DNA from: Myxococcota bacterium | Lineage (GTDB): Bacteria; Myxococcota_A; UBA9042; PHBI01; JAWLBL01 | Assembly (NCBI GenBank): GCA_041687695.1 | Contig: JAWLBL010000019.1 | Location: 32,001-96,000 of the forward strand | Direction: 5' to 3' | Length of the DNA stretch: 64,000 nt | Shown: positions 1 through 64,000 of the stretch, one piece after another | Position numbering within the stretch: the stretch's first letter is position 1 | Layout: each line of letters starts with the position of its first letter | Notes under the pieces: model-generated | What the model was told of the DNA's origin: nothing | Databases searched by the model: none | The model's input: only the letters and a program-made list of their open reading frames with translations | Translations under genes and position numbers: made by a program

Positions 1-876
1 GTGGCGCTCGTTGACGTTGATGAGCTCGTCGATGGCCTCGAGGCGGGTGGCGCCGTGGTCGCGGACGAGGGTGGTCAGGTAGGCGCGCAGGCGCTCGGGC
101 GAGTAGCGGCGCTGGGTCTTGGGGGCGCCGGGGTCGCGGCCCGGGTTCGAGCTGCAGTGCGTGCAGACGAAGGGGCAGCCGCGCGAGGTGACCAGCGGGA
201 GCGTGCGGCCGTCGATGGGGAAGGCCCAGGGGCCGCGGCCGAGGTTGCCGACGACGCGGGCCGAGAAGCGGTCGCGGGCGTCGAGGTCGACGAGATCCCA
301 GGCCGGGAAGGGCAGGGCGTCGAGGCTGGGCGGCGAGACGCCGCGGTGGGTGCCCTCGGGACGCTGGCCGCGGGACACCAGGGCGTCGAGCAGCGCGGGG
401 ACCGTGACCTCGGCCTCGTACTTCACCCAGGCGGCGGCCTCGGGGTAGCTGGCCAGGACGTCGGGGCCGTGGGCTTCGACGTAGTGCTGGCCCGACTGGT
501 AGCAGTCCGCCAGGAGGACCGGGGCGGCGGGGAAGGCGTCGGCCAGGCCGGCGAGCAGCTCGCCGAGGACGTCGTCGCGCGCGGGTGGGCGGTGGAAGGG
601 CGTGTAGGCCACCACGACCAGGTCGGGGGTCGGGCCGGCCGTGGCGGCGGCCAGCACCTCGGAGGTCGGGGCGCCGAGGTGGGCGCGTCCGTCCGGGCGC
701 CAGGCGAGGGTCGAGCCGGGCAGCGCGTAGGCGTCGACGAGCGTCACGGCGGCGCCGCGTTCTCGTAGCACCGACGCCACCTGCACGGCGCCGAGGTCCG
801 CCAGATATGGATAGTCGATGAAGTCCCGTGCTATCGTCACGGGCGGATGGATGATGATGACGCGCGGACCCGACAT
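1..876 (-). CDS. Cobalamin (B12)-binding radical SAM protein, 3' end runs off the window
   Basis: Not in the ORF track (no stop inside the window). Manual translation from ATG at 876: MSGPRVIIIHPPVTIARDFIDYPYLADLGAVQVASVLRERGAAVTLVDAY... (B12-binding-domain-like), then LDALPFPAWDLVD and TSRGCPFVCTHCS (CxxxCxxC at ~154-177). Confidence 0.85.
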   Translation of the reverse strand, partial: MSGPRVIIIHPPVTIARDFIDYPYLADLGAVQVASVLRERGAAVTLVDAYALPGSTLAWRPDGRAHLGAPTSEVLAAATAGPTPDLVVVAYTPFHRPPARDDVLGELLAGLADAFPAAPVLLADCYQSGQHYVEAHGPDVLASYPEAAAWVKYEAEVTVPALLDALVSRGQRPEGTHRGVSPPSLDALPFPAWDLVDLDARDRFSARVVGNLGRGPWAFPIDGRTLPLVTSRGCPFVCTHCSSNPGRDPGAPKTQRRYSPERLRAYLTTLVRDHGATRLEAIDELINVNERH

Positions 877-882
877 GAGGGC

Positions 883-912
883 AGCATAGACGGTCCGACG
901 CTGCGCGTCCAA
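883..912 (-). promoter_or_regulatory. Putative sigma70-type promoter (TTGGAC-N18-TATGCT) 6 nt upstream of the ATG at 876
   Basis: Hexamers read on the minus strand; no Shine-Dalgarno between the -10 and the ATG, consistent with a leaderless transcript. Confidence 0.45.
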
Positions 913-947
913 GGCGGGCGACCGCGGGACACGCGACGGGGGCGACG

Positions 948-2801
948 ATGACGGGTGTGGCGGCCACGAGGCCGACGGCGGAAGGCGGTCACGCCGTCCC
1001 GGTGATGGCGGAGACGCGGGCCGTCCACGAGGAGGCCGCGCACGAGCGCCGCAACTGGGTGCGGCTCACCTTCGACTGCAACAACCGGTGCATCTTCTGC
1101 CTGGACTCGGACTCGCTCGACGGCGACATCCGCGACCGCGAGGACATCCGGCGGCAGATCGTCGAGGGGCGCGACAAGGGGGCGACGCGCCTCATCCTGT
1201 CGGGCGGCGAGCCGACGATCCACCCGCGGTTCATCGAGTTCGTCCGCCTGGGCAAGCGGCTGGGCTACCGCAAGGTGCAGACCGTCACCAACGGACGGCT
1301 GTTCGCCTACCCCGAGTTCCTGCGCAAGGCGCTCGACGCGGGCCTCGACGAGATCACGTTCTCGCTGCACGGTCCCAACGCGCGCGTCCACGACGCGCTG
1401 GTCGGCGTCAAGGGCGCCTGGGAGCAGGAGGTCGAGGGCCTGCGCAACGCGCTGGCCGACGGACGTCCGGTCGTCAACATCGACATGGTCATCAACCGCG
1501 GCAACGTGCGGCACCTGCCCGAGATGATGCGGCTGTACACGCAGATGGGCGTGCGCGAGTTCGATCTGCTGCAGGTCGTCCCGTTCGGGCGCGCGTTCAC
1601 CGAGGGGCGCGAGACCCTGTTCTACGACCTCGAGGAGGCGCGGCCCTACCTGCTCGAGGCGTTCGCCTACGCGCGCAAGCCCGGGATGCACATCTGGCTC
1701 AACCGGTTCCCGCCGCAGCACCTCGAGGGCTTCGAGGACCTCATCCAGGACCCGTACAAGCTCAACGACGAGGTGCGGGGGCGCAAGGAGCAGTTCGAGC
1801 GGCTGCTCGACGCGGGCGTGCCGCTGGACTGCCGCGAGCCGGCGCGTTGCAAGCACTGCTACCTCGAGCCGCTGTGCGACACGCTGGACGAGGTCCGCGA
1901 GGTGGCGGCCGAGGCGCGCTTCGAGGTGCTGCGCGTCGACCCGACGTTCGAGGCGACGTTGCCGCCGGAGATCGGTGGGGATCCGGCCAGCGCGAAGTGG
2001 ATCGAGGCCCAGGAGCGCATGCAGGCCGAGGCGGCGGCGAGCGGCGAGGGCGAGGCGGGGCGGCGGTCGCGCATGGGGCTGCCCATCGTGACGGTGCGGC
2101 CGCCGGCGCCGGCGGTCAGCCTGCCCGAGCTCGCGGCGCGGGCCGGGGCGCGCGCGCTGTGGGTGGTGGCCGCCGATCTGGGGGCGGCGCTGGCCGAGGC
2201 CGAGCGGTTCCCCGGGCTCGCGGAGCTGGAGCTGGAGCTGGCGTCGTACGCGGGGCTGGCCGAGGCGCTCGGCGACGGCGACCGCCTGGGAGACCGGCGG
2301 CTGGTGCGGGCGCTGGCGGCCGACGCTGCCCAGGCGGCCGAGCTGCTGGCCGTCCCGGGGGCCTTCGAGGTCGCGCTGGCGCTGACCAAGGAGAGCGCCG
2401 CGTGGGTGTTGGGGCTCGAGGCGGCGCCGGCGCGGCTGGTGCTGCGACAGCCGACCTACGAGCGCGTCACCGAGGCGCTCGAGCGCGACGTCGAGCCGGC
2501 CTCGCTGTTCCCGCGGCTGCCGCCGGAGGTCCCGGTCGAGGGCGTGCCCCGGTGCATCTCGGGCCGCGCGCCGCGCCCGCGGCCGGCCGTGCTGGACGGG
2601 GCGATGACGGCGCCGTCGGGGCGTCTCGAGATCTTCCGGTACGCGCGGCGCTTCATCGCGTCGCGCTTCGTGAGCAAGTCGCTGCGCTGCCGCGGCTGCG
2701 CCTTCTTCGACGCCTGCGAGGGGGTGCACGTGAACTACGCGCGCGCGCACGGCTACGGCGTCCTGCAGCCGGTCCCGGCGACCGAAGGGGGCACGTCGTG
2801 A
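948..2801 (+). CDS. Radical SAM protein (large, two extra Cys clusters); paralog of 13074..14816
   Basis: CNNRCIFC, LSGGEPTIHP and QTVTNG motifs; central CREPARCKHCYLEPLC; C-terminal KSLRCRGCAFFDACEGVH. Alternative start ATG at 1005. Confidence 0.9.
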   Translation: MTGVAATRPTAEGGHAVPVMAETRAVHEEAAHERRNWVRLTFDCNNRCIFCLDSDSLDGDIRDREDIRRQIVEGRDKGATRLILSGGEPTIHPRFIEFVRLGKRLGYRKVQTVTNGRLFAYPEFLRKALDAGLDEITFSLHGPNARVHDALVGVKGAWEQEVEGLRNALADGRPVVNIDMVINRGNVRHLPEMMRLYTQMGVREFDLLQVVPFGRAFTEGRETLFYDLEEARPYLLEAFAYARKPGMHIWLNRFPPQHLEGFEDLIQDPYKLNDEVRGRKEQFERLLDAGVPLDCREPARCKHCYLEPLCDTLDEVREVAAEARFEVLRVDPTFEATLPPEIGGDPASAKWIEAQERMQAEAAASGEGEAGRRSRMGLPIVTVRPPAPAVSLPELAARAGARALWVVAADLGAALAEAERFPGLAELELELASYAGLAEALGDGDRLGDRRLVRALAADAAQAAELLAVPGAFEVALALTKESAAWVLGLEAAPARLVLRQPTYERVTEALERDVEPASLFPRLPPEVPVEGVPRCISGRAPRPRPAVLDGAMTAPSGRLEIFRYARRFIASRFVSKSLRCRGCAFFDACEGVHVNYARAHGYGVLQPVPATEGGTS

Positions 2802-3856
2802 CGACCGCCGAGGCCAGCGCCCTCGGGCGCGAAGAGGTCGTCCAGCGCATCCAGACCCGGCAGGAGCGCATCCACGTCGCCATCGGCCCGGTCTGCAACA
2901 ACAACTGCATCTTCTGCATGGAGGAGGACCGCGTCGCGCGCGAGGTCGTCAACGGCTCGATGACCCCCGAGCGCGTGCGCCGCATCCTCGAGGCGAGCGC
3001 CGGGTCCGAGGAGGTGTGCTTCACCTCGGGCGAGCCGACGATGGTCGCCGAGCTGCCGCGCTACGCCCGCTGGGCGCGGCGCCTCGGCTACCGGCGCGTC
3101 AGCGTGATGACCAACGGCCGGCGCCTGTCGCACGCGCCCTACGTCGAGCACCTCGTCAAGGCCGGCATCAACTTCTTCTATGTCTCGATCCACGGCCACA
3201 CGCAAAAGCTCCACAGCGGCCTCGTTCGCGAGCCGGCGGCCTTCGAGCAGACGGTCGCCGGGCTCGACAACGTCTCCGCCTACAAGCGCGAGGGCGTGAC
3301 CCTGCACACCTCGACCGTGGTCACGCGGCGCAACGCCCCCTACTTCGCCGAGATCTATCGGTTCTTGCGCTCGCACGGCGTCGATCAGGTGGTCTTCAAC
3401 GTCATGCAGGCCAACGGCCGGGCCCACACCTACTTCGAGCAGCTCTTCCCGAAGTACACCGACATCGCCGCCGGCTTCGCCGCGTTCCTGAAGGACGAGC
3501 CCGAGCAGCCCGCGCAGGCCTTCCTGGTCGACATCCCGCTGTGCACGACCACGAACCTGCCGGACTTCAACCGCGGCTACGTCGAGCGCTACCTGCACTA
3601 CGAGCCCAAGGGGTTCCAGCAGCTCGAGCTCGGCGAGCGCGACGCGCCGGCGCCGGACGACGACCTCGTCGCGGTGACGCGCGCCGACCTCGACCGCAGC
3701 GAGCGCCTCAAGCGCCCCGAGTGCGCGAGCTGCCGATACGAGCCCGCCTGCGAAGGGGTCTGGAAGAACTACCTCGCCCGGTACGGATGGGACGAGATGG
3801 TCCCGGTCCCGCACCCGGCCGCGCCCGACGACGCCGCGAGGGCCACGCCTACGTGA
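2798..3856 (+). CDS. Radical SAM protein, HxsC-like, with C-terminal CxxCx5CxG
   Basis: GTG start overlaps the upstream stop (GTGA). CNNNCIFC, TSGEPT, MTNGRR, DIPLC and CASCRYEPACEG motifs; 352 aa. The earlier part of the 1088..3856 ORF is off-frame shadow. Confidence 0.88.
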   Translation: MTTAEASALGREEVVQRIQTRQERIHVAIGPVCNNNCIFCMEEDRVAREVVNGSMTPERVRRILEASAGSEEVCFTSGEPTMVAELPRYARWARRLGYRRVSVMTNGRRLSHAPYVEHLVKAGINFFYVSIHGHTQKLHSGLVREPAAFEQTVAGLDNVSAYKREGVTLHTSTVVTRRNAPYFAEIYRFLRSHGVDQVVFNVMQANGRAHTYFEQLFPKYTDIAAGFAAFLKDEPEQPAQAFLVDIPLCTTTNLPDFNRGYVERYLHYEPKGFQQLELGERDAPAPDDDLVAVTRADLDRSERLKRPECASCRYEPACEGVWKNYLARYGWDEMVPVPHPAAPDDAARATPT

Positions 3857-5652
3857 CGACGTCGGCTCGCGAGCGAGCGCCTCGGGTCGCAAGCGAGGTG
3901 GCCGTCGTGGCCGTCGAGGGGCCGTGCAACGACCGCTGCGTCGTCTGTCCCGTGCCCGAGCCACGACGCGTGGCGCCCGCCCAACCGGCCGCCGTCGCGG
4001 CCAGCCTCGCGCGCGCGGTCGCCCAAGGGGCCGACTCGGTCGTGTTCGCGGGCGGCGAGCCGACCCTGCTGCCGCGCTTCGTGGAGCACGTGCGGGCCGC
4101 GCGTCAAGCGGGCCTGGCGGTCGGCGTCGTCACCAACGGGCGCATGTTCGCCTACGCGCGGCTCGCGCGGGCCGCCGCGCGCGCGGGCCTCGGCTCCGCG
4201 ACGGTGGCGGTCCACGGGCCCGACGCCGCGACCCACCAGGCCGTCTCCCGCTCCGAGGGCTTCGACCAGGCGCTCGAGGGGGCGCGCCACCTGGCCGCCT
4301 GCGGCGTCGAGGTGACGCTGCGGCTGACCCTGCTCGCGGCGTCGCTCGACCGACTCGCCGACCTGCCGGCGCTGCTCGATCGGACGGGCGCCGCCCGGCT
4401 GGCGCTCGAGCTGCCCGATGCGGTCGAGGAGGGGGTCGAAGTCGCGCGGCGCGACGCGGCCGAGGTGGCCGTCGCGGCGCTCGTCGACCGGTTCGCGCGG
4501 TCGAGGCTGTCGGGGCGGCTCGACGTCGCGGCGCTGCCTCCGTGCTGGACCGGCGGCGCCAGCGGCGGCGTCGCGCTCCGGCCAGGCGCGGTGTTCGCGG
4601 CCCCGTGCGCCGACTGCTCGCTCCGCAGCCGCTGCCCCGGGCTGCCTGCGGCGATGGTCGACGCGCTCGGAGACGCGGCGGTGGCCCCGTTCCGCGTGGT
4701 CCGCTCGAACTCCTTCAACCTCGTGCCCCGGCAGCGGCTGGACTGGCCGGCCGGCACGCCGTGCCCCTTGCTGGTCGGGGCGCCCGCGCCGCGCTCGAGC
4801 GCCGACCGCGCGATCCACCTGCGCTCGGACGGCGCGCTGGTTCGCCACGAGACGACGACCGGCGACTTCGTCGACGCCGAGCTGCGGCGGGTCCTGCGCG
4901 ACTCGGGCCAGCTCTACGTCGACGTCAGCGACAAGGACGCGCCCGACGACTTCGCCGCCGACCTGCGCAAGCTGGTCGTGGCCACCGAGTGCGACGAGTG
5001 CCCTCGCCAACGCCGCTGCGGCCGCGCGTGGCAGGTCGACCAGCGCGATGTCTTCGGCGCCGACGACGCCCTGGTCGCGCAACGCATCGCGACGCTGAGC
5101 GGCGACGTGCTGGACGTGGGCTGCGGGCATGGCCCCTACGGCGAGCTGCTGGCGCCCTTGGCGAGCGGCGGCGCGCTGCGCTACGTCGGCCTCGAGCCCG
5201 ACGAGGCCCGGGTCCGCGAGCTGCGGGCGCGGTGGCCCTGGGCGACCCTGATCGCGGCCACCGCCGAGGAGGCACGCTTCGCGGAGGCGTCGTTCGATCA
5301 CGTGCTGATCCTGAGGAGCTACAACCACCTCGCGGCGCCTCGCGCGGTGCTGGCCGCCGTCACGCGAGCCCTGAGGCCGGGCGGGACGCTGCTGGTCGTC
5401 GACAACGAGGCCTTCGGGTTGGTCCGGACCCGCGAGGCGGCGGCGCGGGCCGAGGCCGGGTCGGCCGAGCACGAGCACTACCGCAACGACGGCGCCGCCG
5501 AGGCGCTCGAGGCGATGCGCGGGCTGCCGCTGACGCTGCTCGCGCGCGCCGACGTGGGGCCGGCGACCAGCAACCAGTGGCTGCTCCATCTGCGCAAGCA
5601 CGATGGCGACGCGGCCGCGCCTTCCTTGCTCCGGGGCGAGTCGGTGGTGTGA
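3853..5652 (+). CDS. Radical SAM - class I SAM-dependent methyltransferase fusion protein
   Basis: GTGA overlap with the upstream gene. CNDRCVVC, GGEPT, TNGR; CADCSLRSRCPG and CDECPRQRRCG; C-terminal VLDVGCGHG, FDHVL and LRPGGTLLV; 599 aa. Confidence 0.85.
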   Translation: MTTSARERAPRVASEVAVVAVEGPCNDRCVVCPVPEPRRVAPAQPAAVAASLARAVAQGADSVVFAGGEPTLLPRFVEHVRAARQAGLAVGVVTNGRMFAYARLARAAARAGLGSATVAVHGPDAATHQAVSRSEGFDQALEGARHLAACGVEVTLRLTLLAASLDRLADLPALLDRTGAARLALELPDAVEEGVEVARRDAAEVAVAALVDRFARSRLSGRLDVAALPPCWTGGASGGVALRPGAVFAAPCADCSLRSRCPGLPAAMVDALGDAAVAPFRVVRSNSFNLVPRQRLDWPAGTPCPLLVGAPAPRSSADRAIHLRSDGALVRHETTTGDFVDAELRRVLRDSGQLYVDVSDKDAPDDFAADLRKLVVATECDECPRQRRCGRAWQVDQRDVFGADDALVAQRIATLSGDVLDVGCGHGPYGELLAPLASGGALRYVGLEPDEARVRELRARWPWATLIAATAEEARFAEASFDHVLILRSYNHLAAPRAVLAAVTRALRPGGTLLVVDNEAFGLVRTREAAARAEAGSAEHEHYRNDGAAEALEAMRGLPLTLLARADVGPATSNQWLLHLRKHDGDAAAPSLLRGESVV

Positions 5653-5673
5653 AATGGGCGCGACGGAGGGGCT

Positions 5674-6924
5674 ATGACGGTCGGCGGCAAGGTGGTGTGG
5701 CGAATCGGGCTCGCGCTCGGGCTGATGGGGACCGCCGCGGTCGCGGACCGCGCCACGGCGTCGCCGCCGCCGCCGACGGGGTGGGTGGCGCCCGAGCGGC
5801 CGACGGGGGCTCGCCCGATCCCCGAGCCGTTGCCGCCGGGCAGCCCGACGAGCACGCCCTCGCCGACGGGGTGGGTGCCGCCCGAGCGGCCCACGACGGG
5901 GCCCGACGGCGAGCCGATCGAGGACGGGTTCTACTGCGAGTCGGCCGAGCGCGCGCGGCTCAAGGAGGCCGAGGGACGGCTGCGGGACGCCCAGGAGTAC
6001 TTCGATCGCGGCACCTTGCTGATGATCACGCAGGCCGAAGCGATCGCCCGCCGCTACTGGTACGAGCAGATTCGGCTCTGGTCATACAACCTTCCTGTCC
6101 CCGAGCGCGACCTGCCGCCGCTCGTGCCGAGCTCGGATCCGAACTGCCACGAGTTCGTCACGCCGCCGCTCGAGGTCTGCGACGACGTGCCGGGTGACGA
6201 CAAGGAGGCCTGCCAGATCTGGTGGTCCGCGCGCGCGGCGCTGCAGGGCGCGTCGACGGCCTGCGACGCGCTCAAGCCCGAGCTGCAGGTCGCCTGCCGG
6301 GCGCTGTCGGCCCGGCGAGCCAGGGTCTGCGAGGAGCACGACGACGCGAGGTGCCGCGAGTACATGGCGGCGGCCGCGCGGCCGATCCAGCCCGAGGACG
6401 TGGCCATTTTGGTCTCGGACGTCGAGGCGCCGTTCCGAAAGCTGCTGCTGCCGTCGCTGTTGAAGGGCACCAAGATCTGTGGCGACCGGAAGGCCAGCGC
6501 CGACCCCATCGCCTGGCGACGCTGCATGGCGGTCGTGAGTGGGGAGGAGCGCTGGTGCGAGGTCGAGCTGCGCGACGCCATCGTCGGCGAGCCGATCCGC
6601 GAGGAGCCGACCGTCCGAACCCTGCGGCTCGGGTTGCGCCTGGAGACGGCGACCACCAACGAGGCGATCCTGGGGGCCGAACGTGGCGGCCAGGGGCCGG
6701 AGTTCGGTGGGACCGTCCTGGCCGCCGTGCGATCGGGCGTGATGCAGGCCTGCGTCGTAGAGGTCGTGGTGAAGCTGGGCGATCGGGTCGTGGCGAGCTT
6801 CGACCGCGCCCTCCTGGCTCAGGCGGCGACCGAGCCGCTCATCCTGCCCATCTCGCAGCCCATCGACATCTGGAAGACCACGGTCGAGGTGCGGCCGATC
6901 TGTGTGCCGACGTACCAGTTCTGA
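5674..6924 (+). CDS. Exported Cys-containing hypothetical protein with a duplicated PTGWVxPERPT motif
   Basis: GGAGGGG SD before the ATG; hydrophobic signal-like N-terminus; Pro-rich region; 21 bp downstream of the rSAM-MTase gene. Confidence 0.7.
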   Translation: MTVGGKVVWRIGLALGLMGTAAVADRATASPPPPTGWVAPERPTGARPIPEPLPPGSPTSTPSPTGWVPPERPTTGPDGEPIEDGFYCESAERARLKEAEGRLRDAQEYFDRGTLLMITQAEAIARRYWYEQIRLWSYNLPVPERDLPPLVPSSDPNCHEFVTPPLEVCDDVPGDDKEACQIWWSARAALQGASTACDALKPELQVACRALSARRARVCEEHDDARCREYMAAAARPIQPEDVAILVSDVEAPFRKLLLPSLLKGTKICGDRKASADPIAWRRCMAVVSGEERWCEVELRDAIVGEPIREEPTVRTLRLGLRLETATTNEAILGAERGGQGPEFGGTVLAAVRSGVMQACVVEVVVKLGDRVVASFDRALLAQAATEPLILPISQPIDIWKTTVEVRPICVPTYQF

Positions 6925-6984
6925 GGCGGGCCAGGAGGGCGGGGCCGAGGTGACGCCCGGCGGGACGGTCCGCGGGCGGGCGGG

Positions 6985-7893
6985 TCAGCCGTCCCGCCCA
7001 GTCAGCCGACGGAAGGCCTCGTAGTAGCGATCGGCGGTGCGCTGGGCGACCTCTGGCGGCAGCTCGGGGCCCGGCGGCTGCTTGTCCCAGCCGCTGTCGA
7101 GCAGCCAGTCGCGCACGATCTGCTTGTCGAAGCTGGGCTGCGATCGGCCCGGGGCCCACTCGGCGGCGTCCCAGTAGCGCGACGAGTCCGGCGTCAGCGC
7201 CTCGTCGATGAAGATGAGGTCGTCGCCCACGAGGCCGAACTCGAACTTGGTGTCGGCCAGCAGCAGCCCGCGCTCGGCGGCGCGCTCGGCGGCGAAGCGG
7301 TACAGGCGCAAGCTGGCGTCGCGGACGGCCTCGGCCCGGGCGCCGCCGATGATCGCCGCCGCCTCGTCGAAGCTGATGGGCTCGTCGTGCTGGCCCTTGG
7401 GCGCCTTGGTCGAGGGCGTGAAGATGGGCTCCGGGAGGCGGTCCGACTCGCGCAGGCCGGGGGGCAGCGCCACGCCCGAGACGCGCCCGGTCCGCTGGTA
7501 CTCGGACCAGCCGCCGCCGGCCAGGTAGCCGCGCACGACGGCCTCGATGCGGAGCGGCTCGGCCTTGCGGGTGACGACCGCGCGGCCCTCGAGCAGGCGC
7601 GCCGTCTCGGCGTCCCGAACGACGTCGGCCACCGAGGTCGACAGCAGGTGGTTGGGCAACAGCTGGGCGGTCTGCTCGAACCAGAAGTTCGACAGCTGCG
7701 TCAGGATCCAGCCCTTGCCGGGGATGGCCGTCGGCAACACGACGTCGAACGCGCTCAGGCGGTCGGTCGCGACGATGAGCAGGCGATCGCCGAGGTCGTA
7801 GACGTCGCGGACCTTGCCGCGATAGCCCAGGACGAGGCCCGGGATGCTGGACTCGGTGATCGGCGCCAGCGCGGAGGCGGGGATGGGGCTCAT
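6985..7893 (-). CDS. purC: Phosphoribosylaminoimidazole-succinocarboxamide (SAICAR) synthase
   Basis: YRGKVRDVY, ATDRLSAFD, DTKFEFG, DEALTPDSSRYW and FDKQIVRDWL motifs. Confidence 0.97.
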   Translation of the reverse strand: MSPIPASALAPITESSIPGLVLGYRGKVRDVYDLGDRLLIVATDRLSAFDVVLPTAIPGKGWILTQLSNFWFEQTAQLLPNHLLSTSVADVVRDAETARLLEGRAVVTRKAEPLRIEAVVRGYLAGGGWSEYQRTGRVSGVALPPGLRESDRLPEPIFTPSTKAPKGQHDEPISFDEAAAIIGGARAEAVRDASLRLYRFAAERAAERGLLLADTKFEFGLVGDDLIFIDEALTPDSSRYWDAAEWAPGRSQPSFDKQIVRDWLLDSGWDKQPPGPELPPEVAQRTADRYYEAFRRLTGRDG

Positions 7894-7912
7894 TCGGGGG
7901 CTCCGGACGGGG

Positions 7913-8512
7913 TTAGAGCGGCCGCAGCCACAGGCCGCGCACCGAGCGGTCGGGGTTGAACACCATCAAGAGGCGGAAGCGGACGTCGCTGCGGCTCATG
8001 CGAAGCAGCACCTTCGCGGCCGGCATGTCGTCCTCCTCGTCGTCGATCCGGCTCAACCAGGCATCCATGACCAGCCCCGGCGGCCCGTGATGGGCGACGA
8101 CGCCGCGGATGATGGCGCCCAGCTCGCCCGGCGGCAGGGTGGCGGCCAGCGACGGGTCGAAGAGGGCGTGGACCTGCTCGTAGCGGCCGGCGAAGAGGTC
8201 GAGGGTCGCGTCGAGGGCGAGGCGGGCCTCGGGCGTGGCGGTCCGAAGGGCCGAGTAGCCGGGCAGGAGGCGGTCGGCCTCGGAGAGCGCCTCGGGGGTG
8301 GTGGGGGCCAGCTGCGCGCTCGTCGGCGGGGGCCCCGTCGGCGGTTGGGGCGTCGCGACCGGCGCCGGAGCCGGTGTCGGCGCCGGCGCGGCGGCCACCG
8401 GGGCCGGATCACAGGGGCCGCTCGGTGGCTCGGTCGCGGCCTGGCAGGCGGAGAGCGCTAGCGGCAAGACCGCGAGGCAGGCGGCGAGGCGGCGGCGTGA
8501 GGACGAGGACAT
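7913..8512 (-). CDS. Lipoprotein, DUF3887-like
   Basis: Lipobox LSAC, Pro/Ala linker, C-terminal GRYEQVHALFD...LLMVFNPDRSVRGLWLRP; ATG at 8512 preceded by GGGAGAG. Confidence 0.6.
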   Translation of the reverse strand: MSSSSRRRLAACLAVLPLALSACQAATEPPSGPCDPAPVAAAPAPTPAPAPVATPQPPTGPPPTSAQLAPTTPEALSEADRLLPGYSALRTATPEARLALDATLDLFAGRYEQVHALFDPSLAATLPPGELGAIIRGVVAHHGPPGLVMDAWLSRIDDEEDDMPAAKVLLRMSRSDVRFRLLMVFNPDRSVRGLWLRPL

Positions 8513-8616
8513 CGGCGGCTCTCCCGGCGTGGCGCGGGCGTGAGCCGCATCCATCGGCGTCGACCGTCATAGCATCGGGGCGACGGGAACGCACGGTCCA
8601 CGCGTCCGCGCACGGC

Positions 8617-9480
8617 TCAGTCCAGATCCCCCAGCCCGATGGCCTTGGCGAGGCGGCTGTCGAGGAGGCGATCGGGCAGCACCTTGCGGGCCCAGAGCAG
8701 GGCGGCCGTCCCGCGTGAGACGGCGTAGCGGGCCTTGGGACGCGGCGTCGTCAGGGCGCGGTGGATGACCTCGGCGACGTCCTGCGGGGTGGCGGCCCGG
8801 CGCATGAGCTCCTGGAAGGTCTCGGTCAGCAGCGTGGCGACGTTCTCGTAGGCGCTCCCCGGCGCGTGGTCGAACAGATCGGCGGCCGACAGGGCCGGCC
8901 GGGCGGCGGTGACGAGGCCGGCGCGGACGAGCCCGGGCTCGATGAGGACGACGTCGACGCCGAAGACCCCCAGCTCGAGCCGCAGCGCGTCGCACAGGCC
9001 CTCGAGGGCGAACTGGCTGGCGCTGTAGGCGCCCGACAGCGGCATGGCGATCCGGCCGGCGGCGCTCGAGATGCACAGGATGACGCCGCGGCGCTGCGCG
9101 CGAAACACGGGCGTCATCGCCTGGATGAGGCGCAGGGGGCCGAAGAAGTTGGCGTCGAAGAGATCGCGCACGGTGGCGTGGGGGGTCTCCTCGATGGCGC
9201 CGAAGCGGCCCATGCCGCCCGCGTGGACGAGGGTGTCGACGTGGCCGAAGAGCGTGCGTGCGCGTTCGATGGCGGCGCGGCAGGCCGCGTCGCTCGACAG
9301 ATCGGTCGCGTAGACCTCGACCAGGCCGCCGCGGGCGGTCTCGCGGGGCAGATCGGAGAGGCCGTCGAGGCTGGGCGCGCACGCGAGGACCTGCATGCCG
9401 CGCTCGGCGAGCAGCAGGGCGGTGGCGCGGCCCACGCCGCGGTGGGCGTCGGTGAGCAGGACGGCGCGGCGCGGCGGCAT
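8617..9480 (-). CDS. Short-chain dehydrogenase/reductase (SDR) fold protein with altered catalytic motifs
   Basis: Starts MPPRRAVLLTDAHRGVGRATA; has NFFG, ISSAAG, YSASQFALEG and IEPG. Start overlaps the upstream stop (TGATG). Confidence 0.85.
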   Translation of the reverse strand: MPPRRAVLLTDAHRGVGRATALLLAERGMQVLACAPSLDGLSDLPRETARGGLVEVYATDLSSDAACRAAIERARTLFGHVDTLVHAGGMGRFGAIEETPHATVRDLFDANFFGPLRLIQAMTPVFRAQRRGVILCISSAAGRIAMPLSGAYSASQFALEGLCDALRLELGVFGVDVVLIEPGLVRAGLVTAARPALSAADLFDHAPGSAYENVATLLTETFQELMRRAATPQDVAEVIHRALTTPRPKARYAVSRGTAALLWARKVLPDRLLDSRLAKAIGLGDLD

Positions 9481-11465
9481 CAGGGGCTCTCGTCGCCGAG
9501 CGCGGCCTGCGCCTTCTGGAGCTGGGTCGCGAGCGTGGAGCTGGCGGAGACCGTCTCCTCGTAGTGGTCGCGATCGGGGCCGCTGAGCAGGCTGACCTTC
9601 AGGTTGAAGTCGTTCTCGGGGATGATGTAGCTGAGGTAGTCGCCCGCGTTGCCGATGACCAGCCGATACGGCGTGTCGGGGAGCAGCTGAACCAGCGGCG
9701 GCGTGCTCGCAGGGTCGGGCGCGTGATGATAGGGCACGTCGTGCATGCGCAGGCAGTCGCAGTCGCCGACGGCGAGCTCGAGGCGGCAGGCCTCGTAGTC
9801 GACGGCGTCGCACTCGGGCGGGTGCTGCGGGAAGTAGACCGAGTCGCGGCCCTCGGTCGTGCCGCGCTGCGTCGGGTCGGCGGACTCGGCCTGCCAGCGC
9901 GGGTCGTCGGTGGGCAGCCCGTGGAAGACCTCGGGCAGCAGCTCGCCGGGCGCGGTCATCACCGAGAGCGGCCCCAGGCGTAGGCGCCAGGTGCGGGTGT
10001 CCAGGCAGCCCAGATCGAACGGGTCGGTCGGGTCGTGGCCGGGGCACGCCTCGGGGTCCTGGATGAGCTGCTCGACCTCGCCGTCGATGAGCCCCGAGAG
10101 CGCGACGAAGCCCCAGGCCATGTTGTCGACGTGGACGCGCATGGGGGCGACGCGCACCTCGAACGGCTCGAGCGTGACCGGCTCGGCGCCCGCGAGGGCC
10201 GACAGGGCCGCGTCGGCGACGTGGACGCCCGCGCTGAAGGTGATCTCCCAGGTGTCGCTGGGCGCCCAGGTGGGCTCGGGCTCTCCGCCGGCGTCGGTGG
10301 TCATGACCCACTGGCCGTCCTCGTCGACCAGCGGCGTCGGGGCGCCGAGCATCGACTGCATGCCGCCCAGGCACTCGGGGACGAAGACGGCCGTGCCGCC
10401 CAGGGCGTCCTCGAGCTGCTCGCGGGCGACGCCGACCCAGTCGGCCGAGATGAGGCGGTTGGACGAGCCCCACACCTCGGGGTGCCCCGAGTAGTTGAGC
10501 AGGGTGGCGATCCCCTCGTGGGTCTCGGGGTCGCGGGCGTGCATCGCGAAGACCCGCGTCGACGCGACGACCGGATCCCGACCGTCGTGGGTCAGGCCGT
10601 GGACGCGCGCCTTGGGGTTGGTGCCGCCGAAGTGGGCGCCGTTGAACCAGGGCGAGACCTCGGCCAGGTCGCGCATCCCCATGACCACCTCGGCGGGACG
10701 CACGGCGGCGGCGGCCGCCCGGACCGAGGCGACCATCGCCTGGACCACGCGGGCCTGGTAGGCCGGGTCGAAGCCCGGCTCGAGCTGGCCGTTGTCGAGG
10801 TCGACCAGCCCCCAGATGCCGATGGTGTCGGGCCCCTGGTGGACGTGGCTGGTCGAGGCGATGAAGCGGTCGGGGTCCATCCCGTCCTCGGCGGCGAGCA
10901 CGGCCGCGGCCTCGTCGATGCGGAACTGCAGCAGGCCCACCAGATCGAGTCCGGTCAGCACCAGGTACTCGCCGTTGCGGACGACGACCATCGTGCGCAC
11001 CGAGAGCGGGTCGTGCACGCCGGCGGCGGCCCGCTTGGGTCCGAAGCCGCCGATCCAGACCGCGTCGAAGCGGCCGTTGCCGTTGACGTCGTCGAACGGC
11101 TCGGCGCAGCCGGGCTTTTCGGCCTTGGGGTCGTCGATGCAGCCGTCGAACTCGGCGTCGCCGTCGAGGTCCGAGAACGTCTCGAGGACCTCGGGCGTGA
11201 TGTCGATCGAGGCCACGCCGACCCAGGTCACGCCGTCGACGCCCATGGGCAACCCAAGCGGCGTGGGTGACGGGGCCACGTCGCCGCCCGAGTCGGTCGT
11301 GACGACCTCGGCGCCGTCCTCGGCGGTGTCGGTGGCCGGCGACGCGTCGTCGTGGGCCACCGCGTCGGAGACGTCGCCACCCTGAGAGGGTGGGGGCGCC
11401 GGATCGCTACCGCATGCGGCGGCGATGACGAGCAGCGTGGCGAAGAGGGGCGAAGGGCGGCGCAA
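9480..11465 (-). CDS. Lipoprotein, neutral/alkaline ceramidase-like hydrolase
   Basis: Lipobox AAAC; GVHDPLSVR, STSHVHQGPD, NYSGHPE, ISADWVG, PGELLPE and HYEETVS motifs resemble the ceramidase N-terminal domain family. Confidence 0.7.
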   Translation of the reverse strand: MRRPSPLFATLLVIAAACGSDPAPPPSQGGDVSDAVAHDDASPATDTAEDGAEVVTTDSGGDVAPSPTPLGLPMGVDGVTWVGVASIDITPEVLETFSDLDGDAEFDGCIDDPKAEKPGCAEPFDDVNGNGRFDAVWIGGFGPKRAAAGVHDPLSVRTMVVVRNGEYLVLTGLDLVGLLQFRIDEAAAVLAAEDGMDPDRFIASTSHVHQGPDTIGIWGLVDLDNGQLEPGFDPAYQARVVQAMVASVRAAAAAVRPAEVVMGMRDLAEVSPWFNGAHFGGTNPKARVHGLTHDGRDPVVASTRVFAMHARDPETHEGIATLLNYSGHPEVWGSSNRLISADWVGVAREQLEDALGGTAVFVPECLGGMQSMLGAPTPLVDEDGQWVMTTDAGGEPEPTWAPSDTWEITFSAGVHVADAALSALAGAEPVTLEPFEVRVAPMRVHVDNMAWGFVALSGLIDGEVEQLIQDPEACPGHDPTDPFDLGCLDTRTWRLRLGPLSVMTAPGELLPEVFHGLPTDDPRWQAESADPTQRGTTEGRDSVYFPQHPPECDAVDYEACRLELAVGDCDCLRMHDVPYHHAPDPASTPPLVQLLPDTPYRLVIGNAGDYLSYIIPENDFNLKVSLLSGPDRDHYEETVSASSTLATQLQKAQAALGDESP

Positions 11466-11547
11466 CGTGGGCTCCTTGTCGGTCGGTCGGAGTCGCCTCC
11501 GAGGGACGTGGAGGAGCCCGCGTCATGGCAGCCGCGCCGGGCCTCCG

Positions 11548-12060
11548 TCAGCGCCGGAAGTAGTCGACGTGATCGATGGGGTCGAACTGGGCGAGGCGCT
11601 CCTGGCGGCCGAGCAGGGGCTGGCCACCGGCGAGGCGCTCCTCGGCCCCGGCGAGCTGCCGGGCGACCTGACGGACGAGGGCGACCTCGTCGTCGGGCGT
11701 GCGCCGCTGGCCGTCGCCGCCGTCGTTCATCAGGAACAGGTCGACGCGACCGGTGCTGGCGATGGCGCGCGAGTTCGGCTCGGCCGCGCAGATGCCGATG
11801 TTCGCCTGACGGCCGCTGGCCGCGTGGCGCGCCACGACGCGCAGGGCCCCCGCCTCGACGCCCGTGACCTCTTCGACGGCCCAGCCGTCCTCGAGATCGA
11901 GCCCACCCGGCAGGGCAGCTCGCACTTCGGCGGTCAGCGCGGCGCCGGGCGCAGCGGCGCGCGCCGCGCTGGGCAGGTTGGCCAGCACGAGGCCGGCGGC
12001 GGACGCGGCGATGAAGGTTCGCCGGTCGAGCCCGTTACTCTGGTCCTTTTGGCCGGACAT
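11548..12060 (-). CDS. Small Tat-exported hypothetical protein
   Basis: Twin-arginine signal DRRTFI + hydrophobic stretch + ARA; GGGAGGG SD upstream; divergent from the second rSAM operon. Confidence 0.8.
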   Translation of the reverse strand: MSGQKDQSNGLDRRTFIAASAAGLVLANLPSAARAAAPGAALTAEVRAALPGGLDLEDGWAVEEVTGVEAGALRVVARHAASGRQANIGICAAEPNSRAIASTGRVDLFLMNDGGDGQRRTPDDEVALVRQVARQLAGAEERLAGGQPLLGRQERLAQFDPIDHVDYFRR

Positions 12061-12131
12061 CACGGTTCCCTCCCCCCACTCGGTGCGGTCGTCTCTATTG
12101 CCTGTCGGACGGGTGCCTGTGTCAGGTCAGG

Positions 12132-12160
12132 AGCGTGCCAGTCGACCAGAGTCCTGTCAA
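12132..12160 (-). promoter_or_regulatory. Putative sigma70-type promoter for the Tat protein gene (TTGACA-N17-CACGCT)
   Basis: Perfect -35 hexamer on the minus strand at 12160-12155, 17-nt spacer, weak -10. Confidence 0.4.
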
Positions 12161-12267
12161 CGCGACCAACCGTCGACGTGGCGGCCTTCTGTATCCGTGG
12201 GCGTAACGTGTCGAGGCGGGCGGGAGGGCGCGGGGGCGACGGCTCGGGTGGGGGGATGGTGCGCAAG

Positions 12268-12297
12268 TTGCCTCACGGCCTCCCGTTTTGCTAGGGT
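12268..12297 (+). promoter_or_regulatory. Putative promoter of the second rSAM operon (TTGCCT-N18-TAGGGT, extended -10 TG)
   Basis: Hexamers 34 nt upstream of the proposed TTG start at 12332. Confidence 0.4.
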
Positions 12298-12331
12298 AGC
12301 GCCGGGGCGACGGACAGGCCAGGGAGCCCAG

Positions 12332-13090
12332 TTGGCGCAGGGGCTGACAGAGGCGCCGATCGTCAGGAGCGGATACGGGTGCAACAGCGCCTGCCGCTTC
12401 TGTGATCAGGGCGATTGGCGGACCACCCGTGGGGACCGCGCGGCCGACGAGGTCGCCGACGCGGCCGTTCGCGCGGGGCAGGGCGGCGGCGTGGTCGTCT
12501 TCTCGGGCGGCGAGGTGACGATGCGGCCCGAGCTCGCCGAGTGGGTCAGGCTCGCCCGAGGCGCCGGCGCCAAGCGCGTCCTCGTCCAGACCAACGGCCG
12601 CATGCTCGCCTACCCGGGGGTCGCGCAGCAGCTCCGCGACGCCGGCGTCGACGTGTTCGCCGTGGCGCTGCACGGCCACGTGGCCGAGCTGCACGACTGG
12701 CTGACCCGCACGGAGGGCAGCTTCGAGCAGGCTGTCAAGGGCGTGCGGCGGGCGCGGCAGGCCGGCGCGTCGATCATCGTCAACACGGTCGTCACGCGGC
12801 CGGGCTATCGGCACCTGGGCGAGATGGCGGCGCTCCTGTTCGGCGCGCTGGGCGCCTCGGGCTGGCGCCTCATCTGGCCGCGTCCCGAGGGCGAGCTGGC
12901 CGGCGGCCCCGCCGGCCTCACCCCCGAGCCCACGCTGGTGGCGCCGCACGTGGCGCGCGCCCGCGCCATCGCCGAGCGCGCCGGCAAGCGCCTGTGGCTC
13001 GAGCTGCCGGAGGCCGCGCTGGCCCCGGCGGCCTCTCCGGGCCCCGCACCCGAACCGGCCGAGGAGTCCTCCGATGTCCGTGTCGCCTGA
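12332..13090 (+). CDS. Short radical SAM protein (core domain only)
   Basis: TTG start after GGGAG; CNSACRFC, SGGEVT, QTNGRMLAY and ALHGH motifs; 252 aa; no C-terminal Cys cluster. Confidence 0.85.
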   Translation: MAQGLTEAPIVRSGYGCNSACRFCDQGDWRTTRGDRAADEVADAAVRAGQGGGVVVFSGGEVTMRPELAEWVRLARGAGAKRVLVQTNGRMLAYPGVAQQLRDAGVDVFAVALHGHVAELHDWLTRTEGSFEQAVKGVRRARQAGASIIVNTVVTRPGYRHLGEMAALLFGALGASGWRLIWPRPEGELAGGPAGLTPEPTLVAPHVARARAIAERAGKRLWLELPEAALAPAASPGPAPEPAEESSDVRVA

Positions 13091-14816
13091 GACGAGCGCC
13101 CCGCGCCCCGGACCGCGCGCGGTCATCGACGAGGAGATGCAGGCCGAGCTGGCCCGCGCCCTCGAGGTCAAGGACCTGACCAAGGAGGCCGCCGTCAAGC
13201 ACGCGCGGCACTGGGTCCGCCTGACGCGCCTGTGCAACCAGCGCTGCATCTTCTGCCTCGACTCGTGGAACCACAACGGGACCTACGTCGATACGCAGCA
13301 GCTGATGCAGTACATCGATCTGGGCAAGGCGCTGGGCCGCGAGCGGCTCATCCTGTCGGGCGGCGAGCCGACCATCCACCCGGACTACGTCAAGCTGCTC
13401 AAGCACGGCAAGAAGGCCGGCTACGACTGGATCCAGACCGTCACCAACGGGATGATGTTCGCCTACCCCGAGTTCGCGCGCCGCTGCATCCAGGCGGGGC
13501 TGAACGAGGTGACCATCTCGATCCACGGCCACACGCCCAAGCTGCAGGACCGCCTGGTCGGCGTCCCCGGCGCCTTCGACAAGGCCATCGAGGGCATCAA
13601 GAACATCCAGGCCCTGTCGGGCGGGCGGACGGTCGTCAACATCGACGTCGTCATCAACAAGCAGAACGTGCCGCACCTGCGCGAGATCATCGATCTGTTC
13701 CGCGGGATGGGCATCCACGAGTTCGATCTGCTGTACATCGTCCCCTTCGGGCGCGGGTTCTCCGAGTACCGGTCGCAGCTGTACTTCGACCTGGGCGAGC
13801 ACTACGACGATCTCCAGCGGGCGTTCGAGGTCTCGAAGGAGCCGGGGGTCTACATCTGGACCAACCGGCTGCCGGTCGAATACCTCGAGGGCTACGAGCA
13901 CCTCATCCAGGACCCGCACAAGCTGCACAGCGAGGTCCAGGGCGGGTTGCACAACTTCCAGGGCTACCTGGAGATGGGCACGCCGCCGGACTGTCACGGC
14001 GAGCGGTGCGGCCACTGCTTCCTGAAGGGCCTGTGCCACGATCAGATGTTCGAGTACCGGCAGCGGCTCGAGGCGCGGGCGTTCGACCGGGTGCGGGTCG
14101 ATCTCGACGTGCCGGTGCCCAGCACGCGGGCGGCCATCGCCCTGGACACGCAGCGCCCGCGCGTCGTGCACGTGCAGGGGGCCGACGCCGCGGCGATTCG
14201 CGAGTGGATCGAGGGGCATCCGTACCGTGACGAGGCGTACGCGCCCGAGCTGGTGGCCGAGCCGCGCGACGAGGCGACCAGCGCCGAGCTGATGGACGAC
14301 GCGGGCCTGGCGCGGGTGGTCGCCAACACGCCGGCGGCGCTCGAGCGCTTGCTGGCCGCGGCGCCCGAGGGCCGGGGGCCGGCGGTCGAGGCGCGGCTGA
14401 CCGCCGAGACGGCGCGCTGGCTGCAGGACAACGAGCCCCTGGCGCGCCCCTGGATCGAGGCCGACCGCCTGGTCGGGCACCTGCCGAACTTCGAGTACGT
14501 CTCGGGCGTGCGCGACAACGGCGTCGGCGGCGACGAGCTGCGCGCCCTGGCGGCGATGGGGCTGCGGCTGATGAACGTCGCGCCGTGCATCGGCGGGGCC
14601 AAGGCCGAGCCCGGCGCCCACCACGCCCTGTCGCGCGACATGCTGGACGACAAGGGGCGGCTGTCGGTCACCCCGTACGTGCAGCGCTACATCGAGGGCG
14701 AGTACTACAAGAAGAGCCTGCGCTGCCGCGGCTGCGCGCTGACCGAGACGTGCCGCGGGATGCACATCAACTTCCTGCGCGCCCACGGGTTCGCCCAGCT
14801 CCAGCCGGTCGGGTGA
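13074..14816 (+). CDS. Radical SAM protein (large, two extra Cys clusters); paralog of 948..2801
   Basis: CNQRCIFC, LSGGEPTIHP; central CHGERCGHCFLKGLC; C-terminal KSLRCRGCALTETCRGMH; GAGGAG SD. Confidence 0.92.
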   Translation: MSVSPETSAPRPGPRAVIDEEMQAELARALEVKDLTKEAAVKHARHWVRLTRLCNQRCIFCLDSWNHNGTYVDTQQLMQYIDLGKALGRERLILSGGEPTIHPDYVKLLKHGKKAGYDWIQTVTNGMMFAYPEFARRCIQAGLNEVTISIHGHTPKLQDRLVGVPGAFDKAIEGIKNIQALSGGRTVVNIDVVINKQNVPHLREIIDLFRGMGIHEFDLLYIVPFGRGFSEYRSQLYFDLGEHYDDLQRAFEVSKEPGVYIWTNRLPVEYLEGYEHLIQDPHKLHSEVQGGLHNFQGYLEMGTPPDCHGERCGHCFLKGLCHDQMFEYRQRLEARAFDRVRVDLDVPVPSTRAAIALDTQRPRVVHVQGADAAAIREWIEGHPYRDEAYAPELVAEPRDEATSAELMDDAGLARVVANTPAALERLLAAAPEGRGPAVEARLTAETARWLQDNEPLARPWIEADRLVGHLPNFEYVSGVRDNGVGGDELRALAAMGLRLMNVAPCIGGAKAEPGAHHALSRDMLDDKGRLSVTPYVQRYIEGEYYKKSLRCRGCALTETCRGMHINFLRAHGFAQLQPVG

Positions 14817-14822
14817 CCGCGG

Positions 14823-16013
14823 ATGGCGAACATCGGCTACATCCAGGTCGTCCGGCACTGCAACCACTTCTGCGGGTTCTGCTCGAACCCCACCACGCCC
14901 TACGTCCACACCTTCGAGACGATGAAGGTGCTGGTCGACGACTTCGTCCGGCGCGGCTACTTCGGCGTCATCCTGACCGGCGGCGAGCCGACCCTGCACC
15001 CCGAGCTGCCGCGCATCGCCGGCTACGCGCGCGACCAGGGGCTGCACGTGCGCATGATCACCAACGGGTGGCGGCTGGCGGACCCCGACTTCGCCCGCGA
15101 GCTGGCCGAGGCGGGCCTGCAGCACGTGCACGTGTCGGTCTACTCGGTGCGACCCGAGGTCGAGGCGCAGCTGCGAGGGCTGCCGAAGACGCTCGACAAG
15201 GCCTTCGCGGCCGTCGACAACGCCTACCGCTTCGGGCTGACCGTCGACGTCAACTGCGTCATCAATAGGCTCAACGCCGACCACCTCGACGAGAACATCC
15301 GCTACTGGATGACCCACCACCCGCAGGTCCGCCACTTCGTGTGGAACAACCTGGACCCGTCGATGGGGCGCGCCGAGGTCAACCAGGACCAGTACACGCC
15401 GCGGCTGGCCGACTTCGAGGCGTCGCTGTATCGCGCGCTGCGCCTGCTGCACGGGTCGGGGCGCACCTTCCGCGTCGAGCGCGTGCCGCTGTGTTACATG
15501 GCCGAGTTCGCCTGGGCCAGCACCGAGACGCGCAAGATCGTCAAGGGCGAAGAGCGCATCGTGCACTTCCTGGACGCCAAGCAGACGGTGCGCCAGACCG
15601 ACTGGGGGCACCACTACGACAGCGCCTGCGACGTGTGCTCGGTGCGCGGCATCTGCGGCGGCCTGTACGACAAGGGCGGGGCCTACGACCCGGCCGAGCT
15701 GGCGCCGCTGTTCGTGTCGCCCGACGCCATCGTCGAGCACATCATCACCGACCCGAGCGACCCCAGCTATCGGCTGCGGACGCTGGCCGAGTGGAAGGCC
15801 GACTTCGAGGCGCGGCGGCAGGCGCAGGTGAAGGCCGCCGCCGAGGCCGAGGCGCGGCGCAGCGTCGCGGGGCTGTCGGTCGGGGTCGTGACCGAGGAGG
15901 GGCAGCGCCTGTTCGAGAAGAAGCGGAAGGCCGAGGCCAAGATGGCGGCGCGGCTGGGCGTCGCGCAGGAGCGCCAGGATCGGCCGGACGCGGCGGGCGA
16001 GGGGGCGCCGTGA
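14823..16013 (+). CDS. Radical SAM protein, HxsC-like, with CxxCx5CxG and a charged helical tail
   Basis: CNHFCGFC, TGGEPTLHP, ITNG, RVPLC and CDVCSVRGICGG motifs. Confidence 0.9.
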   Translation: MANIGYIQVVRHCNHFCGFCSNPTTPYVHTFETMKVLVDDFVRRGYFGVILTGGEPTLHPELPRIAGYARDQGLHVRMITNGWRLADPDFARELAEAGLQHVHVSVYSVRPEVEAQLRGLPKTLDKAFAAVDNAYRFGLTVDVNCVINRLNADHLDENIRYWMTHHPQVRHFVWNNLDPSMGRAEVNQDQYTPRLADFEASLYRALRLLHGSGRTFRVERVPLCYMAEFAWASTETRKIVKGEERIVHFLDAKQTVRQTDWGHHYDSACDVCSVRGICGGLYDKGGAYDPAELAPLFVSPDAIVEHIITDPSDPSYRLRTLAEWKADFEARRQAQVKAAAEAEARRSVAGLSVGVVTEEGQRLFEKKRKAEAKMAARLGVAQERQDRPDAAGEGAP

Positions 16014-17218
16014 GCGCGCTGGGGGCCGGGCTGCTGATGCCCGACGGCGGCGGAGACGGGGCGACGCGCCGGCTGGTCTTGCGCCTGGTCAAGAAGCTGG
16101 CTCGGGATCTGATGACGCTGCCGCCCGCGGCGGTGCCGGCCGAGCTGGGCGGGGCCTTCGCCCAGGCGGCGCAGCTGGTGCGGCGGCTGGGCGAGGCGAA
16201 CGCGCGCGGGCTGTTCGCGGTGCTGCGGCGGCCGCAGGTGCACGTGCTGCTGACGTGCGCGTGGCGGGCCATCGAGGACGGCGACGTGCTCGACGCGCGG
16301 GCGCGGACGACGGCGCTGCTGGTGCAGCTGGGGTTCGAACTGGCGCTGGAGGGGGCGCTGCCCGAGGGCGCGGCGCTGCGGGTGCCCGTGCCGGCGCCCG
16401 ACGGGGTGCTGCGGTCGCCGAGCCGGCGGCTCGAGGTGGCGCTGCCCCGGCACGCGGGCCTGCGCTTCGAAAACGGCTTCGTCACGCTGGTGGGGCCCGG
16501 GACGCGGGTGCCGCTGGCGGGGCCGCCCAGCGAGCGGTTCCCCGAGGTGGCCCCCGGCGCGGTGTTGGCGCTGGTGGACAACAACCCGATCAGCGACTTC
16601 GAGGCGCACCCGGACAAGCAGGGCAACGCGCTGTCGCTGGGTGACGCGCCGGCGTCGGCCTGGACGGCGTCCATCGCCGAGGGGCTGGCCCTGGTGGGGC
16701 GGTGGCTGCCCGATCTGCGCGAGGAGATGGGGCTCGTCCTGCAGCAGCTGGTCCCGGTCGGCACCGACGACGAGAAGCACCTGTCGGCCAGCTACCGAGA
16801 GGCCATCGGCACCGTCTACCTGACGCTGCACCCGCGCCTGATGACCATGACCGAGGCGCTGATCCACGAGTATCAGCACAACAAGGTCAACATGCTGTTC
16901 CACGTGGACCCGGTGCTGCACAACGCCTACTGGCCGCTGTACACGTCGCCGGTGCGGCCGGACCCGCGGCCGCTGCATGGGGTGCTGCTGGCGGCGCACG
17001 CGTTCCTCCCTGTGGCCGAGCTGTATCGGCGCATGATGGAGGCGGGCGTCCCCGAGGCGACGCGGCCCGATTTCGTGGCGCGGGCGCGCCAGATCGTGCA
17101 GAAGAACGCGAGCGCGATGGCGACGCTCGAGGCGCACGCCGAGCCGACCGACGCCGGCCGCGTGCTGCTGGCCGAGATGACCGAGATGAACCGGAGGCAC
17201 CTCGCGTGGATGCCCTGA
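16010..17218 (+). CDS. HEXXH-motif peptide-modification enzyme (aKG-HExxH beta-hydroxylase-like)
   Basis: GTGA overlap with the upstream rSAM. EALIHEYQHNK followed by YTSPVRPDPRPLHGVLLAAHAF, the typical signature of the rSAM-associated HEXXH family. Confidence 0.88.
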   Translation: MSALGAGLLMPDGGGDGATRRLVLRLVKKLARDLMTLPPAAVPAELGGAFAQAAQLVRRLGEANARGLFAVLRRPQVHVLLTCAWRAIEDGDVLDARARTTALLVQLGFELALEGALPEGAALRVPVPAPDGVLRSPSRRLEVALPRHAGLRFENGFVTLVGPGTRVPLAGPPSERFPEVAPGAVLALVDNNPISDFEAHPDKQGNALSLGDAPASAWTASIAEGLALVGRWLPDLREEMGLVLQQLVPVGTDDEKHLSASYREAIGTVYLTLHPRLMTMTEALIHEYQHNKVNMLFHVDPVLHNAYWPLYTSPVRPDPRPLHGVLLAAHAFLPVAELYRRMMEAGVPEATRPDFVARARQIVQKNASAMATLEAHAEPTDAGRVLLAEMTEMNRRHLAWMP

Positions 17219-18612
17219 CGCGCGCCCCTCACGTGCTCGTGGCCGCCCTGATGGCAGGGCTGGCGCTGGCGGCTTGCTTCGAAGGCGGTCCGCTGGGGGC
17301 GGGCGCCCCCGATGGCCTCGACGAGGTCGCCGACACGGCCGGGCCGGCCGACGTGGTGGACCCGATGCCCGACGTGGTCACGGTGCCGGACACGAGCAAG
17401 GAGCCGGATCCGGGGACGCCGGACGCGGCGCCCGAGCTGCCCGAGGGGCCGCCGTGCTTGAGCGACTTCGACTGCCAGGCGGTCGAGGTGGCGAACCTGT
17501 GCCTGGGGCCGGTCAAGTGCGTCGACTACGTGTGCCGGCAGGACGGCAGCGCGCCGGTGACGTGCGAGGCGCCCGACGACGCGTGCCTCGAGGCGGTGTG
17601 CGATCCGGAGACGGGCGGGTGCGTCGAGGAGCCGGTGTGCGTGTGCAAGCCGCTGGCGGCGACGCTGAAGTGCGGGCAGCTGGTCAAGCTGTCGACGGCC
17701 GACGCCGGGGCGACGGCGTCGATGACGGGGTACGCCTGCGGGCCCGAGTCCAAGCAGACCGGCGAGCACACGTGGCTGTTCGAGGCCAAGGCCGACGGGC
17801 CGGTGAAGGTCACGGCCAAGGCCAGCAAGCTCAGCGGCATCTATGTCCTGGGGTGGGACGGGGAGAACTGCCAGCGTGACGAGTGCGTCGGGGGCGGGGA
17901 GGGCGCGGTGGCGTTCGCGGCCCAGGCCGGCAAGACGTATGCCGTCGTGGTCGAGCACCCGGTGGGCGCGCCGGTGGCGCTGCAGGTGCAGCTGCAGTGC
18001 AACATCGGTTACGAGCTGGACTGCACCGACGGCGTCGACGACGACGGCGACGGGCTGACCGACTGTGACGACGTGGACGACTGCGGCGGGCTGTCGGGGT
18101 GCGCGCCGCCGTTCGAGTCCGTGTGCGACGACGAGATCGACGACGACGGGGACGGGCTGACCGACTGCGCCGACGACGACTGCGACGCGTCGCCGGACTG
18201 CAAGCAGACCTGCAAGGTCTGGTCGACGCCCATGTTCACCTGCAGCCTCAAGACCTACGCGTGGGCGGTCAAGAGCGACTCCTTGGCGACCGCGACCGAC
18301 TACGCGTGCCCGAGCGGCCCGACGGTGGCCGCCGGCCGGGAAGAGGGCTTCACGTTCAAGGACGGCATGGCGGCTCCGGGGACGCTGGTCAACGTGCAGC
18401 TGACCGGGGCGGGCCCATTGTCGCTGTACGTCCTGAAGAACCAGGCTGGCGGGACCGGCGAGTGCAACCCCAAGCACTGCGCCGCCGGCGGGACCAAGTC
18501 GGCGAACTTCGTCTACAACCCGGGCGAGACCTACTACTTCGTCGTCGAGGCGGCCAGCGGGCTGGCGCTGCCGGCGGACTACACGCTCAACTGGAGCTGC
18601 CTGGAGCCCTGA
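17206..18612 (+). CDS. Cys-rich surface lipoprotein with Ca-binding-like DxDGDG repeats and two beta-sandwich-like domains
   Basis: GTG after GGAGG, overlapping the HEXXH gene; lipobox LAAC; two CxDxxDDDGDGLTDCxD units; GKTYAVVVE and GETYYFVVE strands. Confidence 0.75.
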   Translation: MDALTRAPHVLVAALMAGLALAACFEGGPLGAGAPDGLDEVADTAGPADVVDPMPDVVTVPDTSKEPDPGTPDAAPELPEGPPCLSDFDCQAVEVANLCLGPVKCVDYVCRQDGSAPVTCEAPDDACLEAVCDPETGGCVEEPVCVCKPLAATLKCGQLVKLSTADAGATASMTGYACGPESKQTGEHTWLFEAKADGPVKVTAKASKLSGIYVLGWDGENCQRDECVGGGEGAVAFAAQAGKTYAVVVEHPVGAPVALQVQLQCNIGYELDCTDGVDDDGDGLTDCDDVDDCGGLSGCAPPFESVCDDEIDDDGDGLTDCADDDCDASPDCKQTCKVWSTPMFTCSLKTYAWAVKSDSLATATDYACPSGPTVAAGREEGFTFKDGMAAPGTLVNVQLTGAGPLSLYVLKNQAGGTGECNPKHCAAGGTKSANFVYNPGETYYFVVEAASGLALPADYTLNWSCLEP

Positions 18613-18624
18613 CGGGCGCGCCGC

Positions 18625-20142
18625 TCACTCCTTGGGAACGCACACGCCGCCGCTGCAGTCGTCGGTGCACCACCACTCGCCGGTCTCGCTGTCGCAGCCG
18701 CAGGTCGATGGCGCGCAGCCCTGCTCGGTGTCACACCAGCTGCCCTCGGGGCACCCCTTGTCGACGCACCCGGACGGGTCGTGGGCGGGGTCGCACAGGT
18801 TGGTCTCGGGGTCCGGGACGCAAACGCCGCCGCCACAGTCGGTCAAGCACGTCCACCCGCCGGTGCTTGCGTCGCAGCCACAGGACGACGGCGCGCAGCC
18901 CTGCGTCGTGTCGCACAGGTAGCCCTTCTTGCAGCCGGTCTGCAGGCACCCGGCCGGGTTCATCGACGGGTCGCAGGCGCTGGCCGTGTCCGGGACGCAC
19001 ACGCCGCCGCCGCAGTCCTTGTTGCACATCCAGGCGCCGGACTCGGCGTCGCAGCTGCACTGCGACGGCGCGCAGCCGGCTTCAGTGTCGCAGGTCTCGC
19101 CCTTGGCGCAGCCGGTGACCTTACACCCGACCGGGTTCGGCCCTTCGCAGGCGCCGCCGCCCTCGGGGACGCACACACCGCCGCCACAGTCCTCGGTGCA
19201 GATCCAGGCGCCGGCCTCGGCGTCGCAGCTGCACTGCGACGGCGCACACCCGGCCTCGGTGTCGCAGGTCTCGCCCTTGGCGCAGCCGGTGACCTTGCAC
19301 CCGACCGGGCTCGGCCCTTCGCAGGCGCCGCCGCCCTCGGGGACGCACACGCCGCCGCCGCAGTCCTTGTTGCACAGCCAGGCGCCGGACTCGGCGTCGC
19401 AGCTGCACTGCGACGGCGCGCAGCCGGCCGCCGTGTCGCACACGTAGCCGTCGTCGCAGCCGGTGACCTTGCAGCCCACCGGGTTGGGAGCGTCGCAGCC
19501 AGAGCCCGTGTCGGGGACGCAGACCCCGCCGCTGCAGTCGGGCGTGCAGACCCAGGTGCCCGTCGCCTCGTCGCACAGGCACCCGCTCGACAGGCAGCTG
19601 GACACGGGCTCGCACACCCAGCCCGCCTCGCAGCCACCCGGCGAGCAGCCCTGCGGGTTCGGCCCCTCGCACGCGACCGGCTGCTCCTCGGGCACGCAGG
19701 TGCCGCCGCCGCAGTCCTCGGTGCAGATCCAGCCGCCCGTGTCTTCGTCGCAGGTGCACTGCGACGGCAGACACCCCAGCAGCTCGCAGGCCTGGCCCTC
19801 GGGGCAGCCGGTGTGCTTGCAGCCCGCGGGGTTCGGGCCTTCGCAGCCGATCGGGCCGGCGTCCGCCTGGGTCGCGTCGTCCGTCGTCGCGTCGGCCGTC
19901 GTCGCGTCGGCCTCGTCGACGTCGTCGGAGGGCGAGGTCTCGGGGATCGAGCCGTCGGGCCCGTCCGCGTCGGCCTGCACGTCCGGCCCGGCCGCGTCCG
20001 ACGCGACGTCCAGCTGCGCCTTCGCGTCCTCGGCCGACACCGCCGGATCCCCTTCGCAGCCCGTCGCGCCGGCCGCCAGCACCAGCGCCAGCGCCACCAT
20101 CACGACTCCGCACCGTCCGGTCACGCCTCGGATCCCACGCAT
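18625..20142 (-). CDS. Cys-rich repeat lipoprotein (7 x ~58 aa, 10 Cys per unit)
   Basis: Signal peptide ending ATGC; acidic linker; repeats such as CEGPNPVGCKVTGCAKGETCDTEAGCAPSQCSCDAESGAWMCNKDCGGGVCVP. Confidence 0.85.
   Translation of the reverse strand: MRGIRGVTGRCGVVMVALALVLAAGATGCEGDPAVSAEDAKAQLDVASDAAGPDVQADADGPDGSIPETSPSDDVDEADATTADATTDDATQADAGPIGCEGPNPAGCKHTGCPEGQACELLGCLPSQCTCDEDTGGWICTEDCGGGTCVPEEQPVACEGPNPQGCSPGGCEAGWVCEPVSSCLSSGCLCDEATGTWVCTPDCSGGVCVPDTGSGCDAPNPVGCKVTGCDDGYVCDTAAGCAPSQCSCDAESGAWLCNKDCGGGVCVPEGGGACEGPSPVGCKVTGCAKGETCDTEAGCAPSQCSCDAEAGAWICTEDCGGGVCVPEGGGACEGPNPVGCKVTGCAKGETCDTEAGCAPSQCSCDAESGAWMCNKDCGGGVCVPDTASACDPSMNPAGCLQTGCKKGYLCDTTQGCAPSSCGCDASTGGWTCLTDCGGGVCVPDPETNLCDPAHDPSGCVDKGCPEGSWCDTEQGCAPSTCGCDSETGEWWCTDDCSGGVCVPKE
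18628..19845 (-). repeat. Coding tandem repeat, ~174-bp unit, 7 copies
   Basis: Sequence GCAGGCGCCGCCGCCCTCGGGGACGCACAC recurs at 19147 and 19321; central copies are near-identical. Confidence 0.9.
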
Positions 20143-20274
20143 CGTCCTCTCCTCGCGTCGATGCCGCCCTCCTTAGCAAAACGGCCCGCTCGCCGATAGG
20201 GCCGGCGCCCCGAACGCGCCTCACCTCCTGGCGCGGCCTTGCATCTCGCCGGGTTCTCCGCTTGGGTGGACCGC

Positions 20275-21096
20275 ATGCACCCCGTCGCCGCGCTCGCCGC
20301 GCTCGCCGCCCTGTGGCCGATCTCCAACCCGCCGCCGGCCGATCCGCCCCCGGCCCCCGCGCCGGCGGCCGACCCCGTCCCGCCGGGGCTGCGCTGCCTG
20401 GTCGCGGCCTACCCGGACCACCTGTGCGGCGCGACGCCCACCGAGCTGGTCTGGTGCGACGGCACCCGCATGGCGTGGGACGATGGCCGCGACAAGGCCG
20501 ACCACGCGGCCCGCCTCGCCGACGCCGACCTCGAGGAGCAGCTCTCGCAGCCCTATACCCGAGGCGTCTGGACACCCCCGCCGGCCGTCGACGCCGACCC
20601 CGGGCGCCTGCGCCACGAGCCGTTCTTCCACAAGATGTACGGCGCCACGGCCGCGCAGGTGCGACGCCAGACGGCCCCCGTCCGCTGGCTCGACGGCGCC
20701 GCGGTCCGCGTGACGACCGTCAACCGGGTGCACGAGCGCCTGCAGGCCGTCTCGGACGAGCTCGCTGGCCTCCCCGCGGCGCTGCGGCAGAAGGTCGCCA
20801 AGACCGCCGGCACCTTCAACTGGCGCCGCATCCACGGCACGGCGCGGCTGAGCACCCACGCCTTCGCCATCGCCATCGACGTCGGCGTGCCGCTGTCGGA
20901 CTACTGGCGCTGGGTGAAGCCGGACGCCGAGGGCCGGCTGCCCTACCGCAACCGCATCCCCGACGAGGTCGTGGCCGTGTTCGAGCGCCACGGTTTCATC
21001 TGGGGCGGCAAGTGGTACCACTTCGACACGATGCACTTCGAGTACCGGCCGGAGCTGCTCGGCTGCACGCCCCCCAGCCTGCCGCCGCGTCCCTGA
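20275..21096 (+). CDS. M15 family metallopeptidase (D-Ala-D-Ala carboxypeptidase / L,D-endopeptidase-like)
   Basis: GTFNWR, STHAFAIAID (SxHxxxxAxD), FIWGGKWYHFDTMHFEYRPE; signal-like N-terminus. Confidence 0.88.
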   Translation: MHPVAALAALAALWPISNPPPADPPPAPAPAADPVPPGLRCLVAAYPDHLCGATPTELVWCDGTRMAWDDGRDKADHAARLADADLEEQLSQPYTRGVWTPPPAVDADPGRLRHEPFFHKMYGATAAQVRRQTAPVRWLDGAAVRVTTVNRVHERLQAVSDELAGLPAALRQKVAKTAGTFNWRRIHGTARLSTHAFAIAIDVGVPLSDYWRWVKPDAEGRLPYRNRIPDEVVAVFERHGFIWGGKWYHFDTMHFEYRPELLGCTPPSLPPRP

Positions 21097-21134
21097 GCGC
21101 GGCGCGGCGCGGCCGCCGGCGCCGACCGGGGCTG

Positions 21135-21165
21135 GTTGCATCGCCAGTTACACGTAGGTTACAGT
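21135..21165 (+). promoter_or_regulatory. Putative promoter (TTGCAT-N18-TACAGT) overlapped by GTT(A/G)CA direct repeats
   Basis: GTTGCA at 21135, GTTACA at 21147 and 21158 (12- and 11-bp spacing), upstream of the regulator gene. Confidence 0.5.
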
Positions 21166-21196
21166 CCCCACGGAATCGGTTACCGGGGGGGCACGG

Positions 21197-24100
21197 ATGC
21201 AGGCGATCCTGGAGCAGGCCCAGGTGTTGCCGCGAAGACACATCGCGGCGCGGATCGATCCGCCGGAAGGAGGCGGGGCGCTGGTGACCACGATGGTGGC
21301 GCCGGCGGGTTACGGCAAGACGACGCTGCTCCGCTCGCTGGCGGCGCGCAACGGCGGGCTCCCGAGCGCGCTGTTCATCGCGCTGGGGCAGTGCGAGAAC
21401 CACGTCGGGCTGTTCCTCGACGCGCTCATCGCCGCCCTGCAGGAGACGCTGCCCAGGGCCGACGCCCGCTCGCTGCTGGCGTTCAAGAAGACCGTCCCGG
21501 CCGAGGAGTACGGGCTGCGGCTGCCCTACGTGCTGTCGCGCGTGGTGGAGCGCGCGGTCGACGGCGCGGGCTCCGACAACCTCGTGCTGTTGCTCGACGA
21601 CGTGCAGCTGCTGCGCCCCGGCGAGCCGCTGGCCGAGCTGCTTGCGGCGCTGCTGCGCGAGCCGTCGCTGCCCATCCGCTACGTGCTGGCGTCGCGCCAG
21701 AGCATCCCCTTCGACCTCAGCGTGCACCGCCAGGCGGGCACGCTGGTCGAGCTGACCAGCCAGGAGCTCGAGTTCACGCCGGGCGAGGTCCAGGAGCTGC
21801 TGGCCGCGCACGTGGGGCGCGACATCTCGCCGGCCATCGCCGAGCGCGTCTGGGCGCGGACCCACGGCTGGGCGGGCGGCCTCGGGCTGCTGCTGATGCT
21901 GGCGCGTGACACGTCGCCGGAGGAGCTGGCGCAGTTTCTGGACGGGCTGTCGGGCAGCGAGGGCCCGCTCGTCGACTTCGTCGTGCAGCGGCTGCTTCAA
22001 GAGCAGCGGCCCCAGGTCCAGTACTTCATGAAGGTCGTGTCCGTCCTCGAGCGCGTCGACCACGAGGTCGTGACGGCGCTGTTCGCGTCGCAGACGCAGG
22101 GGCACCGCGGCTCGGTGGAGGGGCGCCGGGCCTTCATCCAGCTGCCCGAGCGCGAGCTGGCGACCTACCTGAGGATGCTCGAGGAGTCGCAGATCCTGGT
22201 CCAGTCGGCCGGGCACCCGCAGCAGCTGCGGTTCAACCCGCTGGTCGGCGCCGCCCTGCGCGGCGTGCTCGCCCGTGAGGACGTCGTCGTCTATCGCGAG
22301 GCGCATCGACGGGCCGCGCAGTGGCACCTGGACAAGGGCGGCGAGATCGGCCCCGCGGCGCTCGACCACCTGGTCGAGGCCGAGGACTACGAACGGCTGA
22401 TGGAGGTGCTCGAGCACGAGGCCGAGCGCTTCTTCACGGCCGGCTACCACCGGCACCTGTCCCAGTGGCTCATCAAGCTCGAGGCGCGCTACGCGACGCT
22501 GCCGCTGTGGGCCAGCTACTACCTGGGCCGCGTCTACTCGATGCTGGGCGAGTGGGACAAGGCGCGCGGCTATCTGGACCGCTGCAAGCGCGCCCTGAGC
22601 GAGCGCGAGCGCGAGGGAGACCTGTGGCGCTGGCACCCGCGGCTGTGTCTCGGCTACGCGAGCATGTACTGGCGCCGCGGCATGCAGAACGACGCCAGCA
22701 CCTACTGCCGCCGCGGCCTGGACTACCTCCGGCAGCTCGAGCGGCGCGGCGCCATCGCCGACGAGCAGCGGGTCGAGACGGTGGGCCTGCAGCTGGCGCT
22801 GCTGAACCTGCTGGGGACGCTCAAGCTCGAGGCGGGCGCCTACGACAAGGCGGCCGAGGTCTTCAGCGAGTCGCTGGCGCTGGCGCGCGAGGCGGGGCTG
22901 TCGGTCGAGGCGGCCACGGCCCTGAAGAACCTGGGCGTCATCGCCACGCGGCGCGGCGACGTCGCGGCTGGCACGCGCCACTACGAAGAGGCGATGGGAC
23001 GCATCCAGCGCGACCAGGACGTCGAGCTGTACGGCATGCTGGCGTTCCAGCTGGGCTTCAACCATCTGATCCTGGGCCGCTACGACGAGGCGCGGCAGCT
23101 GCTCGAGGAGGCGCTGGCCATCCGCCTCGACACGGGGCACCCGGGCAGCATCACGCAGACCCTGACCGCCCTCGGGCAGCTGCACGCCGCGGCCGGGCAG
23201 CCGGAGCTGGCCGATCGCGCCTATCGCCGCGCCGTGCGCATGCTCGAGTCGGTCGGCAATCTGAAGATGCGCGCCGAGACCCTGGACCGCTACGCGGCCT
23301 TCCTGGCCAGCGCCGGCAAGATCCACGAGTCCCAGTCCATGTACGACCGCGCCGAGGGACTCATCGGCGGGTTGCTGCGGTCGGACGCGTCGCTGGTGGC
23401 GCTGCATCGCGAGAGCGCGATGGAGCTGATGCTGGCCCGCGGTCGCCCCGAGGACGCGCTCGCGAACCTGAGCGGGGCCATCGAACGCTACGAGAAGCTG
23501 GGCGAGCGCTACCACGTCTCGCGGCTGTACTGGCGCGCGGCGGGCATCCACCATCGCCTGTTCCTCGAGGAGCGGCGCGGCACCCCGGAGTCGGTCGTGT
23601 CGTACCTGGAGCTGGCCTGCGCCGAGGCCAACCGCCAGGGCTGGTGCTTCGGCCTCGAGCGGCGCTTCCGCGAGCTCATCCTGGTCGGCCGCGCCCTGGG
23701 GCACCCGGAGGCCATGCGCTACTGCCAGCGCATGCTCGAGCGCATCGACGCGGAGGCCGCGCAAGACGACCCCATCGCCTGTCTGCCGGACGCCGCGGCC
23801 CAGCGCTACAACCGCTTCCAGCAGCGCTTCGAGCGCGACGACGAGTACGTCGTCACGACCCGTGACGGGCGCTCCGGCGCGAGCGACAAGCGTCTGGACG
23901 AGATCCTGACCGGGCGCGGCGCCCACTCGCTCATCGTGCTGGCCGACCGACAGGAGATGGTCAACTACGGTCAGGCCGTCGCGCTGGGCCAAAAGCGCGT
24001 CATCCTGCCGCTGCTCGTCCACTTCCTGACCCACCCGGACCGCACGTTCACGATGAACGAGCTGGCGACGGAGGTGTGGGGGGTCGAGGACGAGTCGGAG

Positions 24101-24274
24101 ACGCTCAAGACCAAGGTGAAGGTCGCGATCTCGCGGCTGCGGACGCTGCTCGGCAAGGGGCGCGAGTACGTGCAGACCGGGCGGCGGCAGGACGGCGAGC
24201 GGGGTTCCCTGGTCACCTACGGCCTCGCCCCCAACGTCGAGTACTACCTGTTCGAGCCGGCGCGCCGCGAATAG
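21197..24274 (+). CDS. MalT-like STAND NTPase / TPR transcriptional regulator with C-terminal OmpR/PhoB-type winged helix
   Basis: Walker A APAGYGKTT, Walker B LLLDDVQ, RTHGWAGGL; TPR block; C-terminal LLVHFLTHPDRTFTMNELATEVWG...VKVAISRLRTLLG. Confidence 0.85.
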   Translation: MQAILEQAQVLPRRHIAARIDPPEGGGALVTTMVAPAGYGKTTLLRSLAARNGGLPSALFIALGQCENHVGLFLDALIAALQETLPRADARSLLAFKKTVPAEEYGLRLPYVLSRVVERAVDGAGSDNLVLLLDDVQLLRPGEPLAELLAALLREPSLPIRYVLASRQSIPFDLSVHRQAGTLVELTSQELEFTPGEVQELLAAHVGRDISPAIAERVWARTHGWAGGLGLLLMLARDTSPEELAQFLDGLSGSEGPLVDFVVQRLLQEQRPQVQYFMKVVSVLERVDHEVVTALFASQTQGHRGSVEGRRAFIQLPERELATYLRMLEESQILVQSAGHPQQLRFNPLVGAALRGVLAREDVVVYREAHRRAAQWHLDKGGEIGPAALDHLVEAEDYERLMEVLEHEAERFFTAGYHRHLSQWLIKLEARYATLPLWASYYLGRVYSMLGEWDKARGYLDRCKRALSEREREGDLWRWHPRLCLGYASMYWRRGMQNDASTYCRRGLDYLRQLERRGAIADEQRVETVGLQLALLNLLGTLKLEAGAYDKAAEVFSESLALAREAGLSVEAATALKNLGVIATRRGDVAAGTRHYEEAMGRIQRDQDVELYGMLAFQLGFNHLILGRYDEARQLLEEALAIRLDTGHPGSITQTLTALGQLHAAAGQPELADRAYRRAVRMLESVGNLKMRAETLDRYAAFLASAGKIHESQSMYDRAEGLIGGLLRSDASLVALHRESAMELMLARGRPEDALANLSGAIERYEKLGERYHVSRLYWRAAGIHHRLFLEERRGTPESVVSYLELACAEANRQGWCFGLERRFRELILVGRALGHPEAMRYCQRMLERIDAEAAQDDPIACLPDAAAQRYNRFQQRFERDDEYVVTTRDGRSGASDKRLDEILTGRGAHSLIVLADRQEMVNYGQAVALGQKRVILPLLVHFLTHPDRTFTMNELATEVWGVEDESETLKTKVKVAISRLRTLLGKGREYVQTGRRQDGERGSLVTYGLAPNVEYYLFEPARRE

Positions 24275-24384
24275 CGCGATCGCCCCGAAACGCCCAGGCG
24301 TCGCGAGGCCGTCGACGCGCGGCTGGTTGTCTCACCGGGCCGGGATCGCTATAAGGGCGGCTTCCTGGGAGAGGGGACGACACG

Positions 24385-27300
24385 ATGCGTGGGACAATGG
24401 CGCGTTGGGCATGGGCCTTGGCGGCGGCTGGCTTGATCTTCGCCGGCTGCTCGGACGACGCGACGTCGGGCGGCGGCGGCAAGGTCGACTTCGACGCCGG
24501 CCCGGACGGCGGCGGCTTACCGACCAAGGACGCGGCGCTCGACAGCGGCTCCGACGCTCCGGGCGGCGGTGACGCGGCGACCACGGACCCCGAGCTGCCC
24601 GAGTGGTTCGGCCAGCCGTGCGACGAGAACGCGGACTGCGAGGGCGGCTGGTGCGTGCAGGGCCAGAGCGGCTACGTGTGCACCAAGACCTGCACCGAGA
24701 GCTGCCCGGACGGCTACCTATGCAAGGGCGTGACGTCGCTCGGACCCGACGTCGTGTTCGTGTGCCTGCCGGACGTCCAGCGGCTGTGCGAGTCGTGCGT
24801 GGACGACCAGCAGTGCCCGCTGGGCGGGACCTGCCGGGCGTTCTCCGACGGGCAGTACTGCGTCAGCGTCTGCGACGGGGGCGCCGAGTGTCCGGTCGGC
24901 TATTCGTGCCAGGACGTCGGCCCCGAGCCGGGCGGCGAGGGCGCGCGCATGCGGTGCGTGCCCGACAGCGGCTCGTGCAGCTGCGGGGCGGGCGAGGCCG
25001 GCAAGGTGCGCAGCTGCCAGGTGACGAACGCGGCCGGGACGTGCCTGGGCCTGCAGACGTGCGGCGGGGCCGAGGGGTGGACCGCGTGCTCGGCCCAGAC
25101 GCCCCAGGCCGAGGCCTGCGACGGCGTGGACAACGACTGCGACGGGATCATCGACAACGGGCTGCCGACGGGGCTCGCCTGCGAGAACGTCGTCTCGGGC
25201 GTCGGCACGTGCGCGGGCACGCAGGTCTGCGCGGGTGAGGACGGCTGGGTGTGCAACGCGCCGCAGCCGTCGCAGGAGGTCTGCGACTACAAGGACAACG
25301 ACTGCGACGGGCAGACCGACGAGGGGTTCACCGACGCCAGCGGCAACTACACGAGCGACGCCCACTGCGGGGCGTGCAACGTGTCGTGCGCGGGCGCCGT
25401 CGCCAACGGCAGCGCGCTGTGCTCGACCGCCAAGAGCCCGCCGCAGTGCGTGGTGGCGGCGTGCGACCCGGGCTTCCTCAAGCTGAACGACTATCAGTGC
25501 GTCGCCGGGGTCAGCACCGTCTGCCAGGCCTGCTCGAGCGACGCGAACTGCCTGTTCGAGGGCTCCAAGTGCCTCGCGCTGGCCGACGGCAAGTTCTGCA
25601 CGCAGCCCTGCGGGTCGGTCGACGACTGTCCCGGCGGCTACGACTGCGAGGCCGTCGCCGGGGCGGCGTCCAAGCAGTGCGTCCCCTCGACCGGGTCGTG
25701 CAGCTGCGACGGCACCAACCTGACGCTGCAGCGCGGGTGCTCGAAGACCTTCCAGGGCTCGGCGACCAAGCCGGCCTACACCTGCGCCGGCGTCGAGAAG
25801 TGCACGCCGGGCGGCTGGGCGAGCTGCGAGCTGCCCGCCGACGTCTGCGACGGCCTCGACAACGACTGCGACGGCGTCATCGACAACGGCTACCTGAACC
25901 CGGTCACCGGCAAGTACACGAGCGACGCCCACTGCGGCGTCTGCGGCAACGACTGCGGCAACCTGGCCTTCGCCAACGCGGTCGGCCAGTGCGACACCGC
26001 GCCGGCCGTCCCCGGCTGCGTGATGGCGTGCAAGGCCGGCTTCTTCGACGTCAACGACAACCCCAACGACGGCTGCGAGTGCCAGGTGACGTCGGCGACG
26101 GACTTCCCGGGCGGCGCCGACACCAACTGCGACGGCGTCGACGGCGAGGTCGACAACGGCGTGTTCGTGTCCAAGGCGGGCGACGACGGCGCGCCCGGCA
26201 CGGTCGACATGCCGATGCGCACCATCCAGGCGGCGCTCGGGCGCGCGGCGGCCACGGGCAAGCGGGACGTGTACGTGGCGACGGGTGTGTACGTCGAGTC
26301 GGTGTCGCTGCAGGAGGGCATCGGGCTGTACGGCGGCTACAGCGCCGAGTTCGACCAGCGCGACGCGGCCGTGTACGAGACCGCCATCATCGGGCTGACG
26401 CCGACCGACGCGCTGCGTGGCGCGGTCAACGGCGTCTCGGTGGGGACGGGCGCCAAGAAGACGGTCCTCGACGGGTTCACGGTCTTCGGCGCGAACAACC
26501 CCGAGCCGGGCGGGTCGAGCTACGCCGTGTACCTGCGCAACGTCGGCCCGAACCTGGTGGTTGCCGACAACTACGTGGTCGCTGGCGACGGCGGGCACGG
26601 CGCCAACGGCGACGTGGGGTCCAACGGGGCCAACGGCCAGCCGGGCGCGCCGGGCGTGGCCGCGCAGAACACGTCCGGGACCAGCTGCACCACCAGCCAC
26701 CACGCCGCGGGCGGGGCGGGCGGGGCGCAGACCTGTGGCGGCGTCAGCACGGCGGGCGGCGTCGGCGGAACCCGGGTGTGCCCGAACGTCGCTGGCATCG
26801 CCGAAGCCGACTTCAGCGCGGCGACCCAGACCCCGACGGCCACCGAGCACGGCAAGGCCGGCTCGAACAACGACGCCTCGCAGGGCGCTGGCGGCGAGGC
26901 CGGCTGGCACAACCGCGTCCGCAACTCGTGCGCGACCTGCTCGTCGCCCAGCAAGCACACCACCGACGGCGCCCACGGGACCGCGGGGCGGCCCGGCCAG
27001 GACGGCGTCGGCGCGACGGCCTGCACCAACACCCAGGGCTACATCCTCAACGGCCACTGGAACTCGTACGCCGGCGGCGACGGCAAGGCCGGGACCGCGG
27101 GCGGCGGCGGCGGCGGCGGCGGCGCGGGCGGCGGCGTGGACCTCCCCAGCGGCTGCACGAGCAACAACAAGGCGGTCGGCGGATCGGGCGGCGGCGGCGG
27201 GTCGGGCGCCTGCGGCGCGTCGGGCGGCAAGGGCGGCACCGGCGGCGGGGGCAGCTTCGGCGTCTTCATGACCTTCGCGACGCCCCCGGCGACCCTGCCG

Positions 27301-27693
27301 CTGGTCTACGGCAACGTGATCGTGCGTGGCCGCGGCGGCGACGGCGGCGACGGCGGGGCGGGCGGCCTCGGCGGCTTCGGCGGCGCCGGCGGCGAAGGCG
27401 GCAGCAACAGCCAGGGCCCCGGCTCGCCGTGGGTCAGCATCTGCGGCAACTTCGGCGGCTGGGGCGGCAACGGCGGCAACGGCGGGCACGGCGCCGGCGG
27501 CGCGGGCGGCTGCGGCGGCGTCAGCTACGGCTTCTTCGTCGCCAACGCCGGGGCCAACCCGAACGTCGCGACCCTGCTGGACAACGAGTATCCGACCAGC
27601 GGCAAGGCGGGCTCGGGAGGCGTCGGCGGCTCCAGCTACGGCGCGCCGGGTCCGGTGGGTGCCACGGGCGCGCACGCGACCAAGAACTTCTGA
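24385..27693 (+). CDS. Large Cys-rich surface lipoprotein (MopE-like ExCDGxDNDCDG repeats, Gly-rich C-terminus)
   Basis: Lipobox [28 protein letters not shown] and DVCDGLDNDCDG; GTVDMPMRTIQAAL (DUF1565-like); PGRS-like GGxGG tail. Confidence 0.85.
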   Translation: MRGTMARWAWALAAAGLIFAGCSDDATSGGGGKVDFDAGPDGGGLPTKDAALDSGSDAPGGGDAATTDPELPEWFGQPCDENADCEGGWCVQGQSGYVCTKTCTESCPDGYLCKGVTSLGPDVVFVCLPDVQRLCESCVDDQQCPLGGTCRAFSDGQYCVSVCDGGAECPVGYSCQDVGPEPGGEGARMRCVPDSGSCSCGAGEAGKVRSCQVTNAAGTCLGLQTCGGAEGWTACSAQTPQAEACDGVDNDCDGIIDNGLPTGLACENVVSGVGTCAGTQVCAGEDGWVCNAPQPSQEVCDYKDNDCDGQTDEGFTDASGNYTSDAHCGACNVSCAGAVANGSALCSTAKSPPQCVVAACDPGFLKLNDYQCVAGVSTVCQACSSDANCLFEGSKCLALADGKFCTQPCGSVDDCPGGYDCEAVAGAASKQCVPSTGSCSCDGTNLTLQRGCSKTFQGSATKPAYTCAGVEKCTPGGWASCELPADVCDGLDNDCDGVIDNGYLNPVTGKYTSDAHCGVCGNDCGNLAFANAVGQCDTAPAVPGCVMACKAGFFDVNDNPNDGCECQVTSATDFPGGADTNCDGVDGEVDNGVFVSKAGDDGAPGTVDMPMRTIQAALGRAAATGKRDVYVATGVYVESVSLQEGIGLYGGYSAEFDQRDAAVYETAIIGLTPTDALRGAVNGVSVGTGAKKTVLDGFTVFGANNPEPGGSSYAVYLRNVGPNLVVADNYVVAGDGGHGANGDVGSNGANGQPGAPGVAAQNTSGTSCTTSHHAAGGAGGAQTCGGVSTAGGVGGTRVCPNVAGIAEADFSAATQTPTATEHGKAGSNNDASQGAGGEAGWHNRVRNSCATCSSPSKHTTDGAHGTAGRPGQDGVGATACTNTQGYILNGHWNSYAGGDGKAGTAGGGGGGGGAGGGVDLPSGCTSNNKAVGGSGGGGGSGACGASGGKGGTGGGGSFGVFMTFATPPATLPLVYGNVIVRGRGGDGGDGGAGGLGGFGGAGGEGGSNSQGPGSPWVSICGNFGGWGGNGGNGGHGAGGAGGCGGVSYGFFVANAGANPNVATLLDNEYPTSGKAGSGGVGGSSYGAPGPVGATGAHATKNF

Positions 27694-27751
27694 GCGCGGC
27701 GGCGGGGCGGGCGGCCCGGGGGAGCCCGGCGCCCGCCCGGCGCGCGACAGG

Positions 27752-28732
27752 TCAGAAGCGGACCTCGGTGCGGGCGACGACGGCGGTGTGGGCCGCGGCC
27801 GCGGGGGGACCGTCGAGCGGCACGAAGAGCACCGGGAGGGCGTCGAGGCGGACGCCGAAGTGCGGCGAGATGAAGTAGCGCGCGCCGACGCAGGCGGTCA
27901 GCGCGAAGGACGGCGCCTCGACCAGCGAGCGCAGGCCGAAGCTGCCACCGCCAGCGCCGAGGCCGGCGACCACTTCGAACCCGTCGCCGACGGGGTGCGC
28001 GTAGGTGGCACCCAGGGTCGCCGCCACCGTGGTGAGGCCGCGGCTGTAGTTGGGCTCGGCCCGCAGGCCGTCGTCGAGGGAGTGCAGGCCGAGGATCGCC
28101 TGCAGGTGCAGCTCCCAGCGCTCGGTGGGCGCGTAGCCCAGCGAGATGAGCGCCGTGGCGCCCGTGTCGATGCGGTCGGCCGAGGCGCCCCCGACGAGCG
28201 CGACGCCGCCCCCCAGGCCGAGGCGCCAGCGGCGCGTGGTGTCGTCGGGCGTGAGGGCCATCAGGTCGGGCGGCGCGTAGAGCAGCGGCGGGGGCAGGAG
28301 GTCGGCCGGGCTGGGGGGCGACGGCAGCGGAGGCGGGCCGGGCTCGAGGGCGGGCGGGAGGCGCTTGGCGAGCCGGGCGGCCTCGGCGGCGTCGACGGCG
28401 GCGATGATCCGGGGGTCGGCGCCGGGGCTGGGGCGCCAGCCGGGCCAGGCGGCCAGGAGGGCGGCGAACGCGTCGCGGGCGTCGGCTGGGCGGTCGAGCA
28501 GGGCCAGGGCCTCGGCCCGCAGGAGCAGCGCCTCGCGGCGGAGGTCGCCCTCGGCGTCACCCAGGGCGGCGAGGGCCGCGTCGGCCTGCTCGAGGGTGCA
28601 GGCCGGCTGCGCCCGGCGGCGGCAGGCGGCGGCGCGATCGAGGAGATCGGCGGGATCGGCGGCGAAGGCCGGGGCGGGCAGGGCGAGGCCGGCGAGGCCG
28701 GCGAGGGCGGCGAGCCGACGGGAGCGGGTCAT
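27752..28732 (-). CDS. Exported protein with TPR-like N-terminus and outer-membrane beta-barrel-like C-terminus
   Basis: Signal ending AFA; helical N-part; alternating beta-strands ending TEVRF (terminal Phe); ATGA overlap with the upstream gene. Confidence 0.7.
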   Translation of the reverse strand: MTRSRRLAALAGLAGLALPAPAFAADPADLLDRAAACRRRAQPACTLEQADAALAALGDAEGDLRREALLLRAEALALLDRPADARDAFAALLAAWPGWRPSPGADPRIIAAVDAAEAARLAKRLPPALEPGPPPLPSPPSPADLLPPPLLYAPPDLMALTPDDTTRRWRLGLGGGVALVGGASADRIDTGATALISLGYAPTERWELHLQAILGLHSLDDGLRAEPNYSRGLTTVAATLGATYAHPVGDGFEVVAGLGAGGGSFGLRSLVEAPSFALTACVGARYFISPHFGVRLDALPVLFVPLDGPPAAAAHTAVVARTEVRF

Positions 28733-29154
28733 GGCGCCTCGACCTCGCCGACGAGGGTGAAGCGGCGCGCGTCGGCGCGGCTGTCGACCACGACGCCCAG
28801 GACCAGGGGCTCGCTGCGAGTCCCCGCGCCAGCGCGGGCGGCGAGGCACAGGACGCGCTGGGGGTCGTCTGGCGGCGGCGCGTCGGGATCGCAGGGGCCG
28901 AAGGCGAAGTTGACGATCTGCACCGAGGGCGTGCCGCTGACGGGCGGGCCAACGACGAAGAAGGGGCCCAGAGCGTCGGCGGGGGGCGCGAGGCGCACCT
29001 GGATGCGGCCGATGGCGCCGGGGAAGAGGGCGACCTGCTCGATGATGAGGTCGCCGGCCTCGCGGGTGGGCAGGGGCAGCTCGGCGTAGCCGTCGCAGGC
29101 GGCCGAGGTCAGGGCGGCGAGGGCCACCAGGGCGTGGCGGAGGCGGCCGGTCAT
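28729..29154 (-). CDS. Small lipoprotein, hypothetical
   Basis: [20 protein letters not shown] lipobox; ATGA overlaps on both sides; 141 aa. Confidence 0.65.
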
Positions 29155-30857
29155 GGGGCGCACCATTCGGCGGTGGCCTGGGCGCCTGCGGCGTGGGCCA
29201 GGCACGCGCTGTCGAAGGTCGGGGCGGCGTCGATGGCGCAGGCGGCGGTGGTCACGGCGTCCTCGCGGCACAGGTCCGTGGGCGGCGGGGCGCAAGCGGC
29301 GTCGGGATCGGGGCAGCCGGCGGTGTCGACCGGGCGGACGGCGTCGCCATCGCACGCGGGGGCCTCGCCCTCGCAGCAGGCGCCGAGGTGCGCCACCGGG
29401 ACGGCGGCGCAGGCGGCAAAGCAGGCGTTGGGCCAGGTGGCGCCGTCGGCGCCGCAGACCGGGTCGTGCAGCAGGCTGCAACCGCACGTCGCCGGAGCGT
29501 CGAGGACGCAGCGGCCGCCCAGGCGCGTGTCAGCGGCCCGGCAGAGGGTGCCGTCCGGGCAGTCGGCGGCGCCCTCGCAGGCGGTGGCGCAGGGGCCCCA
29601 CAGGCCGTCGGTGGCGCCGAGCTGGACGGCCAGGCAGGGCGCGCCGACGGTCACGGGCTGCGTGAAGGCGGGCAGCGAGACGCAGACCGGCGCCCCCTGG
29701 GGCGCGCAGCTGGAGGCGGGCGGCGGGGCGCAGGCGCACTTGAGGCAGGGGCCGGGCGCGGCCTCGGGGTCGTCGGGCAGGGGCTGCAGGACCAGGCCCC
29801 AGGCGCAGTCGAGGGTGCAGCCGTCGGGCGCGGCGCGGCAGGTGTCGGCGCACGAGCCGGGGTAGAGGAGGCGGGCGCCGGCGCAGCGCGCCACGCAGCG
29901 ATTGCGGTAGGTGACGCCGTCGCTGCCGCAGACGGGGGCGAGATCGAGCGGGCAGGCGGCGCAGTCGGCTGGGGTCGCGGGCGAGGCCGGGGCGCAGTCG
30001 CAACCGGGGCAGCCGGTCTGGGGGCTGAGGGCGCGGAGGCCGAAGCAGGGGGCCTCGCAGCTGCTCAGGTTGGGGCAGGCGTCCTCGCAGGGCGCCTGCG
30101 CGGCGACGGGGACGTTCGCGCAGGCGGCGGCGCAGGCGCTGGGCCACGTCTGGCCGTCGGCGCCGCAGACCGGCGAGGCGTCGTCGCCGGAGCAGTCGCA
30201 TCCCGGCAGGACGCAGGCGCCCCAGGGGCCCGCGCGGCGGCCGGGTTCGCAGAGCGTGGCGGCCTCGCAGGTGCAGGTCGGGCAGCCGTCCTCGTCGCGC
30301 GCCAGTTCGCCGTCGCAGCGGGCGGCCGGGCAGCCGCGATCGGCCAGGGTGGGGCAGGGCGGCGGGGCGTCCTCGCATCCGGCGACGCAGCGGACGGCGA
30401 CCGAGTAGCCGGCGGCGCCCTCGCCGGGGCGGCGACCGACGACGACCAGGTGCTCGGCGCCGGCGTCGGTGGGGGTGCGCAGGTCGACCGTGACCTCGGC
30501 GCCTTCGCCCGAGCCGAGTTCGAACGCCGAACAGGCTGGGTAACCGCCCTGGAGATCACGCGGGCCGTAGGCCATGGCCAGCGCCTGGGTGCCAGGGATC
30601 TGGACCGAGGCGCGCACCGTCGCGCCGGCGGGGACCCAGACGGCGTGCGCGGCCAGCTGCCCCGCGGCGAGCTGCCCGTTGGCGCGCTCGAGGCCGCCGA
30701 AGGCCGACAGGCTGGGGCCGAACGCCAGCGCGGCGGCGCCGCCCGGGGCCAGGATCGGGCAGGCCAGCCCGGCCTCCTCGCGCGCCTGGCAGGCGGCCAT
30801 GGCGAGGGCGGCGGCGATGGTGACCAGGCGCCACAGGCCCGGCGTGCGCCCGCGCAT
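29151..30857 (-). CDS. Lipoprotein with Kazal-type and antistasin-like Cys-rich domains
   Basis: Lipobox [40 protein letters not shown] and [35 protein letters not shown]. Confidence 0.8.
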
Positions 30858-31150
30858 CAGCCTCCGAACTCGTTCTGGAGGCGCCGGGTCAGCCCTTCCT
30901 CGATCTTGCCCTTGAAGGCGCGCGCCAGCAGGCCCAGATCGATGGCGACGACCACGTCGCTGTCGGTCACGGTGAACTCGCCCTTGAAGCCCGGCCCCTT
31001 GGCGTTCGCGCGCGTGCCGTCGGCGCTCCAGTCGATCTCCTTGAAGATCTCGGGGCGCTTGGCGGCGAAGTCGTCGAGCAGCGCCTTGGTGCGGGCCGAC
31101 GCGTCCTGGCGGTTGGTGCCGTGCGGGTGTCGGATGTCGATGCTGGCCAT
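30857..31150 (-). CDS. Polyhydroxyalkanoate-system (PHA_gran_rgn-like) small protein
   Basis: [11 protein letters not shown]...W...[38 protein letters not shown]; 97 aa. Confidence 0.75.
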
Positions 31151-31311
31151 GAGCAGCCCTCCGAAGCCGAAGGCGGGCGTCGCGCCCGAGGGAAGGGGTG
31201 GGGACGTGGCGGACGACATAGCAGCCCGCCGCGCCAGTTGTAAACCGGTGCTTGTCAGCGGCCCGGAGGGCTGCGAGGCTCGGACGCCCCCGACCCCCTC
31301 CCGGAGGCCCG

Positions 31312-33006
31312 ATGCTTCGCCTCACCGTGCTCTGGACCGTCTTGACGCTCGGCGTCGCGGCGCCCGCGTCGTGGGCGCGCGCCGAGGCGCCGCCCGCGCC
31401 GGCTCGCGGCCTCACGGCCATGGTCGCCAGCGCCCATCCCCTCGCCACGGCGGCCGGCCAACGGATGCTGGCGCGCGGCGGCAACGTGGTCGACGCGGCG
31501 GTGGCGGTCAGCCTGGCGCTGTCGGTGGTCGAGCCCTGGTCGTCGGGCGTCGGCGGCGGCGCCTTCATGGTCCTGCACCTCGATGGCGCGACGACGACCT
31601 GGGACATGCGCGAGACGGCGCCGGCCGCCGCCACCCGGGACATGTTCGTGCGCGACGGCCAGGTCGTCGCCGGCGAGAGCACGACCAGCCCGCGGGCGGC
31701 GGCGATCCCCGGGCTGGTCCGCGGCCTCGCCGCCGTGCACGCCCGTCATGGCAAGCTGCCCTTCGCCGACACGGTCGCCCCGGCCATCGCCTACGCCCGC
31801 GACGGCATCCCCGTGACGCGCAAGATGCACGCGGCGATCACGGCGTCGCGGGACGACCTGAACCCGGCGGCGAGGGCCATCTTCCTGACCCCGGCCGGGG
31901 CGCCGCGGCCCGTCGGCAGCCGGCTCGTGCAGGCCGATCTGGCGCGCACGCTCGAGGCCATCGCGCGGACGGGGGGCGAGGCGTTCTACACGGGCGAGGT
32001 CGCCGCCGAGCTGGTCCGCGCCGTCCGCGCCGAGGGCGGCCTCTGGACGACGGACGACCTGGCCGGCTATCGCGCGGTCGAGCGGGAGCCGGTGCGGGGC
32101 CGCTACCGAGGCCGGGAGATCGTCAGCATGGGGCCGCCCAGCTCGGGGGGGCTGCTGCTCGTACAGATGCTGGGCGTCCTCGAGCGCTTCGACATGGGGG
32201 CCTGGAGCCTGAACGCGCCGCGGCGCCTGCACGTCCTGGCCGAGGCCATGAAGCGCGCCTACGTCATGCGCGCTGGCGAGCTGGGTGACCCCGACCACGC
32301 GCAGGTCGACCGCGCCAGCTTCATCGGGCCCGAGGTCCTCGAGCGCCTGGCGAACGAGGTCCGGGCCGCGGACCGGGCCACGCCCGCCGAGGCGCTGTCC
32401 ACCTTGCAGGTCCACCCGGATCAGAAGACCCACACCAGCCACTTCGGCGTGCTCACGGCCGCCGGGGACGCCGTGGCGATGACGCAGACCATCAACCTGA
32501 CCTTCGGCTCGGGGCGCGTCGCCGGCGCCACCGGGGTCATGCTCAACAACGAGATGGACGACTTCTCGGCGCTGCCGGGCGCGCCGAACGCCTTCGGTCT
32601 GGTCGGGACCGAGGCCAACAGCGTGGCCCCGGGCAAGCGTCCGCTGTCCAGCATGACGCCCACGCTGGTGCTCGACGGCGCCCGCGCGGTCGGCGCCTTC
32701 GGCACGCCCGGCGGCTCTCGCATCATCACGACGACCCTGCAGACGCTGCTCAACGTGCTCGATCACGGCCTCGACGCGGCCGCCGCGCTCGCCGCCCCCC
32801 GCGTCCACCACCAGTGGTACCCCGACGAGATCCGCTACGAGCCCGGCGGCCTCGACGGCCCGACGCGCGCCGCCCTCGAGGCGCTCGGGCACACGCCCCG
32901 CGAGCGCGCGCCGATGGGCAACGCGATGGTGCTGTGGCGCGCCGCCGACGGCGTCCTGACCGGGGCGGCGGACCCGCGCGGCGAGGGCGCGGCGGGCGGC
33001 CTGTGA
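31312..33006 (+). CDS. ggt: Gamma-glutamyltransferase
   Basis: [31 protein letters not shown], autocatalytic [23 protein letters not shown] and GTPGGSRI motifs. Confidence 0.95.
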
Positions 33007-33081
33007 GCCGCGCCCGAACCGCTTGACGCCCCATCCCGCAGTGCAGACTCTACGACCGCTCAACGCCCATGGGAGCCCAGG

Positions 33082-34014
33082 ATGCCCGCCAAGGACTACT
33101 ACGCCATCCTCGGCCTGACCCGCGAGGCCAGCGCCGACGACATCAAGAAGGCGTACCGCAAGCTCGCGCTCAAGTACCACCCGGACCGCAACGCCGACGA
33201 CAAGGAGGCCGAGGACCGCTTCAAGGAGGTCAACGAGGCCTACGCGGTGCTGTCGGACGCCGACAAGCGCAAGCAGTACGACATGTTCGGCGCCGAGGGC
33301 TTCGGCCAGCGGTACAGCCAGGAGGAGATCTTCCGGAACTTCGACTTCGGGCGGATCTTCGAGGAGTTCGGGATGGGCGGCGGGGGCGGCCGCTTCTTCG
33401 ATCTCGGCAGCCTCTTCGGGCGCGGGGCCCAGGGCGGCGGGCGCCAGGGGGGCTTCAACCCGTTCGGCGGGCCGCAGACGCGCCCACCGACACCGGGTCA
33501 CGACCTCGAGAGCGAGCTCGAGATCGGCTTCCACGAGGCCTTCCACGGCGGCGAGCGGACCTTCCATCTGGCGGGCCCCGACGGGCCCGAGGAGCTGAGC
33601 GTCAAGATCCCCAAGGGCGTCCGCACCGGGCAGAAGCTGCGCGTGCGCGGCAAGGGGCAGCCGGGCGGCTTCGGCGGGCCGCGCGGCGACCTGATGCTGC
33701 GCGTGAAGGTGGCGCCGCACCCGACCTTCCGGCTGCTCGAAGGCGACGACGTCGAGATGGACCTGCCCGTCGCGCTGACCACGGCCGTGCTGGGTGGCTC
33801 GGTCGAGGTGGCGACGCCCAGCGGCGCGCAGCACTCGGTCCGGGTGCCACCCGGGACGGGCAGCGGCAAGCGGATTCGCCTGCGGGGCGAGGGCTTCCCC
33901 AAGCGCCACGGCGGCGCGGGCGACCTGTACGCGCGCGTCCTGGTCGAGGTCCCGGCCGAGCTGACCGACGATCAGCGGGCCCACTTCGAAGCGCTCCGCG
34001 ACACGGGCCTCTGA
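33082..34014 (+). CDS. Class II J-domain co-chaperone (CbpA/DnaJ-like, no zinc finger)
   Basis: KDYYAILG...KYHPDRN J-domain, G/F region and DnaJ C-terminal domain; lacks CxxCxGxG repeats. Confidence 0.92.
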
Positions 34015-34148
34015 CCCGGGCGCGGCACCCCCGGCGCTGACCGGGGCGGTTGCGCCGGCGTGCGCCCGGCGGGTAGATCAGGGGCCGCTCTGCGCGCCGA
34101 TCGAGCGCGCGGCGGCGTCCCGACTCGCAGCCCGTGGGAAGCCCGTCG

Positions 34149-35357
34149 ATGCCTCAGTGGGTCATCCTCCTCCTCGTCTTTCCGGCCGTTTGCGCGCTCA
34201 TCGGTTGGATCACCAACGTCCTGGCCGTGAAGATGATCTTCCGGCCGCACGATCGGGTGCGCGTGCTGGGGGTGGCCTTCCAGGGCGTGCTGCCCAAGCA
34301 CCAGCGGCACTTCGCGGCCGAGCTGGCCAAGGTCATCCACCGCGACTTCATCCAGACCGACGATCTGGTGCGCGTCCTCGAGGATCCCAAGGTCCAGGAC
34401 GAGGTCGAGGTGCTCGCGCGCGAGCTGTGGACGCGCGTCGTCGAGGACCTCAAGGAGGCGCTCGAGCCGTCACGCCGGACGCTGCTGTCGCCGCCCTTCG
34501 TCGAGGCGTTGCTCGGCCAGATTACGCGCGAGGTGCGGCAGCTGACGCCGCGCCTGGTCGAAGAGCTGCGCGCCCGGTCGGCCGAGGCCTTCGATCTGCA
34601 GGCCTACGTCACGCAGAAGGTGGTCGACCTGGGGCCGCGTGGCCTCGAGCAGGTCATCTACGAGGTCTCGCGCCGCGAGCTGGTCTTCATCGAGTACTAC
34701 GGCGGCATCTTCGGCGCCCTGCTCGGCCTCGTGCAGTGGGGCGTCCTGCAGGTCATCGGCGACTCGGCGCTGCCCATCGTCGGCGCGGCGGTCGGCACCG
34801 TCACCAACTGGCTGGCCATCCAGATGCTGTTCTACCCGCGCGAGGCGACGCGCTACCTCGGGCTCGTCGAGTACCAGGGCATGTTCCCCAAGCGCCAACA
34901 GGAGATCGCCGGCAACCTCGGCACCGTCGCCGCCCGCGACCTCATCCGCCCGGCGGAGATCTTCGACACCCTCTTCGATCGCGTGGTCCCCAACGCCGTC
35001 GCGCCCGAGCACCTCGCGCTCGCCGAGGCCACGGTCCGCGACAGGTGGCCCCCCGTGGCCCAGATGCTCGATCGCATGCTCACCGAGGACGAACGCGACG
35101 CCCTGCGCCAGCGCGCCCTCGAGCGCCTGCCGGCCTATCTGCCCGAGGCGCGCGCCGCCTTCGTCGACCTCGCGGCCCGCAACATCGAGGTCGAGGCCAT
35201 GATCTCCGACAAGGTGCGCGGGCTCGACAAGTCGGCCTTCGAGGGCCTCCTGCGCGGCCTGTTCGAGCGCGAAGAGGTCTACCTCATCATCTACGGCGGC
35301 CTGCTCGGCGGCCTCATCGGCTTTCTGCAGCTGCTGATCGTCGACCTCGTGGCGTGA
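34149..35357 (+). CDS. DUF445 family membrane protein (internally duplicated)
   Basis: GWITNVLAVKMIFRP and GTVTNWLAIQMLFYP; IEYYGGIFGALLG and LIIYGGLLGGLIG. Confidence 0.85.
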   Translation: MPQWVILLLVFPAVCALIGWITNVLAVKMIFRPHDRVRVLGVAFQGVLPKHQRHFAAELAKVIHRDFIQTDDLVRVLEDPKVQDEVEVLARELWTRVVEDLKEALEPSRRTLLSPPFVEALLGQITREVRQLTPRLVEELRARSAEAFDLQAYVTQKVVDLGPRGLEQVIYEVSRRELVFIEYYGGIFGALLGLVQWGVLQVIGDSALPIVGAAVGTVTNWLAIQMLFYPREATRYLGLVEYQGMFPKRQQEIAGNLGTVAARDLIRPAEIFDTLFDRVVPNAVAPEHLALAEATVRDRWPPVAQMLDRMLTEDERDALRQRALERLPAYLPEARAAFVDLAARNIEVEAMISDKVRGLDKSAFEGLLRGLFEREEVYLIIYGGLLGGLIGFLQLLIVDLVA

Positions 35358-35380
35358 GCGCGGCGCGCGAACAATCGTCC

Positions 35381-35408
35381 TTGACACCCCAACGGGCATG
35401 ACTACTAT
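35381..35408 (+). promoter_or_regulatory. Stable-RNA-type sigma70 promoter for tRNA-Phe (TTGACA-N16-TACTAT, GC-rich discriminator)
   Basis: Near-consensus hexamers followed by CGCGCGC, 48 nt upstream of the tRNA. Confidence 0.8.
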
Positions 35409-35456
35409 CGCGCGCACGCCAGCACGGCTCCGGGCCTCACGGCACGCGACGCGCAC

Positions 35457-35532
35457 GGCCAGATAGCTCAGCAGGTAGAGCAGGGGACTGAAAATCCCCG
35501 TGTCGGCGGTTCGATTCCGTCTCTGGCCACCA
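35457..35532 (+). tRNA. tRNA-Phe (GAA)
   Basis: 76 nt; acceptor stem GGCCAGA/TCTGGCC, anticodon arm GGGGA-CTGAAAA-TCCCC, T-arm GGTTCGATTCC, encoded CCA. Confidence 0.97.
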
Positions 35533-35568
35533 AGGCCCCGACCCCACGGTCGGGGCCTTTCGCGTTTC
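35532..35568 (+). terminator. Rho-independent terminator downstream of tRNA-Phe
   Basis: AAGGCCCCGACC-CCAC-GGTCGGGGCCTT hairpin followed by a short T-containing tail. Confidence 0.75.
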
Positions 35569-35660
35569 TGGGGCAGCATGACGCCGCCGCGTCGCCGGTG
35601 GACCCCAGTCGTGGAGCCCACCGGCCGCGGCGGTCATGTCGGTTGGCCAGCGGCCACCGG

Positions 35661-38600
35661 CTACAGCCGCGCGAGCATCGCCTTGGCCTCGGCGTGGTCC
35701 GGGCTCTGCTTGAGCAGCCGGTTCAGGTACTGCTTGGCCTTGGTGACCTCGCCCAGCTCGCGCGAGGCCATCGCCAGGTTGAAGAGCACCTGGCTGCGCG
35801 CCGCCTCGCCCTCGAGCTTCTGGCTCTGCATCAGCAGGTTCTGGTGCACGCGCAGCGCGCGCTCCCACTGCTTGTGCTCGACCAGCAGGCGCCCGTAGTC
35901 GACCAGGTTGGGCACGTACATGCCGTCGGCCTGCAGCGCCATCTTGTAGTAGTCGAGCGCCTTGGCCGTCTGCCCCAGCCGCTCGAGCAGCCGCCCGAGC
36001 TCGTGCGCTCGCCGCGGCAGCTCCTCGACGATCTTCTTGCCCTCGAGGTAGCTCACCAGCCACTCGAGGCGCGGCGCCACCTCGGCCCACATCTCGCGCT
36101 CGGTGTAGTAGCCGATGAGCGCCTCGGCGACCTCCGGGCTGTCGCGCCGCGCCGCGCCCGCCTTGTCGACCCAGGCCAGAAAGCCCGCGTCGTCCTGCAG
36201 GTGCTCGCGGCTCAGCCGCGCCAGCGCCAGCGCCCGCTCGCACTTGTCCAGCGGCGTCGCGGCGGCCTCGTACTCGGCGGCCAGCACGTCGCGGAGATCG
36301 CTCCAGCTGCCCGTGACCTCGAAGACCTGGCGCAGCAGCGGCTTGAGGTCGGGGTGCGCGGGGTTCACCTGCTGCGCCTCGAGCAGCACCCGCAGCGCGT
36401 CGTTCGGCCGCGTCAGCCGCTCGAGGTACAGCCGCCCCAGGCTCATCAGCGTCTCGAAGCGCTGCGTGCCCTTGGACTGCTTGAGCAGCCCCTCGAGCAG
36501 GGCGGCCGCCTCGAACCCGCGCCCTCGGCTCGCCTCGATGTGCGCCCGGACCGCCAGCGCCTTGGGGTGCTTGGGGTCGGCCGCCTCGATCTCGGCCAGG
36601 AGCGTCTCGGCCCGATCGACGTCGCCCAGCCGCTGCGCGTGGATCTCGGCCGCCAGCACCTTCAACGTGCGCTTGTCGGCCACGGCGCCCGTGATGTCGG
36701 CCTTGCGCTCGTACAGCCGCGCCAGCGGCTCGTGGCGCTGGTGCCGGTGATAGATGCGCAGCAGCTCGTCCATGGCGCGCTCGTTCTTGGGATCGCGCTC
36801 GAGCGCCGCCTCGTACAGGCGGATCGCCTCGCCCACGTCCTCGAGCCGCGTCTCGGCCAGGCTCGCCGCCTCGACCAGCAGCCCGACCGCCTGGCGCTTG
36901 TCGCGCGACCGCTCGCCGCGCGACGCCAGCAGCGCGAACAGGCGCGGCCAGTCGTCGCGCTCGCGGTAGTGGGCCTCGAGCCGCTCGGCCGTGTCGGTCA
37001 GCGTCGGGTCCAGCGCCCAGGCCTCCTCGTAGGCCGACAGCGCGCCGTCGAGATCCTTGAGGTGCTGCTCGCGGATGCGCCCGAGGCTCAGCCGGATGCT
37101 CGCCACCCGCTTGGGATCGACGGCGCCCTCGGCCTGCGTCGCCAGCAGCTTCTCGAGCTCTGCGTACCGCCCCGCGGTCTCGTACAGCCCGACCAGCCGC
37201 ACGCCCAACAACTGGTCGTACGGATCGGCCTCGAGCCCGGCCTCGCAGGCCTGCGTCATCGCCGCCCGATCCTGCCGCGCCTCCGCCACGCGCAGCACGT
37301 CGTGCCAGAAGCGCTGGCGCTCGCCCGCGTCCAGCGCCAGCTCGTCGCAGCGCGCCGTCACCTCCATCAATTCGGGCAGCTGCCCCAGCTGCAGGTATAG
37401 CCGCCGCAAGCCCATCAGCGCCCCGCGGTGATGGTCCTCGAGGGCCAGCACCTCTTGCAGCGCGTCGACGGCGCGGTCCGGCTTGGACAGCTTGATCTCC
37501 TGGAGCTGCGCCAGGTGGAGCAGCAGGTCGCGGCGCGCCTCGAGGTCGTCGGACGCGGGGATGACCCGCTCGAGCAGGGCGCACATGCGCCCCCACAGGT
37601 TGTGCTTGTGCGCGATGCGGCCCAGGCGCCGCAGCACGTCCCCGGTCTGGGGCCGCGCCTCGAGCGCGTGTCCATAGGCCTCGAACGCCCGCAGCTCGTC
37701 GTCGAGCCGCTCGTCGAACAGATCGCCGACCTCGGCCCACGTCGCCGCCCGCGCCTCGGCGTCCCCCACGCCGCGCGCCCGCAGCTCCAGCACGTTCGCC
37801 AGCCCCGCGAAGTCGCCCGCCTCTCGCAGCACGGGCTCCAGCACCTCGGCCGCGGCGGCCGCCGCCTCCCCATCGCTCAGCAGCCCCACGAGCCAGGCCC
37901 GCGCCTCGGCGTGGGTCGGGTCCAGCGCCAGCACGTCCCGCAGCAGCGGCACCGCCGCCCGCGGGCCGTCCTGCTCGGCCACCACGCGCGCCATCTCGAG
38001 CAGCCGCGCCGGCCGCTCGGCCGCGGGCACCGACTCGAGCGTCGCCTGCGCCAGGGCGAACAGCTTGTCCCACTGCTTGAGCTGCCGATACAGCCCCTCC
38101 AGCGCCTCGCGCGCCTCGGCGTCGTCGGCGTCCAGCGCCAGGATCTGCTCGTAGGACCGCGCCGCGGCCGCTGCGTCGTCGAGCCCGCTCAGCTGAAGGG
38201 TCGCCAGCCACCGGGTCAGGGTGACGGTCACCCCGGCCGCCTGCTGCCGTCCGATGAGATCCTCGACGACGGCGACCAGCTCCTGCCATCGCCCGGTGCG
38301 CAGCGCCACGTCGGTCAACGTCTCGCGCAGGACCGCGGATCCGGGCTGGCTGCTCAGCTCGTCCGCGAGCACGTGCAGGGCCGCCTCCGGGTCACCCAGG
38401 CGCGCCTCGGCCAGCTCGGCCATCTCCATCGCCAGGAGCGCGCGCTCGTCCGGGCTCGCCGACGCTCGGCGCAGATCGAGCACCGCCACCAGCCCGTCCC
38501 AGCGCGCGAGCGCGCGATAACGCGGCTCGAGCCAGGCCGCCGCCGTCAGCCGCGTGCTGTCGTGGTCGCACAGCGCCTCCCACGCCTTGAGCAGCCCGTC

Positions 38601-41600
38601 CGGCAGCGACGCCTCGCCGGCCAGCGTCGCCGCCTCCTCGAGCAGCGGGACCGCCGCCTCGGGGCGCTCTCGGCGCGACATCGCCACCTGGGCCCGCTCG
38701 ATGAGCACTCGCAGACGCTCGGCGTCGTCCTCCGCCGCCTGGCCCCGCCGCGCCAGCACCGCGTCCACGGCCTCCCAGTCGCCGCGCGCCCGCTCGATGC
38801 GCTCGAGGCTGGTCAGGCCGAACTTGTGAGTCCCGTCGATGGCCAGGATCGCCTGACAGGCCGCCTGCGCCGCGTCCAGGTCCCGCAGCCGCACCTCACA
38901 GAGCTGCGCCTTCTTGGCCAGCAGCTCGATGCGGGCCGGATCGGGGACCTCGCGCGCGAGCGCCGCGTCGTACAGCGCCACCAGGGACGCGAAGTCCTGA
39001 CGCGCCCCGTACAGGCGCTCGAGGCGCCGTCGCAGCTCGGGGTCGGCGCTGCCTTCGGGCAGGCAGGCCTCGAGCGTGGCCAGCGCGGCCTGCTCCTGCG
39101 CGAGGTGGTCCATCTGCAGGGTCGCCAGCCGCACGCGGCGGGCCAGCGTCTCTTCGGGGACCGCCGCCAGCGCCGCGTACCGCTCGAGGACGCGCGCCTC
39201 GTCGGCCTTGGCCCCCGAGTCGCGGTAGTGTCGCGAAAGGGCCGCCAGCGCCCGCTCGTGGGTGGGCTGCGCCTCCAGCACCTTCTCGAACCACCGGACC
39301 GCCTCGGCCCCGCGCTCGAGCCGCCCGTCCAGCAGCTCGGCCAGCCGCAGGGCGTAGCGCCCCACGATGTCCGGCTGGCTCGCCGCGGCCGTGGCGCAGC
39401 GGTCCCAGAGCGTCGCCAGCCCCTCGAGCAGCCCGTTGGCCTCGGCCAGCGCCGCGATGCGCGTGGCCAGCGGCTCGTCGGCCGGGTGCTCGACCAGCCC
39501 CAGCGCCCCGTACTTGAAGGCCTCGCGCGCCTGGCCCGCCTCCTCGTACAGCGCCGCCAGCTGGCGCAGCACCTCGGCGCGCTCCTTGCCGTCGGGCGTC
39601 CCCGGCAGCCGCGCCCTCAGCAGCGCCGCCCGCTGTTGCGGCGTCCCGTCCTCGCCCAGCAGCTCGCCAAGCACGCGCGCGACGAAGGTCGACGCCGCCC
39701 GCCAGTGCTCCAGCTCGCGTCCGGTCGCGCCCTTGGCCTGGGTCTCGGCCAGCTCGACGACCGAGGCCATCGCCTCGAGCGCCTCGACGTGGTCGGGGGC
39801 CGCCCGCAGCACCTGCTCGAGCTCGTGCAGGCCCGCGCCGACCGTCTCCGGCTTGAGCGACAGCGCCCGCCCGAGGCGCGCCTGCACGTCGCGGGCCATG
39901 CGGTCGTCCGGCGCGCGCTCGAGCCAGCGGCGGTAGTGCTCGATGAGCCGGTCCTGCTGGCCGGTGGCCTCGAGGATGGCGCCGACCTCGACGCGCGCCT
40001 CGGTGTTGTCGGGGTCCAGCTCGACGATGCGCTCGAGCACCCGCACCGCGTCGTCGGGGCGGCCCAGGCGCCGCCGCAGCACGTCGGCTTCGGCGCGGTA
40101 CGCGGCCACCTTGTCGGCCAGCGCCAGATGCGTCTCGGCCGCGTGGTGCAGGTGCAGCGACAGCTCCTCCCAGCGGCCGGCGCCCGTCAGCAGGCGCGTC
40201 ATGTCGTCGCGCGCGGCCTCGAAGTGCGGCTCGCGCGCCAGCACCAGGCGATGGAAGCGAAGCGCCCGATCGACGTCGCCACGTCGCGTCTCGTGCAGCG
40301 ACGCGACGCGATGCACGAACGCGGGCTCGCCGCGCCCGGCCGCGACCTGCTCCTCGTAGAAGCCGACCAGATCGTCCCAGACCCCCAGCTGCTCGGCCAG
40401 CGCCTCGATCTCGTCGAGCCACGGCTCCATCGGCTCGGCGCCCGAGACCAGGATCTTGAAGGTGCCGTAGGCCGCCTCGGGCCGCGCGAGCTGGTGCAGC
40501 TCGATGCGCGCCATCTTGGCGAGGCAGATCGTCTGCAGCTCGGCCTCGCCCTCCTGCTCGAGCGTGCTGTTGTACAGGGCCACCAGCCGATCCCAGTCGG
40601 CCCGCGCCTCGTACAGCGGCTCGAGGATCCCCAGCAGCGGCTCGCGCTCGACGCCCTCGCCCCACATCGCCTCGAGGGCCTCGGCGGCCTCGGCGTCGTC
40701 GGGGTGGTCCTTCAGCACGCGGGCGTACAGCGCGATGGCGCGGTCGACGTCGCGCAGCCCCTGCCACCAGGTCAGCGCCAGCTGCTTTCGGACCTCGCGC
40801 TGCTCGTCGGGCGCGGCGACGTCGATGCGCCGCTCGAGCAGGTCGGCGAGGTCCGCGTGGCGGTCCAGCTCGCGGTAGAGCCCCTCGAGCTGCTCGAAGA
40901 CGGCGTGGCTGTCCGGCTCCTGCGCCAGCATGGCCTCCAGGAACGGGACCGCCTCGGGGCGACGGCCCGCGCTCGACAGCAGCAGGGCGACCAGCTCCTC
41001 GCGGGCGCCGCGCTGCGCGTCGGCGTCGACCTCGGTCGCCTCGCGGGCGCGCAGCACGGCGATGAGATCGTCCACGTCGCCGCGTTCGCGCGCGGCTTGC
41101 TCGAGGCGGTCGAGCGCCTCGCCATGGCTCGGATCGTCGGCCAGCAGGGCCTTCCAGAAGGGCAGCAGCTCGGCCTCGCCGACGCCCCGGTCGCGCAGCA
41201 GGGCGACGTCGGCCTCTCGGCGGGCCCGGCGCTCGGCCGCATCGGTGATCCCGAGGCTGGCGCGCAGCAGCACGCTGGCCAGCCCCTCCTCGACCGCCGC
41301 GGCGGCGGCGGCCTCGAGCATCAGCGCCCGCCGCGCCTCGCCGGCCTCGCCGGACGGCCCGGCCAGGTACGCGCGCGAGGCGTGCGTCCAGCCCTGCTCG
41401 GCCGCGCCGCGGGCCAGCAGCAGGCGCGCCAGCTCGCCGTGGATGGCCGCGACGTCCAGCCGCGGCGCGCCCGAACCCAGCACCTGGGTCAGCAAGGCCA
41501 CCACCTGCTCGGACTGCCCGATCGCCTCGTAGCCGGCGACCAGGAGCGGCAGGGCGCGCTGCGCCTCGTCCGAGTCGCTGGTCAGGCGCATGCGCAGCGC

Positions 41601-44600
41601 CGCCAGCGCCGGCACGAAGCCGGGGGTGAGCGTCAGGATCCGCTGATAGGCCGCGAGCGCCTCGGCGTGGCGCCCGAGGCGGTTGTCGCAGATCTGGCCA
41701 AGCGTGAAGAGCCACCGGGTCTGCTCCTCGACCCGCTCCCCCTCGGCGAGCAGCTCGAGGCGCTCGGTGATGAGCGCGACCTTGTCGGCCCAGCGGCCGG
41801 CCGACTGGTACAGCCGGTCCAGGGCGTCGAGGGCCCCCTCGTGCCGCGGCGCCTGGCGGTGGACGTGCTCGAAGAGCGCGAGGGCGCCCTCCGGGTCGTC
41901 GAGGTGCTCCTCGACGACCCGCGCCGCCTCGAAGCGCAGCTCCAGCGCGGCCGCCGGGTCCTTGGCGCGCAGATCGTCGGCCGTCTCGACGAGGAACTGC
42001 CGCAGCTCGTCGTAGCGGCCCGCCTCGGCCATCAGCTCGGCCGCGTGGCGCACCGCGTCCTTGCGGATGTCCAGCAGATCGCTCTTCGTCGCCGATTGCG
42101 TCTCGGCCAGGATCGCCCGCAGGGCGACCATCGCCTCGTCGGTCTTGCGGATGCGATGCTGCAGCCGGGCCTCTTCGGCCAGCAGCGGCAGCCGCACCGT
42201 CGGCTTGCGCACGGCCGCCCGCCGCATGCGCAGGATGCGGATACGCTCGGCGTGCTGCTCGGTCACGTCGTAGAGGCGATCGAGCGCCTCGATGGCGCGC
42301 ACGGCGTCTCCCGAGCCGTCCTTGGCGCTCTGGACCAGGCGCTCCCAGGCCGCGATGGCGCGCGGCAGGTCACCCAGGCGCTCCTCGGCGGCGGTCGCCT
42401 CGCGCTGCCACAGGGTGTGCGCGACCGCCGGCACGTCGGCCTTGTCCGCGCAGACCGACATGATCTGGACGTAGCTGGGCCAGTTGTCGAGCGGCCCCGC
42501 CAGGGCGTCGAGCCCGTCGAGCGCGCTGCGATCGCCCGGGTGCTCGCCCAGCGCGCGCGCGAACAGCGCGAAGGCGCGCCGCGGCCGCTCACCGGCGGGC
42601 AGCTCGGCGCCCTCGGCCGGCGCCAGCAGGCTCGCCGCCTGGCGAAGGACGCGCGCCCGGGCGGGCCCCGGCTTGGCCTCGATGGCGTGGACCAGCAGCA
42701 CCTCGGCGTACGCCTCGGGGTCCGCCTCGATCCGGCCCTCGGCCTCGAACCAGGCGTCCAGCGCCTTCAGGATCCGCAGGCGACGCTCGGACGTCGTGTC
42801 GTCGGAGCGCGCGATCCCCAGCAGGTCGACGCGCGCCTCGGCGCCGACCGCCGCGCTGCCGACGAGGTCCGTCAGGCGCTCCTGGGCCGCCTCGGCCCGC
42901 CCCAACACGTCCAGCTCGAGCCGCGCCAGCGTGAGGGCCTCGCGATCGCGCGCCTCGCCCGCGGGCAGCGCCTCGACGCGCTGCAGCAGCAGGGCCCCCA
43001 GCTCCTCCCAACGCTCGAGCCGCCGCACCAGGGCCTCGGCCCGCGCCCCCACCTGCGCGTCCGCCGGATCCTCGTCCAACAGGCGGCAGTACTGCGCGAG
43101 CGCCTCGTCGTCCCGCCCGAGGGCGTCCTCGAGCAGCACCGCCGCCTGCAGCACCTTGTCGCGCCGGTGCACGCCGCTGAGCGCGGCCTCCCCGGCCGCC
43201 AGCAGCACCGGCACCAGCGCCTCGTGGGCCCCGGCCGCCTCGTAGAGCCCCTCGAGCGCCTCGAGGACGTCCGGGTGGTCCGCCGCGCGCTCCGACTCGG
43301 CCAGGATCCCCTCGTAGACCGCGGCGATCTCCTCCTCGTGCGCGCCGGTCCGCGTCAGCAGCGCCGCCATGGCCAGCCGCAGCGCCTTGCGATCTTCGGG
43401 CGCGTCGACGCAGGCCGCGTCGTCCCCCTCGGGCGGCGCCAGGGCCTCGGCCCACAGCGCGACCAGGCCGTCCACGGCGGCCGTGCGCTCGGCCAGCGCC
43501 GCCAGCTCGCTCCACGTGTCGCGATCGTCCGGCACCAGCCGGAAGCGGGCCGTGTGCCACGTGAAGGCCTCGAGGTCGTCGCCGCGGACCTCCTGCGCCA
43601 GCAGCGCCAGCTCGCCGAGGATGGCCAGGCGGTCGTCCAGCGTCGTCGCCACCTGCAGCTTGGTCTCGAGCAGCTCACCCAGCCGCTCGAGGTCCCCCAG
43701 CCGACGCAGCGCCGGCTCCAGGGCGCCGATGACCGGCTGGGCGTCCCGCGCCGATCGCAGCAGCGCCACCAGGGCCTCGACCACCTCGGCGTAGCGCTCG
43801 CCGCCTTCGGCTTCGGCTGCGGCCAGCGCGATCCGCAGGTGCTCCAGCGCCGCGGCCGCGTCGTCCAGCGGTCCCGCATACAGCCCGGCCAGCTCGAGCC
43901 GCAGCGGGTGCGCCTCGGGCGAGGCGCTCAGCCGGCCGAGCAGCTCCTCGAGCGCCTCGGCCAGCTCGGCGTGCGCGTCGACGCTGCCGAGCACCGACCG
44001 CAGCGCCGCGAGGGCCTCGGCGTCTTCCGGCCGCTCGGCCAGGATACGCTGGTAGGTCGCGGCCGCCCGCTCGGCGTCGGCCAGCACGTCCTCGTACAGC
44101 CGGCCCAGGCGCTGCAGGGCCGCCAGGCGAACGGCCGCGTCCGCCGCGGTCTCCGCGCGCGCTCGCAGGACCTCCTCGAGCCCCTCGAAGTCGTTGCGGC
44201 TGAGGTGGATCTCCTCGAGGGAGGCCAGCGCGTCCGCGTCGCCCGGCGCCAGCTGCAGGACCCACTTGAAGTGCGGGATGGCCCGCTCGGGATCCAGCAG
44301 GCGGTGGCGGGCCAGGTGGCCCAGGGCGCGATGCCCTCGGATCCGGGCCTCGACGGCCTCACGCGGGAGCCGGCCGAGCGCGTCCGACAGGACGCTGGCC
44401 ACCTCGGGCAGCGCGTCGGCCTTGGCGGCGGCCTCCTCGACCGCGCTCAGGTGCGCCAGCTCGCCGGCTTCGGCGCCGCACAGCAGCGCCTCGGTCCACG
44501 CCGCGAACGCCCCGGCCGCGTCACCCGCGCCCTGGCGCAGCTCGGCCAGGCGCGCCCAGGCCTCTCCACGCTCGCGTGTCTCCTCGGCGTGGCGCGCGAC

Positions 44601-47228
44601 GCTCTCCCAGGCCGCCATGCGCCGCGGCGCGGGCGTCGAGTCGGAGAAGCGCTCGAGCAGCATGCGCGCGACGTCGACCCGCTCCGGCGCGGCGGCCAGC
44701 GCGCTCTCCAGGCTGCCGACCGCCCGGCGCGGATCCTCGAGGTGCGCCTCGTGCACGCGGGCGATCTCGACGTGGAGATCGGCCAGCAGGGCCGGGTCGC
44801 TGGTCTTGCCGGAAAAATCCACCAGCAGCGCGGCGTAGGCCTTCCAGTCCTCGCCCGGCGTGTACAGGCGCGCCAGCTCGTCCCAGGCGCGGCGCGCGAC
44901 ATAGATCCGCTGCAGGAAGTTGCGGGCCTGGGTGTTGAACGGGCTCAGCTCGCAGATCTCGGCGAAGATGCTCCGCGCGCGCTCGTCGTCGCCGAGGCGC
45001 CCGTAGAGGACCTCGCCCAGCTCCTGCAGCACCTCGACGCGCTGCTTGCGCGTCCCGGCGGCCTCGAGGCGCTCCTCGAGCACCTTGACGTAGCCGTCCC
45101 AGTCCTCGCGCTCGGCGTGCAGCTCCTTGAGCGCGGCCAGCGCCCGCTCGTGCGTCGGCTCGATGGCGAGCACCTGCCGCCACCAGGCGACGGCCTCGCC
45201 CTGGCGGAGCAGCTCGTCCGAGGCGAGGCGCGCCAGCTCGACCAGGACCTCGAGGCGCTCGGCACCCTCGAGGAGCTCCAGCTCGCGCTGGTAGGTGCGG
45301 TACAGCCGCTCGCCGTCATGGCGCCGGGCGTGGATGTCGCGCAGCCGCCGCACGACCTCCAGGTTGCCCGGGTCGAGCGCCAGGATGCGCTCGAGCGCGG
45401 GGATCGCCTCGGCGTCCGAGCGGACGTGGTCGATGAGCAGGGTCGCGATCTGTCCGAAGACCTCGAGCAGCTCTTCGGGCGAGTCGGTCGCCTCGACCCG
45501 CCGGCGCAGCAGCCCCAGCAGGTCCTTGTAGCGCTGGCGGTCCTCGTAGCGCGTCGCCAGGTGCTTGGCGGCGCGGGCCTCGGCGGGCGCGAGGCGCACG
45601 ATGCGCTCGTAGGTCGCCGTGACCATGTCCTCCATCGGGAGGCGATCCGGCGCCTGATAGACCTCGATGAGTTCGAAGAGCAGCGCGGTCTTGCGATCGA
45701 CCGCCGCCTCGGGGAGCCGCGCGAGCCAGCGCTCGAGGTGCTCGACCAGCGCATGCCAGCGCCCCGCGGCCGCGAGCCCGTCTCGCAGGGCGGCCAGCGC
45801 CTCCTCGTGGTCGGGATCCTCGGCCAGGACGCGCCGCCACGCGTCGATCATCGGGTCGACGCCCTCGAAGGTCGCCGCGAGGCGCGCCATCTCGGCCGAG
45901 ACCTCGATCCGCTCGGCCGCCAGCTCCGGCCCCTCGAGCACCTCGAGCAGCTGCGCCAGCGTCGCGTGCGCCCGGCGCGCGTCGCCCTGCGCCGCGTACC
46001 AGCCGCGATAGAAGGTCAGCGCCGCCAGGCTCCGCGCGTCGAGCACGCGGACGCGACGGTAGAGCCGCTCGGCCGCCTCGGCGTCGCCGGCCTGCTCGTC
46101 GAGCACCCGGGCGGCCGCTTCCAGGAGCGCCAGCCGGTCCTGGGGCGTCCTCGCCCCCGCCTCGGCCTCCTCGAGCCGGGCCACGGCCTGGGCCCACGCG
46201 CCGGCCTCGGCCTCGGCCTGGGCCGCCTCGAGCGCCGCCCTCGCGTCCACCGTCGCCTGGTCGGCCGGCACGATCAGCAGCCGCTGGGCCTCGTCGGGGC
46301 GGCCCAGATCCTCGCGCAGCAGCCTGACCAGCTTGCGGCGCAGCAGGACCCGCACGCCCCCGCGGCCGGCCTCGTCGGCGCGCTCGAGCCGCTCGCGCAG
46401 GAAGGCGGCCAGCTCCTCGAGCCGCCCCGCCCGCCGCAGCAAGGCCTCCAGCTCGGCCTCGGCGCGGCCCGCCGGCCCCGCCGCCAGCGCCTTGCGCAGC
46501 GCCTGCTCGGCGCCGGCCTCGTCGCCGGCCGCGCGCAGCTCCGCGGCGTAACGGGTCCAGGCCTCGGCGGCCTCGCGTCCCTCGTCGCCCGCGCTCCTGG
46601 CCGCGGCCTCGGCCGCCTGACGCGCCTCGACCCGCTCCCGCTCGAGCCGCTCGACCGTCTCCAGGCCCTCGCGGGCCCGGCGATCGTCGGGGCGCGCCGC
46701 GGTGATCGCCTCGAGCAGCTCGCGCGCCTCGGCGAACCGCTCCGCCTCGAGCCGGCGGGCCGCCAGCTGGTGCAGCGCCGCCACACGGCCGTCGCCGTCG
46801 TCGGTCGCGGCGCGCGCCTGGAGCAGGAACTCGGGGGCCCGCGCGGCCTCCGGGCGGCCGAGCTGCGCCCAGACCCGGTCGACCACGCGCGCATCGGGCA
46901 CCACCGCCCACGCCGCCGCCAGCAGGCGCGCCGCCGCCTCGGGGTCGTCGAGCGGGCCGGCCTGGAGATCCGCCGCGCGCAGCAGCAGCTCGACCCGCTC
47001 GCGGGGCGCCTCGGTCACGCCGGCCGCCGCCTCGGCGAACCGGGCCACGCGCGCGAGCAGCTCGCGTCCGGTCGCGGCGTCGGCCGCCCCTGCGAGCCCC
47101 TCGAAAGTGGCGCGCAGCGCGGCGAAGTCGCGGGTCTCGAGACACTCGCCTTCGAGGCGGCCGAGCGCGTCAGCGTCGGTCGGGTCTTGGGCCAGCTGGG
47201 TGCGTAGTTCTTCGAGTGCGGAGGCCAC
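35661..47228 (-). CDS. Giant tetratricopeptide-repeat protein (3855 aa)
   Basis: GTG start after AAGGA; continuous helical repeats of the form AxxxYxxxLxxxPxxxxALxxLxxLY...W; similar in style to myxobacterial giant TPR proteins (AgmK-type). Confidence 0.85.
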   Translation of the reverse strand: MASALEELRTQLAQDPTDADALGRLEGECLETRDFAALRATFEGLAGAADAATGRELLARVARFAEAAAGVTEAPRERVELLLRAADLQAGPLDDPEAAARLLAAAWAVVPDARVVDRVWAQLGRPEAARAPEFLLQARAATDDGDGRVAALHQLAARRLEAERFAEARELLEAITAARPDDRRAREGLETVERLERERVEARQAAEAAARSAGDEGREAAEAWTRYAAELRAAGDEAGAEQALRKALAAGPAGRAEAELEALLRRAGRLEELAAFLRERLERADEAGRGGVRVLLRRKLVRLLREDLGRPDEAQRLLIVPADQATVDARAALEAAQAEAEAGAWAQAVARLEEAEAGARTPQDRLALLEAAARVLDEQAGDAEAAERLYRRVRVLDARSLAALTFYRGWYAAQGDARRAHATLAQLLEVLEGPELAAERIEVSAEMARLAATFEGVDPMIDAWRRVLAEDPDHEEALAALRDGLAAAGRWHALVEHLERWLARLPEAAVDRKTALLFELIEVYQAPDRLPMEDMVTATYERIVRLAPAEARAAKHLATRYEDRQRYKDLLGLLRRRVEATDSPEELLEVFGQIATLLIDHVRSDAEAIPALERILALDPGNLEVVRRLRDIHARRHDGERLYRTYQRELELLEGAERLEVLVELARLASDELLRQGEAVAWWRQVLAIEPTHERALAALKELHAEREDWDGYVKVLEERLEAAGTRKQRVEVLQELGEVLYGRLGDDERARSIFAEICELSPFNTQARNFLQRIYVARRAWDELARLYTPGEDWKAYAALLVDFSGKTSDPALLADLHVEIARVHEAHLEDPRRAVGSLESALAAAPERVDVARMLLERFSDSTPAPRRMAAWESVARHAEETRERGEAWARLAELRQGAGDAAGAFAAWTEALLCGAEAGELAHLSAVEEAAAKADALPEVASVLSDALGRLPREAVEARIRGHRALGHLARHRLLDPERAIPHFKWVLQLAPGDADALASLEEIHLSRNDFEGLEEVLRARAETAADAAVRLAALQRLGRLYEDVLADAERAAATYQRILAERPEDAEALAALRSVLGSVDAHAELAEALEELLGRLSASPEAHPLRLELAGLYAGPLDDAAAALEHLRIALAAAEAEGGERYAEVVEALVALLRSARDAQPVIGALEPALRRLGDLERLGELLETKLQVATTLDDRLAILGELALLAQEVRGDDLEAFTWHTARFRLVPDDRDTWSELAALAERTAAVDGLVALWAEALAPPEGDDAACVDAPEDRKALRLAMAALLTRTGAHEEEIAAVYEGILAESERAADHPDVLEALEGLYEAAGAHEALVPVLLAAGEAALSGVHRRDKVLQAAVLLEDALGRDDEALAQYCRLLDEDPADAQVGARAEALVRRLERWEELGALLLQRVEALPAGEARDREALTLARLELDVLGRAEAAQERLTDLVGSAAVGAEARVDLLGIARSDDTTSERRLRILKALDAWFEAEGRIEADPEAYAEVLLVHAIEAKPGPARARVLRQAASLLAPAEGAELPAGERPRRAFALFARALGEHPGDRSALDGLDALAGPLDNWPSYVQIMSVCADKADVPAVAHTLWQREATAAEERLGDLPRAIAAWERLVQSAKDGSGDAVRAIEALDRLYDVTEQHAERIRILRMRRAAVRKPTVRLPLLAEEARLQHRIRKTDEAMVALRAILAETQSATKSDLLDIRKDAVRHAAELMAEAGRYDELRQFLVETADDLRAKDPAAALELRFEAARVVEEHLDDPEGALALFEHVHRQAPRHEGALDALDRLYQSAGRWADKVALITERLELLAEGERVEEQTRWLFTLGQICDNRLGRHAEALAAYQRILTLTPGFVPALAALRMRLTSDSDEAQRALPLLVAGYEAIGQSEQVVALLTQVLGSGAPRLDVAAIHGELARLLLARGAAEQGWTHASRAYLAGPSGEAGEARRALMLEAAAAAAVEEGLASVLLRASLGITDAAERRARREADVALLRDRGVGEAELLPFWKALLADDPSHGEALDRLEQAARERGDVDDLIAVLRAREATEVDADAQRGAREELVALLLSSAGRRPEAVPFLEAMLAQEPDSHAVFEQLEGLYRELDRHADLADLLERRIDVAAPDEQREVRKQLALTWWQGLRDVDRAIALYARVLKDHPDDAEAAEALEAMWGEGVEREPLLGILEPLYEARADWDRLVALYNSTLEQEGEAELQTICLAKMARIELHQLARPEAAYGTFKILVSGAEPMEPWLDEIEALAEQLGVWDDLVGFYEEQVAAGRGEPAFVHRVASLHETRRGDVDRALRFHRLVLAREPHFEAARDDMTRLLTGAGRWEELSLHLHHAAETHLALADKVAAYRAEADVLRRRLGRPDDAVRVLERIVELDPDNTEARVEVGAILEATGQQDRLIEHYRRWLERAPDDRMARDVQARLGRALSLKPETVGAGLHELEQVLRAAPDHVEALEAMASVVELAETQAKGATGRELEHWRAASTFVARVLGELLGEDGTPQQRAALLRARLPGTPDGKERAEVLRQLAALYEEAGQAREAFKYGALGLVEHPADEPLATRIAALAEANGLLEGLATLWDRCATAAASQPDIVGRYALRLAELLDGRLERGAEAVRWFEKVLEAQPTHERALAALSRHYRDSGAKADEARVLERYAALAAVPEETLARRVRLATLQMDHLAQEQAALATLEACLPEGSADPELRRRLERLYGARQDFASLVALYDAALAREVPDPARIELLAKKAQLCEVRLRDLDAAQAACQAILAIDGTHKFGLTSLERIERARGDWEAVDAVLARRGQAAEDDAERLRVLIERAQVAMSRRERPEAAVPLLEEAATLAGEASLPDGLLKAWEALCDHDSTRLTAAAWLEPRYRALARWDGLVAVLDLRRASASPDERALLAMEMAELAEARLGDPEAALHVLADELSSQPGSAVLRETLTDVALRTGRWQELVAVVEDLIGRQQAAGVTVTLTRWLATLQLSGLDDAAAAARSYEQILALDADDAEAREALEGLYRQLKQWDKLFALAQATLESVPAAERPARLLEMARVVAEQDGPRAAVPLLRDVLALDPTHAEARAWLVGLLSDGEAAAAAAEVLEPVLREAGDFAGLANVLELRARGVGDAEARAATWAEVGDLFDERLDDELRAFEAYGHALEARPQTGDVLRRLGRIAHKHNLWGRMCALLERVIPASDDLEARRDLLLHLAQLQEIKLSKPDRAVDALQEVLALEDHHRGALMGLRRLYLQLGQLPELMEVTARCDELALDAGERQRFWHDVLRVAEARQDRAAMTQACEAGLEADPYDQLLGVRLVGLYETAGRYAELEKLLATQAEGAVDPKRVASIRLSLGRIREQHLKDLDGALSAYEEAWALDPTLTDTAERLEAHYRERDDWPRLFALLASRGERSRDKRQAVGLLVEAASLAETRLEDVGEAIRLYEAALERDPKNERAMDELLRIYHRHQRHEPLARLYERKADITGAVADKRTLKVLAAEIHAQRLGDVDRAETLLAEIEAADPKHPKALAVRAHIEASRGRGFEAAALLEGLLKQSKGTQRFETLMSLGRLYLERLTRPNDALRVLLEAQQVNPAHPDLKPLLRQVFEVTGSWSDLRDVLAAEYEAAATPLDKCERALALARLSREHLQDDAGFLAWVDKAGAARRDSPEVAEALIGYYTEREMWAEVAPRLEWLVSYLEGKKIVEELPRRAHELGRLLERLGQTAKALDYYKMALQADGMYVPNLVDYGRLLVEHKQWERALRVHQNLLMQSQKLEGEAARSQVLFNLAMASRELGEVTKAKQYLNRLLKQSPDHAEAKAMLARL

Positions 47229-47411
47229 GTGTGTCCTTGCCCGTCGCCGAAAACGTGACCGGGGGGCCCTCGGCCCGGGCGGCCGGACCCGTTATAGTCC
47301 AGGGTCACCGGGGCGGACAACCGCGCCGCCGGTCCCGCGGCCCCCGGCTCGGCAACCCGCGCCCCGCCAGCCCTTGCCAAGCCGCCCCTCACCAGCCCCT
47401 GGCAGCCCTCG

Positions 47412-48347
47412 ATGAACATCCCCGGCGACATCCTGCCCATCGTGTACGTCGACGGCGCCTTCGTCCCGGCCGGCGAGGCGCGGGTCAGCGCCTTCGACCG
47501 CGGCTTGCTGCTCGCCGACGGGCTCTTCGAGACCCTCCACGTCGTCGAGGGCGTCCCGCTCGAGCTTCAGCCCCACCTGGAGCGGCTCGAGGGTTCGGCC
47601 CGCTTCATGCGATTGAGGGTCCCGTTCGATCGCGCCGGCTTTCGTGTTCTGGCGGCCGAGCTGCTCCGGCGCAACGGCGTCGGTCCCGACCCCGACGATC
47701 CCGGCCTGCGTGAGCTGGCCTTGCGCGTGACCTTGACCCGCGGGACGACGCCGACGGGGCCGCCCACGCTCACCATGTTCCTCAGGCGCCTGACCGAGGG
47801 GCACCGGCGCAAGCGCTCGGAAGGGGTGCTCGCCCAACGGCTGCCATTCGTCCGCCACGCGACGGACGCGCTGGCGCAGCACAAGACGCTGGCCTACCTC
47901 GCCAGCGCGCTGGGCCAGATCGTCCTGCGCGAACGCACGGACGACCCGCGCGTCGAGGGGCTCTTCGTGACCGATCGCGGCGAGGTGCTCGAGGGCGCCG
48001 GCTCGAACGTCTTCGCGGTCGAAGGGCGCCGCCTGGTGACCCCGCCGGTCGACCTGGGGCTGCTGCCGGGCACGTCGCGGCGCGCCGTCCTGGCCCTGGC
48101 GGCCACCCTCGATCTGACCGCCCACGAGGAGCCGCTGCCCCTCGCCCGCGTGCGCGCCGCCGACGAGGTGTTCATCACGTCCAGCACGCTGCCCGTCGCG
48201 CCGGTGGTCGCGCTCGACGACGCGCCCGTCGGAGGCGGGCGGCCCGGGCCGGTCACGCGCGCGCTGCAGGCGGCCTTCGCGGCCCGTGTCCAGGCCGAGA
48301 TCGCGGCCTGGCGCGCCGATCCGCCCGAGGCCAGCGCGGGCGGCTAG
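47412..48347 (+). CDS. Class IV PLP-dependent aminotransferase (IlvE/PabC/Dat family)
   Basis: DRGLLLADGLFET, HK, EGAGSNVF, LLPGTSR and ADEVFITSS motifs. Confidence 0.9.
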   Translation: MNIPGDILPIVYVDGAFVPAGEARVSAFDRGLLLADGLFETLHVVEGVPLELQPHLERLEGSARFMRLRVPFDRAGFRVLAAELLRRNGVGPDPDDPGLRELALRVTLTRGTTPTGPPTLTMFLRRLTEGHRRKRSEGVLAQRLPFVRHATDALAQHKTLAYLASALGQIVLRERTDDPRVEGLFVTDRGEVLEGAGSNVFAVEGRRLVTPPVDLGLLPGTSRRAVLALAATLDLTAHEEPLPLARVRAADEVFITSSTLPVAPVVALDDAPVGGGRPGPVTRALQAAFAARVQAEIAAWRADPPEASAGG

Positions 48348-49033
48348 GCGCCGTGGCGCTCGCGGAAGCGCCGCTCCTGCTGGCGCATGGTCTTCCAGAT
48401 GAGCTCGGTCAGCTCGTCCTTGTCGACCTTGGGCTCGCCCGCCGGCTGGGCGGGCCCGGCGGCCGCCGGCGCGGGCGCGGTCATCCGCTCGACCTCGGGC
48501 GCGGGCTCCTCGCGGGCCTCGCGCGCGAACTCGCGCTCGACCTCCTGCGCGAAGCGCTCGCGGTCGCTGGTCGCGCCGCCCGAGCGCGCCGACAGGGCGA
48601 AGCCCGTCGCCGCGTCCCGCGTATGGGCGACCTCGTGGGCGAGCAGGGCGGCGCCGCCCGGCGAGTTCGGATCGTACTCGCGTTCGTCGACGAAGATGTC
48701 CTGGTCGCCGATGGCGAAGGCGCGCGCGTCCATGGCGCGGGCCGCGGCGGTCGCCATCGCGCCGCGGTGGACGCGCACGTTCGACACGTCACCCAGCAGC
48801 GGCGTCAGGCGCTGGGCGATGCGCGGGTCGAGCGAGCTGGGCAGGCTGTCGGACAGCAGGCGCTTGCCGTGTCCGAGGTAGCGCTCGAGGATGCGATCCT
48901 GCAGCCCCGGCTCCTCGACGCGCGCGGCCAGCTGCTCGAAGGCCGCGACCTGCTCGCGGTCTTCGGGGCGCTCGTCCTCCGCGAGCTGCTCCAAGCCTTC
49001 GTCGATGAGCTCTCTGTCGTCCTGGCCGGCCAT
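48344..49033 (-). CDS. DUF4157 (eCIS core) domain protein
   Basis: DVSNVRVH, ARAMDARAFAIGDQDIFV and LLAHEVAHT motifs; GGAG SD. Confidence 0.8.
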   Translation of the reverse strand: MAGQDDRELIDEGLEQLAEDERPEDREQVAAFEQLAARVEEPGLQDRILERYLGHGKRLLSDSLPSSLDPRIAQRLTPLLGDVSNVRVHRGAMATAAARAMDARAFAIGDQDIFVDEREYDPNSPGGAALLAHEVAHTRDAATGFALSARSGGATSDRERFAQEVEREFAREAREEPAPEVERMTAPAPAAAGPAQPAGEPKVDKDELTELIWKTMRQQERRFRERHGA

Positions 49034-49167
49034 GCTCGTCTCCGCAAATCGGTCGGCGCGCCCTGGGCGAACCAGGCGGCGCGCGCTGGCAGATCACCCC
49101 CAGCGAACCCGAGACGGTGCCAGCATAGCGGGCCCGCCGTCGGATGCAAAGCCCCCATCCGCGCCGC

Positions 49168-50379
49168 TCAGGGGACGACCTCGAAGACCACGCCGTCCAC
49201 CGTGAGGCCGCCGGCCGCCCCCGCGACCGTGTGCGTGCTGCGCCGGCCCTGCTCGACGCTCACGTCGGGCGACAGGGGGTCGTCGCCGGGGATCTCGGTG
49301 GTCTGTCGGAAGTCGATGTGCAGCCGGCCGTCCTCGTGGAGCATGTAGCGGCCCGTGCGCTTGACGCGCTTGCCGGCGTCCTCGACCCGCTCCCAGGTGA
49401 AAAAGCCCGTCCCCTTGAGCTGCAGCTCCTCGATGGCGCCCTCGACGCGCGCCCGCAGCCGCGGACCCACGAAGGCCTGCAGGCTCGGCGCGCCCCCCTC
49501 ACCGGGTCCGGCGGCCTCGGCCGACGCGGGCGCCAGGACGGCCACGACGGGGCGGTCGCCTTCGAGCTGGGCGTGCTCGCGGCTGCTGGCCGCCCCGAGG
49601 GCCTCGCGCGCCTGCTCGGCCAGGGCTCGGGCCCCCTCGACGTCGGCCCGGTACAAGACGACCGTGCCTTCGACCGCGTCCGGCCACACCGTGCCGAGGG
49701 TCGCGGGAATCCGGGCCTCGCGCAGCGCCGCGATGCGCGCCAGGGCGGCGTTGCGGTCGACCCCAGCCGAGGCCCACGAGACCGTGACGGGCAGATAGCC
49801 GGTGAGGCGGCGGAAGGCGTCGCTGCCGGCCAGGCCGTCGAAGTCCGGGTCCAGGCGCGCGGCGGACAGCCGGGCGACGCTCGCCTCGGTCTCGAGGCTG
49901 GCCAGATCCGACAGGCGCGCGATGGCGCCCTCGGCGTCGCCGAGCAGGGCGAGCGCGCCGGCGAGGCCGTAGTTGGCCTCGGGCGAGCCGGGCCACGCGG
50001 CCAGGGCCCGCTCGTACTCGGCCACCGACGCGCGGACGTCGAGCTTGCGGTGGAGCCTGCGGGCGGCCGCGGTGGCGACGGTGGCCGCCTCGGCGGCCTC
50101 GGGCGAGGGCGCCTCGCGGAGCCGCGCCAGGCGCGCCTCTTCGGGCGACACGGAGGTGGCGTCGCCGACGTCGAGTCCAGCCGCGACCGACGTGTCCGCT
50201 TCGGCCGAGGCGTCGGGCGCGTCGAGCGGACCGGCGTGGAGGGGGCCGTCGGTCGGGCCGACCACGGGAGAGGCCGGCGGGCGGCGCTGCGGCTCGCTGT
50301 CGGGCTTACAGCCGGCGAGCGCCATCAGGGCCGCGGCGGCGAGGGCGAGGAGGCGGGTGGGCGGGGCCGTCGATTTCAT
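49168..50379 (-). CDS. Lipoprotein with TPR-like region, hypothetical
   Basis: MKSTAPPTRLLALAAAALMALAGC lipobox; YERALAAWPGSPEANYGLAGALA; ARLDPDFDGL. Confidence 0.7.
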   Translation of the reverse strand: MKSTAPPTRLLALAAAALMALAGCKPDSEPQRRPPASPVVGPTDGPLHAGPLDAPDASAEADTSVAAGLDVGDATSVSPEEARLARLREAPSPEAAEAATVATAAARRLHRKLDVRASVAEYERALAAWPGSPEANYGLAGALALLGDAEGAIARLSDLASLETEASVARLSAARLDPDFDGLAGSDAFRRLTGYLPVTVSWASAGVDRNAALARIAALREARIPATLGTVWPDAVEGTVVLYRADVEGARALAEQAREALGAASSREHAQLEGDRPVVAVLAPASAEAAGPGEGGAPSLQAFVGPRLRARVEGAIEELQLKGTGFFTWERVEDAGKRVKRTGRYMLHEDGRLHIDFRQTTEIPGDDPLSPDVSVEQGRRSTHTVAGAAGGLTVDGVVFEVVP

Positions 50380-50698
50380 GGCGCCCTGTATAGTGGTGGG
50401 AGTGCCGCCCCGTCCACCCGGGGGCGCTGCGCAACGGGGCGGTCGCGCAGGTGGGAATGGATCGTCCGAGCCGCGCGCTTGTGCCCCGGTCGCGGACCCG
50501 CTCGGACCAGGGGGCGCGCGTCGCCCGACCCGCGTGAGAGCGCATGGAGCGCCAGCGTCGAGCCTGCCGCGCCTCCTCGGCGGCGGGAAGGCGGCGCCGC
50601 CGGCAAGATTGACACGATGGGCCCGCTCCTCTACTGATAGCGGCCGACGGAGTCCAATGATGGGGAACCCATCCGCTGTGAAAGGACGACACCACCTC

Positions 50699-51637
50699 AT
50701 GACGCCCAGCATGCCCTCGAGGCGCGGCGGTCGCGCGGTCCGCGCGATGGCGTTCACGCTGGTGGCCGTGACCTCGCTGGCGTTCGGCGCCACCGGCGCG
50801 CGCGCGGCCGATACGCCCCAGGATCAGTTCCAGCTCGGCAACGAGTACTTCAACGCCAAGCTGTACGACAACGCGGTCGAGGCCTACGAGAAGGCCGTCG
50901 AGCTCAAGCCCGACTACAAGGAAGCCTGGTACAACCTGGGCATCGCGTACGCCAAGCAGCGCAAGTACAAGCGCGAGATCACGGCGTATCGCAAGGCCAT
51001 CGAGGTCGACCCGCGCTACGCCAAGGCGCTGTACAACCTGGCGGTGGCCTACGAGGACCTCGGCCAGTTCGAGGACGCGCTCGACACCTACAAGCGCGTC
51101 GTCGAGGTCAGCCCCGAGGCGGCCGACGCCCTCGTGAACATGGGCATCCTGCAGGCGCGCACCGGGGATCTCGACGCCGCCATCGCCTCCTACAAGAAGG
51201 CGCTCGACAAGGACGCCGAGATGGCGGACGCCTGGTTCAACATGGGCATCGCGTACGCCCGCCTCGGTGACAAGGCCGAGGACGAGCAGGAGCGGACCCG
51301 TCTGCTCGAGCTCGAGCAGCAGGCGTACGGCAGCGCCGTGAAGGCCGACGCGCGCTACTACAAGGGCTGGTACAACCTCGCCATCGCCTACAACAAGATG
51401 GGCAGAATCGACGAAGAGATCGGCGCCTACGAGAAGGCGCTCGAGGCGCGTCCGAACTATCCGCAGGCCTTGTACAACCTCGCGTACGCCTACGAGGATC
51501 GCAAGGACACCGCCAAGGCCATCGACGCCTGGCAGCGCTACGTCTCGGCGGCCGAGAAGCTGCCGACCGAGCAGCAGTACGTGGCCACGGCGCGCGAGGA
51601 ACTCAAGCGCCTCATCGAAGGGCGCGTCGCAAATTAA
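50699..51637 (+). CDS. Exported tetratricopeptide-repeat protein
   Basis: Signal peptide ending ARA-ADT; multiple canonical TPRs (AWYNLGIAY, ALYNLAVAY). Start uncertain (50699, 50711 or 50747). Confidence 0.85.
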   Translation: MTPSMPSRRGGRAVRAMAFTLVAVTSLAFGATGARAADTPQDQFQLGNEYFNAKLYDNAVEAYEKAVELKPDYKEAWYNLGIAYAKQRKYKREITAYRKAIEVDPRYAKALYNLAVAYEDLGQFEDALDTYKRVVEVSPEAADALVNMGILQARTGDLDAAIASYKKALDKDAEMADAWFNMGIAYARLGDKAEDEQERTRLLELEQQAYGSAVKADARYYKGWYNLAIAYNKMGRIDEEIGAYEKALEARPNYPQALYNLAYAYEDRKDTAKAIDAWQRYVSAAEKLPTEQQYVATAREELKRLIEGRVAN

Positions 51638-51682
51638 GCACGCAGGGGTAGGGCGCGGCCGAACGCGCCGGATGGGGACGAC

Positions 51683-53062
51683 ATGAGCACGTCGAGGTGC
51701 TTCGCGCTCTGGCTCGCTGGGGCCGCGCTACTGGTGCCCTCCGTCGCCACGGCGGCCGACCGCTTCGTGCTCCTGGTCACGCAGGACCTCCCTCATCGCG
51801 ACTTCGTCCAGGCCGCCGCCCGAGAGGGCGCCGCGACCGGGGACGTGCCCGAGGCCGCCATCGTCCTGCAGAAGCTGACCAGGGCCTACCCGGCCCTGCT
51901 CGAGGGGCCGGCGCCCCGCGATCTGGCGTCGGTGATCGAGGACTTCCGGGCGGCCTCCGAGGCCCACTACGCCACCCAGCTCGACCAGGCCGAGAAGCAC
52001 TTCGCGCGCGGCTTCGGCCTTCTGTACCAGCGCCCCGACATCCTCGGGACGCAGGCCGAGGCGCTCGAGGCGATCGCCGACGCGGCCGCGCTGCGCTTCC
52101 GCAACGCGGCGGCCTCGGGCCAGGAGGCCGAGGGCCGGCGCGAGCTCGAGGCGTTCATTCGGCGCTATCCGGACGCGCTCCCGCCTCGGGCCAACCACCC
52201 GCCCGCCCACTTCGAGCTGTGGGAGGTCATCCGTCGCGCGGTCATGGCGAACGAGGGGGCGCTGACGGTGCACGCGCTGCCGCTCGAGTGGGAGCGGGCC
52301 GGCGACTGCTCGGTGTTCGTCAACGGCGCCGTCCGCGGGACGCTCCCCCAGGCGGGGCGGCTGCGCCTGCCGGCCGGTCCGCACCTCGTGCAGGTGCGTT
52401 GCGGCGCGCGCGTCGGCTGGCTGCAGCGGGTCGAGGTCGGCGCTCGGCCGGTCACGATCACGGTCCCGGTCCGCGCCCAGCTCGCGGCGCAGGTCGATCC
52501 GGGCACCGGCGTCGTCACGCTGGTGCGCCCCTCCGAGGGCGACGCCGCGCAGCTGGTCGAGTCCATCAGCGCCAGCGCGGGGTTCCAGGGCGCCAACGTC
52601 GTGCGCACGGCGATCGGGCGCGCGCTCATCGGCACGTGGACCCCGGGCGCGGACAGCCCCAGCGACCGGCGCCAGGGTGAGCTCGTCTCGCAGGGCTCCG
52701 ACGCGCGGCCCTCGGGCATCGTGCGCGTCACCTCGGTGATGGCCAGCCACGACGCGTCGGCCCCGTCGCGCACCTGGACCTGGGTCAGCGGCGGCACCGG
52801 CCTCGCCCTGGTGGCGGGCGGCCTGGTCACCCAGCTGTACCGCGAGGGCACCATCGAGGATCGCGGCGGCGCGGCCAACCTGACCGAGAACGATCGCGCC
52901 GTGGCAAGCGACCTCGAGACGCTGTCGACGGGACTGTACGTGGGCGGCGGGCTGCTGGTCGGCGCCGCCATCGTCCTGTACTTCGTCGAGGGCGCCCAGC
53001 CCAGCCCGGACGCCGCGACGGTGCGTGGGCCGGGGCAGGTCGAGCTGACCTGGCGCTTCTGA
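51683..53062 (+). CDS. Exported hypothetical protein with PEGA-like domain and C-terminal hydrophobic segments
   Basis: Signal peptide; SVFVNGAVRGTLP...LPAGPHLVQV; ends VELTWRF. Confidence 0.65.
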   Translation: MSTSRCFALWLAGAALLVPSVATAADRFVLLVTQDLPHRDFVQAAAREGAATGDVPEAAIVLQKLTRAYPALLEGPAPRDLASVIEDFRAASEAHYATQLDQAEKHFARGFGLLYQRPDILGTQAEALEAIADAAALRFRNAAASGQEAEGRRELEAFIRRYPDALPPRANHPPAHFELWEVIRRAVMANEGALTVHALPLEWERAGDCSVFVNGAVRGTLPQAGRLRLPAGPHLVQVRCGARVGWLQRVEVGARPVTITVPVRAQLAAQVDPGTGVVTLVRPSEGDAAQLVESISASAGFQGANVVRTAIGRALIGTWTPGADSPSDRRQGELVSQGSDARPSGIVRVTSVMASHDASAPSRTWTWVSGGTGLALVAGGLVTQLYREGTIEDRGGAANLTENDRAVASDLETLSTGLYVGGGLLVGAAIVLYFVEGAQPSPDAATVRGPGQVELTWRF

Positions 53063-53269
53063 GCGACGCGGGGCTCGGCGGCGGCGCGTCTCATGCGAAG
53101 GGCGGCGCCAAGCGCTTGCCGCTGAGGCCGCAGTTTGTCTAACATGCGCCGCGAGCGACGCGCGCACGTGATCTGACCTGAACACGAGCCACGCGCGCTC
53201 TATTCTCACGAACTCACCCAACCCCCATACCCAACGTTCGGCGGGCCGACCCGGCCCAGGAGGTGTCCT

Positions 53270-53794
53270 ACGAAAGGCCAGCAGCGCGCAGCGGGTCCGG
53301 CCCCTGCCAAGCATCGCGTCAATCGGGAGATTCGCATCCCGACGATCCGTGTCATCGGTGCCGATGGCGAGCAGCTCGGGATCATGAACCCCGACGACGC
53401 TCGGCGGATCGCCATGGAGCAGGGCCTCGATCTGGTCGAGGTCGCGCCCGACGCCAGACCGCCCGTCTGCAAGATCATGGACTACGGGAAGTTCCGCTAC
53501 GAGCAGTCGAAGCGGTCCAAGCCCCAGAAGACCGCCAAGACGAAGACCATCAAGCTTCGTCCCAAGACGGACGACCACGATCTCGAGACGAAGTTCAACA
53601 TGGCGCGCAAGTTCCTCGCGGACGGCGACCGGGTGAAGTTCGTCATGCGCCTTCGCGGTCGCGAGAACGCCTACATCGAACGGTGGTGCGAGGCCCTCGA
53701 GAAGGATCTCGCCGCGCTGAACGACGCAGGGCTGCTCTCGCAGAGGCCGCACCAGGAGGGCCGCGCCATCGTGGCGCAGTACGATCCGAAGTAG
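53270..53794 (+). CDS. infC: Translation initiation factor IF-3, probable non-canonical ACG start
   Basis: HRVNREIRIPTIRVIG, GLDLVEVAPDARPPVCKIMDYGKFRY, KLRP and RLRGRE. Perfect SD AGGAGGT (53258-53264) lies 5 nt before an in-frame ACG at 53270. Confidence 0.9.
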   Translation, partial: TKGQQRAAGPAPAKHRVNREIRIPTIRVIGADGEQLGIMNPDDARRIAMEQGLDLVEVAPDARPPVCKIMDYGKFRYEQSKRSKPQKTAKTKTIKLRPKTDDHDLETKFNMARKFLADGDRVKFVMRLRGRENAYIERWCEALEKDLAALNDAGLLSQRPHQEGRAIVAQYDPK

Positions 53795-53988
53795 CGCCTT
53801 CGGTCGTGCGCCCCACGTGTTCGCGCGCCGCGCGGCCGCGCGCCTTGCCTGGGCGCGGCCAGTGCGAGGGGGCGAGTAGGGGAGAGCGAGGCCCGCGACC
53901 GAGTTCGGTGCGGGCCTTCGACCGACCTCGACCGGCCCTGGCGCGATCGCGTCGTGTTCCAGCGCGGGCCGTCAGTCCCCGCGCGTGA

Positions 53989-55338
53989 TCAGCCCGCCTC
54001 GGAGCGAGGACCACGTCCGCGTCGCGGCCCCCTCCGGCGCCGGCCACCGCGCGGCCGGCCTCCGCCATCCTCTCCGTCGGGGCCGCCTTCGTCGGGCGGG
54101 GGCGGGCTCGGGTCGTCGGTGACGCTCTGCTCGGTCCGTGGCTCGAAGGGCGCGGCCCACACGCCGTGCGCCAGGGCCGCGTCGGCCCAGCGCTCGTAGG
54201 TCTCGCGGTGCTCGCCGGTCCGGACGTAGCCCTGGCGCAACAGCGCCAACGCGAGCGGCAACGACGGGGACATCAGCATCGGACGGGTCGCGCGGAAGCG
54301 GCGCGGCGGGTGCAGCAGGCGGCGCATCAGGCCGGCGACCCCGCGCAGGCGCTGGCGCTGCCGCAGCGGGATCGCCATGCGCGCCGCGAGGGACGCGGTC
54401 AGCTCGGTGGCGATGTCGGCCCAGTCGCCCGTCTCGGGGTGCTCGAGCTGCGCGATCGCGTGCTGGACCAGGGGCCAGGTGAGCAGCGTGTAGACGCTCT
54501 CGCGGGGCAGCGTGCCGTGGGCCGCGGTCAGACGGTCCAGATCGCTCAGCCCGTCGAGCCATGGCGCCACCAGCTCGGGCGCGCGCGACAGGTGCGTCTG
54601 GATCTCGGGCAGGAGCGTCTCGAGGAGGCCGAGCTCCATCATGATCTCGAAGCCGCGTCGGGCGCAGCCGGACTCGGCGATGCGGAAGATCTCCTCGGTC
54701 ACTCGGGCGACCGGGCACTGGTGCACCAGCTCGACGAGGCTGCGCGAGGCGAGCGCGACGGGGGGATCGAGTTCGAAGCCGAGCCGGGCCGCGAACTTGA
54801 TGGCGCGCAGGATGCGGACCGGGTCCTCCCGGAAGCGCTGGTCCGCCGCTCCGATGGTGCGGATGCGCCGGCGATCGATGTCCGCGCGCCCGGCGACGTA
54901 GTCGATGATCTCGTCGCGCATGGGATCGTAGAAGAGCGCGTTGATCGTGAAGTCGCGGCTGTGCGCGTCCTCCTCGGGCGTGCCGAAGGTGTTGGCGCGC
55001 ACGACGAAGCCGGAGTCCCCCTCGGACTCCTGCTCCTCGGGCGCGCCGCGGAAGGTCGCCACCTCGAGGATCTTGGGCCCGCTGCGGACGTGCGCGAGGC
55101 GGAAGCGACGCCCGATGATGCGGCAGCGGCGGCCGAACAGCTCCTTGAGCTCGTCCGGGCTCGCGTCCGTGGCGATGTCGAAGTCCTTGGGCGTGCGGGC
55201 GAGCAGGAGATCCCTGACGCAGCCGCCCACGAGGTAGGTGGTGTAGCCCGAGCGTTGGAGGCGCTCCACGACCTCGATGGCGTCCCTGTCGAGGTGCTCG
55301 CGCGGAAACAGCATCTTGGCGGATCCTGGGTCGGTCAT
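53989..55338 (-). CDS. pcnB: Poly(A) polymerase I
   Basis: [22 protein letters not shown] signature [30 protein letters not shown]; Arg-rich tail. Confidence 0.92.
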
Positions 55339-55389
55339 TGGCGGCGGCGGAGCATAGCAGGCCGCGCGCCCGACGGGAACGGTCCCGAT

Positions 55390-55578
55390 GGCCGTGGCGG
55401 AGACCGAGGCCGAGGGCCGTGGCGGTGGCGGAGGCCGGGGCCGTGTCCGAGGCCGAGGCCGTGGCGGTGGCGGAGGCCGTGGCCGTGTCGGAGGCCGTGG
55501 CGGTGACGGAGGCCGTGGCGGTGGCGGAGACCGTGGCCGGGTCGGAGGCCGAGGCCTTGGCGGAGGCCGAGGCCGGAG
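55390..55578. repeat. Intergenic degenerate tandem repeat, 18-bp unit GGCCGTGGCGGTGGCGGA built of hexamers
   Basis: Units at 55415, 55433, 55457, 55475, 55493, 55511 and 55529 plus partial units. Confidence 0.8.
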
Positions 55579-55700
55579 CGCGATCGGGTGAGCGGCAGGG
55601 CCAGAGCCGGCCGCGGTGGATTCCTCGGCCTCGCTTCCGCTATAAGGTGGCGGGTTCGCCGGCCTTGGGAAGGGACCGGTGTGTCCAGGAAGGGGGAATC

Positions 55701-58700
55701 ATGCGGACTCGCCAGCTACGCCACGCGCTCGGGACCTTGCTGCTCGTCGCCTGGCCCGCGTCAGGGCTCGTCACCGGCTGCGGGACGGACGCGAACGTCG
55801 GCGGGGACTCCGACGCGAAGGCCACGCTCGACGCGCAGGTCGATGGGGCCGACGGGGCGGGGGACGCCCGAGCGGACGGGACGGCGACAGACGGCCAGGG
55901 CGACGGCGAGGACGCGACGCCGGGCTTCGTGTGCGAGGCCGCGGGCGAGTTCGGCTGCGAGTGCGCCAGCGACGCCGACTGCATCGACGGGTACTGCCAG
56001 CCGATGGCGGGCGGCTATCGGTGCAGCAAGACCTGCCAGGAGACGTGCCCCAACGGGCTGACCTGCGCGCTCGTCACCAAGAGCGGCCAGTCCGTCTACC
56101 TGTGCGTCGACGTCGGGGCGTGGCTGTGCTCGCCGTGCGAGACGTCCGCCGAGTGCGTGGTCGAGGGCGCGCCGCAGGGGGCGAGCTGCGTCATGGGGCC
56201 GGGCGGCGGCTTCTGCGGCGTCGCGTGCGAGAGCGGCAAGTGCCCGAGCGGCTATCAGTGCGCGCAGCCGGCGGGGCTCGATCAGCCGCAGTGCGTGCCC
56301 GCGAACGGCGAGTGCGGCTGCTCGCCGCTGGCGGTGGCGGACGCGCGGCAGACGACCTGCTCGGTGAGCAACGAACACGGCAAGTGCGAGGCGACGCGCG
56401 TGTGCGGCCCCGACGGGCTCTCGGCGTGCGCGGCGGCGACGCCCGCGGCCGAGGTCTGCGACGGCGTCGACAACGACTGCGACGGGCAGGCGGACGAGGG
56501 GCTGACCGGCGCGCCCTGCCAACGCGACAACGACTACGGGTCGTGCAAGGGGACGGCCGTGTGCGACGGGTCGGCGCTCAGCTGCGGCGCCCCCGAGCCG
56601 GCGCCCGAGGTGTGCGACGGGATCGACAACGACTGCGACGGCGAGACGGACGAGGGCGAGCTCGACACGGACCTCGACGGGGCCGCCGACTGCGTGGACC
56701 CGGACGACGACAACGACGGCGTCCCGGACGTGGCGGACAACTGCCCGACCGTGAAGAACCTCGAGCAGACCGACACCGACCTGGACGGGCAGGGGGACGC
56801 CTGCGACCCCGACATCGACGGCGACGGCGTCCCGAACGAAGCGGACTGCGACCCGCTGAACAAGAAGGCCTACCCGGGCGCCGAGGAGGTCTGCGACGGG
56901 GTGGACAACGACTGCAACGGCAAGACCGACGAAGGGTTCCCGAACGCCGACGGCGACAAGCTGGCCGACTGCGTGGACCCCGATCAGGACAACGACGGGT
57001 GGCTGAACACGCAGGACAACTGTCCGCTGCACCCGAACGTGAGCCAGTCGGACAACGACGGGGACGGTCAGGGCGACGCGTGCGATCCGGACGACGACAA
57101 CGACGGCGTGCCCGACGCGTCGGACAACTGTCAGTTCGTGAAGAACGCAGGTCAGGCGGACAACGACAAGGACGGCAAGGGCGACGCCTGCGACCCCGAC
57201 GACGACAACGACGGGCTGCCGGACGAGTCGGACAACTGCCAGTTCGTGGCGAACCCGACCCAGTCGGACGTCAACGGCGACGGCGTGGGCGACGTGTGTG
57301 ATCCCGACGCCGACAGCGACGGCGTCCCGAACGCCGAGGACAACTGCCCGCTGGTGCCCAACCCCGACCAGGAGGATCTGAACGGGGACGGCAAGGGCGA
57401 CGCCTGCACCGACGACAAGGACGGCGACGGGATCAAGGACGCCGTGGACAACTGCCCCGACGTGAAGAACACCAGCCAGACGGACACCGATCAGGATGGG
57501 CTCGGCAACGCCTGCGACCCGGACGACGACGACGACGGGATCGCCGACATCTACGACAACTGCACGGTGGTCGTGAACCCCGACCAGACCGATCAGGACG
57601 GCGACGGGCTGGGCGACGCCTGCGACGACGACATGGACGGCGACGGCGTCCCGAACGGCCAGGACAACTGCCCCAACCTGCCGAACCCGACCCAGGGCAA
57701 CGTCGACGGCGACGGGCTGGGCGACGCCTGCGACCCCGACATGGACGGCGACTCCATCCCGAACGCGATGGACAACTGCCCCAAGGCGGCGAACGCCAAC
57801 CAGCTCGACAGCGACGGGGACGGCCTCGGCAACGCCTGCGACGCGGACGACGACAACGACGGCATCCCGGACGCGAGCGACAACTGCCCGCTGGTGGCCA
57901 ACCCCTTCCAGGAGGACGTCGACGGCAACGGGGTGGGCAACGCCTGCGACAACGACATGGACGGCGACGGGGTCATCAACGTGGGTGACAACTGCCCGCT
58001 CGTCTTCAACCCGGACCAGGCGAACACGGACGGCGACGCGTTCGGCGACGCCTGCGACGCGGACGACGACAACGACGGCGTGCCGGACGTCGCGGACAAC
58101 TGCCCGACCCTCAAGAACGCGACGCAGCAGGACACGGACGGCGACGGCGTCGGCGACGTGTGCGACCCGGACATCGACGGGGACGGGGTGCCCAACGCGC
58201 AGGACAACTGCCCGACGGTCGTGAACCCCAGCCAGAGCAACGCCGACAAGGACGCGCTCGGCGACGCGTGCGACGACGACGACGACAACGACGGGCTGCA
58301 GGACGGCGTGGACAACTGCCCGACGGTGGCCAACGTCGACCAGAAGGACACGGACCTCGACGGCCTCGGCGACGCCTGCGACGGCGACGACGACAACGAC
58401 GGCGTGCTCGACGTGGTCGACAACTGCCCGAAGACGTGGAACCCGGACCAGAAGGACTCGGACAAGGACGGGCTCGGCGACGCCTGCACCACCGACAAGG
58501 ACGCCGACGGCGTCCCCGACGAGAGCGACAACTGCCCGACGGTGAAGAACCCGGCGCAGCAGGACCAGGACGGCGACGGCATCGGCGACTTCTGCGATCC
58601 CGACACCGACGGCGACGGCGTCGACAACGAGGTCGACAACTGTCCGCTCATCCCGAACGTGACCCAGATCGACACCGATGGCGATGGCCTGGGGGACGTG

Positions 58701-61292
58701 TGCGACTCCGACGACGACAACGACGGCTACCCCGACGCGACGGACAACTGTCCGCTGGTGGCGCAGCCGATGGGGCAGATCGACACCGACAAGGACGGCA
58801 TCGGCGACGCCTGTGACCCGGACGACGACAACGACAGCGTGCCCGACGCGGCCGACAACTGCCCGCTGATCTACAACCCCGACCAGGGGGACCTCGACGG
58901 CGACGGGCTGGGCGACGTGTGCGACCCCGACGACGACGGCGACGGCATCGACGACCTGTTCGACATCTGCCCCAAGCACTACGATCCCGAGCAGCTGGAC
59001 CTGGACTTCGACGGCTTCGGCGACGCGTGCGACCTCGACGACGACGACGACGGCGTTCCGGACGCGGTCGACAACTGCCCGACCGTCCAGAACCCGTCCC
59101 AGCTGGACCTCGACGAGGACGGGCTGGGCGACGCCTGCGACGAGGACATCGACGGCGACGGCGTCCCGAACAACAAGGACAACTGCAAGAGCGCCTTCAA
59201 CCCGGACCAGGCCGACTTCGACCAGGACTACGTGGGTGACGCCTGCGACGTGGATGACGACGGCGATCTCATCATCGACATCTACGACAACTGCCCCTAC
59301 TTCCCGAACACCGATCAGGCGGACCTGGACGGTGACGGGCTGGGCGACGCCTGCGACGACGACATCGACAACGATGGCGTCCCGGACGCTACCGACAACT
59401 GCAAGACGACCTACAACCCCGACCAGGCCGACTCGGACAAGGACGGGCTGGGCGACGCCTGCGAGAACGACTCGGACAACGACGGCGTGGGCGACGCGGT
59501 CGACAACTGCCCGTTCGATCACAACTCGGACCAGACCGACAGCGACGCCGACGGCCAGGGCGACGCGTGCGACGACGACATGGACGGCGACGGCCTGCCC
59601 AACGAGGACGACAACTGCCCCAAGGTCAGCAACGACCAGCAGACCGATCTGGACGGCGACGGCAAGGGCGACGCCTGCGACGATGACATGGACGGCGACG
59701 GAATCCCCAACGTCGTCGACAACTGCGAGAGCGTCTACAACCCGCAGCAGGCGAACTTCGACGGCGACGTCTTCGGTGACGCCTGCGACTCGGACGCGGA
59801 CGGCGACGGCGTGAACGACACGGGCGACAACTGCCTGTGGCTCAAGAACTCCGACCAGCTGGACACCGACGGCGACGGGTTCGGCGACGCCTGCGACAAC
59901 GACGACGACGGCGACGGCGTCCTCGACACGCAGGACAACTGCCCCAAGGTCTTCAACCCGGACCAGAAGGACACCAACGGCAACGGGCAGGGTGACGCCT
60001 GCTCGAGCGACCGCGACGGCGACGGCGTGCCCAACGGGCTCGACAACTGCCCCGACTTCCCGAACCTGGACCAGCTCGACAACGACAACGACGGGCTCGG
60101 CGACGCGTGCGACCCCGACGACGACAACGACAACGTGCCCGACGCCATCGACAACTGCCCGCTGCTCGCCAACGCCAACCAGAAGGATCTGGACGGCGAC
60201 GGGTACGGTGACGCCTGCGACGAAGACGACGACGGAGACAACGTCCTCGACGGCAACGACAACTGCCCGACGACGTTCAACCCGACGCAGGCCGACTTCG
60301 ACGTGGACGGGCTGGGCGACGCCTGCGACCCCGACGACGACAACGACGGGGATCCGGACGCCTCGGACTGCGCGCCCAAGAACAAGGACGTGCACCACGG
60401 CGCCAAGGAGATCTGCGGCAACGGCGTCGACGACGACTGCGACGGGCAGCAGGACACCGTCGGGGCCCAGGGCTGCGTCAACCGCTACTACGACGGCGAC
60501 GGCGACAACTACGGCAAGCCGAACAGCCAGGTGTGCATCTGCAACCCGGTCTACCCGCACACCGCGACGGCCGGCAACGACTGCAACGACACCGACAGCG
60601 CCATCTTCCCGGGCGCCAACGAGGTCTGCAACGGCAAGGACGACGACTGCGACGGGCAGACCGACGAGGTCGGCGCGGCGCCGCTGCCCAACTGCGTGCA
60701 CTACTACGAGGACAAGGATGGCGACGGGTTCGGCAACATGGCCGTCTCGCAGTGCCTGTGCAAGCCGACCGGGTTCATGACGGCCAAGCAGGCCAACGAC
60801 TGCAACGACTCGAACGCGGCCATCAACCCCAACGCGGTCGAGACGTGCGACGGCAAGGACAACGACTGCGACGGCGTCACGGACGGGCCCGGCTCGTATG
60901 GGTGCACGACGCTGTACAAGGACCAGGACGGCGACGGCTACGGGCGTGACGAGACGGCGTGCGTGTGCGCAGCGGCGCATCCGTGGACGGCGACCAACAA
61001 GCTCGACTGCGACGACGCCAGCCAAGAGGTCTACCCGAACAACCCCAACTACTACTTCCAGCCGACCAACGGGTCGTGGGACTACAACTGCGACGGGGTC
61101 GTGACCAAGAAGGACGAGGCGATCGGCAAGTGCTCCGGGACCGTCGGCTGCAGCACCGAGAAGCTCGGCTGGAACGGGTCGGTGCCCGAGTGCGGCCAGA
61201 CCGGCACCTGGATCCTGGACTGCAAGTGGAAGATCTCCAGCCTCAGCTGCAAGATCGACGACGACGAGAGCCGCCAGCAGTCTTGCCGCTGA
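55701..61292 (+). CDS. Giant thrombospondin type-3 repeat (Ca-binding) surface lipoprotein with MopE-like repeats
   Basis: ATG after AGGAAGGGGG; lipobox VTGC; about 32 DxDxDGxxDxxDNCPxxxNxxQxDxDxDGxGDAC units; EVCDGxDNDCDG units at both ends; 1863 aa. Confidence 0.9.
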
Positions 61293-61383
61293 GATGGGCG
61301 GCGGTCGGGGCCCGCGCGAGGACGGGGGCCCCGACCCCGCGCGCCCTGATCTCGCTTCGAAGGCCCACGTCGGCGTGAGACGC

Positions 61384-61433
61384 AAGAAAGCCCGCGGTTC
61401 GCGGACGGCCTGGCCGCCGCGAACGCGCGGGCT
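61384..61433 (-). terminator. Putative Rho-independent terminator of the hxsD-like gene pair
   Basis: Long GC hairpin (AGCCCGCG...CGCGGGCT) followed by TTCTT on the minus strand; a second hairpin lies at 61303-61336. Confidence 0.6.
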
Positions 61434-61473
61434 GGATGCGGGGCGCTTGGGCGGGCCGCGGGGCCCGCGCCGC

Positions 61474-61722
61474 TCAGCGCTTGCGCTCGATGGTCCCGGC
61501 GAGGACGAAGTTCGCCAGCTCGCTGGCCAGCGTCTCCGACGTGAAGTCCTCGTCCGTCGCGGTCACGTGGACCGTCCAGGCCTCGTCGCCCTTGTCGACC
61601 GTCAGCTCGGCGAGCGACGCATAGGCCTCGAGGGCGTCCTGGATGGCCGCGATCGCGTACACGCGCTTGTCGAAGGTGCGGGTGGCGGGCGTCGCCGCCG
61701 GGGCCGCCTCAGCCGCGCTCAC
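61474..61722 (-). CDS. HxsD-like small protein
   Basis: FDKRVYAIAAIQDALEAYA...LASELANFVL mirrors the HxsD pattern of the upstream gene; GTGA overlap. Confidence 0.7.
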   Translation of the reverse strand: MSAAEAAPAATPATRTFDKRVYAIAAIQDALEAYASLAELTVDKGDEAWTVHVTATDEDFTSETLASELANFVLAGTIERKR

Positions 61723-62240
61723 GCCTCACCCCCGCCGACCGGGCTGTGCCCGCCGCTGTCGCCGGGGCCGGCGACGCGCTCGGTGTCGGGGCCGGCCGCC
61801 ACGGGGGCGCTGCCGCTCTTCTTGAAGCGCTCCTCCCACGGGACGGCGATGCCGAGCGGATCGTCGAGGAAGTCGAGATCGTCGTCGTCCTCGTCGTCGA
61901 CGAAGGCCGCGGGCAGGGCGGCGCCGGTGGCGCCTGCCAGCGCCTGGGAGACGATGCTCTCGAGGATCGCCTGGTTGTCGGCGGTGATCCGTCGACGCAG
62001 GGCCTGGCTGAGCAGCTCGTTGCCGAACTCGCCCGCGAGCGCGCGCAGCGCGGCCTCGTCGGCCGGGGCCTTGGTCGCGATCTCGACCGTGATGTCATCG
62101 TCCGAGCGGCCCAGCAGGACGTAGGCCCGGTCGATGAACACGTAGGCGGCGCCATAGACCGCCTCGAGAGGGTAGAGGGTCTTGTCCAGGCTCAGGACGA
62201 GCTTTCCATCGGTCGCAGTCAGGATTTCGGGCGCGCTCAA
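61719..62240 (-). CDS. hxsD: His-Xaa-Ser system protein HxsD-like, with acidic C-terminal extension
   Basis: TTG start after GGAGGT; LDKTLYPLEAVYGAAYVFIDRAYVLL...GEFGNELLSQALRRRI matches the HxsD pattern; tail DDEDDDDLDFLDDPLGIAVPWEE. Confidence 0.75.
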   Translation of the reverse strand: MSAPEILTATDGKLVLSLDKTLYPLEAVYGAAYVFIDRAYVLLGRSDDDITVEIATKAPADEAALRALAGEFGNELLSQALRRRITADNQAILESIVSQALAGATGAALPAAFVDDEDDDDLDFLDDPLGIAVPWEERFKKSGSAPVAAGPDTERVAGPGDSGGHSPVGGGEA

Positions 62241-62353
62241 CGTGTCACCTCCAGAGCACCACGGCGGGCAACCTAACACCCCGCGGGCTTCGTGTCAGCA
62301 GGGGGGCGACCCGCCGGTTGCGACGACTGGACCGATGGGGCCATGCTCGCGGC

Positions 62354-62857
62354 ATGGACGCCGAGACACTCGAACGGCTGCGCCGCAACAGCGGCCTGCG
62401 CCTCGACCGCGAGGGCACCTTCCATTTCCAGGACGCGCCGGTGCCGAACCCGCGTGTGCAACGCCTGTTCCACGAGGGCCTGGCCGTCCGCGACGACGGC
62501 GAGGTCGTGCTGCACGTCGGGGAGATGTGGGCCTACGTGGGCTGCGACGGCGTGGCGCGCTTCGTAGACGGCGTACGGTTTTTTCGGGATCGCCTCGCGC
62601 TGCGCCTGCGCGATGGACGCGAAGTGGAGGCCGACGCGCGTCACCTGGCGATCGGACCGGACGAGCGCTTCTACGTCTGGGCGACCGTGGACGGGCCGCC
62701 GGCGGTCCTGTCGCGTCCGGCGCACCAACAGGTCGCTGGACGGCTGACGGCCGACGACGACGGGCGGCTGCTCCTGGAGCTCGCGTCGGGGCTGGTCGCG
62801 ATCCGCGCGCTGGCGGCGGCCCCGGGGCCGTCGACGGCGTGGTCCGAGGGGCCGTGA
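62354..62857 (+). CDS. DUF1285-like protein
   Basis: LRLDREGTFHFQDAPVPNPRVQRLF...LRLRDGREV; ATG 6 nt after a CATGCT -10-like hexamer. Confidence 0.6.
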   Translation: MDAETLERLRRNSGLRLDREGTFHFQDAPVPNPRVQRLFHEGLAVRDDGEVVLHVGEMWAYVGCDGVARFVDGVRFFRDRLALRLRDGREVEADARHLAIGPDERFYVWATVDGPPAVLSRPAHQQVAGRLTADDDGRLLLELASGLVAIRALAAAPGPSTAWSEGP

Positions 62858-62870
62858 GCCGACCGGCCGC

Positions 62871-63566
62871 TCAGGGGGCGGCGATCGGCGGCTGCTCGTC
62901 GTCCACGGGGAGCGGCGGCGGCGCCTGCCGCGCGGCGTAGCGCTCCTTGAGACCCGAGAGGCGGGCGCGCGCCTCGAGCAGGGTCTCGTTCTGGGTCGAG
63001 GCGTCCCGAAGGAGGCGAATCGACAGCTCGTAGGCCTCCTCGGCGCGCAGCTTGAGCAGCTCGCGCAGGTCGACGGCGCGCGAGTGGTACAGGGACTCGG
63101 CCTGCTCGCGCATGACGAAGGTCTGGCCGCTGGCGCCGCCCATCTGATCGAGGAAGACCGCCATGCCCTCGTAGAGCCGGCCCAGGGTCAAGGCCGTCCG
63201 GGGGCGATCCGGGGCCGCCCGCAGGCGCAGCATCAGCTGCGCGAGATCGCTGAGCTGCTTGATGCGCGCCACCTCGCGGTTGAGGCGGGCCCGCGGCATC
63301 GCCCGATCGGCGACCGGCACGAGCCCCTCCCAGTCTTTGTCCACCCGCGCGACCGCCGCGGCCTGGACCAGCGCGCAGCCGGGCTCGGCGTCCATCACGC
63401 GCTCGAGGCGACGTCGGGCCTCGAGCGGGTCGAGCCGGCGGGTCGTCTCGAACCACTTGGCCGTGGCGCGGCACAGGCGCGAGGGACCGTCGGCGCGCGC
63501 CGACGGGGGCGACGCCAGGCCCGCGACCACGAGCGCCAGAGCCGACAACAGGGTTCCGCGGTTCAT
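62871..63566 (-). CDS. Exported helical hypothetical protein
   Basis: Signal peptide ending ARA-D; TPR-like helices (TLGRLYE, AEEAYE); start could be 63566, 63572 or 63578. Confidence 0.65.
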   Translation of the reverse strand: MNRGTLLSALALVVAGLASPPSARADGPSRLCRATAKWFETTRRLDPLEARRRLERVMDAEPGCALVQAAAVARVDKDWEGLVPVADRAMPRARLNREVARIKQLSDLAQLMLRLRAAPDRPRTALTLGRLYEGMAVFLDQMGGASGQTFVMREQAESLYHSRAVDLRELLKLRAEEAYELSIRLLRDASTQNETLLEARARLSGLKERYAARQAPPPLPVDDEQPPIAAP

Positions 63567-63672
63567 AGGCATCCTCACGAGATCGTCCGCCCAGGATAGC
63601 GGCCGCCGAGGCGGCCGTCGAGGCCACCTTCCCCCGGTTTGGACCGCTGTCCCGACGCCTGAAGGGGCCGCG

Positions 63673-63702
63673 TTGACAGGGCGCCGCCACCTTCACTACG
63701 GT
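63673..63702 (+). promoter_or_regulatory. Putative sigma70 promoter (TTGACA-N18-TACGGT) 7 nt upstream of ATG 63710
   Basis: Perfect -35 and a TANNNT -10; no SD, consistent with a leaderless transcript. Confidence 0.55.
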
Positions 63703-63709
63703 CACGCCG

Positions 63710-64000
63710 ATGAACCGTAACACCTCGCGGCGTTTCGCGCCCTTACGTCGAATTTCAGCGGGGCTGCGAGCCGGGACGGTCGCCTGCCTGGGGGTCGCGA
63801 CCCTGCTCACGGCGGGGCCGGCGCGGGGCGATCTGGCGCGCTTCGACCTCGCGGGTCGCATCTACACCAAGTGGATGTACACCAACGACGACTCCCAGGG
63901 CCTGCTGACCTGGGGCAACCCCTTCTGGCCGGACAACATCGCCGGCGGCAACGGCGTCGGCAGCGAGTTCGAGCTGAAGATCCGCGGGGCCGTGGCCAAC
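63710..64000 (+). CDS. Exported protein, probable outer-membrane protein N-terminus (partial)
   Basis: Not in the ORF track. MNRNTSRRFAPLRRISAGLRAGTVACLGVATLLTAGPARG-DLARFDLAGRIYTKWMYTNDDSQGLLTWGNPFWPDNIAGGNGVGSEFELKIRGAVAN, open to the window end. Confidence 0.7.
   Translation, partial: MNRNTSRRFAPLRRISAGLRAGTVACLGVATLLTAGPARGDLARFDLAGRIYTKWMYTNDDSQGLLTWGNPFWPDNIAGGNGVGSEFELKIRGAVAN

Follow-up and report, generated by a model that had tools for sequence, protein, structure and literature searches.

What can so many radical SAM (rSAM) enzymes, encoded almost side by side, be acting on? The original prediction assigned seven CxxxCxxC rSAM genes and an HExxH enzyme, at the left end of the 64,000-nucleotide stretch analyzed here (the window), to an undescribed, much-expanded HxsC-like pathway modifying a peptide or protein. 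All seven genes were found where it had placed them, each matching PF04055 above cut-off, and the GTGA overlaps at 2798, 3853 and 16010 were seen in the sequence. The cluster stands as an rSAM set, but its limits had been drawn too narrowly: a further 4.2 kb to the left of position 1, on the contig of the window (C19, whose own coordinates carry this prefix), holds an HxsA4 precursor and two additional rSAM genes on the plus strand. In full, the locus comprises nine rSAM genes with 10 rSAM domains, one of the genes being HxsC4, and one aKG-HExxH hydroxylase. We read it as probably the chief locus of an HxsA4-type His-Xaa-Ser maturation system whose genes are dispersed and whose mechanism involves several enzymes.

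The proposed peptide link gained substance from the precursor, which adjoins the cluster (C19:27799-28137, plus strand, 3.9 kb left of the window). It encodes 112 aa, with a 57-aa leader, 18 His-Xaa-Ser triplets and a terminal Trp, the core reading HCS-HAS-(HGS)16-W. Scanned without its first Met, it scored 128.7 bits with NF038313 (HxsA4; cut-off 55), and it is the only open reading frame in the genome with at least three tandem HxS. HxsA4, A3 and A2 are among its seven NCBIfam matches and canonical HxsA is not; Pfam returned only a collagen-repeat match, with no peptidoglycan-binding domain, and no phage match for the precursor was found. Its leader lacks a hydrophobic signal (best 12-residue hydropathy 0.82), and the start of the core, HCSH[AG]S followed by HGS repeats, is constant across families.

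HxsB, HxsD and HxsD-like, as such a pathway would lead one to expect, are all present in the source genome (G000). HxsD-like (61474-61722, minus strand; NF038315, 63.5 bits, cut-off 41) and HxsD (61719-62279, minus strand, start probably near 62240; TIGR03976, 72 bits, cut-off 50, the only match to this model in the genome) lie within the window, 44 kb from the locus, HxsD being 65 kb from the precursor. HxsB is encoded on another contig (C1:78877-80280; TIGR03978, 531.9 bits, cut-off 370), and the four-gene hxsD-B-C-A operon is not present in this genome. HxsA4 is very likely the substrate of this core machinery.

Five rSAM genes form the first part of the locus together with R6: R1 (C19:28173-29582, plus strand, 469 aa) and R2 (C19:29579-30487, plus strand, 302 aa) are HxsC-like and lie left of the window, R3 (C19:30495-32876, minus strand, 793 aa) reaches into it with its 5′ part (1-876), R4 (948-2801, plus strand, 617 aa) is HxsC-like with two extra Cys clusters, and R5 (2798-3856, plus strand, 352 aa) is a radical SAM protein HxsC4 (NF038332, 545.3 bits, cut-off 500). 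R6 (3853-5652, plus strand, 599 aa) joins an HxsC-like rSAM to a class I methyltransferase, with PF04055 and PF08241 both above cut-off. Further right, all on the plus strand and HxsC-like, are the short R7 (12332-13090, 252 aa), which has only three Cys and no auxiliary cluster, R8 (13074-14816, 580 aa), a paralogue of R4 (49.5% identity over 307 aa), and R9 (14823-16013, 396 aa), which stands beside R8 in only one of seven loci and whose plasmid matches, among those listed, are mostly canonical HxsC at about 24% identity. Of the two rSAM domains carried by R3, the first clusters with B12-class rSAMs, away from the HxsC-like set, while the auxiliary signature is found in the second, an HxsC-like domain. 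PF02310 gave no match in R3, and matched three of five double-rSAM proteins of relatives below cut-off; the label of B12 methylase is a tentative one.

The designation HxsC-like proved apt, HxsC or HxsC4 being the best NCBIfam match for all nine genes; the canonical HxsC model (TIGR03977) was not passed, at best about 90 bits against a cut-off of 267.9. In a tree of rSAM core domains, monophyly of the HxsC-like set was not recovered (four changes, open forks). The PxC and CxxC-x5-C-(x)-G signature predicted for five proteins in the window was confirmed in those starting at 948, 2798, 3853, 13074 and 14823; the one at 12332 lacks it, and in the gene cut at position 1 it falls beyond the window's edge. 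A shorter four-Cys motif occurs in eight of the nine rSAMs, while the auxiliary signature was seen in one of 27 other rSAM domains of the genome and none of the nine matched a SPASM Pfam model at E ≤ 0.01. Among three canonical HxsC proteins, CxxC-x5-C was present in all and PxC in two (C342/C345 in the Enterobacter protein). The strict motif pair occurs six times in positions 1-17218 and not at all in 417 of 430 tiles of the same size from the same genome; at least four pairs are reached only in the two tiles over the locus, a concentration which argues that the density of rSAM genes is not due to chance.

The second operon continues with the predicted HExxH gene (16010-17218, plus strand, 402 aa), whose HEYQH and SPVRPDPRP motifs were recovered and which gave the only TIGR04267 match in the genome (92.6 bits, cut-off 40). 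Its alignment with the ChlH structure 8s5f (E 2.3e-6) superimposes the HExxH and PxRxDxRP motifs, and the product is a member of the aKG-HExxH peptide beta-hydroxylase family, with hydroxylase activity predicted. The following gene (17215-18612, plus strand, start uncertain) encodes a Cys-rich secreted or lipoprotein-like protein with weak, below cut-off PPC and acidic double-disulfide matches; it trails the HExxH gene in five of the six close-relative loci that extend far enough, and its membership in the system is uncertain. Between the two operons, the genes of the interval 5674-11465 (among them purC, an SDR and a ceramidase-like gene) are unrelated to the locus and were rejected as part of the cluster, since the four of them included in the reference set, from which the SDR was left out, are absent from the relatives' loci; these loci were mapped by matches to this set only. 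A gene overlooked in the original prediction (11548-12063, minus strand), divergent from the second operon, encodes a Tat-signal protein of about 170 aa with an RRTFI motif.

Co-occurrence of homologues, on which the original prediction was to stand or fall, was tested across the phylum, and the parts do co-occur. In 91 genomes at least 90% complete, whose kin are not independent of one another, HxsA4 was found in 33 and HxsB in 36, all 33 lying within the 36, and 15 of the 33 encode HxsB no more than 1 kb from HxsA4. The 36 HxsB genomes have 2-17 HxsC-like matches each (E ≤ 1e-15; median 8), whereas of the 55 genomes without HxsB, 46 have none, eight have one and one has two. Presence follows families, e.g., 7/7, 6/6 and 4/4 vs. 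0/10 and 0/5. HxsC4 passed its cut-off in only three of 41 relatives and is thus not the defining enzyme; likewise, 17 HxsB genomes yielded neither the HExxH enzyme nor the Tat partner, so that these are not universal parts.

The best reading of this gene set appears to be that several enzymes cross-link, hydroxylate and methylate the His-Gly-Ser repeats, the chemistry and role being inferred from sequence. In Escherichia coli, HxsB, HxsC and HxsD process HxsA with a +8 Da change that maps to SHRSS, and HxsC binds HxsD (PMC13128918). By analogy, HxsD and HxsD-like would serve as a scaffold that places the HxsC-like enzymes on the leader of the precursor, and HxsB with the HxsC-like enzymes would introduce radical cross-links and one-carbon additions within the repeats, the cross-link most likely joining the His ring with the Ser two positions further along and recurring over the core. 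The HExxH enzyme would then beta-hydroxylate the product, an activity that HExxH enzymes show on the His and Asp of a cyclophane installed by an rSAM (PMC12636437). Methylation may be carried out by the R6 methyltransferase and perhaps by the first R3 domain; the single Cys and the terminal Trp of the core may be special sites, and some paralogues, e.g., R7 without auxiliary cluster, may be non-catalytic subunits. The leader would be removed and the product exported. On balance we favor the view that most rSAMs of the window act on HxsA4 or on a group attached to it. After export, a barrier to phage entry or the binding of metals are both conceivable though rather unlikely roles, and a structural or surface role is a little more doubtful.

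This reading has to face at least 10 enzyme domains for about four kinds of sites, in numbers varying from 2 to 17 between genomes while the core is almost invariant. The same excess would be accommodated if contact with the peptide were limited to HxsB plus one or two of the HxsC-like enzymes, while the others made or tailored a separate sugar, nucleoside or lipid, attached to it or acting alongside, and the scattering of HxsC-like paralogues across several contigs also suits this unlikely alternative. Its structural hints are that, among solved structures, HxsC4 comes closest to BlsE and the tetraether lipid (GDGT) synthase, neither of them a peptide enzyme, and that AprD4 is the best PDB match of the R3 N-terminal half; these matches, however, reflect the shared rSAM core only, far below family cut-offs, and several paralogues directly adjoin HxsA4. 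That the rSAMs instead serve cofactor or lipid biosynthesis, unconnected with any peptide, and that the precursor is a bystander, is very improbable: models for MoaA, NirJ/Ahb, PqqE and Tes do match, but below about 90 bits against cut-offs of at least 131, no such NCBIfam family was passed by any of the nine genes, which all have HxsC or HxsC4 on top, and the tight co-occurrence with HxsA4 and HxsB also argues against it. A somewhat better, still modest, chance goes to the locus being simply a myxobacterial version of the HXS anti-phage system, with matured HxsA4 stopping phage DNA entry in the periplasm. HxsB, HxsD and the HxS repeats are homologous, a true Tat signal is present on the precursor of one relative (TIGR01409, 17.3, cut-off 16.7), and in E. 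coli it is DNA entry that HXS blocks (PMC13128918). Nevertheless, HxsA4 here has neither a peptidoglycan-binding domain nor basic repeats, canonical HxsC passes its cut-off in none of the 91 genomes, and the genes are dispersed among housekeeping genes at the average GC of the genome, with family-wise presence. Dispersed, family-following genes at average GC are unlike typical mobile defence islands. In PADLOC, matches were weak and limited to models of viperin-type, PDC-M51A and methyltransferase proteins.

Within the HxsA4-type system, the Tat-signal protein is a conserved component, as indicated by synteny, distribution and fusions. It matched nothing in Pfam or NCBIfam; its family (877 clusters at 50% identity) occurs only in HxsB genomes, often in an operon Tat-HxsD-HxsB-HxsA4, and a natural fusion (P0156) joins HxsD-like, a Tat-family domain, HxsD and an HxsC-like rSAM. 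That it escorts HxsA4 out is possible but not the likelier case, and there is a nearly even chance that it is instead a maturation adaptor, or a periplasmic immunity or binding protein for the exported product. Inside rSAM fusions the domain has no signal, and two further rSAMs of the genome carry it C-terminally (hhalign 95.9%; shuffles ≤ 4.1%), in a test that is partly circular, its group having been drawn from matches of a deep HMM (genome-wide E 0.18 and 0.39) to copies missed by a shallow one; the domain can thus work in the cytoplasm. Against this, 136 of 150 stand-alone members keep the twin-arginine motif, TatC is encoded in the genome, and precursors lack a hydrophobic signal-like leader where the Tat partner is present. 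FLxxE[ED]G, a motif resembling that of Flp-type prepilin leaders, is found in the leader in 20 of 21 genomes without the partner vs. five of 29 with it, and not in the source genome; no pilin family matched any of 10 leaders. The correspondence of partner and leader type amounts to a single split on the HxsB tree (a quick tree, in which independent gains or losses of the partner were not found) and co-varies with HExxH, which again favors a role other than escort. A first model of the fold had no PDB match at E ≤ 0.001; for a better one (pLDDT 83) the best VIA match (Z 6.4, rmsd 7.2, 108 aligned) is, on that model, below the level that would mean more than a common arrangement, and ESM Atlas matches (≤ 0.77) are unnamed. 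A Tat-family domain in the R1 N-terminal extension was not supported, either by the HMMs or by hhalign (0.1%).

The core's aromatic-Xaa-Xaa spacing resembles three-residue cyclophane motifs. Among cyclophane RiPPs with aKG-HExxH enzymes (ChlBH; PflC, PosC, BpmH), ChlH aligns with the HExxH protein of this locus, which differs in being stand-alone; the rSAMs here are of HxsB/HxsC type, with no SPASM Pfam match in the nine of the locus, and the substrate is a long repeat. With the TvgA/TvgB RiPP (PMC9062424) the locus shares a short-repeat core and, putatively, repeat-wise rSAM modification; that system has a single rSAM enzyme of a different family and a Val-containing motif. In common with canonical HXS (TIGR03976-03979; PMC13128918) are HxsB and HxsD above cut-off, a His-Xaa-Ser repeat substrate and a second rSAM type with the CxxC-x5-C auxiliary motif. 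In contrast, the precursor here has 18 neutral HGS-type repeats and neither the signal peptide nor the peptidoglycan-binding domain of canonical HxsA, many divergent HxsC-like paralogues stand in place of one HxsC, and HxsD-like, HExxH, methyltransferase and Tat-signal proteins are extra here, in dispersed genes. Judged by its family matches, the locus is not a canonical HXS member, and the main text of PMC13128918 contains no occurrence of myxo-, HxsA4 or HxsC4. It is a member of the subtype named by NCBIfam, all three models (NF038313, NF038332, NF038315 for HxsA4, HxsC4, HxsD-like) being passed. The claim of an undescribed system holds in part: given these names the subtype is not wholly undescribed, though they designate single proteins, no model exists for the Tat protein or the remaining paralogues, and no paper on the HxsA4 subtype was found in the open-access literature.

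His-Xaa-Ser experiments found in that literature concern only the four-gene enterobacterial form, and mass spectrometry has a far easier target in the short, nearly pure (HGS)n substrate, for which this genome supplies a near-complete parts list of the HxsA4 system. With the Tat-signal gene, a fifth gene, comes an unnamed family linked to the system, through which the escorted export of a modified peptide can be tested directly. We would venture, as a rather improbable whole, that in about 40% of the sampled phylum an rSAM machine of at least eight paralogues builds a densely cross-linked, hydroxylated, methylated poly(His-Gly-Ser), which in the signal-less branch would leave the cell as a hitchhiker on a peptide-binding Tat domain and form a conserved envelope barrier or metal-binding layer. 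If most of the paralogues are active, a common myxobacterial group would hold a large pool of radical chemistry directed at one peptide.

Radical SAM (rSAM) genes are unusually dense in this part of the genome (assembly of 7.97 Mb, 99% complete; window C19:32001-96000): 417 of 430 genome tiles lacked any strict motif pair, and the density is unique in the assembly. The seven rSAM genes, the HExxH gene, the three GTGA overlaps and the five auxiliary signatures of the original prediction were all confirmed in the window sequence, while its 17-kb span holds cluster genes at both ends but a middle occupied by unrelated genes, purC and an SDR gene among them. No island signal in GC was seen across the window (67-79%) or the cluster (70-77%). 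The sequence left of window position 1 was also read, and the cluster reaches into it: a 112-aa ORF with the C-terminus HCS-HAS-(HGS)16-W, the candidate HxsA4 precursor (C19:27799-28137), is accompanied by two rSAM genes (C19:28173-29582 and C19:29579-30487), and the gene that the window edge truncates has a second rSAM domain there, giving nine rSAM genes and ten domains at the locus.

The precursor passes the NCBIfam model HxsA4, and within the window HxsC4 is passed by 2798-3856, aKG-HExxH by 16010-17218, and HxsD and HxsD-like by two genes at 61474-62279; the HxsB gene sits on contig C1, not C19. The predicted HxsC-like nature of the rSAMs held, the best NCBIfam match of all nine genes being HxsC or HxsC4, with the cut-off exceeded only by 2798-3856. 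Twelve HxsC-like matches were obtained genome-wide at E<=1e-15, several on contigs other than C19. The second cluster of canonical HxsC, placed at C342/C345 in the accessible part of PMC13128918, equals the auxiliary motif of the locus rSAMs. The locus belongs to the HxsA4 subtype named in NCBIfam; it resembles canonical HXS, the HxsABCD anti-phage system, in maturation logic, but falls outside it in its HxsC, in the architecture of HxsA and in the order of the operon.

Among 41 relatives, the genome under study included, matches above cut-off were found for HxsA4 in 26, HxsB in 32, HExxH in 23, HxsC4 in 3 and HxsC in none, where some absences may be assembly gaps, since N-runs break several repeats. 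The expected co-occurrence was recovered in an overlapping sample of 91 phylum genomes, each at least 90% complete: HxsA4 occurred in 33 at E<=1e-11 (31 above cut-off), all within the 36 with HxsB. HxsC-like counts were 2-17 (median 8) in genomes that have HxsB and 0-2 in the others; they give matches within a set of no more than 23 scored candidates, not copy numbers, at a threshold also giving matches in 3/14 control genomes. Presence follows families among the sampled genomes, which are therefore not independent samples. In several relatives (including G022:C89, G027:C111 and G019:C82) there is a second, divergent HxsB-like gene that scores 156-237 bits, under the cut-off; in three of them it adjoins an HxsB that exceeds the cut-off. 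Precursors also vary: two are very long (L105, G036:C16, about 58 HxS triplets; L081, G091:C93, about 49), HGQW replaces the terminal HGSW in one branch, and several genomes have more than one copy.

A twin-arginine (Tat) protein at window 11548-12063, overlooked in the original prediction, matched no Pfam or NCBIfam family. Its gene lies divergently upstream of the operon of the rSAM gene starting at 13074 in all seven loci found with that gene; HExxH follows in 6/6 that extend far enough, the rSAM homologous to 12332 is present in 6/7 and that to 14823 in 1/7. The order Tat protein-HxsD-HxsB-HxsA4 is seen in 9 of 20 hand-selected loci around HxsA4 or HxsB, once with HxsD-like interposed. A profile of the family, which comprises 877 clusters at E<=0.001, matched 20 of the 91 genomes, all with HxsB (19 after discounting a weak match in G026, E 1.8e-6), and HExxH was found in 17 of these 19, in none of the 17 HxsB genomes without the Tat protein, and in one genome without HxsB. 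Twin arginines are kept in 136 of 150 stand-alone members, and the predicted fold is a beta-meander with helices (model pLDDT 83). In two fusions a signal-less domain of the family stands between HxsD-like and HxsD domains, one of them extended further by an HxsC-like rSAM plus a ferredoxin; two other rSAMs of the genome under study end in distant copies, their detection being partly circular. Operon and fusion evidence together argue that, in one branch, the Tat protein belongs to the core of the system. In G026, a lineage without the stand-alone gene, a membrane protein upstream of hxsD (L088:12483-14804) has an N-terminal domain weakly resembling the family (E 5.6e-4).

Precursor leaders divide along the same line. 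In the 29 genomes with the Tat partner the 12-residue hydropathy maximum of the precursor is 1.29 or less, and in the 21 without it 20 precursors reach 1.37 or more, the 21st having a true Tat signal; the comparison leaves out two G026 rows (one wrong-frame match, one broken-frame leader), and its leader anchor is imperfect in some rows. The partner label changes once in a 62-row tree of HxsB (SH-aLRT 93, quick tree), so that the pattern represents one event, also carrying HExxH. The pattern suggests that the partner may stand in for a signal peptide. The precursor with the true twin-arginine signal (L083:10013-10525, G043; TIGR01409 above cut-off) lies beside a long-branch HxsB.

Maturation of HxsA4 would begin with cross-linking, proceed to hydroxylation and methylation, and end with leader removal and export, an order proposed by analogy with E. 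coli HXS, ChlH-type enzymes and TvgB. As far as the accessible text of PMC13128918 goes, N-terminal processing and export of E. coli HxsA require HxsB/C/D, HxsC binds HxsD, and a change of +8 Da (+C/-4H) is located at SHRSS, which by our own arithmetic fits one added carbon plus oxidative cross-links. ChlH-type enzymes are described, in the part of the source available, as hydroxylating His and Asp within a pre-made cyclophane (PMC12636437), and TvgB, likewise from a partial source, is a precedent for repeat-wise rSAM modification (PMC9062424). The enzymes outnumber the site types in the core; this excess may reflect a multi-subunit complex with some members inactive, or the enzymes may build a separate moiety attached to the peptide.

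Further HxsC-like genes lie elsewhere in the genome. A second cluster (C12:76835-85452) encodes two HxsC-like rSAMs of several domains each, together with a divergent rSAM-like protein that carries a Tat-family domain at its C-terminus; this cluster is probably part of the same system as the C19 locus, because homologues of its genes adjoin the Tat gene in relatives. Dispersed HxsC-like rSAM genes were located at C50:1873-2898, C6:187250-188248, C19:161835-163721, C58:8330-10366 and C55:314-1621, the last with a C-terminal Tat-family-like domain. Within the window, a gene just ahead of hxsD-like (55338-61292, +) repeats a 108-bp unit about 30 times; its 1984-aa product passes NF047638, a model of the MtsC-type thrombospondin repeat, by virtue of its repeat score. 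The window also holds a 3855-aa ORF (35661-47228, -), a gene with 174-bp tandem repeats (18625-20142, -) for a Cys-rich protein of 505 aa that starts like a lipoprotein and for which no NCBIfam family was found at E<=1e-6, and a gene for a 1025-aa MalT-like ATPase/TPR regulator 4 kb from the cluster (21197-24274, +; NF003420 below cut-off).

No paper on the HxsA4 subtype was found in the mainly open-access literature searched, where the terms HxsA4 and HxsC4 have zero occurrences; the supplements of PMC13128918 may list myxobacterial systems. Judged from its genes, the system is real and conserved, a variant of a known one whose chemistry is predicted. New here are its full parts list, the phylum-wide link of HxsA4/HxsB with an expansion of HxsC-like enzymes, and the operon and fusion evidence tying the Tat-signal protein to the core of one branch.

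What the first reader, a model, noticed from the sequence alone, without database searches (positions are those of the whole stretch)
61474..62240. Isolated pair of HxsD-like genes 44 kb from the rSAM clusters
Seen: two overlapping, mutually similar small genes (DKxxYxxxA...ExxNxxL), the first with an acidic DDPLGIAVPWEE tail, closed by a terminator, with no rSAM or His-Xaa-Ser peptide adjacent. Known: HxsD normally sits beside HxsA/B/C. Inference: these are the accessory (possibly substrate-presenting) subunits of the dispersed rSAM system at 1-17 kb, which ties that system to the Hxs family. The conserved-looking tail could be a docking motif or even a substrate.
Basis: partly seen in the sequence, partly recalled or inferred. 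Interest (0 to 1): 0.7.

Follow-up and report, generated by a model that had tools for sequence, protein, structure and literature searches.

The report
Stranded HxsD helper-gene pair
These two small genes are the catalogued HxsD and HxsD-like helper proteins of a little-studied peptide-modifying system whose enzymes and His-Gly-Ser repeat peptide lie elsewhere in this genome, and they likely pair up as an adaptor that holds those enzymes together.

Summary
Observation confirmed. 61719-62240(-) is HxsD (TIGR03976, 72 bits, cut-off 50); 61474-61722(-) is HxsD-like (NF038315, 64 bits, cut-off 41); each is the genome's only copy. The rest of a type-4 His-Xaa-Ser system is scattered: precursor HxsA4 4 kb upstream of the window, HxsC4 at 2798-3856, HxsB on contig C1. 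Of 107 phylum genomes with HxsD-like (301 searched), 107 have HxsB, 106 long HxsD, 104 the rSAM at 14823; 188 have neither HxsD-like nor HxsB. Seven same-order relatives read hxsD, hxsD-like, a catalytically dead hxsB, pcnB; here a 5.9-kb repeat gene stands in the dead copy's place, which explains the isolation. The acidic DPLGIAVPW tail is conserved, repeated up to three times in some homologs and missing from two canonical-type HxsDs: more likely a docking motif than a substrate. HxsD domains are fused to HxsB in two genomes. Best reading: a heterodimeric adaptor for HxsA4 maturation; binding is untested. HxsA4 lacks the signal peptide and peptidoglycan anchor of the E. coli anti-phage effector. 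The scan found this system, and this gene pair, before on other DNA. Catalogued families; no study of this variant in the papers searched.

The parts
61719..62240 (-). hxsD, long form: HxsD domain (residues 5-105) plus acidic low-confidence tail with DDPLGIAVPWEE (126-137)
   Evidence: TIGR03976 72.2 bits, cut-off 50; only copy in genome; model pLDDT 90-98 for residues 1-100, 54-66 beyond 110
61474..61722 (-). hxsD-like gene (short paralog ending after the first long helix, no tail)
   Evidence: NF038315 63.5 bits, cut-off 41; only copy over cut-off; model pLDDT 91.5
61390..61406 (-). terminator-like hairpin closing the two-gene unit
   Evidence: 1 found, shuffles 0.3 +/- 0.6
55419..61292 (+). 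large thrombospondin-3-type repeat gene standing where relatives have a dead hxsB copy (context; start uncertain)
   Evidence: NF047638 repeat hits; synteny
53989..55314 (-). pcnB, the gene that follows the dead hxsB in seven relatives (synteny anchor)
   Evidence: TIGR01942 333 bits, cut-off 306
14823..16013 (+). unnamed HxsC-like radical SAM enzyme; the window enzyme that best tracks the pair
   Evidence: TIGR03977 90 bits, below cut-off 268; orthologs in 104 of 107 HxsD-like genomes
2798..3856 (+). HxsC4 radical SAM enzyme (accessory)
   Evidence: NF038332 545 bits, cut-off 500; 40 of 301 genomes at E<=1e-80, 39 of them with HxsD-like
1..876 (-). 5' part of a B12-type/HxsC-like double radical SAM gene (continues outside the window)
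   Evidence: two CxxxCxxC motifs
1005..2801 (+). HxsC-like radical SAM enzyme; orthologs flank the HxsD pair in relatives
3898..5652 (+). radical SAM-methyltransferase fusion; orthologs flank the pair in relatives
12332..13090 (+). HxsC-like radical SAM enzyme
13074..14816 (+). HxsC-like radical SAM enzyme; orthologs flank the pair in relatives
16010..17218 (+). aKG-HExxH-type peptide hydroxylase
   Evidence: TIGR04267 92.6 bits, cut-off 40
11548..12060 (-). unnamed small protein with a twin-arginine-like N-terminus (read by eye); homologs sit beside the pair in several relatives
   Evidence: no NCBIfam or Pfam hit; neighbours in L063, L078, L089, L108, L112

Best explanation
The two genes encode the HxsD and HxsD-like subunits of a dispersed type-4 His-Xaa-Ser system, and they likely form a small heterodimeric adaptor that would hold HxsB and the HxsC-like radical SAM enzymes on the His-Gly-Ser repeat peptide HxsA4. 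Shown: family membership; HxsA4 (18 HxS triads), HxsC4 and HxsB elsewhere in the genome; co-inheritance and synteny in relatives; the pair is alone here because a repeat gene stands where seven relatives have a dead hxsB and the active hxsB already sits at a separate conserved locus. Inferred: the two paralogous domains dimerise; a domain surface binds HxsB; the acidic DPLGIAVPW tail is a short docking motif that recruits further enzymes; the product is a heavily modified His/Ser/Gly peptide made in the cytoplasm, serving an ordinary, vertically inherited cell function rather than the E. coli-type periplasmic phage block.
For: HMMs over cut-off: HxsD, HxsD-like, HxsA4 128.6/55 and HxsC4 545/500, HxsB 531.9/370 at C1:78826-80343. 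Of 301 phylum genomes, 107 have HxsD-like; of these 107 have HxsB, 106 long HxsD, 104 the 14823-type rSAM, 102 an HxsA4 match; 188 have neither HxsD-like nor HxsB. HxsD-like lies within 2.5 kb of an hxsB-type gene in 85 of 107 (3 of the 85 through dead copies); of the other 21 relatives, 19 have window-type rSAMs, HxsA or a dead hxsB beside it. In E. coli HxsD is required for HxsA processing and pulls down with HxsC (PMC13128918, sections 8 and 9). Fusions: an HxsD domain is in one frame with active HxsB in 2 of 79 HxsB-type ORFs seen (G179, G304; 39 and 35 bits against at most 6.4 in 500 shuffles); one of 273 proteins (P0268) has two HxsD domains in tandem, the first short, the second with the tail. 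A CxxxCxxC-less hxsB follows the pair in 7 of 17 other genomes of the order and has dN/dS about 0.24 in one comparison, which fits a structural complex. Tail: strict motif in 128 of 150 diverse representatives, W135 invariant in 147 aligned rows, low model confidence, 2-3 copies in 7 of 273 proteins, absent from the two canonical-type HxsDs examined, whose genomes lack HxsD-like.
Against: No binding experiment exists for this variant. The two genes are not inseparable: in families f34, f27, f31, f22 and f52 they lie apart. The E. coli pull-down found HxsD with HxsC and no stable HxsB-HxsC association, whereas the genomic links here point to HxsB. The fold likeness to known dimerisation domains (RpoL/Rpb11, Pcc1) is weak: Foldseek E 0.002 or worse, Z 5.7-6.5, below other unrelated rows. 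Related genomes are not independent, so the counts overstate. The system is not universal: in the order only 12 of 18 genomes had any HxsB-type match, 3 of 8 in family f5. The chemistry and end function were not tested.
Confidence: 0.62

Rival explanations
1. The two proteins are accessory subunits of the same system but act separately (as monomers or homodimers), one serving HxsB and the other the HxsC-like enzymes, in the manner of a PqqD-like chaperone.
For: In f34, f27 and f31 HxsD-like precedes hxsB while HxsD lies elsewhere, often near the 14823-type enzyme (5 of 8 such loci plus G048); E. coli HxsD binds HxsC; single HxsD domains are fused to HxsB.
Against: In f52 the pairing is reversed (HxsD with hxsB, HxsD-like near HxsC-like genes), which fits one shared complex better; 106 of 107 co-occurrence; 4-bp overlap; tandem two-domain protein P0268.
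Confidence: 0.2
2. The conserved tail is itself a substrate: a radical SAM enzyme modifies or cross-links its invariant Trp, and the pair is a precursor-like protein.
For: Invariant W135 in a flexible segment; peptide-modifying rSAMs often act on Trp (recalled); nine rSAM genes in the contig cluster leave room for a second substrate.
Against: A standard precursor is present here and matched in 102 of 107 HxsD-like genomes; the tail follows a folded domain and has no leader; variable copy number is typical of docking motifs (recalled).
Confidence: 0.1
3. The system works like E. coli HXS: the pair helps mature an exported HxS effector that blocks phage DNA entry.
For: Same protein families; the only tested Hxs system is anti-phage (PMC13128918, abstract and sections 8-10); a twin-arginine-like protein travels with the system and could export the peptide.
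Against: HxsA4 is 112 aa, shows no hydrophobic signal peptide by eye, no peptidoglycan-binding Pfam hit and no Lys or Arg in its repeats; the paper shows signal peptide and anchor are essential. The genes sit in conserved housekeeping synteny (pcnB, infC), are present in 54 of 58 sampled genomes of the class, and 12 proteins scanned gave only generic rSAM and E1 domain matches in PADLOC.
Confidence: 0.15
4. The pair is a relic, left behind and no longer used in this genome.
For: Its downstream partner gene is missing from the assembly; no Hxs neighbour; such full isolation was seen only here and in G289 among 106 genomes examined.
Against: Both frames are intact with all conserved residues, 65-83% and 54-59% identical to orthologs; every core partner is in the genome; a likely ribosome-binding site and terminator are kept.
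Confidence: 0.04

Closest known systems
NCBIfam type-4 His-Xaa-Ser models: HxsA4 NF038313, HxsC4 NF038332, HxsD-like NF038315, with HxsD TIGR03976 and HxsB TIGR03978
   Same: All five models score over their cut-offs in this genome.
   Different: Here the parts lie at three or more loci; the most constant HxsC-like enzyme (14823) has no model; tail, dead HxsB and fusions are not covered by the models.
Canonical HXS anti-phage system HxsD-HxsB-HxsC-HxsA (Li et al., Nat Commun 2026, PMC13128918)
   Same: HxsD and HxsB families; Tyr of the LYW-type motif (Y23) and the LLNDYxLRE-type helix (EFGNELL) are kept; HxS-repeat substrate.
   Different: One HxsD and a four-gene operon in 99.6% of cases there; two paralogs, a conserved tail, dispersed genes and nine or more rSAMs here; no HxsC over cut-off; HxsA4 lacks signal peptide, peptidoglycan anchor and basic repeats; that survey is 99.7% Pseudomonadota.
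Small alpha/beta dimerisation subunits RpoL/Rpb11 and KEOPS Pcc1-Pcc2 (working analogy only)
   Same: Same order of strands and helices in the predicted models; they appear among the fold-search rows.
   Different: Scores are within background (Z under 8, E above 0.001), 7-18% identity; homology not shown.

Membership tests
HxsD (TIGR03976) | HMM score over curated cut-off | tested here: met
   72.2 vs 50
HxsD (TIGR03976) | LYW-type Tyr and LLNDYxLRE-type helix needed in E. coli | tested here: met
   LYP (Y23) and EFGNELLSQALRR; Y23, N74, E75, L76, R82 at least 90% conserved; variant, not literal, motifs
HxsD-like (NF038315) | HMM score over curated cut-off | tested here: met
   63.5 vs 41
Type-4 His-Xaa-Ser system | HxsA4 precursor in the genome | tested here: met
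   NF038313 128.6 vs 55 at C19:27799-28137
Type-4 His-Xaa-Ser system | HxsB with CxxxCxxC in the genome | tested here: met
   TIGR03978 531.9 vs 370, C1
Type-4 His-Xaa-Ser system | HxsC4 in the genome | tested here: met
   NF038332 545.3 vs 500, window 2798-3856
Type-4 His-Xaa-Ser system | Co-occurrence of the pair with HxsB, HxsA4 and the cluster's rSAMs | tested here: met
   107, 102 and 104 of 107; kin not independent
Canonical HXS anti-phage system | Contiguous hxsD-hxsB-hxsC-hxsA operon | tested here: not met
   parts on C19 (two places, 44-65 kb apart) and C1
Canonical HXS anti-phage system | HxsC (TIGR03977) over cut-off | tested here: not met
   best 91.5 vs 267.9 among 25 matches
Canonical HXS anti-phage system | HxsA with signal peptide, peptidoglycan-binding domain and basic HxS repeats | tested here: not met
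   112 aa, ends in the repeats; Pfam only a low-complexity collagen match; 0 Lys/Arg in repeats; signal peptide judged by eye
Canonical HXS anti-phage system | HxsD binds an HxsC-type enzyme | not testable with these tools
   needs a pull-down
Canonical HXS anti-phage system | Blocks phage DNA entry | not testable with these tools
   needs a phage assay
RpoL/Rpb11 or Pcc1-type dimerisation fold | Structural match standing above background | tested here: inconclusive
   RpoL E 0.0024, Z 6.5 (rmsd 4.9, 88 aligned); Pcc1 Z 5.7-5.9

The most novel reading that the evidence does not exclude
HxsD/HxsD-like is the hub of a multi-enzyme radical SAM assembly line: a symmetry-broken heterodimer that binds HxsB (and, in some lineages, a dead HxsB scaffold) by its domains and uses a universal DPLGIAVPW docking tail to bring in a changing set of up to a dozen HxsC-like enzymes, which write a dense modification code on an 18-repeat His-Gly-Ser peptide that serves a core, non-defence function in much of Myxococcota.
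Probability: 0.25. Interest if true: 0.65.

Novelty: new member of a known kind. Interest (0 to 1): 0.35.

Why it matters
HxsD's role is open even in E. coli, where it is essential but its mechanism is unresolved. This locus shows that the helper module is kept on its own when the enzymes move away, and it supplies cheap handles for a test: a 12-residue tail with an invariant Trp, natural HxsD-HxsB fusions, a two-domain fusion and a dead HxsB. It also names the likely core enzyme of the myxobacterial variant (14823), which has no family model. The gene pair itself is catalogued and common in this phylum, so the surprise is moderate.

Tried and rejected
Complex prediction of HxsD + HxsD-like + the 14823 enzyme, partner the enzyme: no answer (score 0.00 in two runs, mark 0.32; no controls, no contacts); not used as evidence either way. 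HxsD with HxsD-like alone, and either with HxsB, were not modelled. Fold searches of both models gave no match at E<=0.001 and none above Z 8.0. Search for longer or fused forms of HxsD-like: none at E<=0.001 among 7,994 candidates, weak evidence. Fusion screen of 20 further second-copy hxsB loci: 0 of 20. Dead hxsB in this genome: tblastn and genome search hit only the active copy; no DNA remnant in the window beyond pcnB overlap and short chance matches; the assembly has 63 contigs, so loss is likely, not proven. No RNA holder listed. Pfam gave no hit for either protein in the local copy (the homolog table lists PF27806 for HxsD). No sigma-70-type promoter match. The HxsB tree finished only in quick mode and is used only for the grouping of the C1 gene. 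HxsC4 as the core partner was rejected (39 of 107). Haft and Basu 2011 was not held. Supplements of PMC13128918 were not opened; its Supplementary Figs 11-12 may bear on HxsB-HxsD binding.

Full report
Observation. The two minus-strand ORFs are real: 62240-61719 (173 aa) and 61722-61474 (82 aa), overlapping by GTGA, with DKxxYxxxA and ExxNxxL in both. They are distant paralogs: BLASTP E 0.087, profile-profile probability 96.9. One terminator-like hairpin follows at 61406-61390 (shuffles 0.3 +/- 0.6). The first scores 72.2 bits on HxsD TIGR03976 (cut-off 50), the second 63.5 on HxsD-like NF038315 (cut-off 41). Each is the only copy in the genome. Names that sources give to close homologs point to Myxococcota.

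The rest of the system. The window is C19:32001-96000. The genome's only HxS repeat is at C19:27799-28137, 4 kb upstream of the window: HxsA4 (128.6 bits, cut-off 55), 18 HxS triads ending in Trp. It heads nine genes with CxxxCxxC, seven of them in the window, plus an HExxH hydroxylase. 2798-3856 is HxsC4 over cut-off; no canonical HxsC reaches cut-off among 25 matches. HxsB (531.9 bits) stands apart on C1. In a quick-mode tree it groups (support 92) with HxsB genes that directly follow the pair in family f6.

Profiling, 301 genomes of the phylum, this one included. HxsD-like: 107 (104 over cut-off). HxsB at E<=1e-60: 113. All 107 have HxsB, 6 have HxsB only, 188 neither. Long HxsD: 106 of the 107. 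Ortholog of the 14823 enzyme: 104 of 107, 2 outside. HxsA4 at E<=1e-6: 102 of 107, 15 outside, mostly weak. HxsC4 at E<=1e-80: 39 of 107. HxsD-like is within 2.5 kb of an hxsB-type gene in 85 of 107, 3 of them dead copies. Of the other 21 relatives, 19 have window-type rSAMs, HxsA or a dead hxsB beside it, G289 is isolated as here, and G036 (contig end) was not examined. Of 20 loci of about 19 kb chosen across families, 9 hold orthologs of window rSAMs at 200 bits or more, and the other 11 an hxsB-type gene. The system is in 54 of 58 sampled genomes of the class, but in only 12 of all 18 of the order. Kin are not independent and many assemblies are incomplete.

Why the pair is alone. Seven of the 17 other genomes of the order (G159, G099, G304, G279, G301, G244, G303) read hxsD, hxsD-like, an hxsB copy without CxxxCxxC, pcnB. 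That copy is 30-36% identical to active HxsB, and dN/dS is about 0.24 between G159 and G099 against 0.18 for the active gene (Nei-Gojobori, one pair, high GC). In G159, G099, G244, G279 and G301 the active hxsB lies in the same neighbourhood as on C1 here. In this genome a 5.9-kb thrombospondin-3-type repeat gene on the other strand lies between hxsD-like and pcnB, and the dead copy is not found. G249 and G289 have active and dead hxsB in tandem. Inferred: duplication of hxsB, loss of the cluster motif in one copy, splitting of the operon, then loss of the dead copy here.

Anatomy. Both models show a small alpha/beta domain ending in a long helix; HxsD adds a second helix and a low-confidence tail. 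RpoL/Rpb11 and Pcc1, known dimerisation subunits (recalled), appear in the fold searches, but within background, so this is a lead only. The tail motif is in 120 of 120 close homologs (biased by the query), in 128 of 150 representatives at 50% clustering (several misses are fragments or variants), and W135 is invariant in 147 aligned rows (fragments and long forms were left out of that alignment). Seven of 273 proteins carry two or three copies. The two canonical-type loci examined (G258, G120) have one tail-less HxsD and exported-looking HxsA, and no HxsD-like match. P0268 has two HxsD domains in one chain. In G179 and G304 an HxsD domain is in frame with active HxsB (2 of 79 HxsB-type ORFs); G179 showed no separate pair.

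Mechanism. In E. coli, HxsD is needed for HxsA processing and defence and co-purifies with HxsC; HxsB did not co-purify with HxsC (PMC13128918). I infer that the type-4 system has split this subunit into two paralogs that dimerise, bind HxsB through the domain (adjacency, fusions, retained dead copy) and recruit HxsC-like enzymes through the tail. Against this: the genes lie apart in five families, though with opposite partners in f34 and f52. The likely chemistry is His-to-Ser cross-linking plus methylation and hydroxylation (inferred from the enzyme types; three-residue cyclophane chemistry is recalled, one search gave a listing only; E. coli shows +8 Da on SHRSS). An anti-phage role is less likely, as HxsA4 lacks the features that the paper shows to be essential.

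Literature and earlier notes. Searches for His-Xaa-Ser plus radical SAM, HxsA-D and HxsA4, HxsC4, NF038313, NF038315, TIGR03976, HxsD-like found only the HXS paper and its preprint as studies of the system; 'Myxococc' does not occur in its main text. I read its abstract, passages and sections 8, 9 and 10, not its supplements; of PMC9062424 two passages; of the others only listings. Subscription journals are largely outside the library. Earlier notes of this scan describe the same system in at least 10 genomes and the same pair once; one describes a dead HxsB in an archaeon.

Verdict. Real, correctly read by the first stage, and a member of catalogued families. The added points are the cause of the isolation, the dead HxsB, the fusions, the repeated tail and the 14823 enzyme as core partner. 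Interest 0.35.

Noticed in passing
L050:8100-9509, L052:3684-5060, L053:8439-9812, L157, L159, L161, L077, L081: HxsB copies with the CxxxCxxC segment deleted but the N-terminal region and barrel kept; behind the HxsD pair in 7 genomes of the order, in tandem with active hxsB in G249 and G289; G303 has a second one (L172). 12 of 79 HxsB-type ORFs seen lack the motif.
   Followed up: partly
L163:1072-2970 (G179), L170:1174-2967 (G304): Natural in-frame fusions of an HxsD domain to active HxsB.
   Followed up: partly
P0268; P0137, P0177, P0200, P0234, P0235, P0250, P0260: One protein with two HxsD domains; seven with two or three copies of the tail motif.
   Followed up: partly
window 14823-16013: Unnamed HxsC-like rSAM, 42-81% identical across the phylum sample and present in 104 of 107 HxsD-like genomes; no NCBIfam model over cut-off.
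   Followed up: partly
window 62354-62857: Divergent gene upstream of hxsD, syntenic with the pair in several relatives of the order; no Pfam or NCBIfam hit; Atlas look-alikes are DUF1285-like in 13-35% of members. Link to the system unknown.
   Followed up: partly
window 55419-61292: About 1,900-aa thrombospondin-3-type repeat protein inserted between pcnB and the pair; preceded by an Ala/Val/Glu low-complexity stretch that makes its start uncertain.
   Followed up: partly
window 11548-12060: Small protein with a twin-arginine-like leader that travels with Hxs genes; possible export partner.
   Followed up: partly
L177-L191, L074, L082: Many relatives carry a second active hxsB, often behind an ortholog of the rSAM at C50:1873-2817; this genome has that rSAM without the second hxsB.
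   Followed up: no
G000 C12:76928-85449, C19:162033-163721, C50:1873-2817: Further HxsC-like rSAM genes outside the window whose homologs flank the pair in relatives.
   Followed up: partly
L051 and L084 (G099): The hxsD locus appears twice in that assembly, once with a frame break in the dead hxsB; possibly an assembly duplicate.
   Followed up: no
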